DNA from: Burkholderiales bacterium
GTDB lineage: Bacteria; Pseudomonadota; Gammaproteobacteria; Burkholderiales; JACQAP01
DNA: 52,327 nucleotides
Direction: 5' to 3'
NCBI GenBank assembly: GCA_046590325.1
Contig: JBKJUC010000103.1
Location: 1 to 52,327, forward strand
The notes under the pieces were generated by a model. It was not told the DNA's origin, made no database searches, and saw only the letters and a list, made by a program, of their open reading frames with translations. The first letter of the stretch is position 1. Every line of letters begins with the position of its first letter. Of this stretch, positions 1-52,327 are shown piece after piece. Position numbers and translations under genes: made by a program.

Positions 1-1
1 G

Positions 2-169
2 GCGATCGCCGCGCCGTTTGCGTACTCCATGGAGCGCTTTCCGCAGTTCAACGCGTATCTGCGGGTGGCGTCGGGACTGCTCTCGGTGGGTTTTGGATTG
101 TTCCTGATTTATTACATCGGTTATGTGGACGGCCTGTTCGTGCCCGGATCCCTGCCGCAGGCGCAATGA
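2..169 (+). CDS. C-terminal fragment of a probable nickel/cobalt transporter (NiCoT/UreH-like membrane protein), truncated by the window edge
   Basis: Frame +2 reads AIAAPFAYSMERFPQFNAYLRVASGLLSVGFGLFLIYYIGYVDGLFVPGSLPQAQ* (stop 167-169). The hydrophobic helix and the ASGLLSxxFGL...IGxVDGLF tail resemble C-termini of high-affinity nickel-transport proteins, from recall. Confidence 0.6.
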   Translation, partial: AIAAPFAYSMERFPQFNAYLRVASGLLSVGFGLFLIYYIGYVDGLFVPGSLPQAQ

Positions 170-240
170 GCCCACATCGTAAGACGAATAGATTAAATAT
201 TAAGACATTGAAATATAAACGCATTTGTGGCGTCGCAGCA

Positions 241-269
241 TTGACGCGTTTTCATTCGCAAGTTAGATT
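241..269 (+). promoter_or_regulatory. Putative sigma70 promoter
   Basis: TTGACG (241-246), 17-nt spacer, TAGATT (264-269), preceded by an AT-rich tract (185-220). Confidence 0.5.
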
Positions 270-275
270 CCCAAC

Positions 276-878
276 ATGTTGAAAGATGGGAGCGGGCCGC
301 AACGTACGGCCCGGATGGCGACGCTGAAAGGCTTCGGCCTAGGCGTCCTCGTGGTGGGGTTGATCGGCATTGTCGTGTTCGCGGTCATTCGCGAGAACGT
401 AAAGCCGGCCGAGCCGATAGTTGAAGCGAATGCGAGTTTCGTAGGCGGACTCAGCCAGCATGCCCACGAAACAACAGCGCTGAGCCCGGAAGAGGAGTCT
501 TATGCCACTGCACTCTGGCCGATACACAGCGAAGTGAAGCTGGCGGCCGTGCGCATGATATTCGCGGGCCTGGCGTACAAGACGGAAGATCACAACGCGA
601 AGAAACTCAGGGCCAAGGTCCAGCCGCTGACGAAAACTTTCGAAGATGCAGGTATCCGGGTGAGGAAGATCAAGCCGCCCGCCGCCCTGCAGGAAGCCCA
701 CAACAGTTATGTCGAGGCCGTGAAACTGTATTCCTCGGCAACGCGTGAAATGATCAAGGTCGCGGATGACGGCAAGGACGAGCACCTCATCCTGGCCCAG
801 CAGCGCAGCGAGCAGGCTTCGCTGGCCATCCTCAAGTTGAGTGATGTCCTGTGGCCGGGCGAATACAAGCCGAATTGA
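276..878 (+). CDS. Hypothetical membrane-anchored helical protein
   Basis: 200-aa ORF with one N-terminal TM segment (GLGVLVVGLIGIVVFAVI) followed by amphipathic helices. Alternative start ATG at 315. Confidence 0.75.
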   Translation: MLKDGSGPQRTARMATLKGFGLGVLVVGLIGIVVFAVIRENVKPAEPIVEANASFVGGLSQHAHETTALSPEEESYATALWPIHSEVKLAAVRMIFAGLAYKTEDHNAKKLRAKVQPLTKTFEDAGIRVRKIKPPAALQEAHNSYVEAVKLYSSATREMIKVADDGKDEHLILAQQRSEQASLAILKLSDVLWPGEYKPN

Positions 879-963
879 TTCAAGATTTTCCGGGCCGGTA
901 TGGGAGTGTCGGTCTGAAAAGAAGCTGTAAATAAAGTACTTCCAACGTCAAGGAGGGGTAAAA

Positions 964-1968
964 ATGAAAAGCAGCATGAAAAAAGCTCTCGTCGCCGTCG
1001 GCCTCGCCGCCGTGGCAACGCTGGCTGCGCCGGTAGCGCAGGCGCAGTCGTACTCGGTCTGGCTGGTTGAAAACAGCCGCTTCATGAACGTGCCGTACGG
1101 CGCCTTCATGCCGGATCGCGTGTTCGTTCCCGGCAGCACCAGCAAGATGAACAACATCAATACGGTCGATCTTCCCGTGAACGTCGGCGTCATCAAGGGC
1201 ACGGTCAACGGCAAGACTGAGGTGATTCTGGCGGATGCGGGCTGGAAGCAGCAGGACTACCTGAAGATGACCGGCAGCGACCACTACTCTTCCGTGGTCG
1301 ATCAGCTCAAGCTGCTGGGCATTTCCGCAGGCCAGGTCACCAAGATCATCGTCGGCCACGGCCACTGGGACCACGCCGGCAGCCTGAGCGATTTCCCGAA
1401 CGCGGTGCTCTACATCCAGAAGAAGGAACTGGAAGGCATCGAGTGGGCGATCAACTATCCGCATCCCCGCATCAGCGCCACCAACGTCTCGCCCGGCGGC
1501 TGCGCCCGTACCCCGGCCTGCGGCTATCCACCGAAGACGCTGGATGAAATCTACGGCAAGGTCCTCGCCGGCAAGGCTATGATTGTCGACGGCGAAATGG
1601 AAGTTTTGCCCGGCATCAACATCCACCCGGCGCACCATGCCCATACGGCCGGCTCGCAACTGATCGAAGTGAAGACCGGCACATCGGTTGGCACACTCGT
1701 GTTCGGTAGCGACGTGTACTCCTCCTGGCAGGGCATCCGCGACTGGATGATGGCCAATCCGCAAAGCAGCGCGGATACCGCCCAGCAGTTTCTGGCCTAC
1801 GAGAAGTGCTACAAACTGACCGGCGGCTACAACAACTGCATCTCCGGCCATGAGCCGACGTCCTACACAGCCGACTACCCAATCACCAAGAACGCCTGGG
1901 TCGGTGCCAACGGTGCGCGGCTTGCGGAAATCACGCTGGCCCCTGGCGAAAGCTCGAAGAAGAAGTAA
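964..1968 (+). CDS. Secreted MBL-fold metallo-hydrolase, N-acyl-homoserine-lactonase-like family
   Basis: Strong RBS (AAGGAGG), signal peptide ending AQA, HGHWDH (HxHxDH) motif, HTAG, GSD and GHE downstream metal-ligand motifs. Confidence 0.85.
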   Translation: MKSSMKKALVAVGLAAVATLAAPVAQAQSYSVWLVENSRFMNVPYGAFMPDRVFVPGSTSKMNNINTVDLPVNVGVIKGTVNGKTEVILADAGWKQQDYLKMTGSDHYSSVVDQLKLLGISAGQVTKIIVGHGHWDHAGSLSDFPNAVLYIQKKELEGIEWAINYPHPRISATNVSPGGCARTPACGYPPKTLDEIYGKVLAGKAMIVDGEMEVLPGINIHPAHHAHTAGSQLIEVKTGTSVGTLVFGSDVYSSWQGIRDWMMANPQSSADTAQQFLAYEKCYKLTGGYNNCISGHEPTSYTADYPITKNAWVGANGARLAEITLAPGESSKKK

Positions 1969-2005
1969 CAGCCAGACGGTCAGTATCTGATCTGGTAGTT
2001 ATTGG

Positions 2006-2040
2006 ACGAGGAGCCGGGATTCCCGGCTCCTCGTTTGTTT
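2006..2040 (+). terminator. Intrinsic terminator-like hairpin after the MBL gene
   Basis: 13-bp stem ACGAGGAGCCGGG/CCCGGCTCCTCGT followed by TTGTTT. Confidence 0.6.
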
Positions 2041-3244
2041 GTCCGGGCAACAAATCTTGCTTTTATCGAATCGAATACTTCGTGCGATTGCCGCTGTCGT
2101 GCTCCTGGCCGGAGCCGGCACCGCCGGTGCGCATGATCCCAGTGCATACGGTGGATTATTCCGTACGCGCGATTTAGGCGGTGTCTGGCTTAACGCCGAC
2201 GTGGGTCTGTTCCTCGGCGGCGCGGTCTCCCTTGCCATCAGTCCCGCCGATCCCAACCACCTTCTGCTGGGTACCGATTCCTCGCTGCTCGTTTCGCGCA
2301 CTGGCGGACGGGACTGGAAGCGAGAAGCTCCGGACACGCTGTTCGGGGCCGTCTTCGCGGCCACCTTCCTGGCCGACGGAAAGACCGCCTTGTGCTCCAC
2401 GCCGGGAGGCATTTTCCGATTCGACGGCGGCAAGTGGCAGCAGGCAACCGCTCCACCCGAGGCGGCACCGTCACGGGCCATGGTAATCGGCGCCGATCCG
2501 CAGCGCATCTATTTGATTGGACGCCGCGATTTCTTTCGCAGCGAAGACGCCGGGATAACCTGGGCTCGCGTCGAGAACGATCTGGCAGACCGGCCTGAGT
2601 TCACCGCGCTAGTGATCGAGTTGCGGGGCAAGGAAACGCTGTACGCGATCGCCGATGGGCGCCTGTTCGCCAGTCAGGATCGGGGTGCCAGCTGGAGACC
2701 GCGTACCAATGGACTGCCCGATGCGGCCACTATCGAGGCGATTGCCGTAGATGTGGATACCGCAGGTCGATTGTGGGCGGCTGCCGCAGATCGCATCTAT
2801 CTCAGCAACGATGGCGGCGTAAGCTGGACTGCGGTAGGCCAGCCGCTTCCTGAAGCGGGCACCAACGTTCGCAACATCGCTGTGGGTGCGCAAGGTGTGA
2901 CCCTCGTGCTGGCTACACATCGCGGTCTTTATCGCAGCACGGACGGCGCCCGCATCTGGGGAGTGATTGAAGGCAATCTGCCCGTGCATCTGGAAGCGCG
3001 GCCCTTGGTGCGCGATGCGTCGCATGCCGGCACGATCTACGCCGGTTATGCCCTCATGCCTTACAGCGAAATCTGGCGCATCGCAGTCGAAGGCGGCAAT
3101 CTGCTTGACCGGATCGACCCCATCAATCTTGCCGGCGCGGCCGCCTTCATGGTGTTGTTGTGCCTCGGTGGATATTTTTTCACGCGCTGGCTTATCCGCC
3201 GGCGCGATGGCCCCTACGGACCCGTTCGGAACGCAGTCAAATGA
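2039..3244 (+). CDS. BNR/Asp-box (YCF48-like) beta-propeller with signal peptide and C-terminal TM anchor
   Basis: Repeated SxDxGxxW boxes (TRDLGGVW, SRTGGRDW, SEDAGITW, SQDRGASW, SNDGGVSW, STDGARIW), signal peptide ending AGA-HDP, C-terminal TM plus RRR. Start codon uncertain. Confidence 0.85.
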   Translation: MSGQQILLLSNRILRAIAAVVLLAGAGTAGAHDPSAYGGLFRTRDLGGVWLNADVGLFLGGAVSLAISPADPNHLLLGTDSSLLVSRTGGRDWKREAPDTLFGAVFAATFLADGKTALCSTPGGIFRFDGGKWQQATAPPEAAPSRAMVIGADPQRIYLIGRRDFFRSEDAGITWARVENDLADRPEFTALVIELRGKETLYAIADGRLFASQDRGASWRPRTNGLPDAATIEAIAVDVDTAGRLWAAAADRIYLSNDGGVSWTAVGQPLPEAGTNVRNIAVGAQGVTLVLATHRGLYRSTDGARIWGVIEGNLPVHLEARPLVRDASHAGTIYAGYALMPYSEIWRIAVEGGNLLDRIDPINLAGAAAFMVLLCLGGYFFTRWLIRRRDGPYGPVRNAVK

Positions 3245-4239
3245 AAAGTCAGGCTGGCTCGATAAAATCCCTCAAGTTTGGCGCGATCTTCGTCGTTGTG
3301 GTCGTTTCCGCAGTCGCTGCGATAATGGTGTGGCAGCGCTCGTCCGGGCCAACTGCCGCGGATGTTGTGGAATATCCGATGACGGATCAGCGCGACACGC
3401 CGACCGCGCTGGCTGTTGCCGCCGACGGGACGGTCTGGTTTACCATCGATTTTGCGGCAGCCATCGGCCGCGTGCGTGATGGCAAGGTGGAACGCCTGCC
3501 GAAGCCGCGTACCAGTCTCGAGCCTGTAGGAATCGCGGTCACCGCGGACGGCGCGGCCTGGTTCACTGATTCCGAGGCGCGCCAGGTGTCGCGCATCGCG
3601 TCTTCCGGCGAGATATCGTCGATCACGATCGAAACGCCAGTGGCACGGCTGGGCAAGATCGCGGCCGCTCCGGACGGGTCGGTCTGGTTCACGGAGGCCA
3701 CCGCCTACAGCATCACGCGTGTCAGGGATGGCAAGCTGCAGCGGAACGTGATCGAATCGATTCGTAGTGGACCGCTTGGCGTCGCTGTCGGCGGCGACGG
3801 AACGGTCTGGGCAACCCTGCAAAGCGGAAACCAGCTGCTTCGAATCGCCGCGGACGGCAAGATGCAGACTTTCGACATTCCCACCCGGAACAGCTCACCG
3901 GCTGACATCGCGGTTGGTCCGGATGGGGTCGTCTGGTTTCTCGAGTTCCGCGGCAACAAGGTCGGGCGATTTGCCGGGGGGAAATTCGAGGAATTCCAGG
4001 TGGGCGAGCAAAGCGCCGGCCTGACCGGCATTGCGGTGGCGCCGGATGGGGCCGTCTGGTTCGGGATGCTGCGCAACGGCAGCCTTGGTCGCCTGCGCGA
4101 TGGAAAAATGCGCGAATTCAAACTGCCCCGCGAAGGCGCTCGCCCCTACAGCGTTGCCGCCGACGCCGCAGGCAATATCTGGTACACGGATATCAGTGGA
4201 TATGTGGGGATGCTGAAGGCGAGTGCCGCCAGGAAGTAA
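3241..4239 (+). CDS. Vgb-like seven-bladed beta-propeller, N-terminally membrane-anchored
   Basis: Seven repeats of PxxIAvxxDGxVWFT. ATG at 3241 overlaps the upstream TGA (ATGA). N-terminal TM segment. Confidence 0.85.
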   Translation: MKSQAGSIKSLKFGAIFVVVVVSAVAAIMVWQRSSGPTAADVVEYPMTDQRDTPTALAVAADGTVWFTIDFAAAIGRVRDGKVERLPKPRTSLEPVGIAVTADGAAWFTDSEARQVSRIASSGEISSITIETPVARLGKIAAAPDGSVWFTEATAYSITRVRDGKLQRNVIESIRSGPLGVAVGGDGTVWATLQSGNQLLRIAADGKMQTFDIPTRNSSPADIAVGPDGVVWFLEFRGNKVGRFAGGKFEEFQVGEQSAGLTGIAVAPDGAVWFGMLRNGSLGRLRDGKMREFKLPREGARPYSVAADAAGNIWYTDISGYVGMLKASAARK

Positions 4240-4255
4240 GCGGCACTGACGCAGC

Positions 4256-4345
4256 AAAGAGGTTAAAGGTTAAAGGTGAAAGTGAAAACCAAGAGCTTTT
4301 AGATCGCTCTCACTTTTACCTTTTACCTTTTACCTTTTACCTTTT
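4256..4345. repeat. Palindromic element with 7-bp tandem arms (AAAGGTT / TTTTACC)
   Basis: Left AAAGAGGTTAAAGGTTAAAGGTGAAAGTGAAA; right TCAC(TTTTACC)x4 TTTT. Lies between convergent genes. Confidence 0.8.
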
Positions 4346-4359
4346 CGCTTTGAAGCCGG

Positions 4360-5286
4360 CTACGCCAGCGAGCGGAGCAAGCGGATGGCGTTGAAGCTGA
4401 GAACGACGCCGACCACCACGATCAGCAGCGACGTGCCGACCTGCAGGCGCATGGCCCAGACGCCCGCGAGCCAGTCGAGGATCTTCGAGCCGACTTTCGC
4501 GGCAACGACACCGACGACCACCAGCGTCGTGGCGAAGCCGATGCTGAACACCACGGCCATCGTCATTCCGAGCATCACCTTGCCTTCCGCAAGAGCGGCC
4601 AGAAGCAGGCCAAGCGCCGCGGGATCGGGCAGCAGGCCACCGGCAATGCCGAGCCAGATCAGGATCCAAAGGCTAGGGCGATTCGTCGTAGCCAGTTTCA
4701 GATCATGCGTGTGCTTGAAGCCCCAGCCGTGCGAATGCATGCCGCCTTCCTCATGATCGTGCGCGTTGGCATGGGCATGGTCGTGAGCATGAGCATGGCT
4801 GTGATCGTGCGCATGAGTATGAGTTGCCCCCTGCGCCGCAATCGGCCGGTAACGCAGCGCTGCATCTCTCTCGCCATGCGAATGCTCGGCGCCGTGATCG
4901 TGACCGTGACCGTGATCGTGATCGTGGCCGGGACCGTGATTGTGCGCGGCCGCGGGAGGCAGCCCCTGCAGTTGCAACAGCATTTCGCGCTGCGTCCATA
5001 GGGTCCACAGGCCGATGCCAATGACCAGGATGCCTGTGATCAGCGCCAGCCATGCCTCGATGCGTTGCGGGACCATCCCCGGCAGGCCCAACGATGCCAG
5101 CACGCCGACCAGGATGATGCCGCTGGTGTGCGAGAGCGTGACGAAGACACCCAGGATCACCGCATCGACAGGCTTGCCACGCGCGCCGACGATGTAAGCA
5201 GCGGCAATGGTTTTGCCATGCCCCGGAGTTGCGGCATGCACCGCGCCGATCCAGAAGCTGGTCGCGAGATAAATCAGGGTGTCCAT
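4360..5286 (-). CDS. RcnA-like nickel/cobalt transporter with His-rich loop
   Basis: HAATPGHGKT signature, SHTSG motif, long His/Asp-rich central loop (HNHGPGHDHDHGHGHDH...HSHGWGFKHTH), about six TM segments. Confidence 0.85.
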   Translation of the reverse strand: MDTLIYLATSFWIGAVHAATPGHGKTIAAAYIVGARGKPVDAVILGVFVTLSHTSGIILVGVLASLGLPGMVPQRIEAWLALITGILVIGIGLWTLWTQREMLLQLQGLPPAAAHNHGPGHDHDHGHGHDHGAEHSHGERDAALRYRPIAAQGATHTHAHDHSHAHAHDHAHANAHDHEEGGMHSHGWGFKHTHDLKLATTNRPSLWILIWLGIAGGLLPDPAALGLLLAALAEGKVMLGMTMAVVFSIGFATTLVVVGVVAAKVGSKILDWLAGVWAMRLQVGTSLLIVVVGVVLSFNAIRLLRSLA

Positions 5287-5384
5287 GGGGTGCGGCGGTT
5301 CCTGCGGAGGATGTTGTTATCGTTATCGGGGGCGAGAATAGGTGCCGCCCCCAGCCATGTCAAGACAAGCGGCCGGGGGCGCCG

Positions 5385-5448
5385 AGTGGTTGGTGGCCGG
5401 TGAAAAGCGGTTAAGGCGCCAGACACAAGCGACTAACCACCAACCACT
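5385..5448. repeat. Short palindromic element with 7-bp tandem arms
   Basis: AGTGGTTGGTGGCCGGTG ... ACTAACCACCAACCACT. Confidence 0.55.
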
Positions 5449-5587
5449 GACCGATTCGTAGCGGAGCTCTCGGCTCGGCTGCGAATCGGTTTACACTTAC
5501 ACCCCCCCCCGGTCCAAACCGGATGCGCGGGTCGCCTGCATCGGGCGTGCCGCAGCAAAAACCGAAACCATATCGGAGGAGATCAGG

Positions 5588-7033
5588 ATGCGACGGATTC
5601 TGGTGCTTGCGTCGCTGCTGGCCTTTTGCGCTGGCGCGGCGGCCGAGACGCACAAGGGCTATCAGGCCTGGACCAACGGCGACTTCAAGACCGCCGTCGA
5701 GGAATTCCGCCAGTCCGCCGAGCAGGGTGATCCGCTTGCGATGTTCTATCTTGGCGAGGCCTATTACAACGGTCGCGGTGTCGTGCAGGATTTCGCCGAA
5801 GGCATCAAGTGGTATTCGCAATCCGCGGAGAAGGGGCAGGTCGAGGCGCAGGAAACGCTCGGCGGCCTGTATTTCTTCGGCAAGGGTGTAGCGCAGGACC
5901 ACGCGCAGGCGGCGAAGTGGTATGCGCCGGCGGCGAAGCAGGGCAAGGTCTATCCGCAGTATCTCCTCGGTTACCTGTACGACCAGGGCAAGGGCGTCGC
6001 GCAGGATCATGCGCAGGCCGCCGAGTGGTACCGCAAGGCCGCCGAACAGGGCAACGTCGATGCGCAGGAAAGCCTGGCTTCGCTGCTGTTCTTCGGTCGC
6101 GGCGTGAAACAGGATTACACCGAAGCGGCGAAGTGGTATCGCAAGCCCGCCGAGGAAGGCCGCGCCTATCCGCAGTATTTGCTTGGCTGGATGTCGGAAC
6201 AGGGCCGCGGCGTGCAGCCGGATCCCGCGGAAGCGGCGAAGTGGTATCGCAAGGCGGCGGACCAAAACGATCCGCGCGCGCAGGCGAGCCTCGGTTTTCT
6301 CTATTCCTCGGGCAAGGGTGTCGCGCAGGATCCCGCCGAAGCGGTGAAGTGGTTGCAGAAAGCCGCGACGCAGAACGAATCTTCCGCTTACTCGAGCCTG
6401 GCCTGGGCCTACTACCAGGGCAAGGGCGTGACCGCCGATCCCGTCGAAGCGGCGAAGTGGTTCCGCAAATCGGCCGACGAAGGCGACGCGCAGGCGAAGT
6501 ACATGCTTGGCTATTTATATGAGGACGGCAAGGGTGTGACCGCCGACGGCAACGAAGCCGCCAAATGGTACAAACAAGCAGCGCAAGCCGGTGTGGCCGA
6601 AGCGCAGGAAAGTCTTGGCGCGCTCTACTTCTTCGGCAAGGGCGTGGCGCAGGACTACTCGGCAGCGGCGAACTGGTATAAGGCGCCCGCCGAGAAGGGC
6701 AGCACCTACGCGCAATACCTGCTCGGCTATCTTTATGAAGAGGGCAAGGGCGTCGCGCAGGATTCCGCGGCTGCTGCGAAGTGGTACTCGCTCGCAGCGG
6801 AAAAGGGCGATGCGCGCGCGCAAAGCCATCTCGGCTGGATGCTGTGGGAAGGCAAGGGCGTGCCCCAGGATTCCGTGAACGCCTACATGTGGTCCAATAT
6901 CGCCGCTTCCCAGCTTTCAGGAGAAGAGGGCGATCGCGTCGGCAAGGTCCGCGATTTCATCGCTTCCAGGCTGCAGCCGGACCAGCTCGCCAAGGCCCAG
7001 GAACAGGCCCGCAACTGGCAGCCAAAAAAATAG
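5588..7033 (+). CDS. Secreted SEL1-like repeat protein (11 repeats)
   Basis: RBS GGAGGAG, signal peptide, eleven 36-aa AQxxLGxLYxxGxGVxQDxxxAxKWYxxAAxxG repeats. Confidence 0.92.
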   Translation: MRRILVLASLLAFCAGAAAETHKGYQAWTNGDFKTAVEEFRQSAEQGDPLAMFYLGEAYYNGRGVVQDFAEGIKWYSQSAEKGQVEAQETLGGLYFFGKGVAQDHAQAAKWYAPAAKQGKVYPQYLLGYLYDQGKGVAQDHAQAAEWYRKAAEQGNVDAQESLASLLFFGRGVKQDYTEAAKWYRKPAEEGRAYPQYLLGWMSEQGRGVQPDPAEAAKWYRKAADQNDPRAQASLGFLYSSGKGVAQDPAEAVKWLQKAATQNESSAYSSLAWAYYQGKGVTADPVEAAKWFRKSADEGDAQAKYMLGYLYEDGKGVTADGNEAAKWYKQAAQAGVAEAQESLGALYFFGKGVAQDYSAAANWYKAPAEKGSTYAQYLLGYLYEEGKGVAQDSAAAAKWYSLAAEKGDARAQSHLGWMLWEGKGVPQDSVNAYMWSNIAASQLSGEEGDRVGKVRDFIASRLQPDQLAKAQEQARNWQPKK

Positions 7034-7045
7034 TGCTTAGATCTT

Positions 7046-7079
7046 GAATCACAGAGGGGATCCGTGTCCTCCGTGGTTC
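7046..7079. repeat. Collapsed remnant of the 9-bp-unit palindromic element
   Basis: GAATCACAGAGGGGA directly adjacent to TCCGTGTCCTCCGTGGTTC, between convergent genes. Confidence 0.5.
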
Positions 7080-7084
7080 AAGGT

Positions 7085-8266
7085 CTAAGTTTTAAGGCGG
7101 TATTTCTTTAGTATTTTCGGATCGAGCTCGATGCCGAGTCCGGGCGTATCGGGCAGTTCGATCTCGCCCTTCTTGTCAACGTTGAAGGGCTCTTTCACCA
7201 GTTCAGTCATCAATGCGTGCGCGGGATAGACTGTCTCGGCCATCGAGCCGTTGCGCACCGCGCCCAACAGATGCACCGCGGCGGCGACTGCGACTGCCGA
7301 ACCGTGGATGTGCGGCGCGATCGGCATGTTCGCTGCCTGCGCCATGTGCGCGATCTTCAGCGTTTCGGTGAGTCCGCCGGCCCAGGCTACGTCCGGTTGC
7401 ACGAAATGCACGGCGCGCGCCTTGATGTAGTCGTTGAAACCGACGATGCCGTAGCTGCAGGTCTCGTAGCCCGCGATGGCAATGCCGACCTTGGCCGTGA
7501 CTTCCACGCTGCCAGCGATGTCGTCCGGCCACACTGGTTCTTCGTACCAATAGATGTCGTACTTCTCCATCGCGCGGCCCATTTTGACGGCGGTGGTGAC
7601 GTCCCAGGCGCCATTGGCATCGACCATCAGTTTCACATCCGGGCCGATGGCATCGCGCACCGCGGCGACGCGCTTTAAGTCGTCAATCAGCGACACTTCG
7701 CACTGACCGCGGCTATCCATGACTCGTAGTGGTGACAACTCGATGCCGGGATTGCGCCCGACCTTCATCTTCACCGCGCGGAATCCGTGTCTGACGTAGG
7801 ACTCCATCTCTCGCGCCAGTTCCTTGATGCCCTTTCCTTCGGAGTAGAAGCCGCCTGTCGCGTAAGCGGTTACTCGCTTGCGATATCCGCCAAGCAGTTG
7901 CCACAGCGGCATGCCGGCGATTTTTCCGCGCAGATCCCACAGCGCGATGTCGATGCCGCTGATCGCCGCGATGACGATGCCGCCGCGAGCGTGCTTGTAA
8001 GCGCGCCGGTGCATCATCTCCCACAAGTACTCGATCTGGCGCGGGTCTTGTCCTATCAAGTAGTTGCGCAACTCATGCTCGATGACTTGTGCGGTGGAAG
8101 CCATCGGGCCGCCGAAGTGCGCGGCTTCGCCCAACCCGACAAGGCCCTGATCCGTTTCGACTTCGACGAGCAGCGCCGGCTTCGTCGCCATCGTGTAGTT
8201 GGCATCGAACACCGGTTTGGGAAGCTTGACTTCGACAGGAATGGTGCGGACGTCGGTGATGCGCAT
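7085..8266 (-). CDS. Mandelate racemase/muconate lactonizing enzyme family (enolase superfamily)
   Basis: AISGIDIALWDLRGK motif, KMKVG, metal ligands in MVDAN / YEEP / AGYE, C-terminal PGLGIELD. Confidence 0.92.
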   Translation of the reverse strand: MRITDVRTIPVEVKLPKPVFDANYTMATKPALLVEVETDQGLVGLGEAAHFGGPMASTAQVIEHELRNYLIGQDPRQIEYLWEMMHRRAYKHARGGIVIAAISGIDIALWDLRGKIAGMPLWQLLGGYRKRVTAYATGGFYSEGKGIKELAREMESYVRHGFRAVKMKVGRNPGIELSPLRVMDSRGQCEVSLIDDLKRVAAVRDAIGPDVKLMVDANGAWDVTTAVKMGRAMEKYDIYWYEEPVWPDDIAGSVEVTAKVGIAIAGYETCSYGIVGFNDYIKARAVHFVQPDVAWAGGLTETLKIAHMAQAANMPIAPHIHGSAVAVAAAVHLLGAVRNGSMAETVYPAHALMTELVKEPFNVDKKGEIELPDTPGLGIELDPKILKKYRLKT

Positions 8267-8402
8267 GAAAAAAATCTCCTCCGAATTATTTTTTTGTTGT
8301 CGCCCGCCGTGATGTTGCCAATCAGCGATTGCGTTGCTGAATATTTAGGCGGCCCTAACGAGAGGATAGGCGCCAGCACGGGTTTGCGCAAAATGCCGCG
8401 CG

Positions 8403-8437
8403 CCATCCACAAGGTTATCCACAGAATCTGTGGATAT
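8403..8437. promoter_or_regulatory. Cluster of DnaA-box-like 9-mers
   Basis: Perfect TTATCCACA at 8415-8423; inverted TGTGGATAT at 8429-8437 (1 mismatch); CCATCCACA at 8403-8411 (2 mismatches). Confidence 0.5.
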
Positions 8438-8482
8438 TTTTATGGCATGATTTTCGAAAAGTTCCGCGCGCGCTGCGCGATG

Positions 8483-8887
8483 TCAATGCTTCTTGCAAAA
8501 ATGCACCGACTGGAAACCGAGCCAACTCCAGGTGGTCGCGCGTGGCGGATCGTCGTCTTCGATGCGCCACGACTGCGGGCCGAAGAACGGGCCGGCGACC
8601 TGGTGTTCGCCCGGATCGCAAGCCTTCTCGCATTCGGGGACATGTTTCTGTGCTGCTTCAAGTGCTTTCTCGCGCCGCGAGTCGCGCGCGCGGTTGTAAG
8701 CCTCGAGTGCATCCTGTATCGCATCGTCGCCGATGCCGTTGCCAACCACTAATTCGTAAAAGAATTTTGCCATCGGCGGGCAGGCGAGCGCATCTTCGAT
8801 CGGCAGCGTCGCATAGGTTTTTTTCTTTTTGCCGCGCTTCTTGCCCCTGCTGTCAGCGCCGACCTTCCTGTCGCCCTTCTTTCCCAT
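8483..8887 (-). CDS. Hypothetical protein with Lys-rich N-terminus
   Basis: 134-aa ORF with GGAGA RBS upstream; fills an otherwise empty interval; no family recognised. Confidence 0.55.
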   Translation of the reverse strand: MGKKGDRKVGADSRGKKRGKKKKTYATLPIEDALACPPMAKFFYELVVGNGIGDDAIQDALEAYNRARDSRREKALEAAQKHVPECEKACDPGEHQVAGPFFGPQSWRIEDDDPPRATTWSWLGFQSVHFCKKH

Positions 8888-9061
8888 GACCGTCTCCAGA
8901 TGCCGTAAGAGATTCCCGATGAGTGGCCGCTAACCCGAATCGGTGCGAGCCTTTATATACACAGATTCGATTGCAGGCGCCATCTCGCGGCTGCGAGAAC
9001 GTGCGTGCCGTTGCTTATAATGATGTTGGACCCGAAGGATTTTTTCCAACCCCCGATTCAT

Positions 9062-9907
9062 ATGCCGAAATTCGCCGCCAACCTGCATTACCTGTTTGCC
9101 GAGGTTCCATTTCTCGATCGTTTCGAGGCGGCGGCGGAAGCCGGCTTCAAGGCCGTCGAGTTCCAGGTGCCGTATGACTACCCGAAAGCCGAGCTTGCCG
9201 CGCGCTTGAAGGCTCATGGCCTGAAGATGGTGCTGTTCGACGCCCCCATGGGCAGCTGGGACGCCGGTGATCGCGGCCTGACTGCAGTGCCTGGCCGCGA
9301 AGCGGAGTTTCGCGCCAGCCTGGCGAAAGTAGCGGAGTACGGCGAGGCGCTGCAGTGCGACACGGTGCACTCCATGGCCGGCGTGGTCGGTCCCGGACAG
9401 GACTACCAGGCCGCTGAACGCACTTATGTCGAAAACCTGCGATATGCCGCCGCCTTCCTGGAGCCGCGCGGCGTTGCCGTCGTCATCGAGCCCATCAACA
9501 AGAAGATGGGCATTGTGAAGAACGGCCCGGACTACACAACCCAGGGCATGCACGGCTATTTCCTGAATCATACCGAGCACGCCCGCCGGATCCTGGAGCA
9601 GGTCGGCCATCCCAATCTATTCCTGCACCTCGACATCTATCACATGCAGATGCTGGAGGGGCACCTGGGGGAGACCCTGGAGGCCCACATCGGCGTGACC
9701 CGTCATATCCAGATCGCCGGCGTGCCCGGACGCCACGAACCGACCGTTGGCGAGATCCATTACCCCTTCCTGTTCGACCTGCTGGACTCCCTGGGCTATG
9801 CCGGTTGGGTCGGCTGCGAATACCGGCCCAAGGGCAGTACCTGGGCTGGACTCGAATGGGGTACGAAGTATGGGATCAGCACCAGGGAGTCGAGTCGGAC
9901 GAAGTAA
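9062..9907 (+). CDS. Hydroxypyruvate isomerase family protein (Hyi/OtnI-like TIM barrel)
   Basis: MPKFAANL start, GFKAVEF, IEPIN, DIYHMQ, HIQIAGVPGRHEP, GWVGCEYRP motifs. Confidence 0.92.
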   Translation: MPKFAANLHYLFAEVPFLDRFEAAAEAGFKAVEFQVPYDYPKAELAARLKAHGLKMVLFDAPMGSWDAGDRGLTAVPGREAEFRASLAKVAEYGEALQCDTVHSMAGVVGPGQDYQAAERTYVENLRYAAAFLEPRGVAVVIEPINKKMGIVKNGPDYTTQGMHGYFLNHTEHARRILEQVGHPNLFLHLDIYHMQMLEGHLGETLEAHIGVTRHIQIAGVPGRHEPTVGEIHYPFLFDLLDSLGYAGWVGCEYRPKGSTWAGLEWGTKYGISTRESSRTK

Positions 9908-9916
9908 GTACTAACG

Positions 9917-10066
9917 GCCGTAAGAGCCGTGAATATCGTGAATGCCGGAAGGCACAAACGCGAAGGATCTGCGCGCTTTCGTGAGGCTAATCGCGCCAAT
10001 AGGTGCATGGAAGCCGTTACGACATTCACGATATTCACGGCACTCACGACAGTCACGACAGTCACG
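9917..10066. repeat. Palindromic element with 9-bp CGTGAATRY / RYATTCACG tandem arms
   Basis: Left GCCGTAAGAGCCGTGAATATCGTGAATGCCG; right ACGACATTCACGATATTCACGGCACTCACGACAGTCACGACAGTCACG. Confidence 0.8.
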
Positions 10067-10088
10067 TTTTTTTGCCCGGATTCCGGGC

Positions 10089-10122
10089 AAAAAAAAGAGG
10101 GCAGCCTTGCGGCGCCCTCTTT
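10089..10122 (-). terminator. Intrinsic terminator (minus strand)
   Basis: Minus strand AAAGAGGGCGCCGCAAGGCTGCCCTCTTTTTTTT: GC stem plus U8. Confidence 0.8.
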
Positions 10123-10210
10123 AAACCACGGTATCCCTAGAGGAGGAGGAGCGGATACGTGGGGGAGGAAGCTTTTCCCGTCGGGCCCGGCTTCCCGATC
10201 CGGGCCGTCT
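10089..10210 (-). ncRNA. Candidate 3'-UTR-derived sRNA with CUCCUCCUCCU loop
   Basis: Minus strand shows hairpin GGCCCGG..CCGGGCC, then UUCCUCCCC, then stem CCACG-UAUCC..GGAUAC-CGUGG enclosing GCUCCUCCUCCUCUAG, then the terminator. Confidence 0.45.
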
Positions 10211-10236
10211 TGCCTGAGTCGCTGCGTTGGGGCGGC

Positions 10237-10377
10237 TTACGGCAGGTAGGGGAAGGTGCTCGCGTCATGCGAAGCGGGGTCCAGAGCGCTCTCTGGCGTG
10301 GTTGTGGTGTTGGCCACCACCGTGTCGCGGAACTTCAATTCATAAAACCGGATCAGGGAATCAAGCAGCGTACCCAT
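10237..10377 (-). CDS. Unannotated 46-aa small protein
   Basis: GGAGGT RBS immediately before ATG; MGTLLDSLIRFYELKFRDTVVANTTTTPESALDPASHDASTFPYLP*; divergent from LysR gene and followed by a terminator. Confidence 0.6.
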   Translation of the reverse strand: MGTLLDSLIRFYELKFRDTVVANTTTTPESALDPASHDASTFPYLP

Positions 10378-10463
10378 ACGAACCTCCATCAAATCAGGCT
10401 GCATCCATCACTTCAGATGCCACAGTTCGCAATGTACGCTCATGCAAATAAATCGCCTAGATC

Positions 10464-10480
10464 ATCATGAAGCATATGAT
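10464..10480. promoter_or_regulatory. Dyad ATCAT-N7-ATGAT, candidate LysR operator
   Basis: Interrupted palindrome in the AT-rich divergent intergenic region between the small ORF and the LysR gene. Confidence 0.4.
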
Positions 10481-10530
10481 TTATGCAAATTTGATGATAA
10501 ATTATCAGGAGCTATTTTTGAAGGCAGGTG

Positions 10531-11481
10531 ATGGACAGACTCTACCAGATGCGGCTCTACACCCGGGTGGTCGAGACCGGAAGCTTCTCTGCGGTGGCCC
10601 GCGAACTGGGCACGATCCAGCCCACCATTAGCAAGCAACTTACTAGTTTAGAAGAACATTTAGGCGTCCGCCTGCTAAACCGGACCACCCGCCAGCTAAG
10701 CCCGACCGAAGCCGGCCGCAAGTACTACGAGCGCTGCAAGCGCATACTCGACGAGGTATCGGACCTCGAAGGCAGCCTGTCGGACCTGCAAACCCGGCCG
10801 ACAGGCATGTTAAGGGTCCATGCGGCCGTGGCATTTGGCCAGCTTTATATCCTCCCGGTGATGTTCAAGTTCCGGCGCCTTTACCCCGGTCTGGCCATCG
10901 ATCTGATGTTGTCCGACCGCTACGTAGACGTAATCCAGGAAGGCGTGGACGTGGCCATTCGCTTTGGCGAACTGCGCGACTCTCAACTCGTGGCCCGGCG
11001 AATCGGCGGCTCGACACGGGTCTGCGTGGCGAGTCCCGCTTACCTGCGCGCCCGGGGCACGCCGAAATCGCCGGGCGAGTTGTTCTCGCACAATTGCATT
11101 ACCTACAACTACCTGTTCAGCAATGAGTGGGAGTTCGACACCGGCAAGGGGCCGACTACGGTCCGGGTCGGGGGCGACTTCCGCGCTAACAGCGCCCTCA
11201 CCATCCGAGCGGCGGCGCTTGAGGGCATCGGCATCGCGCATATGCCTACCATGTTCGTGCAGGAAGACATCGATAAGGGTCGCCTGGTGCGCGTGCTGGA
11301 AGACTATGGCCCGCCCGCGGTGGACGTGCACGCGATCTACCCATCGGCGCGTTTTCTTTCCGGCAAGGTGCGCCTGTTCCTGGATTTCGTAAGCGAAGAA
11401 TTCAAGAACGCGCCCGCGCTGCAGGTCGATACCAAAAAGCCGAAGCGCGTGCCGCGCATCCGCGCCAAGGTTTCTTCTTAA
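10531..11481 (+). CDS. LysR family transcriptional regulator (CrgA/DmlR-like)
   Basis: GSFSAVARELG..QPTISKQLTSLEEHLGVRLLNRTTRQLSPTEAG HTH; EGVDVAIR; substrate-binding domain. Confidence 0.95.
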   Translation: MDRLYQMRLYTRVVETGSFSAVARELGTIQPTISKQLTSLEEHLGVRLLNRTTRQLSPTEAGRKYYERCKRILDEVSDLEGSLSDLQTRPTGMLRVHAAVAFGQLYILPVMFKFRRLYPGLAIDLMLSDRYVDVIQEGVDVAIRFGELRDSQLVARRIGGSTRVCVASPAYLRARGTPKSPGELFSHNCITYNYLFSNEWEFDTGKGPTTVRVGGDFRANSALTIRAAALEGIGIAHMPTMFVQEDIDKGRLVRVLEDYGPPAVDVHAIYPSARFLSGKVRLFLDFVSEEFKNAPALQVDTKKPKRVPRIRAKVSS

Positions 11482-11499
11482 TTGGAACGGGATCGAGCT

Positions 11500-12000
11500 A
11501 TGAGCGGGGAATCACCGAAGCAACTGGAAATCCGCAGCGCCGATGCGAAGGACCTGGCCATCATTCTCACTTTTATCCGGGAACTCGCCGAGTATGAGCA
11601 CCTGAGCCACCTGGTCACGGCCAGCGAAGAGGGATTGGGCGAATCGTTGTTCGGTAAGCAACCGGGCGCTGAAGTCGTGCTGGCTTTCGAAGGCAACGAG
11701 CCAGCCGGCTTCGCGGTCTTTTTCCACAATTTCTCCACATTCCTTGGCGTCAGGGGTTTGTGGCTGGAGGATCTGTTCGTGCGGCCCGCCTTCCGCGGCC
11801 GCGGCTACGGCAAAGCGTTGCTGCTTCACGTCGCGCGCATTGCCTGCGAGCGCGGCTGCGGCCGCTTAGAGTGGTCCGTCCTCGACTGGAACGAACCGTC
11901 GATCCGCTTCTACAAGTCGCTCGGCGCGCAGCCGCTGGACGACTGGACCATCATGCGCGTCACTGGTCACGCGCTTGAAGACCTCGCACGGATGAAATGA
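11500..12000 (+). CDS. GNAT family N-acetyltransferase (spermidine/spermine acetyltransferase-like)
   Basis: LWLEDLFVRPAFRGRGYGKALL, RLEWSVLDWNEPSIRFYKSLGA. Confidence 0.92.
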   Translation: MSGESPKQLEIRSADAKDLAIILTFIRELAEYEHLSHLVTASEEGLGESLFGKQPGAEVVLAFEGNEPAGFAVFFHNFSTFLGVRGLWLEDLFVRPAFRGRGYGKALLLHVARIACERGCGRLEWSVLDWNEPSIRFYKSLGAQPLDDWTIMRVTGHALEDLARMK

Positions 12001-12017
12001 TTCGCCCGTCTACCTCC

Positions 12018-12208
12018 TTTCACCGCAAAGACGCAAAGGGCGCAAAGGAATGCATAAGAAAATCGACAATCCCGAGGAGAGTAAACACCCAGCATGTCGA
12101 TATCACTGCCGATCTATTGTCTGATGAAATGTGGCATCGGCTTGCAGTCTCCCTTTCCACGCAATTGCTTTGGCCTTCCTTTGCGACCTTTGCGCCTTTG
12201 CGGTGAAA
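12018..12208. repeat. Palindromic element with 33-bp terminal inverted repeats of 9-bp CGCAAAG-type units
   Basis: TTTCACCGCAAAGACGCAAAGGGCGCAAAGGAA ... TTCCTTTGCGACCTTTGCGCCTTTGCGGTGAAA. Confidence 0.85.
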
Positions 12209-12423
12209 ATGGGCTTGGTACCCGCAGCAAGAACCGTGTGAGTGAAACCTTTGTCATGGCTGCCGTAAATAAAACCCTTGTAACCGGGGCGGGGGGTGGC
12301 ACTACAATACGCGCCGTGATCGGACGTGCCCGCAATTGCATCGAACTCCGGATGGCTGAAGCCCTCCAAGGGGCGTTGTCCCCCGAAAATTCCCAGGCCC
12401 GTCCTAACCAGAACCGTGTCGAT

Positions 12424-12447
12424 GCCGTCCCCGCGGACGGCTTTTTT
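12424..12447 (+). terminator. Terminator-like hairpin 30 nt upstream of parE
   Basis: GCCGTCC-CCGC-GGACGGC followed by TTTTTT. Confidence 0.6.
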
Positions 12448-12476
12448 ATTTCCTGCAGTATCGTGATCCGCTGACG

Positions 12477-14465
12477 ATGGCAAAGAAACCGAACAGCTAT
12501 ACCGCAGAAGACATCGAGATCCTCGAGGACCTGTCGCCGATCCTGCACCGGCCGGGGATGTACACCGATCCGGTGAACCCGAACCACGCACTGGTCGAGA
12601 TCATCGACAATTCCGCCGACGAAGGTCTCGCCGGTTACGCCAGGAACGTGCAAATCGTACTCTACGAGGACGGCTCGGCGGAGGTGACCGACGACGGCCG
12701 TGGCATCCCGGTCGACATCCATCCCAAGAAAAAAGTGCCCGCGGTACAGGTGATCTTCACCACGCTGCATTCCGGCGGCAAGTTCCGCAAGACCGACAAG
12801 GACGCGGCGTATCGCATCGCCGGCGGCCTGCACGGCGTGGGCGTGTGCGTGCCGAATGCGCTCTCCACGAAGCTGGAGGTCGAAGTGAAGCGCGACGGCG
12901 AACGCAGCCGCATCGTGTTCGCCGACAACGGCAAGGTGAAGGAGCCCCTGAAGAAGCTGGAAAAGATCGGCCCGCGCGACACCGGCACGCGGGTGCGCTT
13001 CTGGCCCGACGCCAAATATTTCGACTCGCCGAAAATCGTCATCAACGACATCGCGCTGCTGCTTCGCGCCAAGGCCATGCTGCTGCCGGGTGTGCGCTTC
13101 TCGCTCGGTGTCGAAAAGAACAAAAAAATCGAGACCCAGACCTGGCATTTTCCGGAAGGCATCAAGGGTTACTTTGCGACGGCGATCGAGGGCAACGATC
13201 CGGTCGCCAGCACCTTCCTCGGCGAGCGTTACGTCACCGCGCAGTCGGAGTCCGACAGCTTTGCCGAAGGCGAGGGCGCCATGTGGGCCATCGCCTGGAC
13301 GCCGGACGGCGAACTGGTCAATGAAGCCTACGTCAATATGATTCCCACGCGCCACGGCGGCACGCATGTCTCCGGCCTGCGCGAAGGCGTGTACAACGCC
13401 ATCAGGAACTTCATCGACCTGCACGCGATGGGCCAGCGCGGCCTGAAAGTGGTGCCCGAAGATGTCTGGTCGCGCGCCTCCTACGTCCTGGCGGTCAAGA
13501 TGCTTGACCCGCAGTTCAAGGGTCAGGTGAAGAACGAACTGATCTCGCGCGACGGCGTGAAGCTGATCGCGCAGATGGTGCGGGATCCCTTCGAGCTGTG
13601 GCTCAACCAGCACGTGGACGAGGGCAAGCGCATCGCCGAGCTGGTCATCAGCCAGGCCAGCGCGCGCACGCGTGCGGCGCAGAAAGTGGAGCGGCGCAAG
13701 TCCTCCGGCGTCGCGGTGCTGCCGGGCAAGCTCACCGACTGCGCCTCCGACGATCCGGACCGCAATGAGATGTTCATCGTCGAAGGCGATTCCGCCGGCG
13801 GCTCGGCGAAGCAGGCGCGCGACAAGGAATTCCAGGCCGTGCTGCCGCTCAAGGGCAAGCCGAAGAACACCTGGCAGGACAGTCCCGACACGCTCTACGC
13901 CAACAAGGAAATCGAAGCCATCGCCCTGGCGATCGGCGTCGACCATCACAAGCCCGGCGACAACGTCGATCTCTCCGGGCTGCGCTACCGGAAGATCATC
14001 ATCCTTGCCGACGCGGACGTGGATGGCGCCCATATCCAGGTGCTGCTGCTGACGCTGTTCTTCAAGCATTTCCCCAAACTGATCGACAACGGCAACGTCT
14101 ATGTCGCCCAGCCGCCGCTGTTCCGCATCGACGTTCCCTCGCACGGCAAAGGCAAGCCCGCTCGAAAACTGTATGCACTGGACAAGCAGGAACTCGAAGG
14201 CATCGAGGAAAAGCTCGAGGATGAGGGCGTGCGTCCCGGTTCCTGGACCGTCAGCCGCTTCAAGGGCCTCGGCGAAATGAATCCGGAACAATTGTGGGAA
14301 ACCACACTCAATCCCGATACGCGGCGCATGCTGCCCGTGGCGCTCGATGCCGGGACCGATATCTCCGTGGACATTTTCAACATGATGATGTCCCGCGAAA
14401 ATGCCTCGCAGCGCCGGGAGTGGATGGAAACGTACGGGAACCTCGTCGAAGCGGATATTTCATAG
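12477..14465 (+). CDS. parE: DNA topoisomerase IV subunit B
   Basis: RPGMY, EIIDNSADE, DDGRGIP, GGLHGVG, VEGDSAGGSAKQ, DADVDGAHI, RFKGLGEMNPEQLWETT; 662 aa without the GyrB insertion; adjacent to parC. Confidence 0.95.
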   Translation: MAKKPNSYTAEDIEILEDLSPILHRPGMYTDPVNPNHALVEIIDNSADEGLAGYARNVQIVLYEDGSAEVTDDGRGIPVDIHPKKKVPAVQVIFTTLHSGGKFRKTDKDAAYRIAGGLHGVGVCVPNALSTKLEVEVKRDGERSRIVFADNGKVKEPLKKLEKIGPRDTGTRVRFWPDAKYFDSPKIVINDIALLLRAKAMLLPGVRFSLGVEKNKKIETQTWHFPEGIKGYFATAIEGNDPVASTFLGERYVTAQSESDSFAEGEGAMWAIAWTPDGELVNEAYVNMIPTRHGGTHVSGLREGVYNAIRNFIDLHAMGQRGLKVVPEDVWSRASYVLAVKMLDPQFKGQVKNELISRDGVKLIAQMVRDPFELWLNQHVDEGKRIAELVISQASARTRAAQKVERRKSSGVAVLPGKLTDCASDDPDRNEMFIVEGDSAGGSAKQARDKEFQAVLPLKGKPKNTWQDSPDTLYANKEIEAIALAIGVDHHKPGDNVDLSGLRYRKIIILADADVDGAHIQVLLLTLFFKHFPKLIDNGNVYVAQPPLFRIDVPSHGKGKPARKLYALDKQELEGIEEKLEDEGVRPGSWTVSRFKGLGEMNPEQLWETTLNPDTRRMLPVALDAGTDISVDIFNMMMSRENASQRREWMETYGNLVEADIS

Positions 14466-14600
14466 GTGCTGCGCGCTGAGAGAAAGAGAAATCTTGAAAA
14501 TGCAGTTCACTATCTTTTCTTTTCGTTCGCTGGCTGGCTGCGCATCACGCAGCACTTAGATGCCGCTCTTTCCCGGCACCCGGCACACAGCATTCAGCCC
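14466..14600. repeat. Degenerate 7-bp-unit palindromic element (GGTGCTG / CAGCACC type)
   Basis: GGTGCTGCGCGCTGAG ... CCCGGCACCCGGCACACAGCATTCAGC between parE and parC. Confidence 0.5.
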
Positions 14601-14608
14601 CTTCGTTT

Positions 14609-17020
14609 ATGACTGACCAGAAAGACCTGTTTGGTTCCAGCGAAAACGCAGGCACCGAAAAGAAAATGAAGAAAAAAGACTCCCCGCCGCCAGGAGGCGG
14701 CGATGGCGGCGGTTTGCCGCCGCATTTCGCGCCGATCACCGGCGACTTCGGCGATTCGCTGCCGCTCGGCAAGTACGCGTCGACCCAATACCTGCAATAC
14801 GCAATCGCCACGGTGAAGGATCGCGCGCTGCCGCGCGTGGCCGATGGTCAGAAGCCGGTGCAGGGCCGCATCCTCTATTCGATGTGGACCACAAATACGC
14901 GCGCCGGAACCAAGCGCACCAAGTCGGCGGCGGTGGTCGGTGAGGTGCTCGGCAAGCTGCACCCGCACGGCGACCAGTCGGTGTACGACGCGCTGGTGCG
15001 CCTGGCGCAGGACTTCACCATGCGCTACCCGCTGATCGACGGCGAAGGCAATTTCGGCTCGCGCGACGGCGACGAAGCGGCGGCCTACCGCTACACCGAG
15101 GCGCGCCTGACGAAGTTCGCTGAAGTGCTGCTGTCGGAAATCGATCTCGGCACGGTGGACTTCATCCCGAACTACGACGGCACGCGCGAGGAGCCGACGG
15201 TCTTGCCCGCGCGCCTGCCGGTGGTGCTGCTTAACGGCGCTTCCGGCATCGCGGTCGGCATGGCGACGGAAATCCCCAGCCACAATCTGAACGAAGTCTC
15301 GGCGGCGGCGATCGCGATGATCCGCGATCCCGAGCTCAACATCACCGGCCTGATGAAGTACATCAAGGGGCCGGATTTTCCGGGCGGCGCGCAGATCATC
15401 ACGCCGCGCGCGGAAATGAAGGAGGCTTACACCAGCGGCCGTGGTTCGGTGCGCGTGCGCGCGCGCTGGAATATCGAACGCCTCGCGCGCGGGCAGTGGC
15501 AGATGGTTGTGCATGAACTGCCGCCCGGCACGTCCGCCAAGAAAGTGTTGGAGGAAATCGACGCCATCACCAACCCGCAGACGAAGCCCGGCAAGAAATC
15601 GCTGACGCCGGAGCAGACCCGTGAAAAGCAGCTGGTGCTGTCCATGCTCGACAAGGCGCGCGACGAGTCCGATCGCACGCATCCCGTGCGCCTGGTGTTC
15701 GAGCCCAAGACCTCGAAGGTCGACGAGACCGAATTCGTCAACCTCCTGCTGGCCAAGACCGGCATGGAAGGCAACGTGCCGATCAACCTCGTGATGGTGG
15801 GCCTGGACGGCCGCCCCACGAGCAAGAATCTGCGCGACATCATCGCGGAATGGATCCGGTTCCGCCTCGCCACGGTCACTCGCCGCACGAAGCATCGCCT
15901 GGAGCAGGTGCTGGACCGCATCCACGTCCTCGAAGGCCGCATGATCGTGCTGCTGAACGTGGACAAAGTCATCAAGATCATCCGCAACGCGGACGATCCC
16001 AAGGCCGAGCTGATCAAGGCCTTTAAGCTTTCGGAGCGCCAGGCCGACGACATTCTCGACATCCGCCTGCGGCAGCTGGCGAAGCTCGAGCACATCAAGA
16101 TCGAGCAGGAACTCAAGGATTTGCAGAAGGAGCAGAAGGACCTCGATAAAATCCTCAAAAACCGCAAGACGCTTGAAGACTTGGTGGTCTCCGAGATCGA
16201 GGAAGACACCAAGACCTTCGGCGACAAGCGCCGCACCCGCCTCGAGGAGGCCGAGAAGGCCGAGATCGAAACGCCGGTGATCGACGAGCCGGTGACTGTG
16301 ATTTTCTCGAAGAAGGGCTGGGTCCGCGCCCGTCAAGGCTGGGAAGTCGATCCCGGCTCGCTGTCCTTCAAGGAAGGCGACAGCCTTTCCACCCTGCTCA
16401 AATGCCGCACCGTGGATCCGGTGGTGTTCCTGGATTCAAAGGGCAGGGCCTACACCGTGGAGGCGGCGCAACTGCCGCCCGCGCGCGGCGACGGCGTGCC
16501 GGCTTCATCGCTGGTCGAAGTGCAGGACGGCGCGCATATTCTCTATGCGCTGAGCGGCAAGCCGGCTGCAAGGGTGCTGGTCGCAACGACTGGCGGCTAC
16601 GGCTTCCTGTCGAAAGTCGGCGATATGATCTCCAATCGCAAGGCGGGGCGCGAGTTCATGACCGTCGACGAAGGCCACACGCCGCTGAAGCCTTTTGAAT
16701 ACGAAGAGTCCAAGGGCAACTTCGTCGCGGCGCTATCGGAAGGGGGCCGCCTGCTGCTGTTCGCCATCGACGAACTGAAGTACCAGCCCCGCGGCCGCGG
16801 CACCATCGTCATGGGCCTCGACGAGGAAGACACGCTGTTCGCCGTCGCCGTGCACAACAAGCCCGAGCTCATCGTCAAGGGCAAGATCCGCGGCGGCAAG
16901 GAGAAAGAGTTCCACTTCAAGGGCGACAAGCTCACTCATTACGTCCTCAAACGCGCCCGCATGGGACGGGTCGTGTCCGGCGTCAACATCTCCACCGAGT
17001 TGAGCATTCCAAAGGATTAG
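14609..17020 (+). CDS. parC: DNA topoisomerase IV subunit A
   Basis: [34 protein letters not shown], catalytic [28 protein letters not shown]; no GyrA-box. Confidence 0.95.
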
Positions 17021-17024
17021 TGCT

Positions 17025-17084
17025 TTACGGCGTTCTTACCGCGCACCAGGAAGCAGCTTCGTGGTGCGCGGTAGATGCCGTGAA
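17025..17084. repeat. REP-like long hairpin between convergent parC and MOSC genes
   Basis: TTACGGCGTTCTTACCGCGCACCA ... TGGTGCGCGGTAGATGCCGTGAA. Confidence 0.6.
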
Positions 17085-17108
17085 TCGGTCAAGTGCGCGC
17101 AGTAGGCG

Positions 17109-18053
17109 TTAAGGTTTGGCGATGACAGCGTCGCGGCCGGCGCCGCAGTCGGGACAGCGATAGCGTTCAGGCAGGTCCTGGGCCGATGACCACGCGGGAT
17201 TCAGCCTGCGCGGATCAAACAGGAAATAGCAGGCGGTGCAGATCAGCAGGTTCGCGCCTTCCGCGGCGGGAGTGCCTGCGTAGCGCCCGGCGCCGACCCC
17301 CGGCTCGACTTCCACCCGGTCGCCCCTCTTCAGAACGCCAGCGTGAGTCAATTTCAGATAGACGCCCAGGTCCTTGTGGCCGAACTCGGTGCGCAGCCGG
17401 CCGGGCACGTCGCGGTCGCGTACACCGGACACCGGATTGACATTAGTGGCGGCGCAGCGGCCGTTGCGCTGCGTGACTTCGGCAAAGGTGCCACCCAACT
17501 GGATCTCGCGGCCCACCCAGTCCAGTTCGCGGAACGGTTCGGCGCCGTCGATATAGATGTTGGCGCGAAAGCGCAGCGGATCGAGGCCGACGTCCCAGCG
17601 CTTTTCCAGTTCCCGCACGCTGGCCAGGTTGATGAGCGAAACGTACTTCTCGGCTTTGTCGGTGAACTGGTGGCCGGGTGATTCCACCAGGCGTGGCGGC
17701 GCACTCAGGCGCTGCGGAAGGTAAGCCAGAAAAAATTCTCCTAGCGCGTTGCGGCCTGCCGCGTCGTCCAGGGCGAACGCGAGTTCCTGCCCATCCGGGG
17801 TGCGCAGGTTCAGGCGCTTGCCCTGCTCCGTGTAGCGGGTACCCAGCGCGGCGACCTGCTCATGGAGCATCAGCATCACGAAATTCGCCTTTGGCAGCCA
17901 TGCCGGCGCAGCCCGGTCGAAGGCGGCGTCGGTGCGCAACAGGGCGTATATGCGGTCGAGCGGAAACCCTTCGCCGGCAGCGACTTGCACCGATTCCAGG
18001 CGCTCGGGGCTGAGGCCTTTTACGGGGTAACGGTAGAGACTTGCGATGTGCAT
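17109..18053 (-). CDS. MOSC domain protein with C-terminal rubredoxin-like domain
   Basis: LYRYPVKG (MOSC_N), RFRANIYIDG, RCAATNVNP (Moco Cys), then CTACYFLFDP...LPERYRCPDCGA. Confidence 0.88.
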   Translation of the reverse strand: MHIASLYRYPVKGLSPERLESVQVAAGEGFPLDRIYALLRTDAAFDRAAPAWLPKANFVMLMLHEQVAALGTRYTEQGKRLNLRTPDGQELAFALDDAAGRNALGEFFLAYLPQRLSAPPRLVESPGHQFTDKAEKYVSLINLASVRELEKRWDVGLDPLRFRANIYIDGAEPFRELDWVGREIQLGGTFAEVTQRNGRCAATNVNPVSGVRDRDVPGRLRTEFGHKDLGVYLKLTHAGVLKRGDRVEVEPGVGAGRYAGTPAAEGANLLICTACYFLFDPRRLNPAWSSAQDLPERYRCPDCGAGRDAVIAKP

Positions 18054-18144
18054 ATTTCAGGCGGCGGTTGTCAACGCAGAGGTGGCTGGATGCAGGTATT
18101 GTGCCGGGCGGTTTGCCTCTCAAGCTATCAGTCATTCAGGGCTA

Positions 18145-18323
18145 TCACCACAGAGGCACAGAGGAAACAGAGGAATGCGGAACTCAGATTCAGGGGCGGC
18201 AGATAGGGTCCAGATTCGGCGGACGATCAGGAGAATCCCCGAAACATTGCACGACGTGACTCAATACATTCAGACTTTGTTCTTCCCTGTGCCCCCTGTA
18301 CCCCCCCTGTGCCTCTGTGGTGA
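18145..18323. repeat. Palindromic element with 9-bp CACAGAGG-type tandem arms
   Basis: TCACCACAGAGGCACAGAGGAAACAGAGG ... CCCTGTGCCCCCTGTACCCCCCCTGTGCCTCTGTGGTGA. Confidence 0.85.
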
Positions 18324-18429
18324 AGAACTTCGGTTGAGCGGTTACCCCACCCCGAAGGGGCGAAGGCTGCGATAATGGGCGGTCAAGGAAGGGCGGGGCC
18401 GCTGGCACCCGCCCGCAGGGGAGGATTGT

Positions 18430-18858
18430 ATGGAACCCGCGCTCGTCTGGCTGCTGTTGGGCCTTGGGCTCATAGTCGTCGAACTGCTGACCGGCACGTT
18501 TTACCTGCTCATCCTCGGTCTCGCCGCCGGCATGGGCGCGCTGGCTGCCTGGCTCGGTGCCCCGATCTGGCTGCAAACCGTGGTGGTGGCGACTGCCGGT
18601 GTCGCGGGCAGCGTTTACATCAGGCGGCGCAAGCTGGCCCGACCCGCTACCCACGGCAACGACCAGATGGACGTCGGCCAGACGGTGGTCGTCGAATCCT
18701 GGATCAGCGAACCGCAGCGTCTGGCCCGGGTAATGTACCGCGGCGCGTCCTGGGACGCCGAGATCCTGGGCAGCGATGCCGTGGCCCCGGGCGCCGTGCT
18801 GTATGTGATCGGCACTGAAGGCAACAGGCTGCGGGTTGCCGCCAACCGGAATAGCTGA
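18430..18858 (+). CDS. NfeD family membrane protein
   Basis: WLLLGLGLIVVELLTGTFYLL, C-terminal OB-like RVMYRGASWDA...GNRLRV; directly upstream of an SPFH gene. Confidence 0.9.
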   Translation: MEPALVWLLLGLGLIVVELLTGTFYLLILGLAAGMGALAAWLGAPIWLQTVVVATAGVAGSVYIRRRKLARPATHGNDQMDVGQTVVVESWISEPQRLARVMYRGASWDAEILGSDAVAPGAVLYVIGTEGNRLRVAANRNS

Positions 18859-18867
18859 AAGAACCAG

Positions 18868-19893
18868 ATGAAAAAACCCGGAGTTCCCATGTTCGCCAAG
18901 CTCATCATTGTCGCCATCCTGTTCGGGATGATCCTGTCCTATCCACCGTTATCGGGTTACGCATGGCCATTCCTGGTCCTCGCCATCGCCGTAGTGTTCA
19001 TCATCGAGGGCGTGCGCGTTGTGCCCCAGCAGAACGCCTGGGTGGTGGAGCGCCTCGGCAAGTACCACGCGACCCTCGAACCGGGCCTGAACATCATCGT
19101 GCCCTTCATCGACAAGGTGGAATACCGCCACTCGCTGAAGGAAGTGCCGCTCGACGTGCCCGAGCAGGTCTGTATCACGCGTGACAACACCCAGCTTGCG
19201 GTGGACGGTATCATTTACTATCAGGTCACCGATCCCAAGCTGGCGAGTTACGGCACGTCGGACTACGTGCTGGCGATCACGCAGCTGGCGCAGACAACCC
19301 TGCGCAGCGAAGTCGGCAAGATGGAACTCGACAAGACGTTCGAGAGCCGCGACGAGATCAACCATAAAGTCGTTGCGGTGCTGGACGAAGCCGGCCGCAC
19401 CTGGGGCGTAAAGGTGCTGCGATACGAAATCAAGAATCTGACACCGCCCGAATCCATCCTGCACGCGATGCAGGCGCAGATTACCGCGGAGCGCGAGAAG
19501 CGCGCGCTGATCGCCAAATCGGAAGGCCAGCGCCAGCAGGAAATCAACATCGCCGACGGCGAGAAGCAGGCCAAGATCCTGTCCTCGGAAGGCGACAAGA
19601 CGGCGCAGATCAACAAGGCACAGGGCGAGGCCGGCGCCATCAAGATGATCGCCGAGGCCCAGGCGGAAGCGGTGAAGGTGGTCGGCCAGGCCATCGGTAC
19701 CAACGAAGGCCTCAGCGCCGCCAACCTGAAAGTGGCCGAGCTTTACGTCGGCGCGTTCAAGGAACTCGCCAAGGCCGGCAATACGCTGATCATCCCGTCC
19801 AATCTCAGCGACGCGGCTAGTTTCGTCGCCAGCGCCATGACCGTGCTGGAGCGGGCCAAGACGGGATCGGACATGCAGCGGACAAAGGGTTAA
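18868..19893 (+). CDS. SPFH/band 7 stomatin-like protein (QmcA-like)
   Basis: VPQQNAWVVERLGKY, ITRDN, LAQTTLRSEVG, WGVKVLRYEIK, QITAEREKRA. Start may be 18889. Confidence 0.93.
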   Translation: MKKPGVPMFAKLIIVAILFGMILSYPPLSGYAWPFLVLAIAVVFIIEGVRVVPQQNAWVVERLGKYHATLEPGLNIIVPFIDKVEYRHSLKEVPLDVPEQVCITRDNTQLAVDGIIYYQVTDPKLASYGTSDYVLAITQLAQTTLRSEVGKMELDKTFESRDEINHKVVAVLDEAGRTWGVKVLRYEIKNLTPPESILHAMQAQITAEREKRALIAKSEGQRQQEINIADGEKQAKILSSEGDKTAQINKAQGEAGAIKMIAEAQAEAVKVVGQAIGTNEGLSAANLKVAELYVGAFKELAKAGNTLIIPSNLSDAASFVASAMTVLERAKTGSDMQRTKG

Positions 19894-19902
19894 GGGCGTG
19901 CG

Positions 19903-19968
19903 AAAAGGTAAGAGGTCAAAGGTAAAAGGTAAAAGTAACGGCATGCAGGGTGCCAAGTGCCAAGTCCT
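19903..19968. repeat. Solo arm of 7-bp tandem repeats
   Basis: AAAAGGT AAGAGGT CAAAGGT AAAAGGT AAAAGT then GTGCCAA GTGCCAA GTCC; no complementary arm nearby. Confidence 0.6.
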
Positions 19969-20005
19969 GGAACGAAGCAGGGCTGGGATTGAGTGAGGGC
20001 GGGGG

Positions 20006-20641
20006 ATGGCAAAATTGAGGCACATGGGGTTATTGGCGGTCCTGGCGGGACTCGCGTTGCTCGGTGCGTGCGCACAGAAGCCGCCCCGTGCCGCCGGGCC
20101 GAATACCAGCGTGGTGGTGCTGCCCGCCTCAGCCGACGGGCATGTCGGAGCGGTGGTAGTGCGGCCCCGCGGTGGCGGCAAGGCGGTCCTCGTGGACAAG
20201 GCCTATGTCGAAGCCAGCCTTGGCGATACCAAGACGGTGCGGACGTCCGCAATCGATGCGAAAGACGTGAATGCGACCTTTGGCAAGACCCTTGCGGCGC
20301 TGCCCGCGCAGCCGCAGACGTATGTGGTTTACTTTGTGGAGGGGACGGACGAGCTTAATCCCGACGCGAAACGGGCACTAGACGGGGTCGCCGCCGCCGC
20401 GGGGACGCGGCCCTCGCCGGAAATCGCCGTGATCGGCCATACGGATTTCATGGGCACTGACCAGTACAATGACACCCTTTCCCTGCAGCGCGCGCGCAGG
20501 GTCCAGGATCTGCTGATTAAGCGCGGTATACCGGCCATGATGATTCATGCCGCCGGCCGCGGAAAGCGCGAACCCCTGATCCAGCACGCCGACGCGGTAG
20601 CCGAGCGGCGCAACCGGCGTGTGGAAATCACCGTGCGCTGA
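20006..20641 (+). CDS. OmpA family lipoprotein
   Basis: Lipobox LGAC; GHTDFMG..YN..LS..RA and RNRRVEI peptidoglycan-binding motifs. Confidence 0.9.
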   Translation: MAKLRHMGLLAVLAGLALLGACAQKPPRAAGPNTSVVVLPASADGHVGAVVVRPRGGGKAVLVDKAYVEASLGDTKTVRTSAIDAKDVNATFGKTLAALPAQPQTYVVYFVEGTDELNPDAKRALDGVAAAAGTRPSPEIAVIGHTDFMGTDQYNDTLSLQRARRVQDLLIKRGIPAMMIHAAGRGKREPLIQHADAVAERRNRRVEITVR

Positions 20642-20707
20642 AGCCGGCACGCCGAACCTGCAGTGAATGAATCGGACACGCAACAAACCTCGAAGGCGAA
20701 CTGAAAC

Positions 20708-21058
20708 ATGGCTGAGAACGACAACAACGAACAGAACGGCAACGAAGCGCTGCCACCGCAGCAACAGGCGCCGCAGCAGCAACCGGCGCCGTCGGGAAAG
20801 CAACGCCTCAGGGAACTGCTGGCCATTCCCGAACGTCAGCGTACCGATGCGGAGTGGGACGAGCTCAACGAGCTCGAGATCTCCCTGGCCCAGGGCAACC
20901 GCGAAGGCGGGCCCGAGCCGCAACAAGGCAACAGGCAGCAGAAGCAACAGGGCCAGCCGGGCGGTGGTGGCGGAGGCAAGCAGAACAACAACCCGGGCGG
21001 TGGGCAGCGCAAGCGGGAGCAGTTCCAGAAGGGCAAGCGGCCGCCCCGCAGGGGCTAA
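20708..21058 (+). CDS. Hypothetical Q/N/G-rich low-complexity protein
   Basis: 116-aa ORF with typical codon usage and a central helical core KQRLRELLAIPERQRTDAEWDELNELEISLA. Confidence 0.75.
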   Translation: MAENDNNEQNGNEALPPQQQAPQQQPAPSGKQRLRELLAIPERQRTDAEWDELNELEISLAQGNREGGPEPQQGNRQQKQQGQPGGGGGGKQNNNPGGGQRKREQFQKGKRPPRRG

Positions 21059-21113
21059 GAAATGTCGCCGAAAGGGGAAAGTCGCCCCCTCCGGGGACAC
21101 CGGGCTGGGCCGA

Positions 21114-21191
21114 TAAAAGTGAAAGTGAAAGGCAAGAGCAGGGCCCTGGATTCGCTTTTACTTCCCCTTTAGCCTTTCACCTCGTACCTCG
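21114..21191. repeat. Degenerate purine/pyrimidine palindromic element
   Basis: TAAAAGTGAAAGTGAAAGG ... CTTTTACTTCCCCTTTAGCCTTTCACCTC, similar to the 4256-4345 element. Confidence 0.5.
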
Positions 21192-21218
21192 GACGACGGC
21201 AATCCTGCCGTCAGTCCA

Positions 21219-21243
21219 ATTCACGATATCCGCGACATTCACG
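21219..21243. repeat. Solo ATTCACG-type 9-bp repeat arm
   Basis: ATTCACGATATCCGCGACATTCACG, the reverse complement (1 mismatch) of 22003-22027. Confidence 0.7.
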
Positions 21244-21257
21244 GTATTTCACAATCC

Positions 21258-21998
21258 ATGGACTCTCCCACCCCTGCCGCCCTTCACGACCTCGCCCCTT
21301 CCGGCACGCTGCATGCCGCCATCAACACCGGCAACCCGGTGCTCGTCCAGCAGGATGCGGCGACCGGTGAATTGGCCGGCGTGACGGTGGACCTGGCGCG
21401 GGAGCTGGGACGCCTGCTCGATGTTCCGGTCGAACTTGTAACGTACAACGGGGCCGGCAAGGTATCTGACGCTGCCGGAAGCGGCGCCTGGAATGTCGCC
21501 TTCCTCGCCATCGATCCGGCTCGATCCGCGGCCATCCGCTTCACGGCGCCTTACGTGATCATCGAAGGCACCTGCATCGTCCGCGCGGACTCGCCCGACA
21601 TGACGATCGGCGACCTCGATCGTCCCGGCAAGCGCATCTCCGTGGTAAAGGGCGCGGCCTACGACCTGTACCTGACCCGCACTCTGAAGCATGCGCAACT
21701 GCTGCGAAAATCCACGTTCGAAGAGCAGATGGATCTGTTCCTGAACGAGCAGCTCGATGCGTCGGCTGGCGTGCGCCAGCCCCTCGAAGAATTCTCCCGG
21801 AACCACAAAGGCTTCCGCGTCCTCGAAGGCCGCTTCACCGAAATCCGCCAGGCCATGGGCGTTCCGCAGGGCCGCAACGCCGGCGCAAGCTACGTCGCCG
21901 AATTCCTCGACGAAATGAAGACCAGCGGGTTTATCGGCGAGGCGTTCAAGCGTGCCGGACAGGTGGGGGTCACGCTCGTCGGAGTGAAAAAAACGTGA
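21258..21998 (+). CDS. Orphan polar-amino-acid-type solute-binding protein (family 3)
   Basis: LAPSGTLHAAINTGNPVL, GVTVDLARELG, DPARSAAIRFTAPY, RISVVKGAAYDLYL; no obvious signal peptide and no adjacent permease. Confidence 0.85.
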   Translation: MDSPTPAALHDLAPSGTLHAAINTGNPVLVQQDAATGELAGVTVDLARELGRLLDVPVELVTYNGAGKVSDAAGSGAWNVAFLAIDPARSAAIRFTAPYVIIEGTCIVRADSPDMTIGDLDRPGKRISVVKGAAYDLYLTRTLKHAQLLRKSTFEEQMDLFLNEQLDASAGVRQPLEEFSRNHKGFRVLEGRFTEIRQAMGVPQGRNAGASYVAEFLDEMKTSGFIGEAFKRAGQVGVTLVGVKKT

Positions 21999-22195
21999 AT
22001 GTCGTGAATATCGCGGATATCGTGAATATCGTAAACACGACAATGCGATACGGCTGAGGGGCGAAGGACTGAGAAAGCTATAGGCTCTCTGGCCGTTACG
22101 TCTCGTTGCGGCCTTAAGCCGCTAGTTCTGCAGTATCTCGAAGGTAGCTCGTGCAGTCGTAGTTTCTACGACATTCACGACATCCGCGATATTCA
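21994..22195. repeat. Palindromic element with 9-bp CGTGAATRT tandem arms
   Basis: CGTGAATGTCGTGAATATCGCGGATATCGTGAATATCGTA ... TACGACATTCACGACATCCGCGATATTCA. Confidence 0.85.
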
Positions 22196-22202
22196 GGGCT
22201 TC

Positions 22203-23186
22203 TCAGGCCGCCAGCAATTCGCCCGCCATGCCCCTCGATCGGTGCTGGCCGAACATCAGCCGCTCGACCTCCTTTGGTTCATTGACCTGGCGAATTGTTG
22301 AATAGGCCGTCGCGGCTTCCGGGTACCGCCGCCGCAGCAGATTCAGCCACTGCTTCAATCGGCCCGCGCGGTGCTGCGGCAGGTTGTGCCTGTCGATGAT
22401 CTCCCAGAAAACTTCGATCAGCGGCCGCAGTTCGTCCCAGCTTATTCCCCGTTCACTGTTCACCGTTCCACTGTTCGCCCGGATGGCTAGCGCCAGCCCC
22501 GGATCGGCGACGATGCCGCGGCCGAGCATGATGGCGTTGCAGCCGGATCGGATGCGGCAGCGCTGGGCATCTTCCGCAGTCCAGATCTCGCCGTTGGCGA
22601 TCACGGGAATCGAAACGGCGTCACGGATTTCCTGGATGCGTTCCCAGTAAGCGGGTGGTTTGTAGCCGTCGGCCTTGGTGCGGGCATGGACCACCAGTTC
22701 CATCGCGCCGCCGCTCTCGATCGCGTGCGCGCATTCCAGAGTGCGGGTCGAGCAGTTGTAGCCGAGGCGCATCTTGGCCGATACCGGCATGTTCGCCGGC
22801 ACCGCGCGGCGCACCGCCGCGACGATTTCCGCGATCAGTTCCGGCTCGTCCAGCAGCACGGCGCCACCGCGATGGCGGTTCACACCCTTGGCCGGGCAGC
22901 CAAAGTTGAGATCAATCCCCTCGGGTCCCAGCGCCGCCAGCCTGGCGGCGTTCTCCGCCATGCACGCCGGGTCTGAACCCAGCAGCTGCGCCCGCACTGG
23001 CACGCCGGCCGGCGTGCGGCCGCGGTTGTTCAGTTCGGGGACGATGCGCAAGAAGGTGCGGTCGGGCAGCAACGTGCCCGTGACCCGGATGAACTCGGAT
23101 ACGCAGCGGTCGATGCCGCCGACGCGGGTAAGGACATCGCGGAGGACGAAATCCAGGAGGCCTTCCATGGGAGCGAGAAGAATCAT
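22203..23186 (-). CDS. dusC: tRNA-dihydrouridine synthase C
   Basis: LLAPMEG, CVSEFIRVT, DLNFGCPAKGVNRHRGGAVLL, SAKMRLG, VHARTKADGYKPPAYW, GRLKQWL. Confidence 0.92.
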   Translation of the reverse strand: MILLAPMEGLLDFVLRDVLTRVGGIDRCVSEFIRVTGTLLPDRTFLRIVPELNNRGRTPAGVPVRAQLLGSDPACMAENAARLAALGPEGIDLNFGCPAKGVNRHRGGAVLLDEPELIAEIVAAVRRAVPANMPVSAKMRLGYNCSTRTLECAHAIESGGAMELVVHARTKADGYKPPAYWERIQEIRDAVSIPVIANGEIWTAEDAQRCRIRSGCNAIMLGRGIVADPGLALAIRANSGTVNSERGISWDELRPLIEVFWEIIDRHNLPQHRAGRLKQWLNLLRRRYPEAATAYSTIRQVNEPKEVERLMFGQHRSRGMAGELLAA

Positions 23187-23241
23187 GGGACGGAAGTCTA
23201 TCCCAAGGAAAGGCGCTGGGCACTGCCTGCTGGGTGCTGAG

Positions 23242-23276
23242 AAAAAACAGGCCGCGGTACTCGTACCGCGCCCCCT
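23242..23276 (-). terminator. Probable terminator of the GST gene
   Basis: Minus strand GGGGGCGCGGTACGAGTACCGCGGCCTGTTTTTT. Confidence 0.5.
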
Positions 23277-23279
23277 TTG

Positions 23280-23888
23280 CTATTTGACTAAACCTTCCTC
23301 TTTCATCGTCTTCTGTACCGCAGGGCGCGCGCCGATGCGGGCTTGGAAGGCTTTGATGTTGGGCCATTTGCCGAGATCGACCTTGAGGCCGCCGGTCCAG
23401 TTGAGCACGGTGAAGAGATAGGCGTCTGCAACCGAAAACTTGTTGTTCGCCAGGTATTCCTTGCCGGTGAGCATTTTCTCCAGCGCGTCGAGGCGGCGAC
23501 CGATGGTGCCGTGCTGGACTTCCTTCATCTCTGGCGTCATTTTCGGGTTGAACAGTGCGCCGAGTTGCTTGTGGACTTCGGTGGCGACGAAGTTTACCGC
23601 CTCCATCTGCCGGTAGCGGTCCATGGTCGCCGCCTTGGCCGTCAGGCCGGATTCGGGCTTCTGGTCAGCGAGGTACTGGATGATGACGCCGACCTCGGTA
23701 AGGACCGTGCCGTCATCGAGCTTCAAGGCGGGGACATAGCCCTTGAGGTTGACGCCCCAGAAATCGGCGCCGGATTCGGTCTTCTTGTTGGGGATGTCGA
23801 CGTTTTCCAGGTCGAGCTGGGTGCCAAGTTCGTTGGCGACGATGTGGGGTGCCATGGAGCAGGCGCCGGGCGCATAGTAGAGTTTCAT
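23280..23888 (-). CDS. gstA: Glutathione S-transferase, beta class
   Basis: MKLYYAPGACSMAPHI, GYVPAL, FVATEVHK, FSVADAYLFTVLNW, RPAVQK. Confidence 0.9.
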   Translation of the reverse strand: MKLYYAPGACSMAPHIVANELGTQLDLENVDIPNKKTESGADFWGVNLKGYVPALKLDDGTVLTEVGVIIQYLADQKPESGLTAKAATMDRYRQMEAVNFVATEVHKQLGALFNPKMTPEMKEVQHGTIGRRLDALEKMLTGKEYLANNKFSVADAYLFTVLNWTGGLKVDLGKWPNIKAFQARIGARPAVQKTMKEEGLVK

Positions 23889-24338
23889 TGCAGTTTCCTT
23901 TTCGGTTGGGGAGTCTAGACATAAGGGTGAGGGTGGGACTATGGGGCCGCAGAAGCGTTCCATTGGTTTTGAGTCGCGCGAAGGGCTATCCCTTTGCAAC
24001 GCCTTGCCAGTTGCGAAATCATAAGTTACAACTTCCGGCTTCTGCGCTATGTATGCCATTCGGGTTTACTGAATTCTCAGGCCGAGCGTTACAGACCCGA
24101 AGAGGAATATTGCCGCGCTGGATGAAAAACCTGGCGGACGTGTTGCAAGAAAGCGCTACTCTTTTTCCGAGCTATCAAACGGGCTCCCGGCCTACGCAAG
24201 CGGGAACAAGCGGATCAGGTTGCCTGACTGCGTATTGCAGACGCCTATCCGGCTCGAATAAGAGGGAATAGGCACGCCCCGCAGTCTTGTAGAATGCGCT
24301 GTCAGCCCTAAACTTGCAGGCCAGATCCCGTGACATTT

Positions 24339-24638
24339 ATGAATATGAAAAAGCCGCCGTCCCTGGCGTCCAGATTCCAGAGCAGCATGGCGAAAACCGA
24401 AACGGTGGCCGGAACGTCGGAAGTCAGGATACTGTTCACCGACGAAAGCGCGTTGTCGTTTCAGGCCGGGGGCAGCGATCCAAAGCCTGTGGTGAACGGC
24501 GCGGTCGGTACGCTGGCGCATGAATTCGGCGCCGGCGTCGACAAGTTCACGTTCCTTGCCGCCGGAGTGCAAATGGCATTCAAGGATGGCAGTTCCTGCA
24601 ATCTCAATTTCGGCCGGAAGATCGGCGCTCAGGCCTGA
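24339..24638 (+). CDS. Hypothetical protein
   Basis: About 99-aa ORF with normal codon usage; start uncertain (24330, 24339 or 24345). Confidence 0.55.
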   Translation: MNMKKPPSLASRFQSSMAKTETVAGTSEVRILFTDESALSFQAGGSDPKPVVNGAVGTLAHEFGAGVDKFTFLAAGVQMAFKDGSSCNLNFGRKIGAQA

Positions 24639-24682
24639 GCAGCTCTAACTCTGAACCTTAGACCCGCAACTCTCTAAACCTT

Positions 24683-24741
24683 TTCACCGCAGAGGCGCAG
24701 AGGATTCGCTTCTATACCCGCCGTGAGGGGTACGCAGAGGA
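24683..24741. repeat. Solo left arm of 9-bp CGCAGAGG-type element
   Basis: TTCACCGCAGAGGCGCAGAGGA...ACGCAGAGGA; no complementary arm found. Confidence 0.6.
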
Positions 24742-24909
24742 AGGCGAAGAACAGGGAAGTAAGAAGTGCTCCGGGTAAGCATGAACGGCATCACTCAACG
24801 GTGGATGGAGGCGATCCCATCGCATGCGACTACCCTGCCATCCTCATCGCGTTTGCTTCTGTCCTCCCCAGCGACGCTGCGGTGAAAACAATCTGTTTTC
24901 AGGCAATGA

Positions 24910-25068
24910 AGCGTTTCGTCTGAACTCCGAAAGCATCCGCAGGAACATCTCCCTCGTATCCAGCGAGTCGTGAAATCCAGGACGGCGGGCCTTGCCCATG
25001 TCTGAGACGACGTCGTAGTCAGAGTGGAACACGCTCTCGGGCTAAAGCCAGGCGACGATCCTCTTGCA
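24910..25068 (-). pseudogene. C-terminal remnant of a PRISE-like (progesterone 5-beta-reductase-like) SDR oxidoreductase
   Basis: Reads CKRIVAWL*PESVFHSDYDVVSDMGKARRPGFHDSLDTREMFLRMLSEFRRN with an in-frame TAG at 25042-25044; resembles the family C-terminus from recall; N-terminal part absent. Confidence 0.55.
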
Positions 25069-25141
25069 CGCGTGCCGAAGGGCTTTTCTGTATCCATAAG
25101 CTATCCGTCATTAGCCGGGCGCTAACCTGCTCCTCGCGATT

Positions 25142-25345
25142 ATGGGGGGAGCCTTGCTGCGCCAGGAAACGTTCGTCGTTCGCATCTACGGTCCCGAGGG
25201 CAAGCGCAAGGAGCCCAGGGGCGTCGTGGAGATCGTGCGACGGCGGATACTCGTTCCTTTCGACAGTTTCGCTGCGTTGAAGAAGATCCTCGTCGAGCAT
25301 TCCCTCCCACTTCGCAAATCTGAAGGAAAGTCGCCGAAAGGCTGA
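25142..25345 (+). CDS. Small hypothetical protein (FVVRIY...GVVE...F motif)
   Basis: 67-aa ORF with ETFVVRIY, RGVVEIV, PFDSFAALKKIL; co-oriented with the cupin and regulator genes. Confidence 0.6.
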   Translation: MGGALLRQETFVVRIYGPEGKRKEPRGVVEIVRRRILVPFDSFAALKKILVEHSLPLRKSEGKSPKG

Positions 25346-25385
25346 TGGATTTGCCTATGAAAAACTTCTCGGAGGAGGAACTCAG

Positions 25386-25847
25386 ATGGAAATGATCCGT
25401 TCAGGAACGACGGGACCGAAGCGCTTCATGACTCGCCTGGTCTTGGTCGCAGGATTCGCGGCCGCCAGCTGCGCAGGCGGTGCCGACTTCAAGACCCTGT
25501 CGCCCGACGAGGCAGGACTGGACTGGTTCGAATGCGGTGGAGGAAACGTCTGGCCAAAGGGTTGCGAGGCCTATCTGGTCTGGGGAAACTATGAAAAGGG
25601 CGCCAGCGGCTGGTACATCAGGGCGCCGGCGGGCTATGTATTCCCCCGGCATTTCCATGCGACCGAGGAGCGAATCCTCGTCGTTCGCGGCAGGATAGCC
25701 GGTGCCGTGGACGGGGGCGCCGAGACAGTCGTGTCGCCCGGCATGTATTGGGCGCTCGGCGGCAATGCCGTTCACTGGGCTCGCTGCGAGGACGCTTGTC
25801 TGATGTATATCACCTACGACGGGCCATTCGATCTGACTTTCAAGTGA
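25386..25847 (+). CDS. Exported cupin-domain protein (DUF4437-like)
   Basis: Strong RBS GGAGGAGG, signal-like segment, PAGYVFPRHFHATEE and AVHWARC cupin motifs. Confidence 0.8.
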   Translation: MEMIRSGTTGPKRFMTRLVLVAGFAAASCAGGADFKTLSPDEAGLDWFECGGGNVWPKGCEAYLVWGNYEKGASGWYIRAPAGYVFPRHFHATEERILVVRGRIAGAVDGGAETVVSPGMYWALGGNAVHWARCEDACLMYITYDGPFDLTFK

Positions 25848-25957
25848 TGGGCGGCCTCGAAGCCATTCGCGGCGGACTCAGCTCACGGTTCACGCGCTTG
25901 GCGATTTCCCGCATCCTCGTCCTATAATCGGACAGGTCCACTCGTCCCGGGAAGGCC

Positions 25958-28900
25958 ATGGCGCGAAAAACGCCACCGCTCGCCAAGCTCAGTTGCCCGC
26001 GGCTTCACAAGGCGGTGGTGCGCCCGCGTCTGTTCAACGCGCTGGACACGGCGAGGAAACTCAAGACCGCTATTTTCGTGGTCGGTCCGCCGGGTGCCGG
26101 TAAAACCACGCTTGTTGCTTCCTGGATCGAAGCTCGCAAGCACAAAGGCATCTGGTATCAGGTGGATGGCGGGGACGCCGACCTTGCCACGTTTATCTAT
26201 TACCTGGGGGTGGCGGCACGGCCTTATATGCGCAAGGGCCTTCGGCCACTGGCGTTGCTGACACCGGAATTCCTGCTGGATATCCCTGCATTCGGTCGCC
26301 GGTACTTCAGGGAGCTTTTTGCGCGCCTGCCGGAAGGGGCGACGCTGGTGCTGGATAACTATCAGGAAGTCCAGAAAAACAATGTGTTCCACGAACTCAT
26401 TGCGGGCGCTGCCGCGGAAGCGCCGCCCGGCGTGACGATCATCGCCATCAGCCGATCGGACCTTCCCGCAAATTTTGCCCGGCTGCGTGCCAATCAGGCG
26501 ATCGCCGTCGTGGATTGGGACGATCTCAAGTTGTCGACCGCAGAGGGGCTGGCGATAGGCTTGCAGTACCAGAACCTCGATCAAGCGACGATGGCAGCAA
26601 TCCATGAGCGAAGCGCAGGCTGGGTAGCCGGACTCGTGCTCATGCTGGACCGGGCGCGGCGGGGCGACTCCCAGATCGGCAATGCATCAACGGAACCGCT
26701 GCGCGAAGTATTCGACTATTTCGCGGCCCAGATTGTCGACCAGTTGGACGCGGTGACGCAGATGCAATTGTTGCAGCTCAGTTACCTGCCGCGCATGACG
26801 GCGCTGATGGCCGTGGCGATCACTGGAGCGCCTGTGGTGGTCGAGATGCTCGAAGACCTGCACCGGCGGCACTTGTTCGTCAACCGCTGCGGCACCCAGG
26901 AACCGGTCTACGAATTCCACTCCCTCTTCCTGGTGTTCCTGCAGCACAGGGCGCAGCGAACCTTGAACGCAGCGGAGCACCGGGAAACGGCGTTGCATGC
27001 GGCCAGGCTGCTCGAGGCGAGCGGGCGATCCGATGAAGCGTTCGAACTGGATCTGCAGGCGGGCGATGCCGGCGCAGCGGCTGCCGTGGCCCTGCGCCAT
27101 GCTCCGAAACTCATCGAGCAGGGCCGCTGGCAGGTCGTGGTCAAGTGGGTTGAAGCCCTCCCGGAGGCGTTGGTTGCATCGGATTGCTGGTTGCTGCATT
27201 GGCATGGCACGGCACGGATCGCGGTGGAGCCAGCCCGGGCGCGTGCGCTCCTGGAAGACAGTTACAAGGTGGCGGAACAAGTTGGCGACAACCTGTGCCG
27301 GGTGCAGGCGGCGGCGGGAATCATCCAGACGTTCATGCTGGAGTACACCAGATTCAGGCCGATGGATCCCTGGATGGAGGTGCTGAAATCCGGTATCGGT
27401 CCCGACCTTGGTTTCGGAAGCGTCGACGCGGAACTGCGGGCGCAGTCCGCACTGCTGGTTGCATTGGCGTACCGGCAGCCGGACAGTGCGCGCTTGCCGC
27501 TTTGCGCCGAACGTCTGTACCTCCTCTTGAGATCGGACGCGGAGGTCAATCTGCGGACTATCGGCGCAGCTTACCTCGTGGTCTATGGCGTCACGACGGG
27601 GCCGCCCGAAGTCGGTCATCGGGCGCGCCCGGTGCTGGAAGAATTGCTGGAGCACCCGGAGGTGACAGTTCTGACCGCGGGCTGGGCGTGGTTCGTTTTA
27701 GCCTACGCTTATTGTGTCGTGGGGAGCGAGCAGAAGTCGCGCGATGCCGTCGGTCGGGTGGAGCAGATCGGTCGCGATTATGGCTTTCCCCCGCTGGTGC
27801 GGCTGGCGTCGATTGCAGGGTGCTGGGTGGAGATCGGGGCAGGATGCGTGAGCGTTGCGCAAACCTGGCTCGACAAGCTCGATGGTGTCCTGGTGCGCGA
27901 CAATCCCTACGATGTGGCAAGCAGCGCATCTCTGCAAGGGCATCTCGCGTTGTGCAAGGGTAAGACCGAACTTGCCGTCGAGCCCCTCAGTCTGGCCGTG
28001 CAGCTCTACGATGAAGCCGGTACGCATTTCCAGCGCACTTTCGCGCGTCTTCAGGTGGCGATCAATCAGGGATTACTGAAAAACTTCGTCGTTGCCGGAA
28101 CATGGGCAGAGGACGCTCTGGAGATGGCGAAAGCGACTCGTTCCGGTTGGCTGGAGGCGCAGTCCGAATTGGTCTTGGCAGCCCTGGCAATCGGACGCGG
28201 CGACGAATCCGAGGCGGGGAATTGCCTGCGGCGCGCGCTGGAACTTTCCAGGCGGCTGGATTGCACCTGGCCGTTCAGGAACATGCGGCCCTGGATGCCG
28301 TCCCTGCTCGCGTTAGCGCTCGAACTCGGAATCGAAGTCGAGTATGTCCGAAACACGATCCGCCGACACCAACTGAGAGCGCCGTCCGCCGGCAGCGACA
28401 AGTGGCCCTGGCCGATCCGGATTTACACCCTCGGCCAGTTCCGGATACTGCTCAACGATGAGCCGATTTCCTTCCTGCGCAAGGCGCCAAGGAAGGTCAT
28501 TGCGCTGCTCAAGACCATTGTCGCATTCGGCGGAAGCGACGTGCCGGCGCCCTCCCTGATCGATGCGCTCTGGCCGGAAATGGAGGGCGATATCGGCCAG
28601 GAATCGTTCCAGCAGGCATTGCTTCGTCTGCGGCGATTGCTGAATGCCCCCGATGCAGTCCGCCTCGAGAGCGGAAAGGTTTCCCTGAACCAGAGCATGG
28701 TATGGACGGATGTGCAGGCCTTCGCACAGTGCGTCCCGGTTGGAAAGATGGACGAACTGATGGTCGGGAAAGCGCTGATGCTCTATCGGGGAGACTTCCT
28801 GGCCGACGAACCCGATGCACCCTGGGCCGTTTCCTCGAGGGAGCGGATGCGGGCCATTTTCCTTCATGGCGTAGAAACCGCGGGGTCTGCCCTGGAGGCG

Positions 28901-29140
28901 ACCGGTGCATGGCCTAGGGCGATCGAGCTCTATCTCGCGGGATTGAACGCCGATCCACTCGCGGAGGTTTTCTATCAGGGGCTGATGCGTTGCTATGCCT
29001 CCATGGATCGCCGCGTCGAGGCGCTCAGCGTGTACCGCCGGATGTGCCAGCAACTTTCCGTGATTCTGGGGATGAGCCCTTCGGCAACGTCGGAAAAACT
29101 TGCGCGTGAACTCAGGCTGGATTCCTGGCGGCCGCAATAG
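25958..29140 (+). CDS. MalT-like ATPase-TPR regulator with C-terminal winged-HTH/BTAD (SARP-like) module
   Basis: VVRPRL, Walker A GPPGAGKTT, Walker B LVLDNYQ, GWVAGL, YEFHSLF, TPR-like middle, WPWPIRIYTLGQF, LWPE, LYRGDFL, DPLAEVFYQGLMRCY. Confidence 0.9.
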   Translation: MARKTPPLAKLSCPRLHKAVVRPRLFNALDTARKLKTAIFVVGPPGAGKTTLVASWIEARKHKGIWYQVDGGDADLATFIYYLGVAARPYMRKGLRPLALLTPEFLLDIPAFGRRYFRELFARLPEGATLVLDNYQEVQKNNVFHELIAGAAAEAPPGVTIIAISRSDLPANFARLRANQAIAVVDWDDLKLSTAEGLAIGLQYQNLDQATMAAIHERSAGWVAGLVLMLDRARRGDSQIGNASTEPLREVFDYFAAQIVDQLDAVTQMQLLQLSYLPRMTALMAVAITGAPVVVEMLEDLHRRHLFVNRCGTQEPVYEFHSLFLVFLQHRAQRTLNAAEHRETALHAARLLEASGRSDEAFELDLQAGDAGAAAAVALRHAPKLIEQGRWQVVVKWVEALPEALVASDCWLLHWHGTARIAVEPARARALLEDSYKVAEQVGDNLCRVQAAAGIIQTFMLEYTRFRPMDPWMEVLKSGIGPDLGFGSVDAELRAQSALLVALAYRQPDSARLPLCAERLYLLLRSDAEVNLRTIGAAYLVVYGVTTGPPEVGHRARPVLEELLEHPEVTVLTAGWAWFVLAYAYCVVGSEQKSRDAVGRVEQIGRDYGFPPLVRLASIAGCWVEIGAGCVSVAQTWLDKLDGVLVRDNPYDVASSASLQGHLALCKGKTELAVEPLSLAVQLYDEAGTHFQRTFARLQVAINQGLLKNFVVAGTWAEDALEMAKATRSGWLEAQSELVLAALAIGRGDESEAGNCLRRALELSRRLDCTWPFRNMRPWMPSLLALALELGIEVEYVRNTIRRHQLRAPSAGSDKWPWPIRIYTLGQFRILLNDEPISFLRKAPRKVIALLKTIVAFGGSDVPAPSLIDALWPEMEGDIGQESFQQALLRLRRLLNAPDAVRLESGKVSLNQSMVWTDVQAFAQCVPVGKMDELMVGKALMLYRGDFLADEPDAPWAVSSRERMRAIFLHGVETAGSALEATGAWPRAIELYLAGLNADPLAEVFYQGLMRCYASMDRRVEALSVYRRMCQQLSVILGMSPSATSEKLARELRLDSWRPQ

Positions 29141-29296
29141 AATCCGTTCCATGCTTTGCCTAAGTCCCGATTGTGGATTGTCGTAGCTGTGCAGTTGCGG
29201 GCCGTGTTTCTCCAGGAGCCTGTCCCAAACCGGGCGGGCAGTAAACATGCCGTCGTGATTGTCCATCTCCGCACTCAAAAGCTATGATGCCGCATC

Positions 29297-30022
29297 ATGA
29301 AAAGCCCTCCGTTTGACGTCAGGCATCTGGAAGCGCTCGCGGCAACCGGGACGGTACGGTCGTACCCGAAGAATACCGTCCTTATCCAGGAGGGCGACCA
29401 GAGTGATCGGCTCTATGTGGTTCTTTCCGGGCGCCTGAAGGTCTTTCTTTCGGATACCGAGGGCAAGGAAATCATCATCGATACGCTGGGGCCGCAACAG
29501 TTCTTCGGGGAGATGGCGCTGGAGGGCGGTCCTCGGTCCGCGTCCGTGATCTCAATCGAACCCTGCAAGATAGCGGTAATAGAGCGCGATCAGTTCAAGA
29601 GCTTTCTTGTCAGCAACCCGGAGGCGGCCTACGCGCTGATCGTGGCTCTCATCCGCCGTGCCAGCAATCTAACCCGGGCCATCGGAAGCCTCACGCTCCT
29701 GGACGTTTACGGCAGAGTTGCACGCCTGTTGCTGGACCATGCCATTGAAGAAGACGGCAGGATGGTCGTGCGCGAGCGCATGACGCAGCAGGAGATCGCC
29801 AAGCGCGTAAGCGCATCGAGAGAGACCGTATCGCGGATCGTGACCGATTTGCGCGAGGGGGGCTGTATCAGGGTCGTGTCCTATGCATCAAGCGCTAACA
29901 CCGGCTATCAGATCAGGTCGTCTGCATCCAGCGACAGCGACGTAGTCGTTTATCACAGTTCTCTACATTTTGGCGGACGCCTCTCTCTGTGGATCCATGG
30001 GAATACGGCATTCGGACGATAG
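29297..30022 (+). CDS. Crp/Fnr family transcriptional regulator, C-terminus apparently aberrant
   Basis: cNMP domain (FFGEMAL, PRSASV) and HTH (MTQQEIAKRVSASRETVSR). Sequence after LREGGCI does not resemble the usual short wing. Confidence 0.85.
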   Translation: MKSPPFDVRHLEALAATGTVRSYPKNTVLIQEGDQSDRLYVVLSGRLKVFLSDTEGKEIIIDTLGPQQFFGEMALEGGPRSASVISIEPCKIAVIERDQFKSFLVSNPEAAYALIVALIRRASNLTRAIGSLTLLDVYGRVARLLLDHAIEEDGRMVVRERMTQQEIAKRVSASRETVSRIVTDLREGGCIRVVSYASSANTGYQIRSSASSDSDVVVYHSSLHFGGRLSLWIHGNTAFGR

Positions 30023-30111
30023 ACGGAAATAAGCTGGAACCACCCTCCCCTGCACGTGTCCTTCCTGTATGCGGAACATTGGCTTCCGCTCCAGTACAAA
30101 GGAGACCATGC

Positions 30112-30729
30112 ATGAAACTCAAAACCTCGGTTGCAGCAGTTCTTTTTGCATTCGCAGCCACAGGCGCCTGGGCGGGCGACACCGGTCAGCCCCAGGCTGA
30201 GGCGAGCCAGCCGGACGCCACCGGCGCTCAACAGTCATCCGGCACGGTGGACGAAGCCCTGTCGTGGAAGTTCGTGAACGGGCAGGCGGCTGGTTCGGAA
30301 AACCAGGCTGGCAGCGAGCAGGCTGGCGCCGACCAGGCTGGCTCCGACCCGGCCGGATCGGATCAGGCGGCGATGTCCGACGACCAAGGCGGAAGTGACC
30401 AGGCCGCGAGTTCCGAAGAGCAAAGCGGCGGTGATCGAACCGCAAATTCGGAAGCGCAGTCCGGTGACGATCAATCGGCCATGGGCGAGGAAGGAGGCGA
30501 CCAGGCCGCGAGCGCCGACAATCCGGTCGCCCACCTGAAGGACAAGGTGGTGGTGATCATTCCGAAGGGCTGGAAGGGATCCGTTTCCGACCTGATAGCT
30601 GCCCTGGAGGCGTCTCCGGACGCGAAGGATATCGTCGTTGTGCAAGGCGGCGAACCGCAGGCCGGCAACTCATCGGAGGAAGACGACTACGTGGCCTCAA
30701 GAATAAAACCGGCCACCAACCAGCAGTAA
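30112..30729 (+). CDS. Secreted acidic low-complexity protein
   Basis: AAGGAG RBS, signal peptide MKLKTSVAAVLFAFAATGAWA, (G/A)(S/G)DQA repeats, small folded C-terminal segment. Confidence 0.8.
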   Translation: MKLKTSVAAVLFAFAATGAWAGDTGQPQAEASQPDATGAQQSSGTVDEALSWKFVNGQAAGSENQAGSEQAGADQAGSDPAGSDQAAMSDDQGGSDQAASSEEQSGGDRTANSEAQSGDDQSAMGEEGGDQAASADNPVAHLKDKVVVIIPKGWKGSVSDLIAALEASPDAKDIVVVQGGEPQAGNSSEEDDYVASRIKPATNQQ

Positions 30730-30747
30730 CGCTATTGCCCTGAAACG

Positions 30748-30786
30748 AAACGCCCCGACCGCTTCAGCGATGGGGGCGTTTTTATT
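30748..30786 (+). terminator. Intrinsic terminator
   Basis: AAACGCCCC...GGGGCGTTT followed by TTATT. Confidence 0.7.
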
Positions 30787-30800
30787 AAAACTTTAGAGTT

Positions 30801-31007
30801 ACCACGAAGGCACGAAGGACCCGAATACCCTCGCGTCAGCGTGGAGTACCCTTTTAGGGACGCCACGGAAATCAACAGCAAGGGAAGGGTCGGTGTATCA
30901 GTTGTGCTTCTGCCGGCCGTGCCAAATTTACTGAAGATGGTGCATCAGGCCATCGCATACTTCTCGCACTTCTTCGTGCTACTTCGTGTTCTTCGAGCCT
31001 TCGTGGT
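30801..31007. repeat. Palindromic element with 9-bp CACGAAG-type tandem arms
   Basis: ACCACGAAGGCACGAAGGAC ... CTTCGTGCTACTTCGTGTTCTTCGAGCCTTCGTGGT. Confidence 0.8.
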
Positions 31008-31049
31008 CTGATTCCGATCAGCCGTCGGAAAAAACCGAATTTCAGCAGG

Positions 31050-31250
31050 TCAGTAGTGAGGCGGGGTCTCGTCGACCGGCTCGCGAGGCTCATCGGGCAT
31101 CAACGTTTTCGCCTGTTCCCTCAAGGCCCGCATTTCCTTCTGCAGCAGGTCGATCTGCTGTTGCTGAAGATAGACTGTGCGGTTGAGTTCTTCCAGCAAC
31201 TCTTCGCAAAAACTCAGTTTCACTTCCAGTTCGGCAATCCGTGTTTCCAT
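31050..31250 (-). CDS. slyX: SlyX family protein
   Basis: METRIAELEVKLSF..EELN...QQQQI and C-terminal PPHY. Confidence 0.9.
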   Translation of the reverse strand: METRIAELEVKLSFCEELLEELNRTVYLQQQQIDLLQKEMRALREQAKTLMPDEPREPVDETPPHY

Positions 31251-31267
31251 CGCGTTTCCTCCCGCGG

Positions 31268-31486
31268 TCACTTCGCCTGCACGGCGATAGAGTACCCGCC
31301 GCATTCAACCTTCTGCCCGGCGCGGATCTTGGCGGTCTTGCGGCTCTCCGGCTGGCCGTCGACGGTGACCTGTCCTTCCGCGACCAGGTGCTTGCCCTGG
31401 CCGCCGCTGCTGGCGACGCCCGCGACCTTTAGCAGATCGCACAGCCGGATGAATTCGCTCTTGAGTGTGATTTCTACTGTTTTCAC
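31268..31486 (-). CDS. RNA-binding S4 domain protein (YbcJ/YaaA-like)
   Basis: EFIRLCDLLKVAGVASSGGQGKHLVAEGQVTVDG..ESRKTAKIRAG. Confidence 0.9.
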   Translation of the reverse strand: MKTVEITLKSEFIRLCDLLKVAGVASSGGQGKHLVAEGQVTVDGQPESRKTAKIRAGQKVECGGYSIAVQAK

Positions 31487-31525
31487 TTAACGGTACCTTG
31501 ATGGATAAAGCTCAACGTTGATGGG

Positions 31526-32473
31526 TTAGGCGCTGGCAGCGTCGAGCGCAGCGAGTTGCGCGGGTGACAAGGTCAGCCGAGTAGCGGCGAAGAGGTCTTC
31601 GAGCTGGGGCAGAGAAGTGGCGCTGGCGATCGGGGCCGTGATTCCGGGCTGAGCGAGCACCCAGGCGAGTGCGACACGTGCCGGGGTGGATAACGTTTCT
31701 TTGGCGACACTGTCGAGGGCACCGAGAACCTTGAAGCCCTTGTCGTTGAGGTATTTCTTCACCATCTGCCCACGCGGGCCTTTGGCGAGATCTGCTTCTG
31801 AACGGTATTTCCCTGTCAGAAAGCCACTTGCAAGCGAGAAGTAACTGATGACACTGACGCCATTGTCGACGCAGACTTTCTGCATTTTCGCTTCGAAATC
31901 CGCGCGGTCGATCAGGTTGTAGTTCGGTTGCATCGATTCGTAGCGAGGCAGATTGTTTTTTCTGCTGACGGACAGCGCTTCCGCGAAGCGCTCCGCGCTG
32001 TAGTTCGAGGCCCCGATGGCCCGCACCTTGCCGGCGTCAATGAGATTTTCAAAAGCGAGCATCGTGTCGAGCAGCGGCGTCGCCGCGTCATCAGTGCGCG
32101 ACTGGTAGAGATCAATATGGTCAGTCTGCAGGCGCTTGAGCGAATCCTCGACCGCACTCTTGATGTAGGCGGGAGAGAGCCCTTTTCTGTCCAGCGCCAT
32201 TTCCATGCCGAGCTTGGTGGCGATCACGACTTTGTCGCGCTTGCCGCTTTTCTTCAGCCATCTGCCGATGATGGTTTCCGATTCGCCGCCCTTGTTGCCC
32301 GGCACCCACTTCGAGTACATGTCGGCGGTGTCGATGAAATTGAAGCCTTCATCCACGAAACGGTCGAGCAGCCGGAACGAGGTCGCCTCGTCGGCCGTCC
32401 AGCCGAACACGTTGCCGCCGAAGGCCAGCGGCGAGACTTCCAGGCCGGAGCGGCCGAGCTTGCGCTTATGCAT
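31526..32473 (-). CDS. Aldo/keto reductase
   Basis: RKLGRSGLEVSPLAFGGNVFGW, DTADMY, VIATK, SLKRLQTDHIDLYQ, GKVRAIGASN, PIASAT. Confidence 0.92.
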   Translation of the reverse strand: MHKRKLGRSGLEVSPLAFGGNVFGWTADEATSFRLLDRFVDEGFNFIDTADMYSKWVPGNKGGESETIIGRWLKKSGKRDKVVIATKLGMEMALDRKGLSPAYIKSAVEDSLKRLQTDHIDLYQSRTDDAATPLLDTMLAFENLIDAGKVRAIGASNYSAERFAEALSVSRKNNLPRYESMQPNYNLIDRADFEAKMQKVCVDNGVSVISYFSLASGFLTGKYRSEADLAKGPRGQMVKKYLNDKGFKVLGALDSVAKETLSTPARVALAWVLAQPGITAPIASATSLPQLEDLFAATRLTLSPAQLAALDAASA

Positions 32474-32777
32474 GTTGAATCCTTTACTGGTTGGGGCATG
32501 ACCCGATTCGGCGGCGAGCATAGCACCCGAACGATATCGACGTTGTTGTCGGCCAGCGGGTGCAGGGGGGCGCTTTAGCTGTCGTCGATGCATGCATAAA
32601 TACTTCCTTTTACGGCCGGCGGCGCGTCGCGTTGCAGGGCGGCGTGGGTGTAAACGGGCGCCTGCGCCGTCCGAGCCGAACATCCGCGGCCAGGATTCCT
32701 TCAGCATTTCTTCGGCATGACCAAACCCCTGATGCGCTGAACGGCCGCGTCCGCACCAGGCCAGGCTGGGCTAGACT

Positions 32778-33422
32778 ATGGGAATGAATCCTGACCGACG
32801 CAAGAAGCCGCGCAAGCATTTCACCATGATCCGCGGCATGCACCTGGCCGATGTGTTTACGCTGGGGAACGCGGCATGCGGCGTGGCCGGCATGTTCTGC
32901 GCCATGGCCTATGTCGGTAACCAGTCGATGGCGTATTTCTTCGCCGCGGCCGCGCTGGCGCCCGCGGCCTTCATATTCGATGTACTCGACGGCCGCATAG
33001 CGCGGTGGCGGCATACCCATTCCGCACTTGGTCGCGAACTGGATTCTCTGGCGGACGTGATCTCGTTCGGGATTGCGCCGGCGGCGCTCGGCTTCGCGGC
33101 CGGGATGCGTGGCGCATTGGATTGGATCGCGTTCATCTACTTCGTCTGTTGCGGCGTGAGTCGCCTCGCCCGTTACAACGTCACCGCCGAAGAGCTCGCC
33201 GGGGATGAAGGGAAGGTCAAGTATTTCGAGGGAACGCCCATTCCGACCAGCGTGGCGCTGACCGGCGTGCTGGCGTTCGCCGCATGGCAGGATCGACTGG
33301 GCGAGGATATCTACTGGGGCGTATGGTCGATCGGCCCCGCCGATCTGCATCCGCTGGTCCTGCTGTTCGTGCTGTCCGGCACGCTGATGGTCAGCAAAAC
33401 GCTGCGCATTCCGAAGCTGTAA
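32778..33422 (+). CDS. CDP-alcohol phosphatidyltransferase (PssA-like)
   Basis: ADVFTLGNAACG, FDVLDGRIAR...LGRELDSLADVISFG, SRLARYN, FEGTPIP. Confidence 0.9.
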   Translation: MGMNPDRRKKPRKHFTMIRGMHLADVFTLGNAACGVAGMFCAMAYVGNQSMAYFFAAAALAPAAFIFDVLDGRIARWRHTHSALGRELDSLADVISFGIAPAALGFAAGMRGALDWIAFIYFVCCGVSRLARYNVTAEELAGDEGKVKYFEGTPIPTSVALTGVLAFAAWQDRLGEDIYWGVWSIGPADLHPLVLLFVLSGTLMVSKTLRIPKL

Positions 33423-33517
33423 CGGTACCTTCCGGAAACGAGCCCACTAAATGAAACGCCCCGGTTGTTTTCACGATCGGGGCGTCCTGGAGAACCTGGC
33501 AGCGGTACCTGCCGGAA

Positions 33518-34471
33518 TTAGTGCACTTGCTGGATCCCTCCCAGCAACCAGCCGCTGCCGCCGTCGACGGGCTTGACCAGGTTCCAGACTTCCTCGAACG
33601 GTGCCGGACCTTCGCCGTTCTCGCGAATCGTGCCGGTGAAGCGAACGCTGGCGACGTATTCGCCGGACGTTGTCTCGATGCCAAGCAGGCTTGCTTCGAG
33701 ATTGTCGACTTCGGTTCTCCCACCTGAAGCGGTTTCCTCGTCGCGCTGCATCTTGATCTCCGCGAAGACCTCGGGCGTCGTGAACTTGCGGATGTCGGAC
33801 AGGTCTTTTGCATCCCAGGCTGCTTGCAGCCGGTTGAAGTGGACCTTTGCGTTGCGCACAAAGCCCTCCACATCGAAGTCGGCCGGGATGCGTGTGCTCG
33901 CATCGGCAACGACCGTTGATTCCGCCGCCGGCTGCGTGCCGGGTATGGCCGCTCCGTAAGCGTTGGTCGTCGCGCCGCTGCCCACCATCCTGCCGGACAT
34001 CGGGCTTGCGAAGGCCTGCTTCATGGGGTTCATGGGAGCATTGGCGGGTATGGAACCGGTTGAACGCCTGATCATTCGCCAGATGAACATCCCTGCGAAT
34101 ATAAGCAATGCGATGACCAGGATGTTGCCCAGCGCTGCGGCAAACGGCCCCATCAGGCCGAAGTGCGACAGCAAGGCGGCGATGCCAAGGCCGGCAGCGA
34201 GGCCGGTCAGGGGGGCCATCCATCGATTGCCCGCGGGTGCGGGAGCCGCGGCCGGGGAGGCCTGTCCCGGCTTGGATGCGGCATCCTGCGCCGGTGTCCT
34301 GGCCGGCGCCGCTTGATCCCGGCTCATGGTCTGGCGGCCGAAGCTCTTGCCGCCGCCAAGCCGCCGGGCCGCCTCAGCGTCCTGCGCGACCAGCGCGAAG
34401 CCCACCAGGACTACCAGCATCGTTGTCGTTCCGGCCAGCCATTTTCCTAAAGTGCTACGAGTTGTTGTCAT
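33518..34471 (-). CDS. Tim44 domain-containing protein
   Basis: AEAARRLGGGKSFGRQ, GLAAGLGIAALLSHFG, FNRLQAAWD, FEEVWNLVKP...WLLGGIQQ. Confidence 0.9.
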   Translation of the reverse strand: MTTTRSTLGKWLAGTTTMLVVLVGFALVAQDAEAARRLGGGKSFGRQTMSRDQAAPARTPAQDAASKPGQASPAAAPAPAGNRWMAPLTGLAAGLGIAALLSHFGLMGPFAAALGNILVIALLIFAGMFIWRMIRRSTGSIPANAPMNPMKQAFASPMSGRMVGSGATTNAYGAAIPGTQPAAESTVVADASTRIPADFDVEGFVRNAKVHFNRLQAAWDAKDLSDIRKFTTPEVFAEIKMQRDEETASGGRTEVDNLEASLLGIETTSGEYVASVRFTGTIRENGEGPAPFEEVWNLVKPVDGGSGWLLGGIQQVH

Positions 34472-34607
34472 GCAGCCTGTTCAAATGTGGAAATTCGGAA
34501 GTTGAATATGCGGGCGCCGCTGCGTTCTTGCAAGCGCGCATCCTGGTTCTACGATGAAACAATATGTAAGCCGGCTCGGAATTACCGCTACTTGGATCGA
34601 AAGACTT

Positions 34608-35228
34608 TCAGCCAAGTTCGTCCGCTAAAGCCCTTTTCACGGCAGGCCGTTCGGTCATCCGGTTGCGGAAATCCAGAACCTTCGGAAATCGCGCCGGATC
34701 GACGCCATCGCCCTCGAGAAACTGCGCGAGAGTGAAAAGATAGGGATCGCAGATCGTGTAGGCCTTGCCCATCACCCACGGCCCTTCGAACATCTCCCGC
34801 TCGATCAGAGCGAAGCATTCGCCTATGGTGTCGGGCACCTTGCGCTGCATTTCCTTGAGCGCCACGGGATCGTCCGCCCAGCGATAGCCGCGCATGCGGT
34901 GCGCGTGGGCGACGTGGACCGTGGAGCACAGGTAGCTGTTGAATGCTTGCACTCGCGCCAGCTCGAAGGGATTATCCAGCGGCGCAAGCCCCGACTTCGG
35001 AAAGGTCTGGGCGATATAGAGGAGCAGGGCAGGTGTCTCGGTCAGGATGCCGTGGTCCGTGACTAGTGCCGGCACGCGGCCTTTTGGATTGATCGCCAGA
35101 TATTCGGGTTTGCGCTGGTCGTCTGTCTTGAAGCTGATCCGGACGGTCTCGAATCCGGCGCCAGCTTCTTCCAGTGAAATATGCGACGCCAGCGCGCAGG
35201 TTCCAGCGGCGTAGTACAGCTTCAACAT
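34608..35228 (-). CDS. Glutathione S-transferase family protein
   Basis: LKLYYAAGTCALASHISLEE, INPKGRVPAL, LTETPALL, YTICDPYLFT. Confidence 0.92.
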   Translation of the reverse strand: MLKLYYAAGTCALASHISLEEAGAGFETVRISFKTDDQRKPEYLAINPKGRVPALVTDHGILTETPALLLYIAQTFPKSGLAPLDNPFELARVQAFNSYLCSTVHVAHAHRMRGYRWADDPVALKEMQRKVPDTIGECFALIEREMFEGPWVMGKAYTICDPYLFTLAQFLEGDGVDPARFPKVLDFRNRMTERPAVKRALADELG

Positions 35229-35312
35229 CAAGGTGTCCCTGGAAAAGATGCGGGGGGTGCCGGTGCATTCGTATGGACGTCACAACAGTCCGCACCGGAA
35301 GTTCCGGAATTG

Positions 35313-36272
35313 CTACTCTGGCGTCAGCTTCAGCTTGCCAATCAGCCTACCATAGGTCTCCCACTCCTGACGCACATAGGCGCCGAACACGGTAGTTGAA
35401 GCAATAACCGTTTCCGCGCCGGTTGCCTCGAAATGCGTCTGTACCGGTGGCGTGTCGATTGCGGCGCTGATCTCGCCGTTGAGCTTGTCGATCACGCCGG
35501 GCGGCGTGCCGGACGGCGCGAAGAAGCCGGCCCACGTATCCAGAGCGAACGCCGGATAGCCGGATTCCACGATGGTCGGAACCTCCGGGAAGATCGCAGC
35601 ACGCTGGCGGCTTGTCACCGCCAGTGCGCGCAGCCTGCCGGATTTGATATGCGGCTGCGCCACGACATAGCCGCTCATCATGACCGGCACGCGTCCCGCG
35701 AGCACGTCCGCGAGCGCCTGGGCGTCACCACGATAGGGAATGTGGAGCATCTCGATTGCGGCAACCTGCTTGAAGACTTCCATCCCCAGGTGCGGCAGCC
35801 CGCCGGTTCCGCTCGATGCATAGCCGGGGGGCTGCGCGCCGCTGCGTGCCAGCGCGACGAGTTCGCGGACGGTTCCGACCCCAAGGTCCGCATGCGCGAC
35901 CAGCACCATGCCGGACACGTAAGCTTGCGCAATTGGAATGAAATCCTTGACCGGGTCGTAGCCGGTGTTCGGATAGATATGGGGGCTGATCAGAAGGCTG
36001 TTGTTGCTGAACAGCAGCATCGATCCGTTCGGCCTGGATTTGGCAACGGCAAGCGCTGCGAGGGTGCCGCCTGCGCCAGGCCTGTTCTCGACGAGCACGC
36101 GCTGCTTGAGCCGGACACCGATCGCGTCGGCGATGACCCGGGCGCGTGCGTCGAGGCTGCTGCCGGCGGTGACCGGGACGATGATGCGAATTTCACCGGG
36201 CAGCGTCTGCGCCCGCAAAGGCACCACCGCAAGCATCAGCACGCAAACTGCACACCTTATTGTTCGGTTCAT
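35313..36272 (-). CDS. Bug/TctC tripartite tricarboxylate transporter substrate-binding protein
   Basis: IRIIVP..AGSSLD, VENRPGAGG, YDPVKDF, HIPYRG, LRALAVT, GFFAPSGTP; signal peptide. Confidence 0.93.
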   Translation of the reverse strand: MNRTIRCAVCVLMLAVVPLRAQTLPGEIRIIVPVTAGSSLDARARVIADAIGVRLKQRVLVENRPGAGGTLAALAVAKSRPNGSMLLFSNNSLLISPHIYPNTGYDPVKDFIPIAQAYVSGMVLVAHADLGVGTVRELVALARSGAQPPGYASSGTGGLPHLGMEVFKQVAAIEMLHIPYRGDAQALADVLAGRVPVMMSGYVVAQPHIKSGRLRALAVTSRQRAAIFPEVPTIVESGYPAFALDTWAGFFAPSGTPPGVIDKLNGEISAAIDTPPVQTHFEATGAETVIASTTVFGAYVRQEWETYGRLIGKLKLTPE

Positions 36273-36572
36273 GGTATGCCCCCGGGGGTATTGTCCCTCA
36301 TCGCCGATCGGAGGGTGGCCGTGCGGAGAATTCAAAGGCCGGGGAACCACCGGCGCGCGGGTGTTCCAGGCTGCGGAAAAGAAGCTCGAAATTTTGCGCG
36401 GGCGGAGGGAACCCTAGTCCGATCGACCCTCACTGGAGAGATGAACTAACTCACGGATAATATTATCTAAAGAGCCCCAGTCGCTGAAGGCTGGCCAAAC
36501 ATCAGACTTGCCGGAAAGGCTTCCGAAGCGCACACTGTGCGGTCCCATTCGAAGGCCTCCGCTCGGACATCC

Positions 36573-36869
36573 ATGAACACTTCCATCCTCCAGTATCTGA
36601 GAACCAACGGTGAACAACTTGACGCCGATATCGCCAAGGCGCTTCACATGCCGAAGGCTCAGGTTCTCAGCCATATTTCGCAACTTTCCTCCGCCGGCGA
36701 GGTGATCTGCTGTCAAGTCACCCGTTTTAACGAGGGCAAGAAAATCGAGGGCGTGAGCTGCCGTCTGGCCGCTTATGTGCCGCCGCGAGCCACCGGGCCG
36801 AAGCCCGGCGCGAAAAGGGGGGCCGCTGCCGCCGCTGCCACCACGATTCCCGATCACGGTACGGTTTGA
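36573..36869 (+). CDS. Small winged-HTH-like protein
   Basis: ILQYLRTNGEQLDADIAKAL, GEVICCQVTRF..GKKIEG..CR..YVPP. Confidence 0.75.
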   Translation: MNTSILQYLRTNGEQLDADIAKALHMPKAQVLSHISQLSSAGEVICCQVTRFNEGKKIEGVSCRLAAYVPPRATGPKPGAKRGAAAAAATTIPDHGTV

Positions 36870-36909
36870 GCTGGCGACAGATCAGCGGCGTTTCACGCAG
36901 ACTGAAAGT

Positions 36910-36942
36910 AAACGGGCACCGAATGGTGCCCGTTTGTTTTTT
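36910..36942. terminator. Hairpin terminator between convergent genes
   Basis: AAACGGGCACC-GAAT-GGTGCCCGTTT then GTTTTTT. Confidence 0.7.
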
Positions 36943-37010
36943 CAGCAGCCGTATGCGGAGTGCAGCGCGGAAATGCTGCACACCACATCAAATGTGGAAG
37001 GAACGGATCG

Positions 37011-37634
37011 CTATCTGCTGATCCTGTGCCTGAGGGCAGGTACAGCGGCGGCCGTGGCAATTGCGATCACGGCCAGGCCGACAGCGCTGGCTGCCATGGG
37101 ATGTTTGCGAACGACAGTCCGAGCTTCGCTGCCAGCATGTTCGATCCCCTGCCAGGCGCGACCGGCAGCTTCACGTGTCCGTTGGCGTGCGCGGCGAGTC
37201 GACTCCGCGATGTATGTTGCAGCGGATGTCGCAGCGGATTCCGCCGCCGATGTCGCCGCGGATTCCGTCGTGGGCTCTCTCATGTAGCGCCGCGCATGGG
37301 TCAGCCAATCCGCCGCAGTATCCGACATGCGGCGCTTGCTCTGTCGTTCGGTTCGTGAACGCAATCCCGAGCTCAGTCCCCAGACGATCAGCCCCAGCAG
37401 GCTGGCGCCGGCGATAGCGGAGGGCACCGGATGTTCCCGTGCCGTTCGACGGGCGCTCGCGGCTGCATGCGTCGCAACCTTGACTGCCTGGGTGTTGCGA
37501 ACGTAGTCGAGGCCTTCGCGAATCAGCCGTTTGGCGTCCAACCGCTGTTCCAGTGTATCCAGCGTGGAATCCATGCGATCGCGGACGTCATTGATGTCGC
37601 CTTCGATCTGTTCGGGCGTTCTGCTTGCGTTCAT
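37011..37634 (-). CDS. DUF3618 domain protein
   Basis: RTPEQIEGDINDVRDRMDSTLDTLEQRL; two HP-hydrophobic anchors (REHPVP, RKHPMA); ATGA overlap with upstream gene. Confidence 0.8.
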   Translation of the reverse strand: MNASRTPEQIEGDINDVRDRMDSTLDTLEQRLDAKRLIREGLDYVRNTQAVKVATHAAASARRTAREHPVPSAIAGASLLGLIVWGLSSGLRSRTERQSKRRMSDTAADWLTHARRYMREPTTESAATSAAESAATSAATYIAESTRRARQRTREAAGRAWQGIEHAGSEARTVVRKHPMAASAVGLAVIAIATAAAVPALRHRISR

Positions 37635-38041
37635 TGAATATGCTCCTTGATAACTTCCACGTCCTTGCGCAGGGAGCGCATGGAATGGGCGGGGTTGAGA
37701 TGCGTACTCGTCACGATTTTTCTTCCTCTTGCGAGGAGCAACAGTCCCAGCGGCACGACCACGGCGCCAGCGACCAGGGGCGCAAGCCACGCGGCATGTT
37801 CTTCTGGCAGAAGCTGCGCAAGGCCCGCGACCGCCGCCACCAAAACCAGCACCAACCCGGCGAACAGTACCGCTGCACCAATGGCCAGCCAGACCATGCC
37901 GGCGCCCAGATGAGAGACCTTGTCCGAAACTTCAGCCTTCGCCAGAGCCACCTCCTCGCGGATAAGTTCAAGCGATTCACGCCAAAGATCTGCCACAAGG
38001 CCGGATAGAGAGCGATGTCGTTCCGGGGACAGGGCAGTCAT
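37631..38041 (-). CDS. YqjE/holin-X-like two-TM membrane protein
   Basis: RSLSGLVADLWRESLELIREEVALAKAE, two TM helices, P..SMRSLRKD; RBS AGGAG. Confidence 0.85.
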   Translation of the reverse strand: MTALSPERHRSLSGLVADLWRESLELIREEVALAKAEVSDKVSHLGAGMVWLAIGAAVLFAGLVLVLVAAVAGLAQLLPEEHAAWLAPLVAGAVVVPLGLLLLARGRKIVTSTHLNPAHSMRSLRKDVEVIKEHIQ

Positions 38042-38080
38042 TGTGCAAACTCCTGACAGAGATGGGTGGCAGGGTAGTGC

Positions 38081-38096
38081 AGCAATATGCGTGCCG
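38081..38096 (-). promoter_or_regulatory. Putative sigma54 (-24/-12) promoter
   Basis: Minus strand CGGCAC-GCATA-TTGCT, GG-N10-GC spacing, about 40 nt upstream of the 38041 start. Confidence 0.6.
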
Positions 38097-38340
38097 AGGT
38101 GAAAGCGGTCGTCAGACGGTGCAAGTCGCGGGCACAAGGCTTCCTAACCAATGGGTTAACGGCCTGGTTTTTTCATAACTGCCGCTGGAACATTGCAGCT
38201 TTTGCAGTTCGCCTGTAGCTCTTGCCGGCCTGACGGCTGGAAAAAGCGGTCCGCCGTCCTCTTCTTCGTTACAATTTCCGGCGCGCCCAATCTCTCTCCC
38301 TCCCCCTCTCCCTCCCTCCGGGAACTCCCTTACCCAAGTC

Positions 38341-39906
38341 ATGCACAGCCTCCAGTTCGATAACAGCTTCGTTCGCGACCTGCCCGCCGATCCGCAGCAG
38401 GGTTTGCAACGACGCCAGGTCCACGGCGCCCTGTACTCGCGTGTCCGCCCGACCCCGGTGGCCGCGCCGCGCCTGCTCGCTTACTCGCCGGAGGTCGCGG
38501 CATTGCTGGACATCGACGAAGCGGACATCCGCGCGCCGGAGTTCGCGAATGTGTTCGGCGGCAATGCGCTGATCGAAGGCATGCAGCCTTACGCGGCCAA
38601 CTATGGTGGCCACCAGTTCGGCCACTGGGCCGGGCAGCTTGGCGACGGCCGCGCAATCACGCTGGGCGAGACCATTAATGCGAAGGGGCAGCGCTGGGAG
38701 TTGCAGCTCAAGGGCGCCGGACCGACGCCCTATTCGCGCACCGCCGACGGCCGGGCAGTGTTGCGGTCCTCGATCCGTGAATTCCTGTGCAGCGAGGCCA
38801 TGCATCACCTCGGCGTGCCGACCACGCGCGCATTGAGCCTGGTTGGTACTGGCGAGCAGGTTGTTCGGGACATGTTCTACGACGGTCATCCAAAGGCCGA
38901 GCCGGGCGCGGTCGTCTGCCGCGTAGCGCCATCTTTCATCCGCTTCGGAAATTTCGAACTGCCAACCTCCCGCGAAGACCTGGCGCTGCTGAAGCAGCTG
39001 ATCGACTTCACCATTCGCCGCGATTTCCCGGAGTTGAAATCCGCAGCCGGCAGTGAACAGCTTTATGGCGACTGGTTCACGCAAGTGTGCGAGCGCACCG
39101 CGGTAATGGTGGCCCACTGGCTGCGTGTGGGTTTCGTGCACGGCGTGATGAATACCGACAACATGTCCATCCTCGGCCTGACCATCGACTACGGTCCGTA
39201 CGGCTGGATCGACGATTTCGATCTCGACTGGACGCCCAACACCACGGATGCCCAGGGGCGGCGCTACCGGTTCGGCCAGCAGGCGCAGATCGCCTACTGG
39301 AACGTGCAGCAACTGGCCAATGCCCTGGTGCCCGCGTTCGCTTCCGTCGAACTCCTTAAGGCCGGGCTGCAGCGCTATGTGGAAGTATTCATGGCGGCCG
39401 ATCGCGGCAACGTGGCGGCGAAACTGGGCCTGTCCGAATGCCGGGAAGAGGACGAGGATTTCATGCGCGAGTTATACGGCCTGTTGCAGGGCGCCGAAGT
39501 CGACATGACGATTTTCTTTCGCGCGCTGGCTGACTTTGATCCCGGCGCACCGTCATTCTCGCTTTTTGCGGACGCCTTCTACGACGAAGCGAAACGCCGG
39601 GAGGCGGAACCGGGTTTCATGTCGTGGCTGGGGCGCTATGCCGTCCGCGTGCATGGCGATGGTTTACCGTCCGCGGAACGGCGAGCGCGCATTCATGCCG
39701 CGAACCCGAAGTATGTCCTGCGCAATTATCTGGCGCAGGAGGCCATCGACCGCGCGGAGCGGGGTGATACTGCGGGCATTGATGAATTGCTCGATGTGCT
39801 GCGCCACCCCTACGAAGACCAGCCCGGCCGCGACAAATTTGCGCAGCGCCGCCCTGATTGGGCGCGCAATCGCGCCGGATGCTCGATGCTGTCCTGCAGT
39901 TCATGA
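38341..39906 (+). CDS. selO: Protein adenylyltransferase SelO (YdiU family)
   Basis: YGGHQFG..AGQLGDGRA, ELQLKGAGPTPYSR.ADGRAVLRSSIREFLCSEAM, GFVHGVMNTDN, DYGPYG, C-terminal SCSS. Confidence 0.95.
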   Translation: MHSLQFDNSFVRDLPADPQQGLQRRQVHGALYSRVRPTPVAAPRLLAYSPEVAALLDIDEADIRAPEFANVFGGNALIEGMQPYAANYGGHQFGHWAGQLGDGRAITLGETINAKGQRWELQLKGAGPTPYSRTADGRAVLRSSIREFLCSEAMHHLGVPTTRALSLVGTGEQVVRDMFYDGHPKAEPGAVVCRVAPSFIRFGNFELPTSREDLALLKQLIDFTIRRDFPELKSAAGSEQLYGDWFTQVCERTAVMVAHWLRVGFVHGVMNTDNMSILGLTIDYGPYGWIDDFDLDWTPNTTDAQGRRYRFGQQAQIAYWNVQQLANALVPAFASVELLKAGLQRYVEVFMAADRGNVAAKLGLSECREEDEDFMRELYGLLQGAEVDMTIFFRALADFDPGAPSFSLFADAFYDEAKRREAEPGFMSWLGRYAVRVHGDGLPSAERRARIHAANPKYVLRNYLAQEAIDRAERGDTAGIDELLDVLRHPYEDQPGRDKFAQRRPDWARNRAGCSMLSCSS

Positions 39907-40008
39907 GCTCCGCGCTTGAAATGAAAGCGTGGGGCCCGAATGCCGTGCAAAGGGCTTCCTGCCTGACGCCACCCCTTCCGACCTGATCTCCGTCCCGAAA
40001 GAACCCGC

Positions 40009-40626
40009 ATGCCCTCACTGCCTCCGTTTACAAGATTCCTGGTCATCTTCAACGTTGTGGTGTTTCTGTTGCAGCAGGTGGCCGGCAACGGACTGATCTA
40101 CTGGTTTGCATTGTGGCCAGGTGCCGGTTCTGGAATCGAAAGCCTGCCCCTGCTGTCACCGTGGCAAATGGTGACCTACAGCTTCCTGCACGGCAGCTTC
40201 ATGCACCTTGCGTTCAACATGCTCGCTGTGTGGATGTTCGGCGGCGACCTCGAGCGCGTATGGGGGGTGAGGCGTGTCGCCGCGGCTTACTTTGCCAGCG
40301 TGGTCACCGGCGGTATCAGCCAGCTCATCGTGGGCGCGATGTTCGGTGAAGGCGGCGGGCCGGTCATCGGCGCGTCGGCCGGCGTATTCGGTCTGCTGCT
40401 GGCCTATGCGCTGGTGTTCCCGAACCGCAAGATCATGCCCCTGTTCCCGCCGATCCCGATGCCCTCGCGCGTATTCGTACTCTTGTACGCGGTCCTCGAA
40501 CTCGTGTTCGGCGTCACCGGCACCGTTTCCGGCGTCGCCCATTTCGCCCACCTTGGCGGGCTGATCGGAGGTTGGCTGGTGTACAGGTATTGGAGGACCA
40601 AGCCGAGAGGGTGGGGGACGAGTTAG
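40009..40626 (+). CDS. Rhomboid family intramembrane serine protease
   Basis: FLHGSFMHLAFNM, IGASAGV (catalytic Ser), AHFAHLGG (catalytic His). Confidence 0.93.
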   Translation: MPSLPPFTRFLVIFNVVVFLLQQVAGNGLIYWFALWPGAGSGIESLPLLSPWQMVTYSFLHGSFMHLAFNMLAVWMFGGDLERVWGVRRVAAAYFASVVTGGISQLIVGAMFGEGGGPVIGASAGVFGLLLAYALVFPNRKIMPLFPPIPMPSRVFVLLYAVLELVFGVTGTVSGVAHFAHLGGLIGGWLVYRYWRTKPRGWGTS

Positions 40627-40633
40627 AAAAAGC

Positions 40634-40767
40634 AGTGCTGAGTGCTGTGTGCTGAGAAGGGGTAACGCTCGCTACACACAGAACCAGTTTAAGAAATGGA
40701 ACGATCTGGAACTAAAGTGCATGTCGATTGCCCAGCACCCAGCACCCAGCACCCAGCACCCAGCACC
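40634..40767. repeat. Palindromic element with 7-bp GTGCTGA / CCAGCAC tandem arms
   Basis: AGTGCTGAGTGCTGTGTGCTGAG ... (CCAGCAC)x5. Confidence 0.85.
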
Positions 40768-40840
40768 GTTTTCCTCTTTTCTCTCACGCATCGGCCCGCG
40801 CCGATGCGGTACCATGCCCGCTTTTCAGGAAAGGACCCTA

Positions 40841-41512
40841 ATGAATCCCATTGTTCGTTTCGTCCCGGCCTTGCTTGCCGTCACGTTCGTTGCCCAGGTT
40901 TTCGCGGCGGACCCGAAAACGGAGGAAGAAAAAACCCTCTACGCGATCGGCCTGGCGCTGAGCCAGACGGTGAATGATTTCGCGCTTTCCGAAGGCGAGC
41001 TGGAGCAGGTGAAATCAGGTTTGACCGATGGTGTGCTCAAGCGTCCCGCCAAGGTCGAGCTGCAAACCTATATGCCCAAGATCCAGCAACTGGCGCAGGC
41101 CCGTGCCGCAACAGTCGCGGACAAGGAGAAGAAATCCGGCGCGACGTTCCTGGCGAAGGCGGCCGCGGAACCCGGCGCCAAGAAAACAGAATCTGGTGCG
41201 ATCGTGATCCCGATCAAGGAGGGAACCGGCGCGAAGCCGGCCGCTAACGAAAAGGTGACGGTGCACTACCACGGCACCCTGGTCGACGGAACGGTGTTCG
41301 ACAGTTCCGTGAATCGCGGCACGCCGGCGACCTTTCCGCTCAACGGCGTCATCAAGTGCTGGACCGAAGGCGTGCAGTTGATCAAGGTGGGGGGCAAGGC
41401 GCGGCTCGTGTGCCCGGCCGCCATTGCCTACGGGGATCGTGGGTCGCCGCCCAAGATCAAGCCGGGCGCGACGCTGATTTTCGAAGTCGAGCTGCTCGAA
41501 ATCGCCAAGTAA
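40841..41512 (+). CDS. FKBP-type peptidyl-prolyl isomerase (FkpA/Mip-like)
   Basis: Signal peptide, KTLYAIG N-domain, VHYHGTLVDGTVFDSS, VIKCWTEG, AYG, TLIFEVELL. Confidence 0.93.
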   Translation: MNPIVRFVPALLAVTFVAQVFAADPKTEEEKTLYAIGLALSQTVNDFALSEGELEQVKSGLTDGVLKRPAKVELQTYMPKIQQLAQARAATVADKEKKSGATFLAKAAAEPGAKKTESGAIVIPIKEGTGAKPAANEKVTVHYHGTLVDGTVFDSSVNRGTPATFPLNGVIKCWTEGVQLIKVGGKARLVCPAAIAYGDRGSPPKIKPGATLIFEVELLEIAK

Positions 41513-41562
41513 GCTCGAGACAGGCAGTCCGCTCCGGATCCGCATTGCGGGCCCGGAGCGTT

Positions 41563-41838
41563 TCAGTTGCTGTGCCGTTCCGGCGTTTTGTGCGGGCCGA
41601 GTACCGGTTCGTCGTCCGGTTCTGCACCGTGGTAGGTCACGCGAAGTGCTTCGTCTTCCGCATCGTCCCAGGCCTTGGCCGCACGCGTGTCATAGCGCGC
41701 CCGGCTGCTGCGCTTCATCACGGCGTCATAGGCCCTCTCGACGTTGATGTCGCGTTTCTCGATGAGGGCTATTGCCGCCGCGCAGCCGGCTTCGATGTCC
41801 TCGTCGGACGCATGCGAATCGAATATCCACAGTTTCAT
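41563..41838 (-). CDS. Hypothetical protein
   Basis: 91-aa ORF with GGGGAAG RBS and normal codon usage. Confidence 0.65.
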   Translation of the reverse strand: MKLWIFDSHASDEDIEAGCAAAIALIEKRDINVERAYDAVMKRSSRARYDTRAAKAWDDAEDEALRVTYHGAEPDDEPVLGPHKTPERHSN

Positions 41839-41898
41839 GCCTGGTTCTTCCCCGTTTGTTTCGATATGAATGCTTCTTGAGACACCGGTTCGCCCGGT

Positions 41899-43026
41899 TT
41901 ACTCGACCTCGGTCTCGAAGGTTCGCGGCGCGGCGGGCGCCGTCTTCAGGTCGAAGTAGACACGGCCGATTTCGCGTTCGTCCGTGGTTTCCACCTGCAG
42001 CTTCCAAGCCCCGGGCTGGTAGTTCGCTTTCATCCCATAGCCGCGGAATCCCAGCGCGCGTCCGCCCACGATATTGATGGGAATCGAATCTTGCAACCGC
42101 CATTTGCCGCCGCCGTCCTTCCAGTACCAGCGCATCAGCACCTGATCGGCAAAGCGTGCCGGCGAGAAAATCCGGAAGAACGCATAAATCTTGTCGCCCG
42201 GCTGGGCGAGGAATTGCTGGTCGCCGTTGTCCCAGAAGCGCCAGAACGGTCTTTCGTGGCTGAGCACGAAGCTATCGCCCTGGCGCTCGACGCCATGGTA
42301 AACACCGATATGCTGGATCGACAGCGGAACCGGCGGAATTAGCCGGAAGAAATAAAGCGTGAGAAACAGCGCCAGCACCGCGCCGAAGGGAACGAGGATC
42401 TGTTTGCGGGCCTGCTGCATGCGTTCCGGTGCATGGATGCGGATGCGCCGGTTCACCACCGCCGGCGGGATGCAGCCGACCAGCATGGATGCCATGAAGA
42501 CCAGCATGCCGATGGAGCCGATGAATATCGGCACCACGCCCGCACAGAAGGACAGTGTGCAGATGCTGAGCAGCGCGAACTTGAAAGACAGTCCGAGCTT
42601 CTTGAAGCGCTCCGATTCGTTGATGACCAGCAGCACGACCAGGATCGCCATGAAACCGAACGAAACGAACAGCGATGAACTTTTGAAGAAGTACAGGGTG
42701 TACAGGCTGAGCAGGCTGCCGAGGATGAAGTGCACGATCGCGTTGCGGTATTCGTAATAGAACCGCCTGGCCGCATTCATTCCGGCGAGGTCGCGCGGCG
42801 GCCTGCCTTCCTCGAAGAACATCTGCAGCAGGGCGATGCCTATGATCAGGATGTAGATGGCCTGCTGGCCGATGGTGAACCACGAGTCGATGCGTTCCAG
42901 CGTGAGGATGTCGAAAAGAAAGCCGCCGACAAATGCCCAGACGGCGACCTTGCGCTCGTTATTCTCGTAGTAGAGCTTGACCCGGTTGAGGCGGGTCGGA
43001 GCGGGTGTGGTTTCGGGCTGGGACAT
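41899..43026 (-). CDS. DUF2914 domain membrane protein
   Basis: N-terminal multi-TM region (GFLFDILTLERID, IPPVPLS) and C-terminal GGRALGFRGY...PGAWKLQVET..REIGR. Confidence 0.8.
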   Translation of the reverse strand: MSQPETTPAPTRLNRVKLYYENNERKVAVWAFVGGFLFDILTLERIDSWFTIGQQAIYILIIGIALLQMFFEEGRPPRDLAGMNAARRFYYEYRNAIVHFILGSLLSLYTLYFFKSSSLFVSFGFMAILVVLLVINESERFKKLGLSFKFALLSICTLSFCAGVVPIFIGSIGMLVFMASMLVGCIPPAVVNRRIRIHAPERMQQARKQILVPFGAVLALFLTLYFFRLIPPVPLSIQHIGVYHGVERQGDSFVLSHERPFWRFWDNGDQQFLAQPGDKIYAFFRIFSPARFADQVLMRWYWKDGGGKWRLQDSIPINIVGGRALGFRGYGMKANYQPGAWKLQVETTDEREIGRVYFDLKTAPAAPRTFETEVE

Positions 43027-43128
43027 TTTTTCGCGCGGGAAGCGCCTGATTGACCTTTTAGGGCGACCTCTATTTGCCGGCCATCATACTTCGGCCATCG
43101 GCACGATGCACGGTCTCCCACGTGCACT

Positions 43129-44289
43129 TCAGGCCGCCAGCCGGTGCCTTTCGACACGGGTGGCGAACCACCATCCGAGGGCGGCCAGGGTGGTGCCCAT
43201 CGCCACGAAGGTCCATTCGTAGTTCACCACGCGGATCAGGACGCCGCATAGCGCGACACCGCTGGCTTGTCCCATGAACAGGGAAAAAGCGAATACGGCA
43301 ATCGCCGTGCCCCGCGCCTGCGGCGCCATCTCGGTGGCCTTGGTCTGCAGCGTGTTATGGAACATGTAGAAACCGAAGCCCGCCGCGATGAACACGGGAA
43401 TGGTGGCCTGCCAAAGCGGCAGCAGCGGCAGTATAACGAGGCTGCCCAGCAGCAGCCCGCCGCCGATTTTCACGAAGCCGGTTTCGCCGAAGCGCGCAAG
43501 CAGCCTCCGCACCATGACGCTGTAGATCAGGCCGCCGAGGCCGAAGCCGGCGAGCAAGGCGCCGATCAGGAGATAGGAGAGGTCGAAGCGTTCCTTGAGA
43601 TACGCGCCCGTATAGGCAAAAGCGCCGTAGAACAGACCGCCCTCCAGGAACACGGTCAGCATCACGGTGCGCACCCAGGGGTCGCGCAACACGCGCAGAT
43701 AGTTGCTCAAGACTCCCGCCGGCGGCGCGGCGGGCGCGGGCCGCTCGGTACGCTGGTCGACCAGTAGCAGCACCACGCTGACAATCAGGAATACCGCGGC
43801 GAGCACATCGAATATCCTGCGCCAGTCGACAAATTCGGCGAGTGCCCCGCCGAGGGCAGGTCCGAAGATCTGGCCCATCAGGATAAAGCCGAGAAAGCGG
43901 CCAAGCGCGGCCTGGCGCTTGTCGTACGGTGTGTTGTCGCCGATCCAGGCCAGGGACAGCGGAACAATGGCCGCCGCGCCGATGCCGGTGGCGAAGCGTA
44001 GCACCGTGAGCATTTCCAGCGATGAAGCGAACGAGCAGCCGAGCGAGGCGGCAGCGGCGATCAGGGTCGCGATGCCGACGACGCGCAACTTGCCGGCACG
44101 ATCGCCAAGCGGGCCGTGCACCACCTGGAACAGGCCATACGCAAGCGTGAACGCGGTAATGACAACCGACGCCGTGGTGGGCAGGACGCCGAAGTCCCGT
44201 GCGACGGTCGGCAGCAATGCATCGAACAATCTGAGATTCGCGCCGGAAACGAAGCCGGCGGCGGCGAGGGCGAAAAAGGCTGGGTTCAT
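43129..44289 (-). CDS. MFS transporter
   Basis: GPLGDRAGKLRV motif A, about 12 TM helices, QTKATEMAPQARG. Confidence 0.92.
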   Translation of the reverse strand: MNPAFFALAAAGFVSGANLRLFDALLPTVARDFGVLPTTASVVITAFTLAYGLFQVVHGPLGDRAGKLRVVGIATLIAAAASLGCSFASSLEMLTVLRFATGIGAAAIVPLSLAWIGDNTPYDKRQAALGRFLGFILMGQIFGPALGGALAEFVDWRRIFDVLAAVFLIVSVVLLLVDQRTERPAPAAPPAGVLSNYLRVLRDPWVRTVMLTVFLEGGLFYGAFAYTGAYLKERFDLSYLLIGALLAGFGLGGLIYSVMVRRLLARFGETGFVKIGGGLLLGSLVILPLLPLWQATIPVFIAAGFGFYMFHNTLQTKATEMAPQARGTAIAVFAFSLFMGQASGVALCGVLIRVVNYEWTFVAMGTTLAALGWWFATRVERHRLAA

Positions 44290-44418
44290 GGCGGAGAGCC
44301 GGCATTGTGCCCGGTTACGCCCGCGGAATCGACAGTGACATCCCGCTTTCGCCGTTCAGGACGACGAAAGCGGAAGCCGTGATCTGGAACAGCCGCTACG
44401 ACTTGCCGGTGTTACGCA

Positions 44419-44565
44419 TTACAGATGACCGCGATCGCTCCAGGTACGGCCGTAGATCTTGCGCAGGTCTTCGCGCGCACGGATGAATTCGCGTTTTGAC
44501 GCGTCCAGCGCTTGTGCGCCAGCCGATTCCAGGGAATTGCGAAATGCGCTCAGTATGCCTTTCAT
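44419..44565 (-). CDS. Unannotated 48-aa small protein
   Basis: GGAGG 5 nt before ATG; MKGILSAFRNSLESAGAQALDASKREFIRAREDLRKIYGRTWSDRGHL*; sits in a 490-bp gap, followed by a hairpin at 44343-44373. Confidence 0.5.
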   Translation of the reverse strand: MKGILSAFRNSLESAGAQALDASKREFIRAREDLRKIYGRTWSDRGHL

Positions 44566-44776
44566 GACAGCCTCCGGGATAAATTGCTACGTCGCCAATA
44601 TGCTGCCTGCAAGCATCCCGCGGAAGACAGGTGGGCGGCATACCAGCTATGCCGTGAATGCATGAGCGAAGCGGGCAGCGGCTGGCAGGGCGTACAATCT
44701 CGCCGCACGGGATTTGTCCTGTGGCACGAACACCCGGCAGTCCTGACGGATCCAGTACATCAAGGAGGAGATTTCG

Positions 44777-45535
44777 ATGAATGCTGCAAATGCTTCCGTG
44801 AGGCCCATAGGCAGATGGCTGGTGAACGCCGGTCTGGTCGTCGCGCTGGCCAGTGCTTTTGCCATGATCTTTTCAGGCATCGGCTACCAGTTCGGCCTCT
44901 GGCACTTCCGCACCGGCTTCGCAATCATGGGCTGGGCGTTCTGGTTTGCAGCGGGCGGTGCGATCGTTTCCCTCATCGGGCTGTTCCTTGCGGCGCCCAG
45001 GCCGCCAAAGCTGGTTGCTGCCGCCGTGATCGGCATTGTCGTCGGCGCGTCCACGGCGTACATTCCCTGGAGCTACAAGCAGACGGTTGGCAAGCTTCCC
45101 TACATTCACGACATCACTACGGATACGCAGAATCCGCCGGCATTCGTTGCAGCGAAAAACCTGCGAAAGGAGGGCGATCACCCGGTCGAGTACGACGGGC
45201 CCGAAGTGGCGGCGCAGCAGCAGAAAGCTTATCCCGACCTGATGCCGCTGACCGTGGCTGCTGACAAGGACAGAGTCATGAAGGCGGCCGAGACTGCCCT
45301 CAAGTCGATGAAACTGGAAATTACCGACGCCAACGCCGCCGAGGGCCGCATTGAAGCGGTGGCAACCACACTGCTATACGGATTCAAGGACGACATGGTG
45401 GTGCGTATCGCAGCGGAGGGCGCGGGCACAAAAATCGATGCGCGTTCCAAGTCGCGTGTCGGCCGCAGCGACGTGGGCCAGAACGCCAAGCGCATCCGCG
45501 TTTTTCTCCAGCGCCTCAAAGCAAACCTCGGCTAG
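44777..45535 (+). CDS. DUF1499 domain protein
   Basis: RBS AAGGAGG, three TM helices, PYIHDITTD..NPPAF, QQKAYPDL, GFKDDMVVRI, DARSKSRVGRSDVGQNAKRI. Confidence 0.88.
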   Translation: MNAANASVRPIGRWLVNAGLVVALASAFAMIFSGIGYQFGLWHFRTGFAIMGWAFWFAAGGAIVSLIGLFLAAPRPPKLVAAAVIGIVVGASTAYIPWSYKQTVGKLPYIHDITTDTQNPPAFVAAKNLRKEGDHPVEYDGPEVAAQQQKAYPDLMPLTVAADKDRVMKAAETALKSMKLEITDANAAEGRIEAVATTLLYGFKDDMVVRIAAEGAGTKIDARSKSRVGRSDVGQNAKRIRVFLQRLKANLG

Positions 45536-45551
45536 CCGTTAACAGAGGCCT

Positions 45552-45750
45552 TTCACCGCAAAGGGCGCAGGGGACGCAAAGGAAAAACAAGAACGAAGAA
45601 GAGCATGCCTGGATGATGAGCGGCGTATCTGTTCACGGGTCTGTGCAGCCAACCCCACTGGATTGGACCATCAGCCATTGAACACCTGTACCACAAGTTT
45701 ATTCTTTGCTCTTGCTTTTCCTTTGCGTCCCCTGCGTCCTTTGCGGTGAA
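45552..45750. repeat. Palindromic element with 35-bp terminal inverted repeats of 9-bp units
   Basis: TTCACCGCAAAGGGCGCAGGGGACGCAAAGGAAAA ... TTTTCCTTTGCGTCCCCTGCGTCCTTTGCGGTGAA (1 mismatch). Confidence 0.88.
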
Positions 45751-45771
45751 CATTTTTCTGCAGACAGTTTA

Positions 45772-46185
45772 TTAGAACGCCAGAGGCTTGCGGTCCTGCA
45801 GCGTGAGCCAGCCGCGGGCGACGCGGTAGATCACCCAGATCCCTGCGCCGAGGAACACCGCCCAGGCGACCAGGATTCCGACGATCGTGACGACGAGCAG
45901 CACGCCCAGCCCGACCCAGAGCAGGGCGAACCAGAACGTACGGATCTGCCACCGGAAATGGGACTCCAGGAATGTCTCGCGCACTTTGGACTGGTAAATG
46001 TAGTTCATTACCACGGCGACGATGGACGGGATGCCGAACACGAAGGCGCCGACGATCGTTACTGCACTGGTCAGTCCGATCAGGATGCTCAGCGAATGCA
46101 GGCCGTAGATGATGTGGCCGATCGTGATCAGCGAAGGCCGCGGCGCGCCCATCGCATCCGCTGCAGAGAGTTGCGTATTCTCCAT
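45772..46185 (-). CDS. DUF4870-like small membrane protein
   Basis: HIIYGLH, SHFRWQIRTFW, WVIYRVARGW motifs; three TM helices. Confidence 0.82.
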   Translation of the reverse strand: MENTQLSAADAMGAPRPSLITIGHIIYGLHSLSILIGLTSAVTIVGAFVFGIPSIVAVVMNYIYQSKVRETFLESHFRWQIRTFWFALLWVGLGVLLVVTIVGILVAWAVFLGAGIWVIYRVARGWLTLQDRKPLAF

Positions 46186-46195
46186 TCAGGATCCC

Positions 46196-49100
46196 CTACT
46201 CTTGTGGCCGGGCTTCGAGCGCCGGCGTGTCATGGATGCGCCGGCGCGCGCGCCATTGCTGGAACTGCTCAAGGTACAGGTAAACCACCGGCGTGATGTA
46301 CAGCGTCAGGAGTTGCGAAACGATCAGGCCGCCGACGACGGCGAGGCCAAGCGGCTTGCGCGCCTCGGCGCCGGCCCCGAGCCCCAGCGCGATCGGCAGG
46401 GTGCCCATCAGGGCAGCCATGGTGGTCATCATGATCGGCCGGAAACGGATGATGCAGGCGTCGTAGATCGCCTTCGCCGGGTCGGCGCCGTCGCGGCGCT
46501 GCGCGTCGAGGGCGAAATCAATCATCATGATCGCGTTCTTCTTGACGATTCCGATCAGCATGATGAGGCCGACGAAACCGTACATATTCAGATCCATTTT
46601 GAACAGGATCAGCGTGAGCAGCGCGCCGAAGCCCGCCGTTGGCAGGCCGGACAGGATGGTGATCGGATGGATGTAGCTTTCGTAGAGAATGCCCAGAATC
46701 AGGTAGATCACGAAAACCGACATGAGCAGCAGCATGCCCATGCCGGCCAGCGATGACTGGAAGGCCTGCGCCGTACCCTGGAAGTTGCCGATCAGCGTCG
46801 GCGGGATGCGCAATTCGGCGACGATGCCGTTCACCTGCGAAATTGCCTCGCTCAACGCGACGCCGGGCCGGAGGTTGAACGAAATCGTCACCGCCGGCAA
46901 CTGGCCCTGGTGGGCGACCGTCAGCGGGCTGACGCCGCGGCCGATACGGGCTACCGCAGAGAGGGGCACCAGCGCGCCGGTGCTGGAGCGCACGTACAGC
47001 ATCGACAGCGCTTCCGGGCTGTCCTGGTATTCGGGCGCAAGTTCGAGGATGACCCAGTATTCGTTGCTGGGCGTATAGATGGTGGAAACCTGGCGGGAAC
47101 TGAAGGCGCTGTAGAGCGCATCCTCGATCTGCTCGGCAGTCACGCCCAGTGTCGAGGCCTTGTCGCGTTCGATTTCGATTTTCACCGTCGGGTTGGTGAT
47201 CTGCAGGTCGCTGTTGACGTCGACGAAGCCGGACAGGCCGCGAATCCTTTGTTCCAGGATCGGCGCCCAGTAGTAGAGCTCGGCCGTATCCGCGTCCTGC
47301 AGCGTGTACTGGTATTCGCTCTTGGTCACCTTGCCGCCGATGCGCACCGGCGGGATGTTCTGCGGATAAACCTTGAGGCCCGGGATGACCGACAGTTTTG
47401 GCCGCAGTTCCTGGATGACCGAGTCGGCGACCAGGCGCTCGTTGCGAGCCTTCAGCTTCACCAGGATGCGGCCCAGGTTGAGCGTTTGGCTGGAGCCGGA
47501 CGTCGAGGAGGGGCCGATGAACGCCATCACGCTTTCCACGTTCGGGTCGGCGCGGATGATGTTCGCGGCCTGACGCTGTTTCGCGGCCATTGCCTCGAAG
47601 GAAATGTCCTGTGCCGCTTCCGTGAACACCAGCAACTGGCCAGTGTCGGTGCTGGGCAGAAAGCCCTTGGGCGTGATCTGGAACAGCCATGCGGTGGCGG
47701 CAAAGATCGCCGCGAACAGGAGCATGACGATGCGGTGGTGCCGCAGCGCCCACTTGAGCGTCACGTCATAGAGGTCGCGCATGGAGTCGAAGGCGCGTTC
47801 ACTCCATTGGTAAAGGCGGCCGTGTTTTTTCTGGTGTTCGGGGCGCAGCCAGCGGCTGCACAGCATCGGTGTAAGGCTCAGCGAGACGAATCCGGAGACC
47901 AGCACGGCTGCCATGATGGTGACGGCGAACTCGTGCAGCAGCTTGCCCAGGATGCCGCTCATGAACAGCACGGGAATGAACACGGCGGCGAGCGAGAGCG
48001 TCATGGAAACGATGGTGAAGCTCACCTCGCGTGCGCCATCAAGGGTCGCCTGCATTGGCGACTTGCCCATTTCCAGATGGCGGTTGATGTTCTCCAGCAT
48101 CACGATGGCGTCATCCACGACGAAGCCCACGCACAGGGTGAGGGCCATCAGCGAGATGGTGTTGAGGCTGAATCCCGCCAGGTACATCACGGAGAACGTG
48201 CCGACGATCGACATCGGCAGTGCCAGGCTCGGAATCAGCGTGGCCGAAAGGTTGCGCAGGAACAGGAAGATCACCAGCACCACCAGGACCAGGGCCAGGA
48301 TCAGCGTGAACTGCACGTCGTGCACCGAATCCCGCACCGAGATCGAACGGTCGTAGAGGATTTCCATTTCCAGTCCGGCCGGCGCCTGGGCGCGGAAGGT
48401 GGGCAGCAGCTTCTTGATGGTATCGACGATTTCGATGGTGTTGGTGCCCGGCTGGCGCTGGATCGAGATCACGATGCCGCGTTCGTCGTTGTACCAGGCG
48501 GCGACCTTGTCGTTCTCCACGCCGTCGATGACGCGCCCGATCTCGCTCATCCGCACCGGCGCACCGTTGCGCCAGGCCACCACCACCGGGCGGAATCCCG
48601 CCGCATTCTGCAGCTTGCCGTTCGATTCCACCGTATAGGCGCGATGCGCCCCGTAAAGCGTGCCCGTCGGCAGGTTCGAGTTCTGGTGGCTGATGGCATC
48701 GGCGACTTCATCGATGCCGATGCCGCGTGAAGCCAGGGATTTCGGATCGAGCTGGATGCGCACGGCGTATTTCTGCGAACCGATGACCTGTACCTGCGCG
48801 ACGCCGCTCACCGTTGAAATGCGCTGGGCCAGCAGCGTTTGCGCATATTCGTCTACCGTCGTAAGCGGCAAGGTCTTCGAGGTCAGCGCCAGGTAGAAAA
48901 TCGGCGCGTCCGCCGGATTCACTTTCTGGAACGACGGCGGCGTGGTCATCTGCGGCGGCAACTGGCGGGCCGCGCGGGTGAGGGCGGCCTGCACATCCTG
49001 CGCGGCGGCATCGATGCTGCGATCCAGGGAAAACTGCATGGTGATGCGCGTCACGCCCATCGCGCTGTTGGAATCCATCGATTCCAGTCCGGCAATGGTG

Positions 49101-49315
49101 GAAAACTCCTTCTCCAGTGGCGTGGCCACCGCGGAAGCCATGGTTTCCGGGCTCGCGCCCGGCAGCGAAGCGGCCACGGCGATGGTGGGGAAATCCATGT
49201 TGGGCAGGTCAGAGACCGGCAGCAGCCGGTAGCTGAAGATGCCGAACATCAGGATGCCGATCATGACCAGCCCGGTCATGACCGGGCGGCTGACGAAGAC
49301 CGCGACGAAATTCAA
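46196..49315 (-). CDS. RND efflux permease, MdtB/MdtC-like
   Basis: TTG start overlapping upstream TGA; RPV, PGASPETMAS.VATPLE, GFVVDDAIV, GIVKKNAIMMIDFA, RFRPIMMTT, GGLIVSQLLTLY. Confidence 0.93.
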   Translation of the reverse strand: MNFVAVFVSRPVMTGLVMIGILMFGIFSYRLLPVSDLPNMDFPTIAVAASLPGASPETMASAVATPLEKEFSTIAGLESMDSNSAMGVTRITMQFSLDRSIDAAAQDVQAALTRAARQLPPQMTTPPSFQKVNPADAPIFYLALTSKTLPLTTVDEYAQTLLAQRISTVSGVAQVQVIGSQKYAVRIQLDPKSLASRGIGIDEVADAISHQNSNLPTGTLYGAHRAYTVESNGKLQNAAGFRPVVVAWRNGAPVRMSEIGRVIDGVENDKVAAWYNDERGIVISIQRQPGTNTIEIVDTIKKLLPTFRAQAPAGLEMEILYDRSISVRDSVHDVQFTLILALVLVVLVIFLFLRNLSATLIPSLALPMSIVGTFSVMYLAGFSLNTISLMALTLCVGFVVDDAIVMLENINRHLEMGKSPMQATLDGAREVSFTIVSMTLSLAAVFIPVLFMSGILGKLLHEFAVTIMAAVLVSGFVSLSLTPMLCSRWLRPEHQKKHGRLYQWSERAFDSMRDLYDVTLKWALRHHRIVMLLFAAIFAATAWLFQITPKGFLPSTDTGQLLVFTEAAQDISFEAMAAKQRQAANIIRADPNVESVMAFIGPSSTSGSSQTLNLGRILVKLKARNERLVADSVIQELRPKLSVIPGLKVYPQNIPPVRIGGKVTKSEYQYTLQDADTAELYYWAPILEQRIRGLSGFVDVNSDLQITNPTVKIEIERDKASTLGVTAEQIEDALYSAFSSRQVSTIYTPSNEYWVILELAPEYQDSPEALSMLYVRSSTGALVPLSAVARIGRGVSPLTVAHQGQLPAVTISFNLRPGVALSEAISQVNGIVAELRIPPTLIGNFQGTAQAFQSSLAGMGMLLLMSVFVIYLILGILYESYIHPITILSGLPTAGFGALLTLILFKMDLNMYGFVGLIMLIGIVKKNAIMMIDFALDAQRRDGADPAKAIYDACIIRFRPIMMTTMAALMGTLPIALGLGAGAEARKPLGLAVVGGLIVSQLLTLYITPVVYLYLEQFQQWRARRRIHDTPALEARPQE

Positions 49316-50430
49316 GAAGTCTTCTCCGGCGCCTTCACGCTCAAGCGGGTGCCGGGCAGGATGCGCGAGGCGCCGTCGACCACCACGGTTTCGCCGGCAG
49401 CGACACCGCCCACCAGCACGGTTTCCTCGCCTTCGGTGCGCGCGACCTCGACTGCGCGCAGTTCCGCGCTGGAGTCGGACTTGACCACGTAGACGTACTG
49501 TCCCTTCGGACCCGTCTGCAAGGCCTGCGTCGGCACGACGAGCGCTCTGTCCTCGTCGCGCAGCGAGACCCAGGCATCCACGAACTGCCCCGGCCAAAGA
49601 TCCTTCTCCCGATTGTCGAAAATACCACGCAGTTTGATGGTGCCGGTGCTGACGTCGACCGAGTTGTCGATGAAGGCGAGCTTCCCGGGCAGGGTCCTGC
49701 CGTCCTTTTCGAGCGCAGCCTCGATGCGCAAGGGCGCGGCCTTCTGCCGGGTGCGGATTTCGTTGAGGTACTGCTGCGGCACGGCGACACTGATGTAGAT
49801 CGGGGAGAGCTGGTTGATGACCAGCATCTGCGCCGTATCGTTACCCTTGACCAGATTGCCCTCGGAGAGCATGACCTTGCCAATGCGGCCCCGGATCGGT
49901 GCGCGGATCGTGGTGTAGCCGAGGTTCACGCGTGCATGCTGGACGGCGGCCTCATTGGCTTTCACGCTGGCTTCGGCGCCGCGGAAATTGGCGGCAACCT
50001 GGGCGTAGCCTTCCTTCGATACGAAATTCTGCTTCAGCAGGTCCTGGTAGCGCTGTTCCTGGCCCTTCAGGTAATCGAGCTGCGCCTGGTCGTGGTCGAG
50101 GTTGGCCTGAGCCTGCTGGAGTTGCGACTGATAGGGCTTCGGATCGAGCTGGAACAGCAGGTCGCCGGCCGCTACGTCCTGGCCGTCACGCACATGGACA
50201 TGCGTAATCTGTCCATCCACTCGCGCTTTCACCGCCACGGAAGCAATGGTCTCCACATTGCCGATCGCGTGCAGGCGCAGTGGCATGCTCTTCTCGACAA
50301 CCTGCGCAACTAGCACGGGCACGCTGGGCGGTAATTTCTTCGCCTCGGCTTGGGCGCCATTCTTGTCGGAACAGGCGCCCAGCGTGGTGGCGGCAATCAG
50401 CGCGCTGGCGATAAGGAGAATGCTGCGCAT
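49312..50430 (-). CDS. RND efflux periplasmic adaptor (MdtA-like lipoprotein)
   Basis: Lipobox LGAC, VKARVDGQI, TTIRAPIRGRIG, FIDNSVDVSTGTIKLR, LWPGQFV. Confidence 0.92.
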   Translation of the reverse strand: MRSILLIASALIAATTLGACSDKNGAQAEAKKLPPSVPVLVAQVVEKSMPLRLHAIGNVETIASVAVKARVDGQITHVHVRDGQDVAAGDLLFQLDPKPYQSQLQQAQANLDHDQAQLDYLKGQEQRYQDLLKQNFVSKEGYAQVAANFRGAEASVKANEAAVQHARVNLGYTTIRAPIRGRIGKVMLSEGNLVKGNDTAQMLVINQLSPIYISVAVPQQYLNEIRTRQKAAPLRIEAALEKDGRTLPGKLAFIDNSVDVSTGTIKLRGIFDNREKDLWPGQFVDAWVSLRDEDRALVVPTQALQTGPKGQYVYVVKSDSSAELRAVEVARTEGEETVLVGGVAAGETVVVDGASRILPGTRLSVKAPEKTS

Positions 50431-50545
50431 CGCCTTCGGTCGGGAATAGAGTCCCAAGGGTAAAGCCCTCCGTGGTACCACATGACAATTCGCAATTCTG
50501 CTCCAATTGACCGTAATGCGCCTGTCGCGTCCTTTCCTCCAACCC

Positions 50546-52132
50546 TTATTTTGGCGTGGCTTTTGGTGCGGCAGGTTTTTCCGTTCTGGAAGCGTTGCGG
50601 CGCGCCAGATCGTCATTCGCATGCAGGTCGGAGGCTTTCCAGCCGCCGCCCAGCGCCTTTATTAGCGCCACGCTGGCGGCGAGGCGGCGATTGCGGATGT
50701 CCACAGCGTTGCGCTCGACGTTGAGCGCCGAGGCCTGTACCACGATCACATTCAGGTAACTGACGAGGCCGGCCTTGTACTGGTTGGTGGTCAGCAGCAC
50801 CGACTGGCGCGCCGACTGCACGGCTTCTTCCTGGATGCGCGCTTCCTCTTCGAGGATGCGCAGCGCCGCGAGGTTGTCCTCGACTTCCTTGAAACCGGTG
50901 AGCACGGTCTGGCGGTAGAAGGCGACGTTGGCGTCGTAGGCCGCAACGGCATTGTCGGATACGGCGCGCCGCGCGCCGCCGTCGAACAAGGTTTGCGCCA
51001 GCGCGGGCCCCACCGACCAGAACCGGTTCGGCGCGGAGATCAGGCCGGAAAGCACGGAGCTCTGGAAGCCCGCTGCGGCGGAAAGTGTCAGTGTCGGGTA
51101 GTACGCGGCTCTGGCCACGCCGATGTCCGCGTTGGCCTGCGCCATGCGCCGTTCCGCCGTGGCGATGTCGGGCCGGCGCTCAAGAAGATCGGAGGGCATG
51201 CCTGGCGGAACGTAGGGTGGTTCCGCAACAAGTGGCGCAGGCGCGATGGTAAAACTGGATGCGGGCTTGCCGATCAGCAATGCGATGGCGTGCTCGAGTT
51301 GCGCACGCTGCACGCCCGTATCCAGCGCCTGCGCCTGCGTGGCCTTGAGCTGGGTTTGCGCCTGCACCACGTCAGCTTTCGCCACGATGCCGGCAGCGTA
51401 CTGGTTCTCCGTCAACTTGAGTGATCTCTCGTAGGCGACGACCGTGTCGTCGAGCAACTGTCTCTGGGTATCGAGCGAGCGCAACTGGAAATAGTTCGTC
51501 GCGAGCTCCGCTTGCGCTGACAGGCGCAATGATTCCAGGTCGGCGGCGCTGGCCTGGGCGCCGGCCTCGCTGGATTCGGCGCTGCGGCGCACCCGGCCCC
51601 AGAGGTCGAGTTCCCAGGCGGCATCGACGAATATCGAATAGCTGTTGCGCACACCCCGGTCGATGCTGTTGCCCGACGCGGACGCGCGAGAACGGTCGGC
51701 CGATGCGCCCGCGGATACGGTAGGAACATAGCCAGCCCGCGCCGATTGCACCAGCGTGCGCGCCCGGCGAAACTGCGCTTCGGCCAGCGCCAGGTTCTGG
51801 TTGGAAATGGAGACCTGCTCCTGCAGGCCGCTGAGCAGCGGGTCGTTGAACGCTTCCCACCAGTTGCCCCGCAACACGCCGTCGCGCGGCTGCGCCTCTT
51901 TCCAGCCTTCCTTGAAGGCGGCAGGCGTCTCGGTGTCCGGCCGCACATAGTCCGGCCCTACCGTGCAGGCTGTCAGTAACGCCAGCACCGGAATGATCGC
52001 GAACAATCTCAGCCGCAGGTCCTGAACCACGGAGAGCACGGAGGAAAACCAGACCACGAAACGAAACATGAACATTGTCATTTCAGCATTGCTCCGTGAA
52101 CTCCGTGCTGTCCATGGTTCGAGGTTTTTCAT
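50546..52132 (-). CDS. RND efflux outer-membrane factor lipoprotein (NodT/OprM family)
   Basis: [13 protein letters not shown] lipobox, [36 protein letters not shown]. Start uncertain; ATG 52132 overlaps the upstream stop. Confidence 0.92.
52024..52120. repeat. Palindromic element with 9-bp CACGGAG-type arms inside the 5' end of the OMF ORF
   Basis: GAACCACGGAGAGCACGGAG ... CTCCGTGAACTCCGTGCTGTCCATGGTTC (20-bp IR, 2 mismatches). Confidence 0.8.
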
Positions 52133-52327
52133 ACTGGACTTCTTGAGGGACGCACGGCGTCGGGCGCGCGGCGCGAGAAAGTGCGCTTGCAGTAAAGGCT
52201 GAAGCGATCGAGGTAAAGATAGACAACTGGCGTTGTATAAAGCGTCAGCATCTGGCTGACGATCAGCCCGCCGACAATGGAGATGCCGAGCGGGCGGCGC
52301 AGCTCGGCGCCGTCGCCCATGCCGATG
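52129..52327 (-). CDS. C-terminal fragment of a second RND permease (MdtC-like), truncated by the window edge
   Basis: [38 protein letters not shown]. Confidence 0.9.

Follow-up and report, generated by a model that had tools for sequence, protein, structure and literature searches.

A conserved envelope module of soil Burkholderiales with a lactonase-type enzyme, and the dispensable NicO-family permeases beside it

Why would an exported enzyme of the MBL fold be encoded with two anchored beta-propellers between two permeases of the Ni/Co type, and do these permeases serve it? The question is raised by a window of 52,327 nucleotides (G000:C20:1-52327, G000 being the window's own genome), by which we mean the whole stretch of DNA that was analyzed; the cluster studied occupies its positions 2-5286. 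It comprises, in this order, the C terminus of a NicO-family permease (N), orf2, the genes for an MBL-fold hydrolase (MBL), a BNR propeller (BNR) and a Vgb-like propeller, and a convergent gene for an RcnA-like permease (R). All six open reading frames lie where the first-pass annotation had called them (Table 1). We refer to orf2-MBL-BNR-Vgb as the core. We found no description of this cluster in the literature, and it is a real, so far undescribed envelope lactonase module. The account that we favor holds that the core is a unit built around a lactonase-type enzyme and that the permeases are its dispensable accessories; we give this account, taken as a whole, a probability of about 0.45.

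Table 1. Features of the cluster and its promoter regions, in positions of the window.
Feature	Position	Strand	Remarks
N, C-terminal 55 codons (gene cut by contig start)	2..169	+	rest on contig C189:12067-12909
Promoter-like TTGACG-17-TAGATT before orf2	241..269	+	consensus match and conservation
orf2, 200 aa, type-II anchored, no Pfam family	276..878	+	
MBL-fold hydrolase, 334 aa, Lactamase_B, exported (predicted)	964..1968	+	
BNR/Ycf48-like beta-propeller	2039..3244	+	
Vgb-lyase-family seven-blade propeller	3241..4239	+	start overlaps BNR stop
R, RcnA-like NicO-family permease, 308 aa	4360..5286	-	convergent with core
Promoter-like TTGACA-17-TATTCT before RcnA-like gene	5335..5363	-	consensus match and conservation

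The four core genes stay together wherever they were found. Counted at the level of species, there are 66 loci, all from one order and mostly from uncultured bacteria (soil Burkholderiales). Of these, 51 have the full series orf2-MBL-BNR-Vgb and the other 15 are cut by contig ends; no core member is absent where sequence exists. This order was likewise kept in 16/16 relatives compared and in 5 genera of 5 families. This recurrence in 66 species-level loci places the arrangement far from chance, and the synteny of the four middle genes elsewhere, proposed earlier as a check, was found throughout. The median gaps within the core are 92 nt, 73 nt and 7 nt. The overlap of BNR and the Vgb-like gene that had been described in the window is indeed an ATGA at the BNR stop, and it occurs in 10/22 loci. 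A hydropathy scan of the sequences revealed hydrophobic anchors or signal-like N termini in the core products, in agreement with the earlier proposal that all four are exported or membrane-anchored. At three loci (L099, L100 and L053) MBL or R is in several pieces, and MBL has an internal stop in two congeners; these cases could reflect decay or assembly errors. In a class-wide sample of 400 genomes, the window's own MBL was the only one found at E <= 1e-30.

The history of the core differs from that of its neighbors. Each of the four trees built from core genes joins the window's subclade to two other genera (SH-like support 0.99-1.0), whereas the trees of N and R keep the genus undivided (0.94 and 0.80, respectively). 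Hence, the core moves between genera as one block, without the flanking permeases. We hold it to be highly probable that orf2, MBL, BNR and the Vgb-like protein are one functional unit. This would be an operon-like unit acting on the periplasmic side of the inner membrane, whose members may be co-transcribed and physically associated.

The enzyme at the center of this unit is a member of the AHL-lactonase branch of the MBL fold. Its nearest solved relative by sequence is 8x78 (E 2.2e-22), whose title is N-acyl homoserine lactone lactonase of Pseudomonas poae. The same entry was the best Foldseek match of a structural model of moderate confidence (pLDDT 64; E 7.6e-18, TM 0.65/0.74), followed, with this same model, by MPH, 4-pyridoxolactonase, AiiA, AhlX, GcL and AidC. 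Homologs on plasmids, with identities of about 28%, carry the annotation AHL-lactonase family. The description of the enzyme as lactonase-like thus stands, its closest solved relatives being lactonases both by sequence and by fold. It scores far lower than any of the NCBIfam equivalog cut-offs for lactonases (AiiA, AttM, AhlS, YtnP and AidB), the best being AiiA with 40.8 versus 375 bits. The complete HxHxDH-H-D-H set that had been noticed in the window proved to be invariant among 22 aligned sequences for all seven ligands (H132, H134, D136, H137, H227, D250 and H296), and it is the ordinary binuclear set of the MBL fold. C180, C186 and C282 are also invariant. MBL is also the most conserved core member, with a mean column identity of 79% versus 54-61% in the others, as expected of the catalytic center. 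Its N terminus, judged by eye, resembles a Sec signal. We propose that the Sec-exported enzyme, with two metal ions, would hydrolyze a lactone or an ester, a substrate class that we infer. A LuxR-type autoinducer-binding domain was not found in the window's genome, where the control of the search was valid. A search for LuxI in the same genome gave no match, but its control also matched nowhere.

The three anchored partners of the enzyme would be a four-helix-bundle protein and two beta-propellers, which may be made in coupled amounts. The orf2 product has a transmembrane helix (residues 16-41), a disordered linker and a predicted periplasmic four-helix bundle (71-192). It keeps E74, H84, H142 and H170 family-wide, and its C-terminal WPGE(Y/F)KPN is invariant. 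It has no Pfam or NCBIfam family, and its Atlas matches are unnamed clusters only. Fold searches (Foldseek best E 0.03, VIA best Z 12.6) gave generic four-helix bundles throughout, with no CnrX-like families among the matches listed. Distant relatives of orf2, retrieved with a four-sequence query alignment and inspected in long loci, sit in a context of the trp operon, ScpA and DUF512, with neither MBL nor propellers. The BNR product has a signal-like N terminus, a C-terminal hydrophobic segment predicted to be a membrane anchor, and Asp-box repeats. It matches Pfam PSII_BNR with 39 bits (cut-off 27) and falls below the equivalog cut-offs of Ycf48 (41.9 versus 326) and F510_1955 (92.1 versus 175). 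Its H32-D33-P34, directly after the predicted cleavage site, is invariant, and H317 is also kept. The Vgb-like protein has an N-terminal membrane anchor and matches Pfam Vgb_lyase (PF24684) with 241.4 bits versus 50; its PDB matches include 2qc5 (E 1e-59) and 2z2n (E 1e-56), and it scores below the VgbA and VgbB models (175.6 and 174.6 versus 600 bits). In the register of the alignment, H228, E268 and H270 of 2z2n, which we take to be the catalytic His-Glu-His Mg site of Vgb, pair with A, G and T. The protein has no His and no Cys at all. Hence, the catalytic metal site of Vgb cannot exist there.

The permease upstream of the core is interrupted by the start of the contig. Contig C189 ends in a 280-aa ORF whose 3' end matches positions 1-140 of the window at 95%, and C189 and C20 are collinear with a single unbroken locus of a congener of 93.5% identity. 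Hence, the fragment at the start of the window is the C terminus of the C189 protein, the gene of which is present once in the genome. The claim that it is a piece of a nickel-type transporter held up at the level of sequence as membership of the NicO family: N reaches 28.0 bits with Pfam NicO (cut-off 27.7), every one of the closest named Atlas clusters is NicO (0.98), and it lies below the cut-off of TIGR00802 (23.6 versus 333 bits). The protein has 17 His, a central His-rich loop, and RHATDADH at residues 17-24, in the first of six hydrophobic segments that a simple hydropathy scan delineates. An HX4DH motif in an early transmembrane segment is the signature of NiCoT importers, of which HoxN and NixA have eight transmembrane segments. 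R reaches 41.9 bits with PF03824 (NicO; cut-off 27.7) and lies below the RcnA-type cut-off of NF007454 (152.9 versus 195 bits). It has 28 His, mostly in the central loop between hydrophobic segments 2 and 3. By the hydropathy scan, both permeases have six segments and a His-rich loop, the build of RcnA. As to other clients, urease was considered for N and rejected: urease alpha is present in 5/5 genomes, including three without N. NiFe hydrogenase was found in 0/5 of the genomes searched.

How firmly are the permeases tied to the core? N adjoins it, immediately upstream, in 48/56 testable loci and R in 37/47, with R 5.5 kb away in one more locus, counts that are not independent events because all loci come from one order. 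The core stands without N in 8/56 and without R in 9/47 testable loci, and in 6 loci, which belong to two clades, it is intact, ligands included, with neither of them. Three core-bearing genomes that are 93-99% complete (G102, G234 and G150) have neither an N homolog nor any PF03824 gene. The earlier statement that Ni/Co-type transporters flank the core hence applies to most testable loci and fails in two clades that lack both permeases. The promoter regions point in the same direction. The two promoter-like sites of Table 1 are conserved among the congeners compared, and a CTGCGnCGCAG-type palindrome lies just 5' of the one before orf2; a terminator-like hairpin considered at 230-247 is better read as part of this conserved region. 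N, the core and R have different conserved promoter-region motifs with no evident shared operator, and a Fur-box-like site, matching those before tonB and a TonB-dependent receptor, occurs in the window's genus before N only, not before the core or R. R is convergent in most loci, which makes it a separate transcript. An Rfam scan of five loci at E <= 0.1 gave no riboswitch near the cluster, only one tRNA and chance-level miRNA and plastid models. Together with the exchange of the core between genera without the transporters, these differing motifs weaken the idea that the core is tied to them.

On balance, we lean slightly toward a functional link of N and R to the core, and such a link is likely but dispensable. 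The permeases would be loosely coupled accessories and not an obligatory Ni/Co delivery chain. Most likely they would manage the divalent-metal economy around MBL, by periplasmic supply, by removal of excess, or by both. Ni or Co would be candidate metals of MBL.

The strongest rival holds that there is no functional link and that the core merely sits between an ordinary pair for Ni/Co (or other metal) homeostasis, the arrangement persisting through vertical descent and through homologous recombination that swaps the core by way of the flanks. Such replacement would keep the adjacency without selection. The clades whose core is intact without permeases, some of them in genomes without NicO, fit this explanation, as do the exchange of all core genes together where N and R keep to the phylogeny of the genus, the differing promoter motifs and the convergence of R. 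NicO genes are moreover frequent in members of the order that lack the core, occurring in 89/284 other genomes of the order sample versus 14/17 core-bearing ones. Yet the adjacency persists in several families across at least 4 different outer flanks and either orientation of R. The NicO matches listed in core-bearing genomes are those at the cluster, and the only two PF03824 genes of the window's genome both flank the core. At one locus (L082) a protein of another Ni-type transporter family, HupE_UreJ_2 (HupE/UreJ-type), takes the place of R. We therefore regard the absence of any link as rather unlikely.

A stricter model makes MBL a Ni/Co-dependent periplasmic enzyme to which N, as an exporter of RcnA architecture, would deliver metal, with orf2 and the propellers as metallochaperones or scaffold. 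Metalloenzymes exported by the Sec route receive their metal in the periplasm, and this would apply to MBL. The adjacency figures of both permeases, their RcnA-like build, the conserved Glu and His residues of orf2 and the His-Asp-Pro and H317 of BNR would also suit it. A study of cable bacteria proposes that an RcnA exporter feeds Ni to a periplasmic structure (PMC11247825). Nevertheless, the core is maintained in genomes without a NicO gene; hence, the dedicated metal-delivery line proposed by the first-pass annotation is not obligatory. The Vgb-like protein, devoid of His and Cys, would be a poor Ni/Co chaperone, which weakens the idea of this propeller as a metal-delivery protein. The ligands of MBL are an ordinary set that can hold Zn, Fe, Mn or Co, and N combines the importer-type HX4DH motif with a Fur-box-like site, in this genus, of the sort that commonly precedes uptake genes. 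This model thus appears unlikely. We find its most specific form, in which N would be the dedicated metal feed of a Ni/Co lactonase tethered with orf2 and the propellers and the His-Asp of BNR would be the hand-over site, more doubtful still.

Two further explanations seem to us very improbable. Periplasmic trilactone esterases process siderophores, and MBL could by analogy open a cyclic-ester chelator in the periplasm, with propellers binding the chelator and N importing the metal under starvation. The lactonase clade of MBL, the action of Vgb and SGL relatives on cyclic esters (by their Pfam names), the Fur-box-like site before N and a TonB-dependent receptor two genes beyond R in L034 would fit; against this, L034 is the only annotated locus, the window included, with TonB-dependent receptor or biosynthesis genes near the cluster, the core promoter region has no Fur-like box and clades without N keep the core. 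RcnB works with RcnA and CnrX with Cnr in periplasmic metal sensing or sequestering, and by analogy the anchored proteins might sense or sequester exported Ni/Co, MBL being secondary; the two flanking permeases of RcnA architecture and an anchored helical orf2 with conserved His and Glu would suit this, and it is countered by MBL being by far the most conserved member, by orf2 having no metal-sensor family among the matches listed and having distant relatives in a housekeeping context, and by our finding no RcnR/CsoR gene in the window's genome.

The account that we favor, of a core unit with accessory permeases, would matter in several ways. It describes a new and tightly conserved partnership of an AHL-lactonase-type enzyme with two anchored propellers, one of which is related to a lyase of antibiotic resistance but lacks its catalytic residues. 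That one and the same enzyme cassette occurs beside both NicO-type permeases, beside a single one or beside neither also makes it a clean natural experiment. To our knowledge, the periplasmic acquisition of metal by exported metalloenzymes is understood in few cases, mostly for copper; if N were a dedicated feed, we would have here the first description of a metallation pathway that serves a periplasmic MBL-fold enzyme alone. If MBL acts at the cell surface and degrades signaling lactones or antibiotics of the lactone type there, the module would bear on quorum quenching in soil and on resistance. If none of this holds, it is an ordinary uncharacterized operon of an uncultured lineage.

Each component resembles a known system and departs from it. 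NiCoT permeases are encoded beside their client enzymes, as UreH with urease, NhlF with nitrile hydratase and HoxN with hydrogenase. N shares with them the HX4DH-type RHATDADH and the position of a transporter gene beside a metalloenzyme gene; it differs in the six hydrophobic segments, instead of eight, that the simple hydropathy scan gives, in its His-rich loop, and in that its client would be periplasmic. R has in common with RcnA of E. coli and of cable bacteria the NicO family and the central His-rich loop. Unlike in RcnA/RcnB of E. coli, no RcnB-like partner was identified, and the neighbors are an enzyme and propellers. BNR resembles the Ycf48 and F510_1955 propellers in its PSII_BNR match and Asp-box repeats, F510_1955 itself being without known function according to PMC3948429, and sets itself apart by its C-terminal membrane anchor and its invariant N-terminal HDP. 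The Vgb-like protein shares the seven-blade Vgb_lyase propeller of virginiamycin B lyase (2z2n, 2qc5); it lacks the His/Glu/His Mg site and is predicted to be membrane-anchored and to face the periplasm. Finally, MBL has the HxHxDH...H...D...H binuclear ligands of the MBL-fold AHL lactonases (8x78, AiiA, AidC, GcL and AhlX) and, in the sequence alignment, the C-terminal extension of 8x78. It differs from these lactonases in its identity of only about 22-24% in the fold alignment, in its predicted export, in an additional insert that bears cysteines (C180, C186), and in being fixed in an operon-like set with three anchored proteins.

All six genes named in the first-pass annotation appear in an ORF listing at the positions given for them (see the table), and each cluster gene is single-copy in the genome by tblastn. 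We propose, with a probability of about 0.85, that the four genes between the two permease genes, orf2, MBL, BNR and Vgb-like (the core), form one functional unit, in which an exported metalloenzyme of the lactonase clade sits with three anchored partners on the periplasmic side of the inner membrane. Full-length MBL matches (E <= 1e-149) come from 21 of 24 congeners and from a single further family, and all 16 fetched loci have the order N-orf2-MBL-BNR-Vgb, 15 of them with R too. Among 301 sampled genomes of the order, 17 (5 of 142 genera) carry orf2, with the four core genes again at those loci. A scan with the orf2 alignment across 185,579 species, each represented by a single genome, gave 66 loci, nearly all labelled Burkholderiales or Betaproteobacteria MAGs and a few otherwise. 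The core is whole and ordered in 51 of them, and a contig end falls within the cluster in the remaining 15; wherever sequence exists, no core gene is absent or substituted in any of the 66, which bears out the co-occurrence of the set across genomes. Some genes are split into several pieces at three loci (L099, L100, L053). Median intergenic gaps along the core are 92, 73 and 7 nt, and BNR and Vgb share an ATGA overlap in 10 of 22 loci as well as in the window.

Features of the cluster in the window
Feature	Position	Strand	Assignment
N, C-terminus, 55-codon fragment	2-169		gene split by assembly, remainder on contig C189
orf2	276-878	+	no Pfam or NCBIfam family
MBL	964-1968	+	Lactamase_B, 35.8 bits
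BNR protein	2039-3244	+	Ycf48/BNR-like; C-terminal anchor
Vgb-like protein	3241-4239	+	Pfam Vgb_lyase, 241 bits; PDB E 1e-59; membrane-anchored
R, RcnA-like permease	4360-5286	-	convergent; NicO 41.9 bits; 28 His

The phylogenies point to inheritance as a block. Each of the four core trees joins the window's subclade to genus g45 and one genome of genus g34 (SH-like support 0.99-1.0), whereas in the N and R trees the window's own genus stays together (0.94 and 0.80) and this split is absent. The four genes have therefore passed between genera as a single block, and the flanking permeases stayed resident. Several genera have a partner-switching set (CHASE2-PP2C phosphatase, STAS protein, RsbW-like kinase, and another MBL of the Lactamase_B_2 type) only a few kb from the cluster, variously arranged (contig C189 of the window's genome, 3544-8506; L036:714-5627; L076:9484-13325; L025:4643-5125), and the RsbW-like gene immediately adjoins the Vgb-like gene in three lineages.

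The description of MBL as a lactonase-like enzyme with a complete ligand set holds: all seven binuclear ligands are unchanged across 22 orthologues, and the closest solved structure by sequence (8x78, E 2.2e-22) is titled an N-acyl homoserine lactone (AHL) lactonase, from Pseudomonas poae. Foldseek, run on a predicted model of only moderate confidence (pLDDT 64), also places 8x78 first (E 7.6e-18, TM 0.65/0.74), followed by MPH, 4-pyridoxolactonase, AiiA, AhlX, GcL and AidC. MBL reaches none of the curated lactonase equivalog cut-offs. Since no LuxR-type autoinducer-binding domain was found in the genome, AHL, were it the substrate, would probably be of foreign origin. Two congeners have one internal stop codon in MBL (TAA in G019:C7:101304-102290, locus L022; TAG in G005:C194:23-994), the sign of a pseudogene or else of a sequencing error. 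In a clade lacking the permeases, a second MBL paralogue (~27% identical; L037:14412-15212, L038:1229-1927) follows the core at a distance of ~2 kb, with the genes of two CoA-transferase subunits in front of it.

Export and anchoring, of MBL as of its partners, are predicted from hydropathy and from N-termini inspected by eye. In BNR, H32-D33-P34 (window 2132-2140), right after the likely signal-peptide cleavage site, is unchanged in 22 orthologues, as is H317; the mature propeller is thus predicted to begin with a histidine, a possible metal site that we treat as a lead only. The orf2 model (pLDDT 79) runs from a transmembrane helix (16-41) through a disordered linker to a four-helix bundle (71-192), and fold searches with it returned generic bundles only (best Foldseek E 0.03; best VIA Z 12.6, under the level meaningful for helical bundles). 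Among 1.84 billion representatives, a profile search gave just 264 orf2 relatives at E <= 0.001, 60 of them at E <= 1e-30. The wider family keeps E74, H84, P135, H142, Y145, H170 and W193, of which the His and Glu are leads only as metal-related residues. The generic matches include PsbQ and CyanoQ, which like Ycf48, the relative of the adjacent propeller, are photosystem-II lumenal folds; the lineage is non-photosynthetic, and the shared likeness is probably a fold-level coincidence. A distant orf2-like subfamily with a conserved cytoplasmic N-terminal motif (L109:7758-8432; L108:2359-3078) occurs on high-GC metagenome contigs, flanked on one side by ScpA (itself preceded by a trp operon) and on the other by a DUF512 radical-SAM-like gene, with neither MBL nor propellers.

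The flanking N and R belong to a nickel/cobalt-type family. The N protein (280 aa) matches Pfam NicO marginally (28.0 against a cut-off of 27.7 bits), and every one of the named Atlas clusters closest to it is NicO (0.98), which places the fragment at the window's edge in the NicO family; it scores far under the NiCoT and RcnA NCBIfam cut-offs. Close to the N-terminus it carries RHATDADH; it has 17 His, a central loop rich in His, and six hydrophobic segments. R scores 152.9 bits on an RcnA-type model, under its cut-off of 195. The window is one entire contig (C20) of a 3.69-Mb assembly, 98% complete. The 280-aa ORF closes contig C189, its last part equals window 1-140 at 95%, and a congener (~93.5% identity) has a single continuous locus collinear with both contigs; the fragment thus reads as the tail of that protein. 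Past the 140-bp overlap, the last ~280 bases of C189 (12860-13139, against window 141-420) depart from C20, with a sole match of 58 bp at 79%; strain heterogeneity is the probable reason and would account for the assembly break within N. Downstream of R, in this genus only, comes a gene for a 481-aa Sel1-repeat protein (5588-7033, +; 11 repeats; 207 bits against a cut-off of 350 on the model of MerG, a phenylmercury-resistance protein), probably unrelated to the cluster.

Are the permeases tied to the core? We lean slightly towards a functional tie to NicO-type permeases. The nickel/cobalt transporters described as neighbours were found there often, N immediately upstream at 48 of the 56 loci where sequence extends far enough on that side and R immediately downstream in 37 of 47 (one further at 5.5 kb), counts drawn from one bacterial order in which events are not independent; yet six loci have neither and an intact core. 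Adjacency is kept under varied outer flanks (DUF1800/DUF1501, DnaE2, VWA, Smr) and with R on either strand. N and R are the only PF03824 genes in the genome. In the order sample, NicO genes occur in 14 of 17 core-bearing genomes against 89 of 284 others, and the matches listed for the former are at the cluster. At one locus of 90 (L082:13122-14222, -), a 367-aa HupE_UreJ_2 protein (161 bits) takes R's place, convergent to the Vgb-like gene. N is missing from two clades, one of which entirely, and the other in part, also lacks R. Three transporter-less genomes (93-99% complete) have no N homologue or NicO-family gene, and the core, metal ligands included, is still conserved in them. Any tie must hence be dispensable. 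Block replacement via homologous flanks could also keep the adjacency without selection. Urease was rejected as an explanation of N, being present in five of five genomes tested.

Conserved promoter-region motifs differ among N, orf2 and R, which counts against the tie: orf2 has its own -35/-10-like pair with a palindrome, and R a different pair. About 100 bp upstream of N lies a Fur-box-like 15-mer (C189, 11950-11964; ~731-745 of locus L002), kept in 12 of 12 printed loci of the genus (11 relatives and the window's genome) and absent in other genera. Allowing one mismatch, the genome has 5 sites against ~0.3 expected, with near-identical copies directly preceding tonB and a TonB-dependent receptor gene (contig C90). 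This suggests putative iron- or metal-starvation control of N or of the divergent DUF1800/DUF1501 genes.

The first-pass annotation envisaged a Ni/Co-metallated hydrolase served by dedicated delivery or scaffold proteins. Ni or Co is only a candidate metal for MBL, whose ligands are the ordinary binuclear MBL set. The Vgb-like propeller is a poor metal-chaperone candidate: although clearly of the Vgb family, it has zero histidine and zero cysteine and cannot hold the catalytic His/Glu/His site of Vgb, whose positions were located by alignment with 2z2n. We found no description of the gene set in the literature. A conceptual precedent comes from cable bacteria, where RcnA is proposed to feed Ni to a periplasmic structure (PMC11247825). 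What is new here is the combination of genes and their inheritance as a block, every part coming from known superfamilies.

Follow-up and report, generated by a model that had tools for sequence, protein, structure and literature searches.

The window, meaning the whole 52,327-nt stretch of DNA analysed here, contains at least 12 word-armed palindromes, whose arms are built from tandem "words" of 7-9 bases. In order of position, these are:

4260..4345: short palindrome of 86 bp with 7-mer words, an AGGTTAA-type G arm and a CTTTTAC-type C arm (TRF array pair).
7046..7079: collapsed CRCRRAG element with one CACAGAG G word, a 4-nt centre and two C words (read directly).
9914..10053: palindrome of CGTGAATNT 9-mer words; 37-nt arms, 84% complementary (inverted-repeat search).
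12018..12208: CRCRRAG element, CGCAAAG subfamily; arms 12018-12061 and 12165-12208, 44 nt, 86% complementary.
18145..18323: CRCRRAG element, CACAGAG subfamily; arms 18145-18164 and 18304-18323, 20 nt, 95% complementary.
21219..21248: lone C-type arm of the CGTGAAT word family, in ATTCACGAT units, without a G arm upstream.
21994..22195: palindrome of CGTGAATAT/CGCGGATAT 9-mer words, grouped with 9914..10053 as CGTGAATNT 9-mers; 37-nt arms, 86% complementary, the inverted repeat itself being called from 22005.
24681..24888: decayed CRCRRAG element with CGCAGAG words; 24-nt arms, 83% complementary, C arm at 24865-24888.
30801..31007: CRCRRAG element, CACGAAG subfamily; arms 30801-30825 and 30983-31007, 25 nt, 88% complementary.
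40634..40767: palindrome of AGTGCTG 7-mer words (TRF array pair).
45552..45750: CRCRRAG element, CGCAAAG subfamily; arms 45552-45600 and 45702-45750, 49 nt, 92% complementary.
52024..52120: short CRCRRAG element, CACGGAG subfamily, with ends TGAACC...GGTTCG (read directly).

The elements named in a sequence-only reading of this DNA were recovered at its coordinates by direct reading and by the inverted-repeat search. The one it took for a solo arm, at 24683, has an intact G arm and a degenerate C arm, and is a decayed full copy. Elements with other words, additional to those it listed, occur at 4260-4345, 9914-10053, 21219-21248, 21994-22195 and 40634-40767. The words of 4260..4345 are of the type linked to four-helix-bundle genes, and the CGTGAATNT family of 9914..10053 flanks PF05635 genes. 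The element at 12018..12208 (ends TTTCACC...GGTGAAA, three words per arm, a unique interior of ~100 nt) lies between a 172-aa ORF and a parE/gyrB-like gene, while that at 45552..45750 (ends TTCACC...GGTGAA) has arms that run on into a purine-rich tail and convergent ORFs on either side. Convergent ORFs also flank 7046..7079, and 52024..52120 is positioned at the 5′ end of the window's last ORF. The right arm of 18145..18323 is decaying into G/C runs, and the only partner that the inverted-repeat search gives for the lone arm at 21219..21248 is the following element's G arm, at a distance of 749 nt. At 30801..31007, a small unrelated hairpin repeat (ATACCCT...GGAGTACCCTTTTAG) sits directly inside the G arm, and a terminator-like hairpin (30750-30781) precedes the element. 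An Rfam search of the window matched no family, rRNA included. None of the window copies has a GxxExxY ORF, and their interiors hold no trace of one; they are therefore gene-less relatives, and not full members, of the GxxExxY cassette family described below.

Several of these sites could be compared with G017, a relative about 95% identical to the host; both genomes are metagenome-assembled. Elements kept in G017 include 4260..4345 (interior identity 94.7%), 30801..31007 (88% over 78% of the length) and the lone arm at 21219..21248, which is identical. Orthologous copies with altered arms are found for 18145..18323 (interior and flanks equally similar when judged by eye, the right arm differing by an 11-nt indel), 21994..22195 (interior 95.4% identical, the left arm differing by two units, 18 nt, and the right by one, 9 nt) and 52024..52120 (interior 96.9% identical, the G017 copy having one additional word and a 36-nt insertion of the small hairpin repeat noted at 30801..31007). 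Other sites are differently occupied. At the site of 12018..12208, G017 carries a CACAGAG-word element with an unrelated interior, and no word-armed palindrome was seen there in 20 genus relatives. The site of 40634..40767 holds 74 nt with AAAAGGT-type words instead, and collapsed forms like 7046..7079 occupy sites scored as "empty" in G017.

The window elements belong to a much larger set. The union catalogue for the genome holds 392 elements (58,967 bp, 1.6% of the genome), and a scan for inverted repeats plus periodicity returned 332, whereas three block-shuffled controls gave 18, 19 and 23. The genome has 214 triple CRCRRAG arms and 0 of the reversed pattern. The description of the family as dispersed and non-autonomous is supported. 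On either strand the G-rich arm comes first: paired CRCRRAG copies occur 193 times in G-arm to C-arm order and twice in the reverse, and among 300 short pairs covering all word types, 291 have a 5′ arm richer in G than in C. A CRCRRAG element begins with an outer end motif (e.g. TTCACC, TTAACC or TTGGC), and ~3 CRCRRAG words follow with a spacing of 8-9 nt. A purine-rich tail (GAAA(R)C...) then leads into a unique centre some 50-100 nt long, after which the arm recurs as a mirror image. Element size forms a narrow peak with a median of 161 bp (10th-90th percentile, 132-193). The ACCRCRRAG start that had been ascribed to intact copies holds for 95 of the 193, the remainder having GC (50), AA (26), GA (12) or other bases (10) before the first word. 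Likewise, words do vary among copies as claimed, but mostly as subfamilies of tens of copies each and not copy by copy (CACAGAG, 57, or 57-60 copies; CGCAAAG, 54; CGCAGAG/CGCGGAG, about 47). The genome also has 7-mer families, which occur as 105 pairs of inverted arms. Elements lie mostly between genes, with less than 20% CDS overlap in 302 of 391 in a genome that is 86% coding; they are enriched in convergent-gene intervals (74/342, 22%, versus a 14% baseline) and depleted in divergent ones (23/342, 7%, versus 15%).

Within a copy, the two arms mirror each other beyond chance, but imperfectly. The majority word is the same in both arms of 150 of the 193 copies. Word order is mirrored at 203 of 332 word positions, compared with 172 ± 6.9 after shuffling, a value reached in 0 of 2000 shuffles, and the spacers between words match between arms at 190 of 334 positions versus 66 ± 6.4. 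Perfect pairing over the first 25 nt is seen in 22 of 193 copies versus 6.6 expected, so the co-variation of opposite arms proposed from sequence is real and incomplete. The interiors are unrelated, as had been noted: 176 of 193 loops have no similar loop, other word families behave likewise, and, of 298 trimmed interiors, 234 match nothing else in the genome and only 2 match CDS. At the palindrome boundary, direct repeats of 2-8 nt are no more frequent than expected (k=2, 5 versus 13.9 expected; k=4, 0), providing no sign of target duplication. Together with the unique interiors, this bears out the earlier view that these are not copy-paste MITEs.

Our comparison of 76 mapped orthologous sites with G017 shows how quickly the elements turn over. 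Eight sites are conserved, 2 diverged but homologous, 20 empty or collapsed and 46 unrelated, such that the same element is kept at 10 of 76; the empty alleles that the sequence-only reading suggested seeking in relatives do exist. At least 30 of the 46 unrelated sites hold other word-armed inverted repeats, 25 of these with different words. In the reverse direction, 51 G017 elements comprise 11 conserved, 7 empty and 33 unrelated cases. Different cargo families also swap at a single site (e.g. C98:733), which points to shared or host-driven targeting and not to a cargo-specific step. Flank divergence (50-1200 nt) is 5-12% at sites where an element is replaced or lost versus 3-5% otherwise, so that some apparent replacement may reflect whole alleles brought in by homologous recombination instead of local insertion. 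In the 8 retained orthologous pairs, mismatches amount to 5.9% in flanks, 4.9% in arms and 5.2% in loops, with 0.9, 15.6 and 7.9 gap events per kb, respectively. Retained copies thus have a neutral substitution rate, but their unit numbers shift often.

These data weigh on the possibility that the arms form stems in transcripts, serving as RNase III sites, mRNA-end protectors or terminators in the manner of rRNA intervening sequences (IVS) or REPs, and are kept by selection on pairing. The predicted stems are very stable, the skew towards convergent and away from divergent intervals speaks in its favour, and RNase III cleaves the 28-bp stem at the ends of the Coxiella IVS, according to the available text of its description (PMC4990558). 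However, the arms of retained orthologues diverge like their flanks and are prone to indels, mismatches show no excess of G.U over A.C type in the sense orientation of cassettes (24 versus 23; 20 versus 35), and the element is not kept at 66 of 76 sites at about 95% identity. In addition, TTTT follows the C arm within 20 nt in only 29 of 193 copies, no Rfam match was found, and the word design and G-arm-first rule are left unexplained. Selection on pairing, one of the options put forward in the earlier reading, is not supported by these observations, and we regard the RNA-structural account as improbable.

The full-length relatives carry genes. Both GxxExxY genes of the host genome (C26:6230-6580 and C44:10306-10653) lie between CRCRRAG arms, and all 5 small cargo genes of the genome are flanked by inverted word arrays. 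In the genus, a spanning inverted repeat is present at 27 of 30 GxxExxY loci, with CRCRRAG words in 27 of the 27 armed loci, and at 29 of 31 four-helix-bundle loci, with CRCRRAG words in 0 of 29; G-rich heptamers such as GGGGATT flank four-helix-bundle genes in the genus. In a set of 80 loci drawn from many phyla and including some archaeal MAGs, an inverted repeat spans 67; of these, 49 contain at least one strict CRCRRAG word and 38 at least two. The link to GxxExxY genes, which the sequence-only reading had suggested from other genomes, is therefore confirmed in the host, in the genus and for most loci across phyla. Pfam assigns the cargo proteins to PF13366 (GxxExxY; TIGR04256) and PF05635 (four-helix bundle, "23S IVS protein"). 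The GxxExxY protein is 120-125 aa long with D67, E77 and K79 invariant, and its AF2 model (pLDDT 94.9) matches PD-(D/E)XK nucleases at Z 6.8-8.1. Full-length CRCRRAG members thus carry a GxxExxY protein of predicted PD-(D/E)XK fold, and a sister set with other words carries the four-helix-bundle protein, in host cassettes of 428-615 bp. Among 36 genus genomes, which are kin and not independent points, the median arm count is 94.5 with GxxExxY (n=28) and 6.5 without (n=8; Spearman 0.58). Three genomes have no GxxExxY match and yet carry 42 (G043, 100% complete), 77 (G012) and 107 (G048) triple-word arms, and CACAGAG, the largest host subfamily, has no cognate gene in the host genome. Word subtype switches repeatedly among close GxxExxY proteins, with CGCAAAG in at least four places on the tree, so the protein cannot read the R positions strictly.

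Given these cassettes, every gene-less copy could be a gene cassette after internal deletion, with no spread of its own. Many of the GxxExxY and four-helix-bundle matches in the genus are truncated or contain stops, the 315-bp element C230:8002-8316 retains a GxxExxY C-terminal trace (E 0.002), and at C245:382 a full cassette in G017 corresponds to a gene-less element in G000, though the words differ. Against this, 349 of 350 interiors have no cargo-protein trace at E<0.01, matches at E<1 do not exceed the reversed control (26 versus 31), the size distribution is bimodal, one mode being a narrow peak near 160 bp and few elements falling between about 230 and 420 bp, and the host has only 2 GxxExxY genes per about 200 CRCRRAG elements, or about 100 gene-less copies per gene. 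We consider it unlikely that the gene-less copies are purely such relics.

We think it very improbable that the arrays are immobile local products, grown in place by slippage and made palindromic by template switching, as hotspot by-products similar to G-rich simple repeats. Unit numbers do change fast, template-switch correction of quasipalindromes is established in the text available to us (PMC7202029), and Xanthomonas heptamer arrays, with 70 convergent pairs, are described as simple repeats untied to mobile elements in the accessible part of their report (PMC4692102). Nevertheless, words and end motifs are shared by hundreds of sites and across phyla, these words go with a single protein family, and the control with the reversed pattern yields 0. 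Least credible is mobilization by a REP-associated tyrosine (Y1) transposase, a type of partner also raised by the sequence-only reading: the genome has two PF01797 matches (C64:2771-3100 and C147:15285-15614), but no word arm was seen in the adjoining sequence (about 300-900 nt towards lower coordinates and 200-900 nt towards higher ones), the C64 gene adjoins a different repeat, and it is GxxExxY and four-helix-bundle genes that the word families accompany.

Comparison with known systems places the elements near several of them. MITEs are short and non-coding, have terminal inverted repeats and many intergenic copies, and are related to longer gene-carrying elements, traits that the word-armed elements share; however, the latter lack a target-site duplication and a common interior, their arms are tandem repeats, and their related gene is not a known transposase. 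REPs are 20-40-nt units of conserved sequence, with conserved spacers in REPINs and a Y1 transposase as partner. The present elements resemble them as abundant intergenic hairpin-forming palindromes with a hypothesised single-copy trans-acting protein, whereas the Y1 genes of the host are not associated with them. Integron attC sites are imperfect palindromes in which structure is conserved over sequence, and they bound small cassettes exchanged at fixed places, but they are single sites in integrase-adjacent arrays and not paired tandem-word arms. The 23S rRNA IVS of Leptospira and Coxiella, as described in the available portion of one report (PMC4990558), is about 430 nt long with a terminal-repeat stem and a PF05635 ORF of roughly 120 aa, and is sporadically distributed, with suspected horizontal spread by a mechanism not known. 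The four-helix-bundle cassettes of the host share this size and cargo, and the window arms (20-49 nt, 83-95% complementary) reach the IVS stem length of at least 20 bp. In contrast, the window elements lie between protein-coding ORFs and not in 23S rRNA helix 25 or 45, and the CRCRRAG elements are gene-less, present in hundreds of copies and tandem-word-armed, with full-length relatives that carry PF13366 instead of PF05635; the same portion of that report describes no tandem-word arms, gene-less copies or GxxExxY counterpart (PMC4990558). Heptamer repeats (cyanobacterial STRR, Xanthomonas GGGAATC, Beggiatoaceae TAACTGA) are treated in the available text as simple repeats, G-quadruplex formers or translational signals (PMC4692102, PMC4679880). 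They too are intergenic tandem 7-nt units with many copies per genome, in Xanthomonas including the 70 convergent inverted pairs (PMC4692102), but that text does not present them as arms of gene cassettes (PMC4692102, PMC4679880). The CRCRRAG units are 8-9 nt, and the 7-mer families of the host fit the heptamer description except that they form paired inverted arms. We found no published statement of a rule tying word arms to cargo cassettes.

The explanation we favour, with somewhat more confidence than doubt, is that the elements are young, fast-turnover, non-autonomous, gene-less relatives of IVS-like cassettes, each born with its own interior and mirrored arms. Retention at 10 of 76 sites and the neutral rate in retained copies argue for young elements of fast turnover and not for structures under pairing selection. 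Each copy would have arisen with its own interior and with arms mirror-copied from one another, and the likeness of arms among copies would therefore reflect recent origin from a diverse pool and not selection acting on individual resident hairpins. A trans-acting protein most likely reads the word array, and the foremost candidate is the GxxExxY nuclease, since the words are constant across phyla while the protein falls to about 55% identity. The mirror symmetry of the arms is probably set at the DNA level, and fold-back copying or template switching at the hairpin during making or repair, as known for quasipalindromes, would be the favoured routes. Elements would be lost by deletion at the hairpin, with lone arms and mini-hairpins left behind. 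Any stems that are transcribed would serve as RNase III substrates, like those of rRNA IVS, as a by-product and not as the reason for persistence. Neither movement nor a donor-recipient pair was observed.

A more far-reaching reading, which we offer as speculative and on balance doubtful, is that word-armed hairpins form a mobile-DNA class of their own, extending from bacteria into archaea. A PD-(D/E)XK nuclease or an Avd-like four-helix bundle would read the tandem-word code, hairpin-templated copies would receive mirror arms and new interiors, and incoming elements would displace residents at fixed intergenic "nests". If true, this would amount to cassette exchange without an integrase or transposase, and the 23S rRNA IVS, cyanobacterial STRR and Xanthomonas heptamer pairs would be facets of one system. 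The cassette kind is widespread yet barely described, and this soil bacterium carries hundreds.

All elements named in the sequence-only reading were found in the window when its sequence was read directly. These are word-armed elements, that is, palindromes whose arms consist of tandem 7-9-nt words with the G-rich arm first, and an inverted-repeat search gave the named elements arms of 20-49 nt that are 83-95% complementary. The arm at 24683, previously taken to be solo, has a degenerate partner at 24865-24888. The window also holds further places with words other than the CRCRRAG words of this family:

4260-4345, further word-armed place, other words
9914-10053, further word-armed place, other words
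21219-21248, lone arm, other words
22005-22195, further word-armed place, other words
40634-40767, further word-armed place, other words

Across the assembly (3.69 Mb, 275 contigs, 62% G+C, the window being contig C20), we counted 396 tandem-array pairs, defined as adjacent arrays of period 7-9 with units reverse-complementary to each other, 300 of which span 300 bp or less. An independent scan returned 332 inverted repeats with periodic arms, compared with 18, 19 and 23 when the genome was block-shuffled three times, and the union of both scans comprises 392 elements and 58,967 bp, or 1.6% of the assembly. The 5′ arm is richer in G than C in 291 of 300, on either strand and across all word types. 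According to crude, GC3-based gene calls (86% coding), CDS overlap is below 20% for 302 of 391 elements; neighbouring genes are co-directional at 245, convergent at 74 (22% vs 14% baseline) and divergent at 23 (7% vs 15%). TTTT occurs within 20 nt past the C arm in only 29 of 193 copies, and Rfam at gathering thresholds returned no matches in the window.

Small hairpins of other types were also observed. A terminator-like hairpin (ACGCCCCGACC...GGGGCGTTTTT) occupies window positions 30750-30781, 20 nt upstream of the 30801 element, and has a near-copy in inverted orientation at 33454-33485. A second small hairpin repeat, approximately AAAAGGGTACTCC-(loop)-GGGTATYC, lies at 30826-30870 within the 30801-31007 element. 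Repeats of this type are located inside or immediately beside C or G arms of word-armed elements, also in the relative L028, and a 36-nt insertion in the orthologue of 52024-52120 in the genus member G017 is one of them. Its degenerate 9-nt core has 114 matches on both strands of the genome, many of them probably chance.

Defining a CRCRRAG arm as at least two words 7-11 nt apart, and pairing arms within 400 nt, we found 463 arms in the genome, with 193 G-arm...C-arm pairs, 2 C...G pairs and 77 unpaired arms. The pairs have a median span of 161 bp (10th-90th percentile 132-193), and the modal number of words per arm is three. The word had been proposed to differ per copy; it does differ, but rather between subfamilies with tens of copies each, and the left and right majority words are concordant in 150 of 193 copies.

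Subfamilies by left/right majority word (193 copies)
CACAGAG: 57
CGCAAAG: 54
CGCAGAG: 23
Mixed CGCAGAG/CGCGGAG: 17
CGCGGAG: 7
CACGAAG: 5
CACGGAG: 4

Subfamilies also prefer distinct outer end motifs, namely TTTGC/TTGGC for CACAGAG, TTCAC/TTAAC for CGCAAAG and CTCAC/CCCAA/CTCAA for CGCAGAG. The ACCRCRRAG start proposed for intact copies applies in part, as ACC precedes the first word in 95 of 193 copies but the remaining copies differ. Past the last word, both arms carry a conserved GAAA(R)C followed by a T-poor purine tail, and purine content falls smoothly across the interior from 0.78 to 0.22. Triple-word arms number 2 to 214 per genus genome, with the maximum in the genome under study and 0-1 for a reversed-pattern control. 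In the genus member G020, CGCAAAGG(C/A) word runs of at least 7 units at C52:7492-7552 and C233:7347-7416 are longer than any arm in our genome, indicating that single arms can expand greatly.

Our analysis bears out statistically that the two arms co-vary within each copy. Among 119 mixed-word copies, 203 of 332 word positions are mirrored in order, compared with 172 ± 6.9 on shuffling of the right-arm words, and none of 2000 shuffles attained 203. Inter-word spacers agree at 190 of 334 positions, compared with 66 ± 6.4 upon re-pairing across copies. Pairing is nevertheless far from perfect, with an exact complement in 394 of 527 word pairs and perfect pairing of the first 25 nt in only 22 of 193 copies (6.6 expected), and G.U bias is absent from the sense strand of cassette stems.

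The DNA between the arms is unrelated from copy to copy, as the earlier reading had it: at E ≤ 1e-3, 176 of 193 loops resemble no other loop, and in other word families the loops with a similar counterpart number 13/105, 10/99, 4/41, 3/27 and 6/16. Folding of the loops alone revealed no unusual structure (median z -0.17). Two origins for the interiors were rejected. Capture from the genome itself found little backing: only 64 of 298 trimmed interiors have a non-self match, and these matches lie mostly in other elements (50, probably long arms), with 12 in intergenic DNA elsewhere and 2 in CDS. An origin as remnants of cargo genes, the GxxExxY (PF13366, nuclease fold) or four-helix-bundle '23S IVS protein' (PF05635) genes that lie between some arms, was examined by tblastn with first 5 and later 61 cargo proteins, and, one interior apart, the matches did not exceed those in reversed sequence; with the 61 genus proteins, 26 of 350 interiors matched at E < 1 compared with 31 reversed interiors. 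The first tblastn matches were translations of the arms themselves, and the sole interior below E 0.01 is a GxxExxY C-terminal piece at C230:8002-8316. The family is non-autonomous, as proposed, and the unique interiors, together with the lack of target duplications at element boundaries, set it apart from a copy-paste MITE.

Comparison with G017, which is ~95% identical over collinear stretches, provides a view of turnover. The comparison covered 1.15 Mb of G017, and a site was mapped when both 200-nt flanks of an element lay at one place. Among 76 mapped sites, 8 hold the same element, 2 a diverged but homologous one, 20 have less than 60 nt between the flanks and 46 have at least 60 nt of unrelated sequence. 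At least 30 of these 46 contain another word-armed inverted repeat, 25 with a different word and 5 with the same or a near word; the script making these calls misses elements recognized by eye (the 12018 site, C162:4456, C183:7147 and C245:382), so the remaining 16 do not count as negatives. In the reverse direction, 51 G017 elements comprise 11 conserved, 7 empty and 33 unrelated sites. For example, G017 carries a CACAGAG element at the 12018 site, at which 20 more distantly related members of the genus showed no word-armed palindrome. At C245:382, a gene-less CGCAAAG element corresponds to a full CACGGAG-armed GxxExxY cassette in G017, and at C98:733 CGCAAAG words give way to GGGACGA words, which belong to the other cargo type. 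By eye, most 'empty' sites still contain a leftover, for instance a single arm, a mini-hairpin or some other small repeat. Such sites are not clean enough to derive a precise insertion boundary, and by this comparison the collapsed element (7046-7079) and the lone arm (21219) count as ordinary end states. Just upstream of the 12018 element, a 172-aa ORF (window 11482-12000) aligns in 8 of 20 genus relatives (e.g. G002, G023 and G001); in the other 12, which lack this alignment, the upstream gene abuts the promoter region of a parE/gyrB-like gene.

For the 8 retained pairs, mismatch in flanks, arms and loops is 5.9%, 4.9% and 5.2%, and gap events per kb are 0.9, 15.6 and 7.9, respectively. Unit number changes in each arm independently of the other. 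The flank-like mismatch and frequent gaps indicate that resident copies drift neutrally and slip, being neither protected nor hypermutated. Because retained copies drift like their flanks, the proposed maintenance by selection on pairing is not supported. Combined with the unique loops and the site turnover, neutral drift suggests that the copies have similar arms because they are young, and that their interiors differed from the outset. Flank divergence is 5-12% at replaced or lost sites vs 3-5% at retained sites, at every distance to 1.2 kb, so part of the exchange may be whole-allele import by homologous recombination.

The proposed link to GxxExxY genes proved correct. The genome has five cargo genes, three four-helix-bundle (TIGR02436/PF05635) and two GxxExxY (TIGR04256/PF13366), and inverted word arrays flank all 5 of 5. 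Genus-wide, 29 of 37 genomes have a GxxExxY match and 32 of 37 a four-helix-bundle match, many of these matches being fragments or containing stops; these tallies include the unpublished genome G049, whose loci the locus analysis leaves out. A gene-spanning inverted repeat is found at 27 of 30 GxxExxY loci, with CRCRRAG words in 27 of 27, and at 29 of 31 four-helix-bundle loci, with CRCRRAG in 0 and other words instead, including GGTGAAA, GGTGACG, GGGGATT, GAGGGGC, GGCACTA, AATGGGC and CGTGAATNT/CGTGACTNT. Beyond the genus, we compared 80 GxxExxY loci with protein identities of 52-67%, drawn from numerous phyla and including some archaeal MAGs, and 67 of them have a spanning inverted repeat; of these 67, 49 carry at least one strict CRCRRAG word and 38 at least two, and the AACC/CACC end is usually kept. 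That these non-coding words are kept even where protein identity is down to ~55% argues for functional constraint, and the plainest reading is that the word arrays are read by something. On the genus GxxExxY tree, the A/G word subtype is clustered (11 changes vs 14.4 on shuffling; none of 200 shuffles gave so few) and switches often, CGCAAAG appearing in at least four places, which indicates that the R positions of CRCRRAG are not tightly specified.

In the GxxExxY alignment D67, E77 and K79 are invariant, and VIA-align of an AF2 model (pLDDT 94.9) gave generic PD-(D/E)XK matches only (Z of 8.1 for Cas4 SSO0001 and BpuSI, 6.8 for Hjc). Foldseek with this model returned nothing at E ≤ 0.001, and no sequence relatives were found among solved structures in the PDB. 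The predicted fold thus fits PD-(D/E)XK nucleases in general, with no specific subfamily nameable. Triple-word arms rise with GxxExxY matches across 36 genus genomes (rho 0.58; median 94.5 with the gene, 6.5 without), a correlation that is descriptive because the genomes are kin, and G043, G012 and G048 have 42-107 such arms with no GxxExxY match. No GxxExxY match was found in 50,697 phage records, and among 72,556 plasmid records just 5 had one, most of these being very large replicons. Two archaeal MAGs, L120 (Methanosarcinales) and L193 (Methanophagaceae), encode GxxExxY proteins 56-63% identical to betaproteobacterial ones. L120 also has AACC-CGCAGAG word arms, and this combination of arms and protein suggests whole-cassette transfer between domains, or bin contamination.

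A link to RAYT transposases was rejected, as no word arm was seen in the sequence stretches inspected beside two Y1-transposase (PF01797) matches. These matches, in ORFs of ~290 aa, lie at C64:2771-3100 and C147:15285-15614; a doublet of a GCCCACTGCGGGGTCAG-like repeat adjoins the C64 gene, and the two look like a separate REP/RAYT-type pair unrelated to word-armed elements. The closest published description is the ORF-bearing 23S rRNA intervening sequence (IVS) of ~430-440 nt; its ends form a 28-bp stem, RNase III cleaves it, and it contains the S23p ORF and is discussed as a possible mobile element (PMC4990558). PF05635 genes are noted within cas operons (PMC3936711), PF13366 is listed with unknown function and multiple transfers (PMC3424549), and TAACTGA heptamers in Beggiatoaceae and cyanobacteria have no evident mechanism (PMC4679880). 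Xanthomonas GGGAATC heptamer arrays, 70 convergent pairs included, are read as G-quadruplex-forming simple repeats that are not linked to mobile elements (PMC4692102). The word-arm rule and gene-less copies are stated in none of the abstracts and passages found, in a search conducted largely without subscription journals that leaves absence unproven.

Taken together, our results are most likely explained by gene-less relatives of IVS-like cassettes that form a young population with rapid turnover. Mirroring of the arms would be established at the DNA level, and the words would be recognized by a protein acting in trans, probably the GxxExxY nuclease. GxxExxY (PF13366) and the '23S IVS protein' (PF05635), both very common and of unknown function, would thereby gain context as cargo of a family of palindromic cassettes, which they may also drive. 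In this genome, the gene-less copies make up 1.6% of the DNA and fill most gaps where present. A cassette family of this kind would explain the origin of rRNA intervening sequences and the heptamer/nonamer arrays that litter intergenic DNA in many phyla. In practical terms, word arrays mislead the prediction of terminators, CRISPR arrays, G-quadruplexes and small RNAs, and they break assemblies. No transposition route described so far accommodates unique interiors and exchange at the same site, and the family is therefore an amenable system for studying what may be a new mode of DNA movement.
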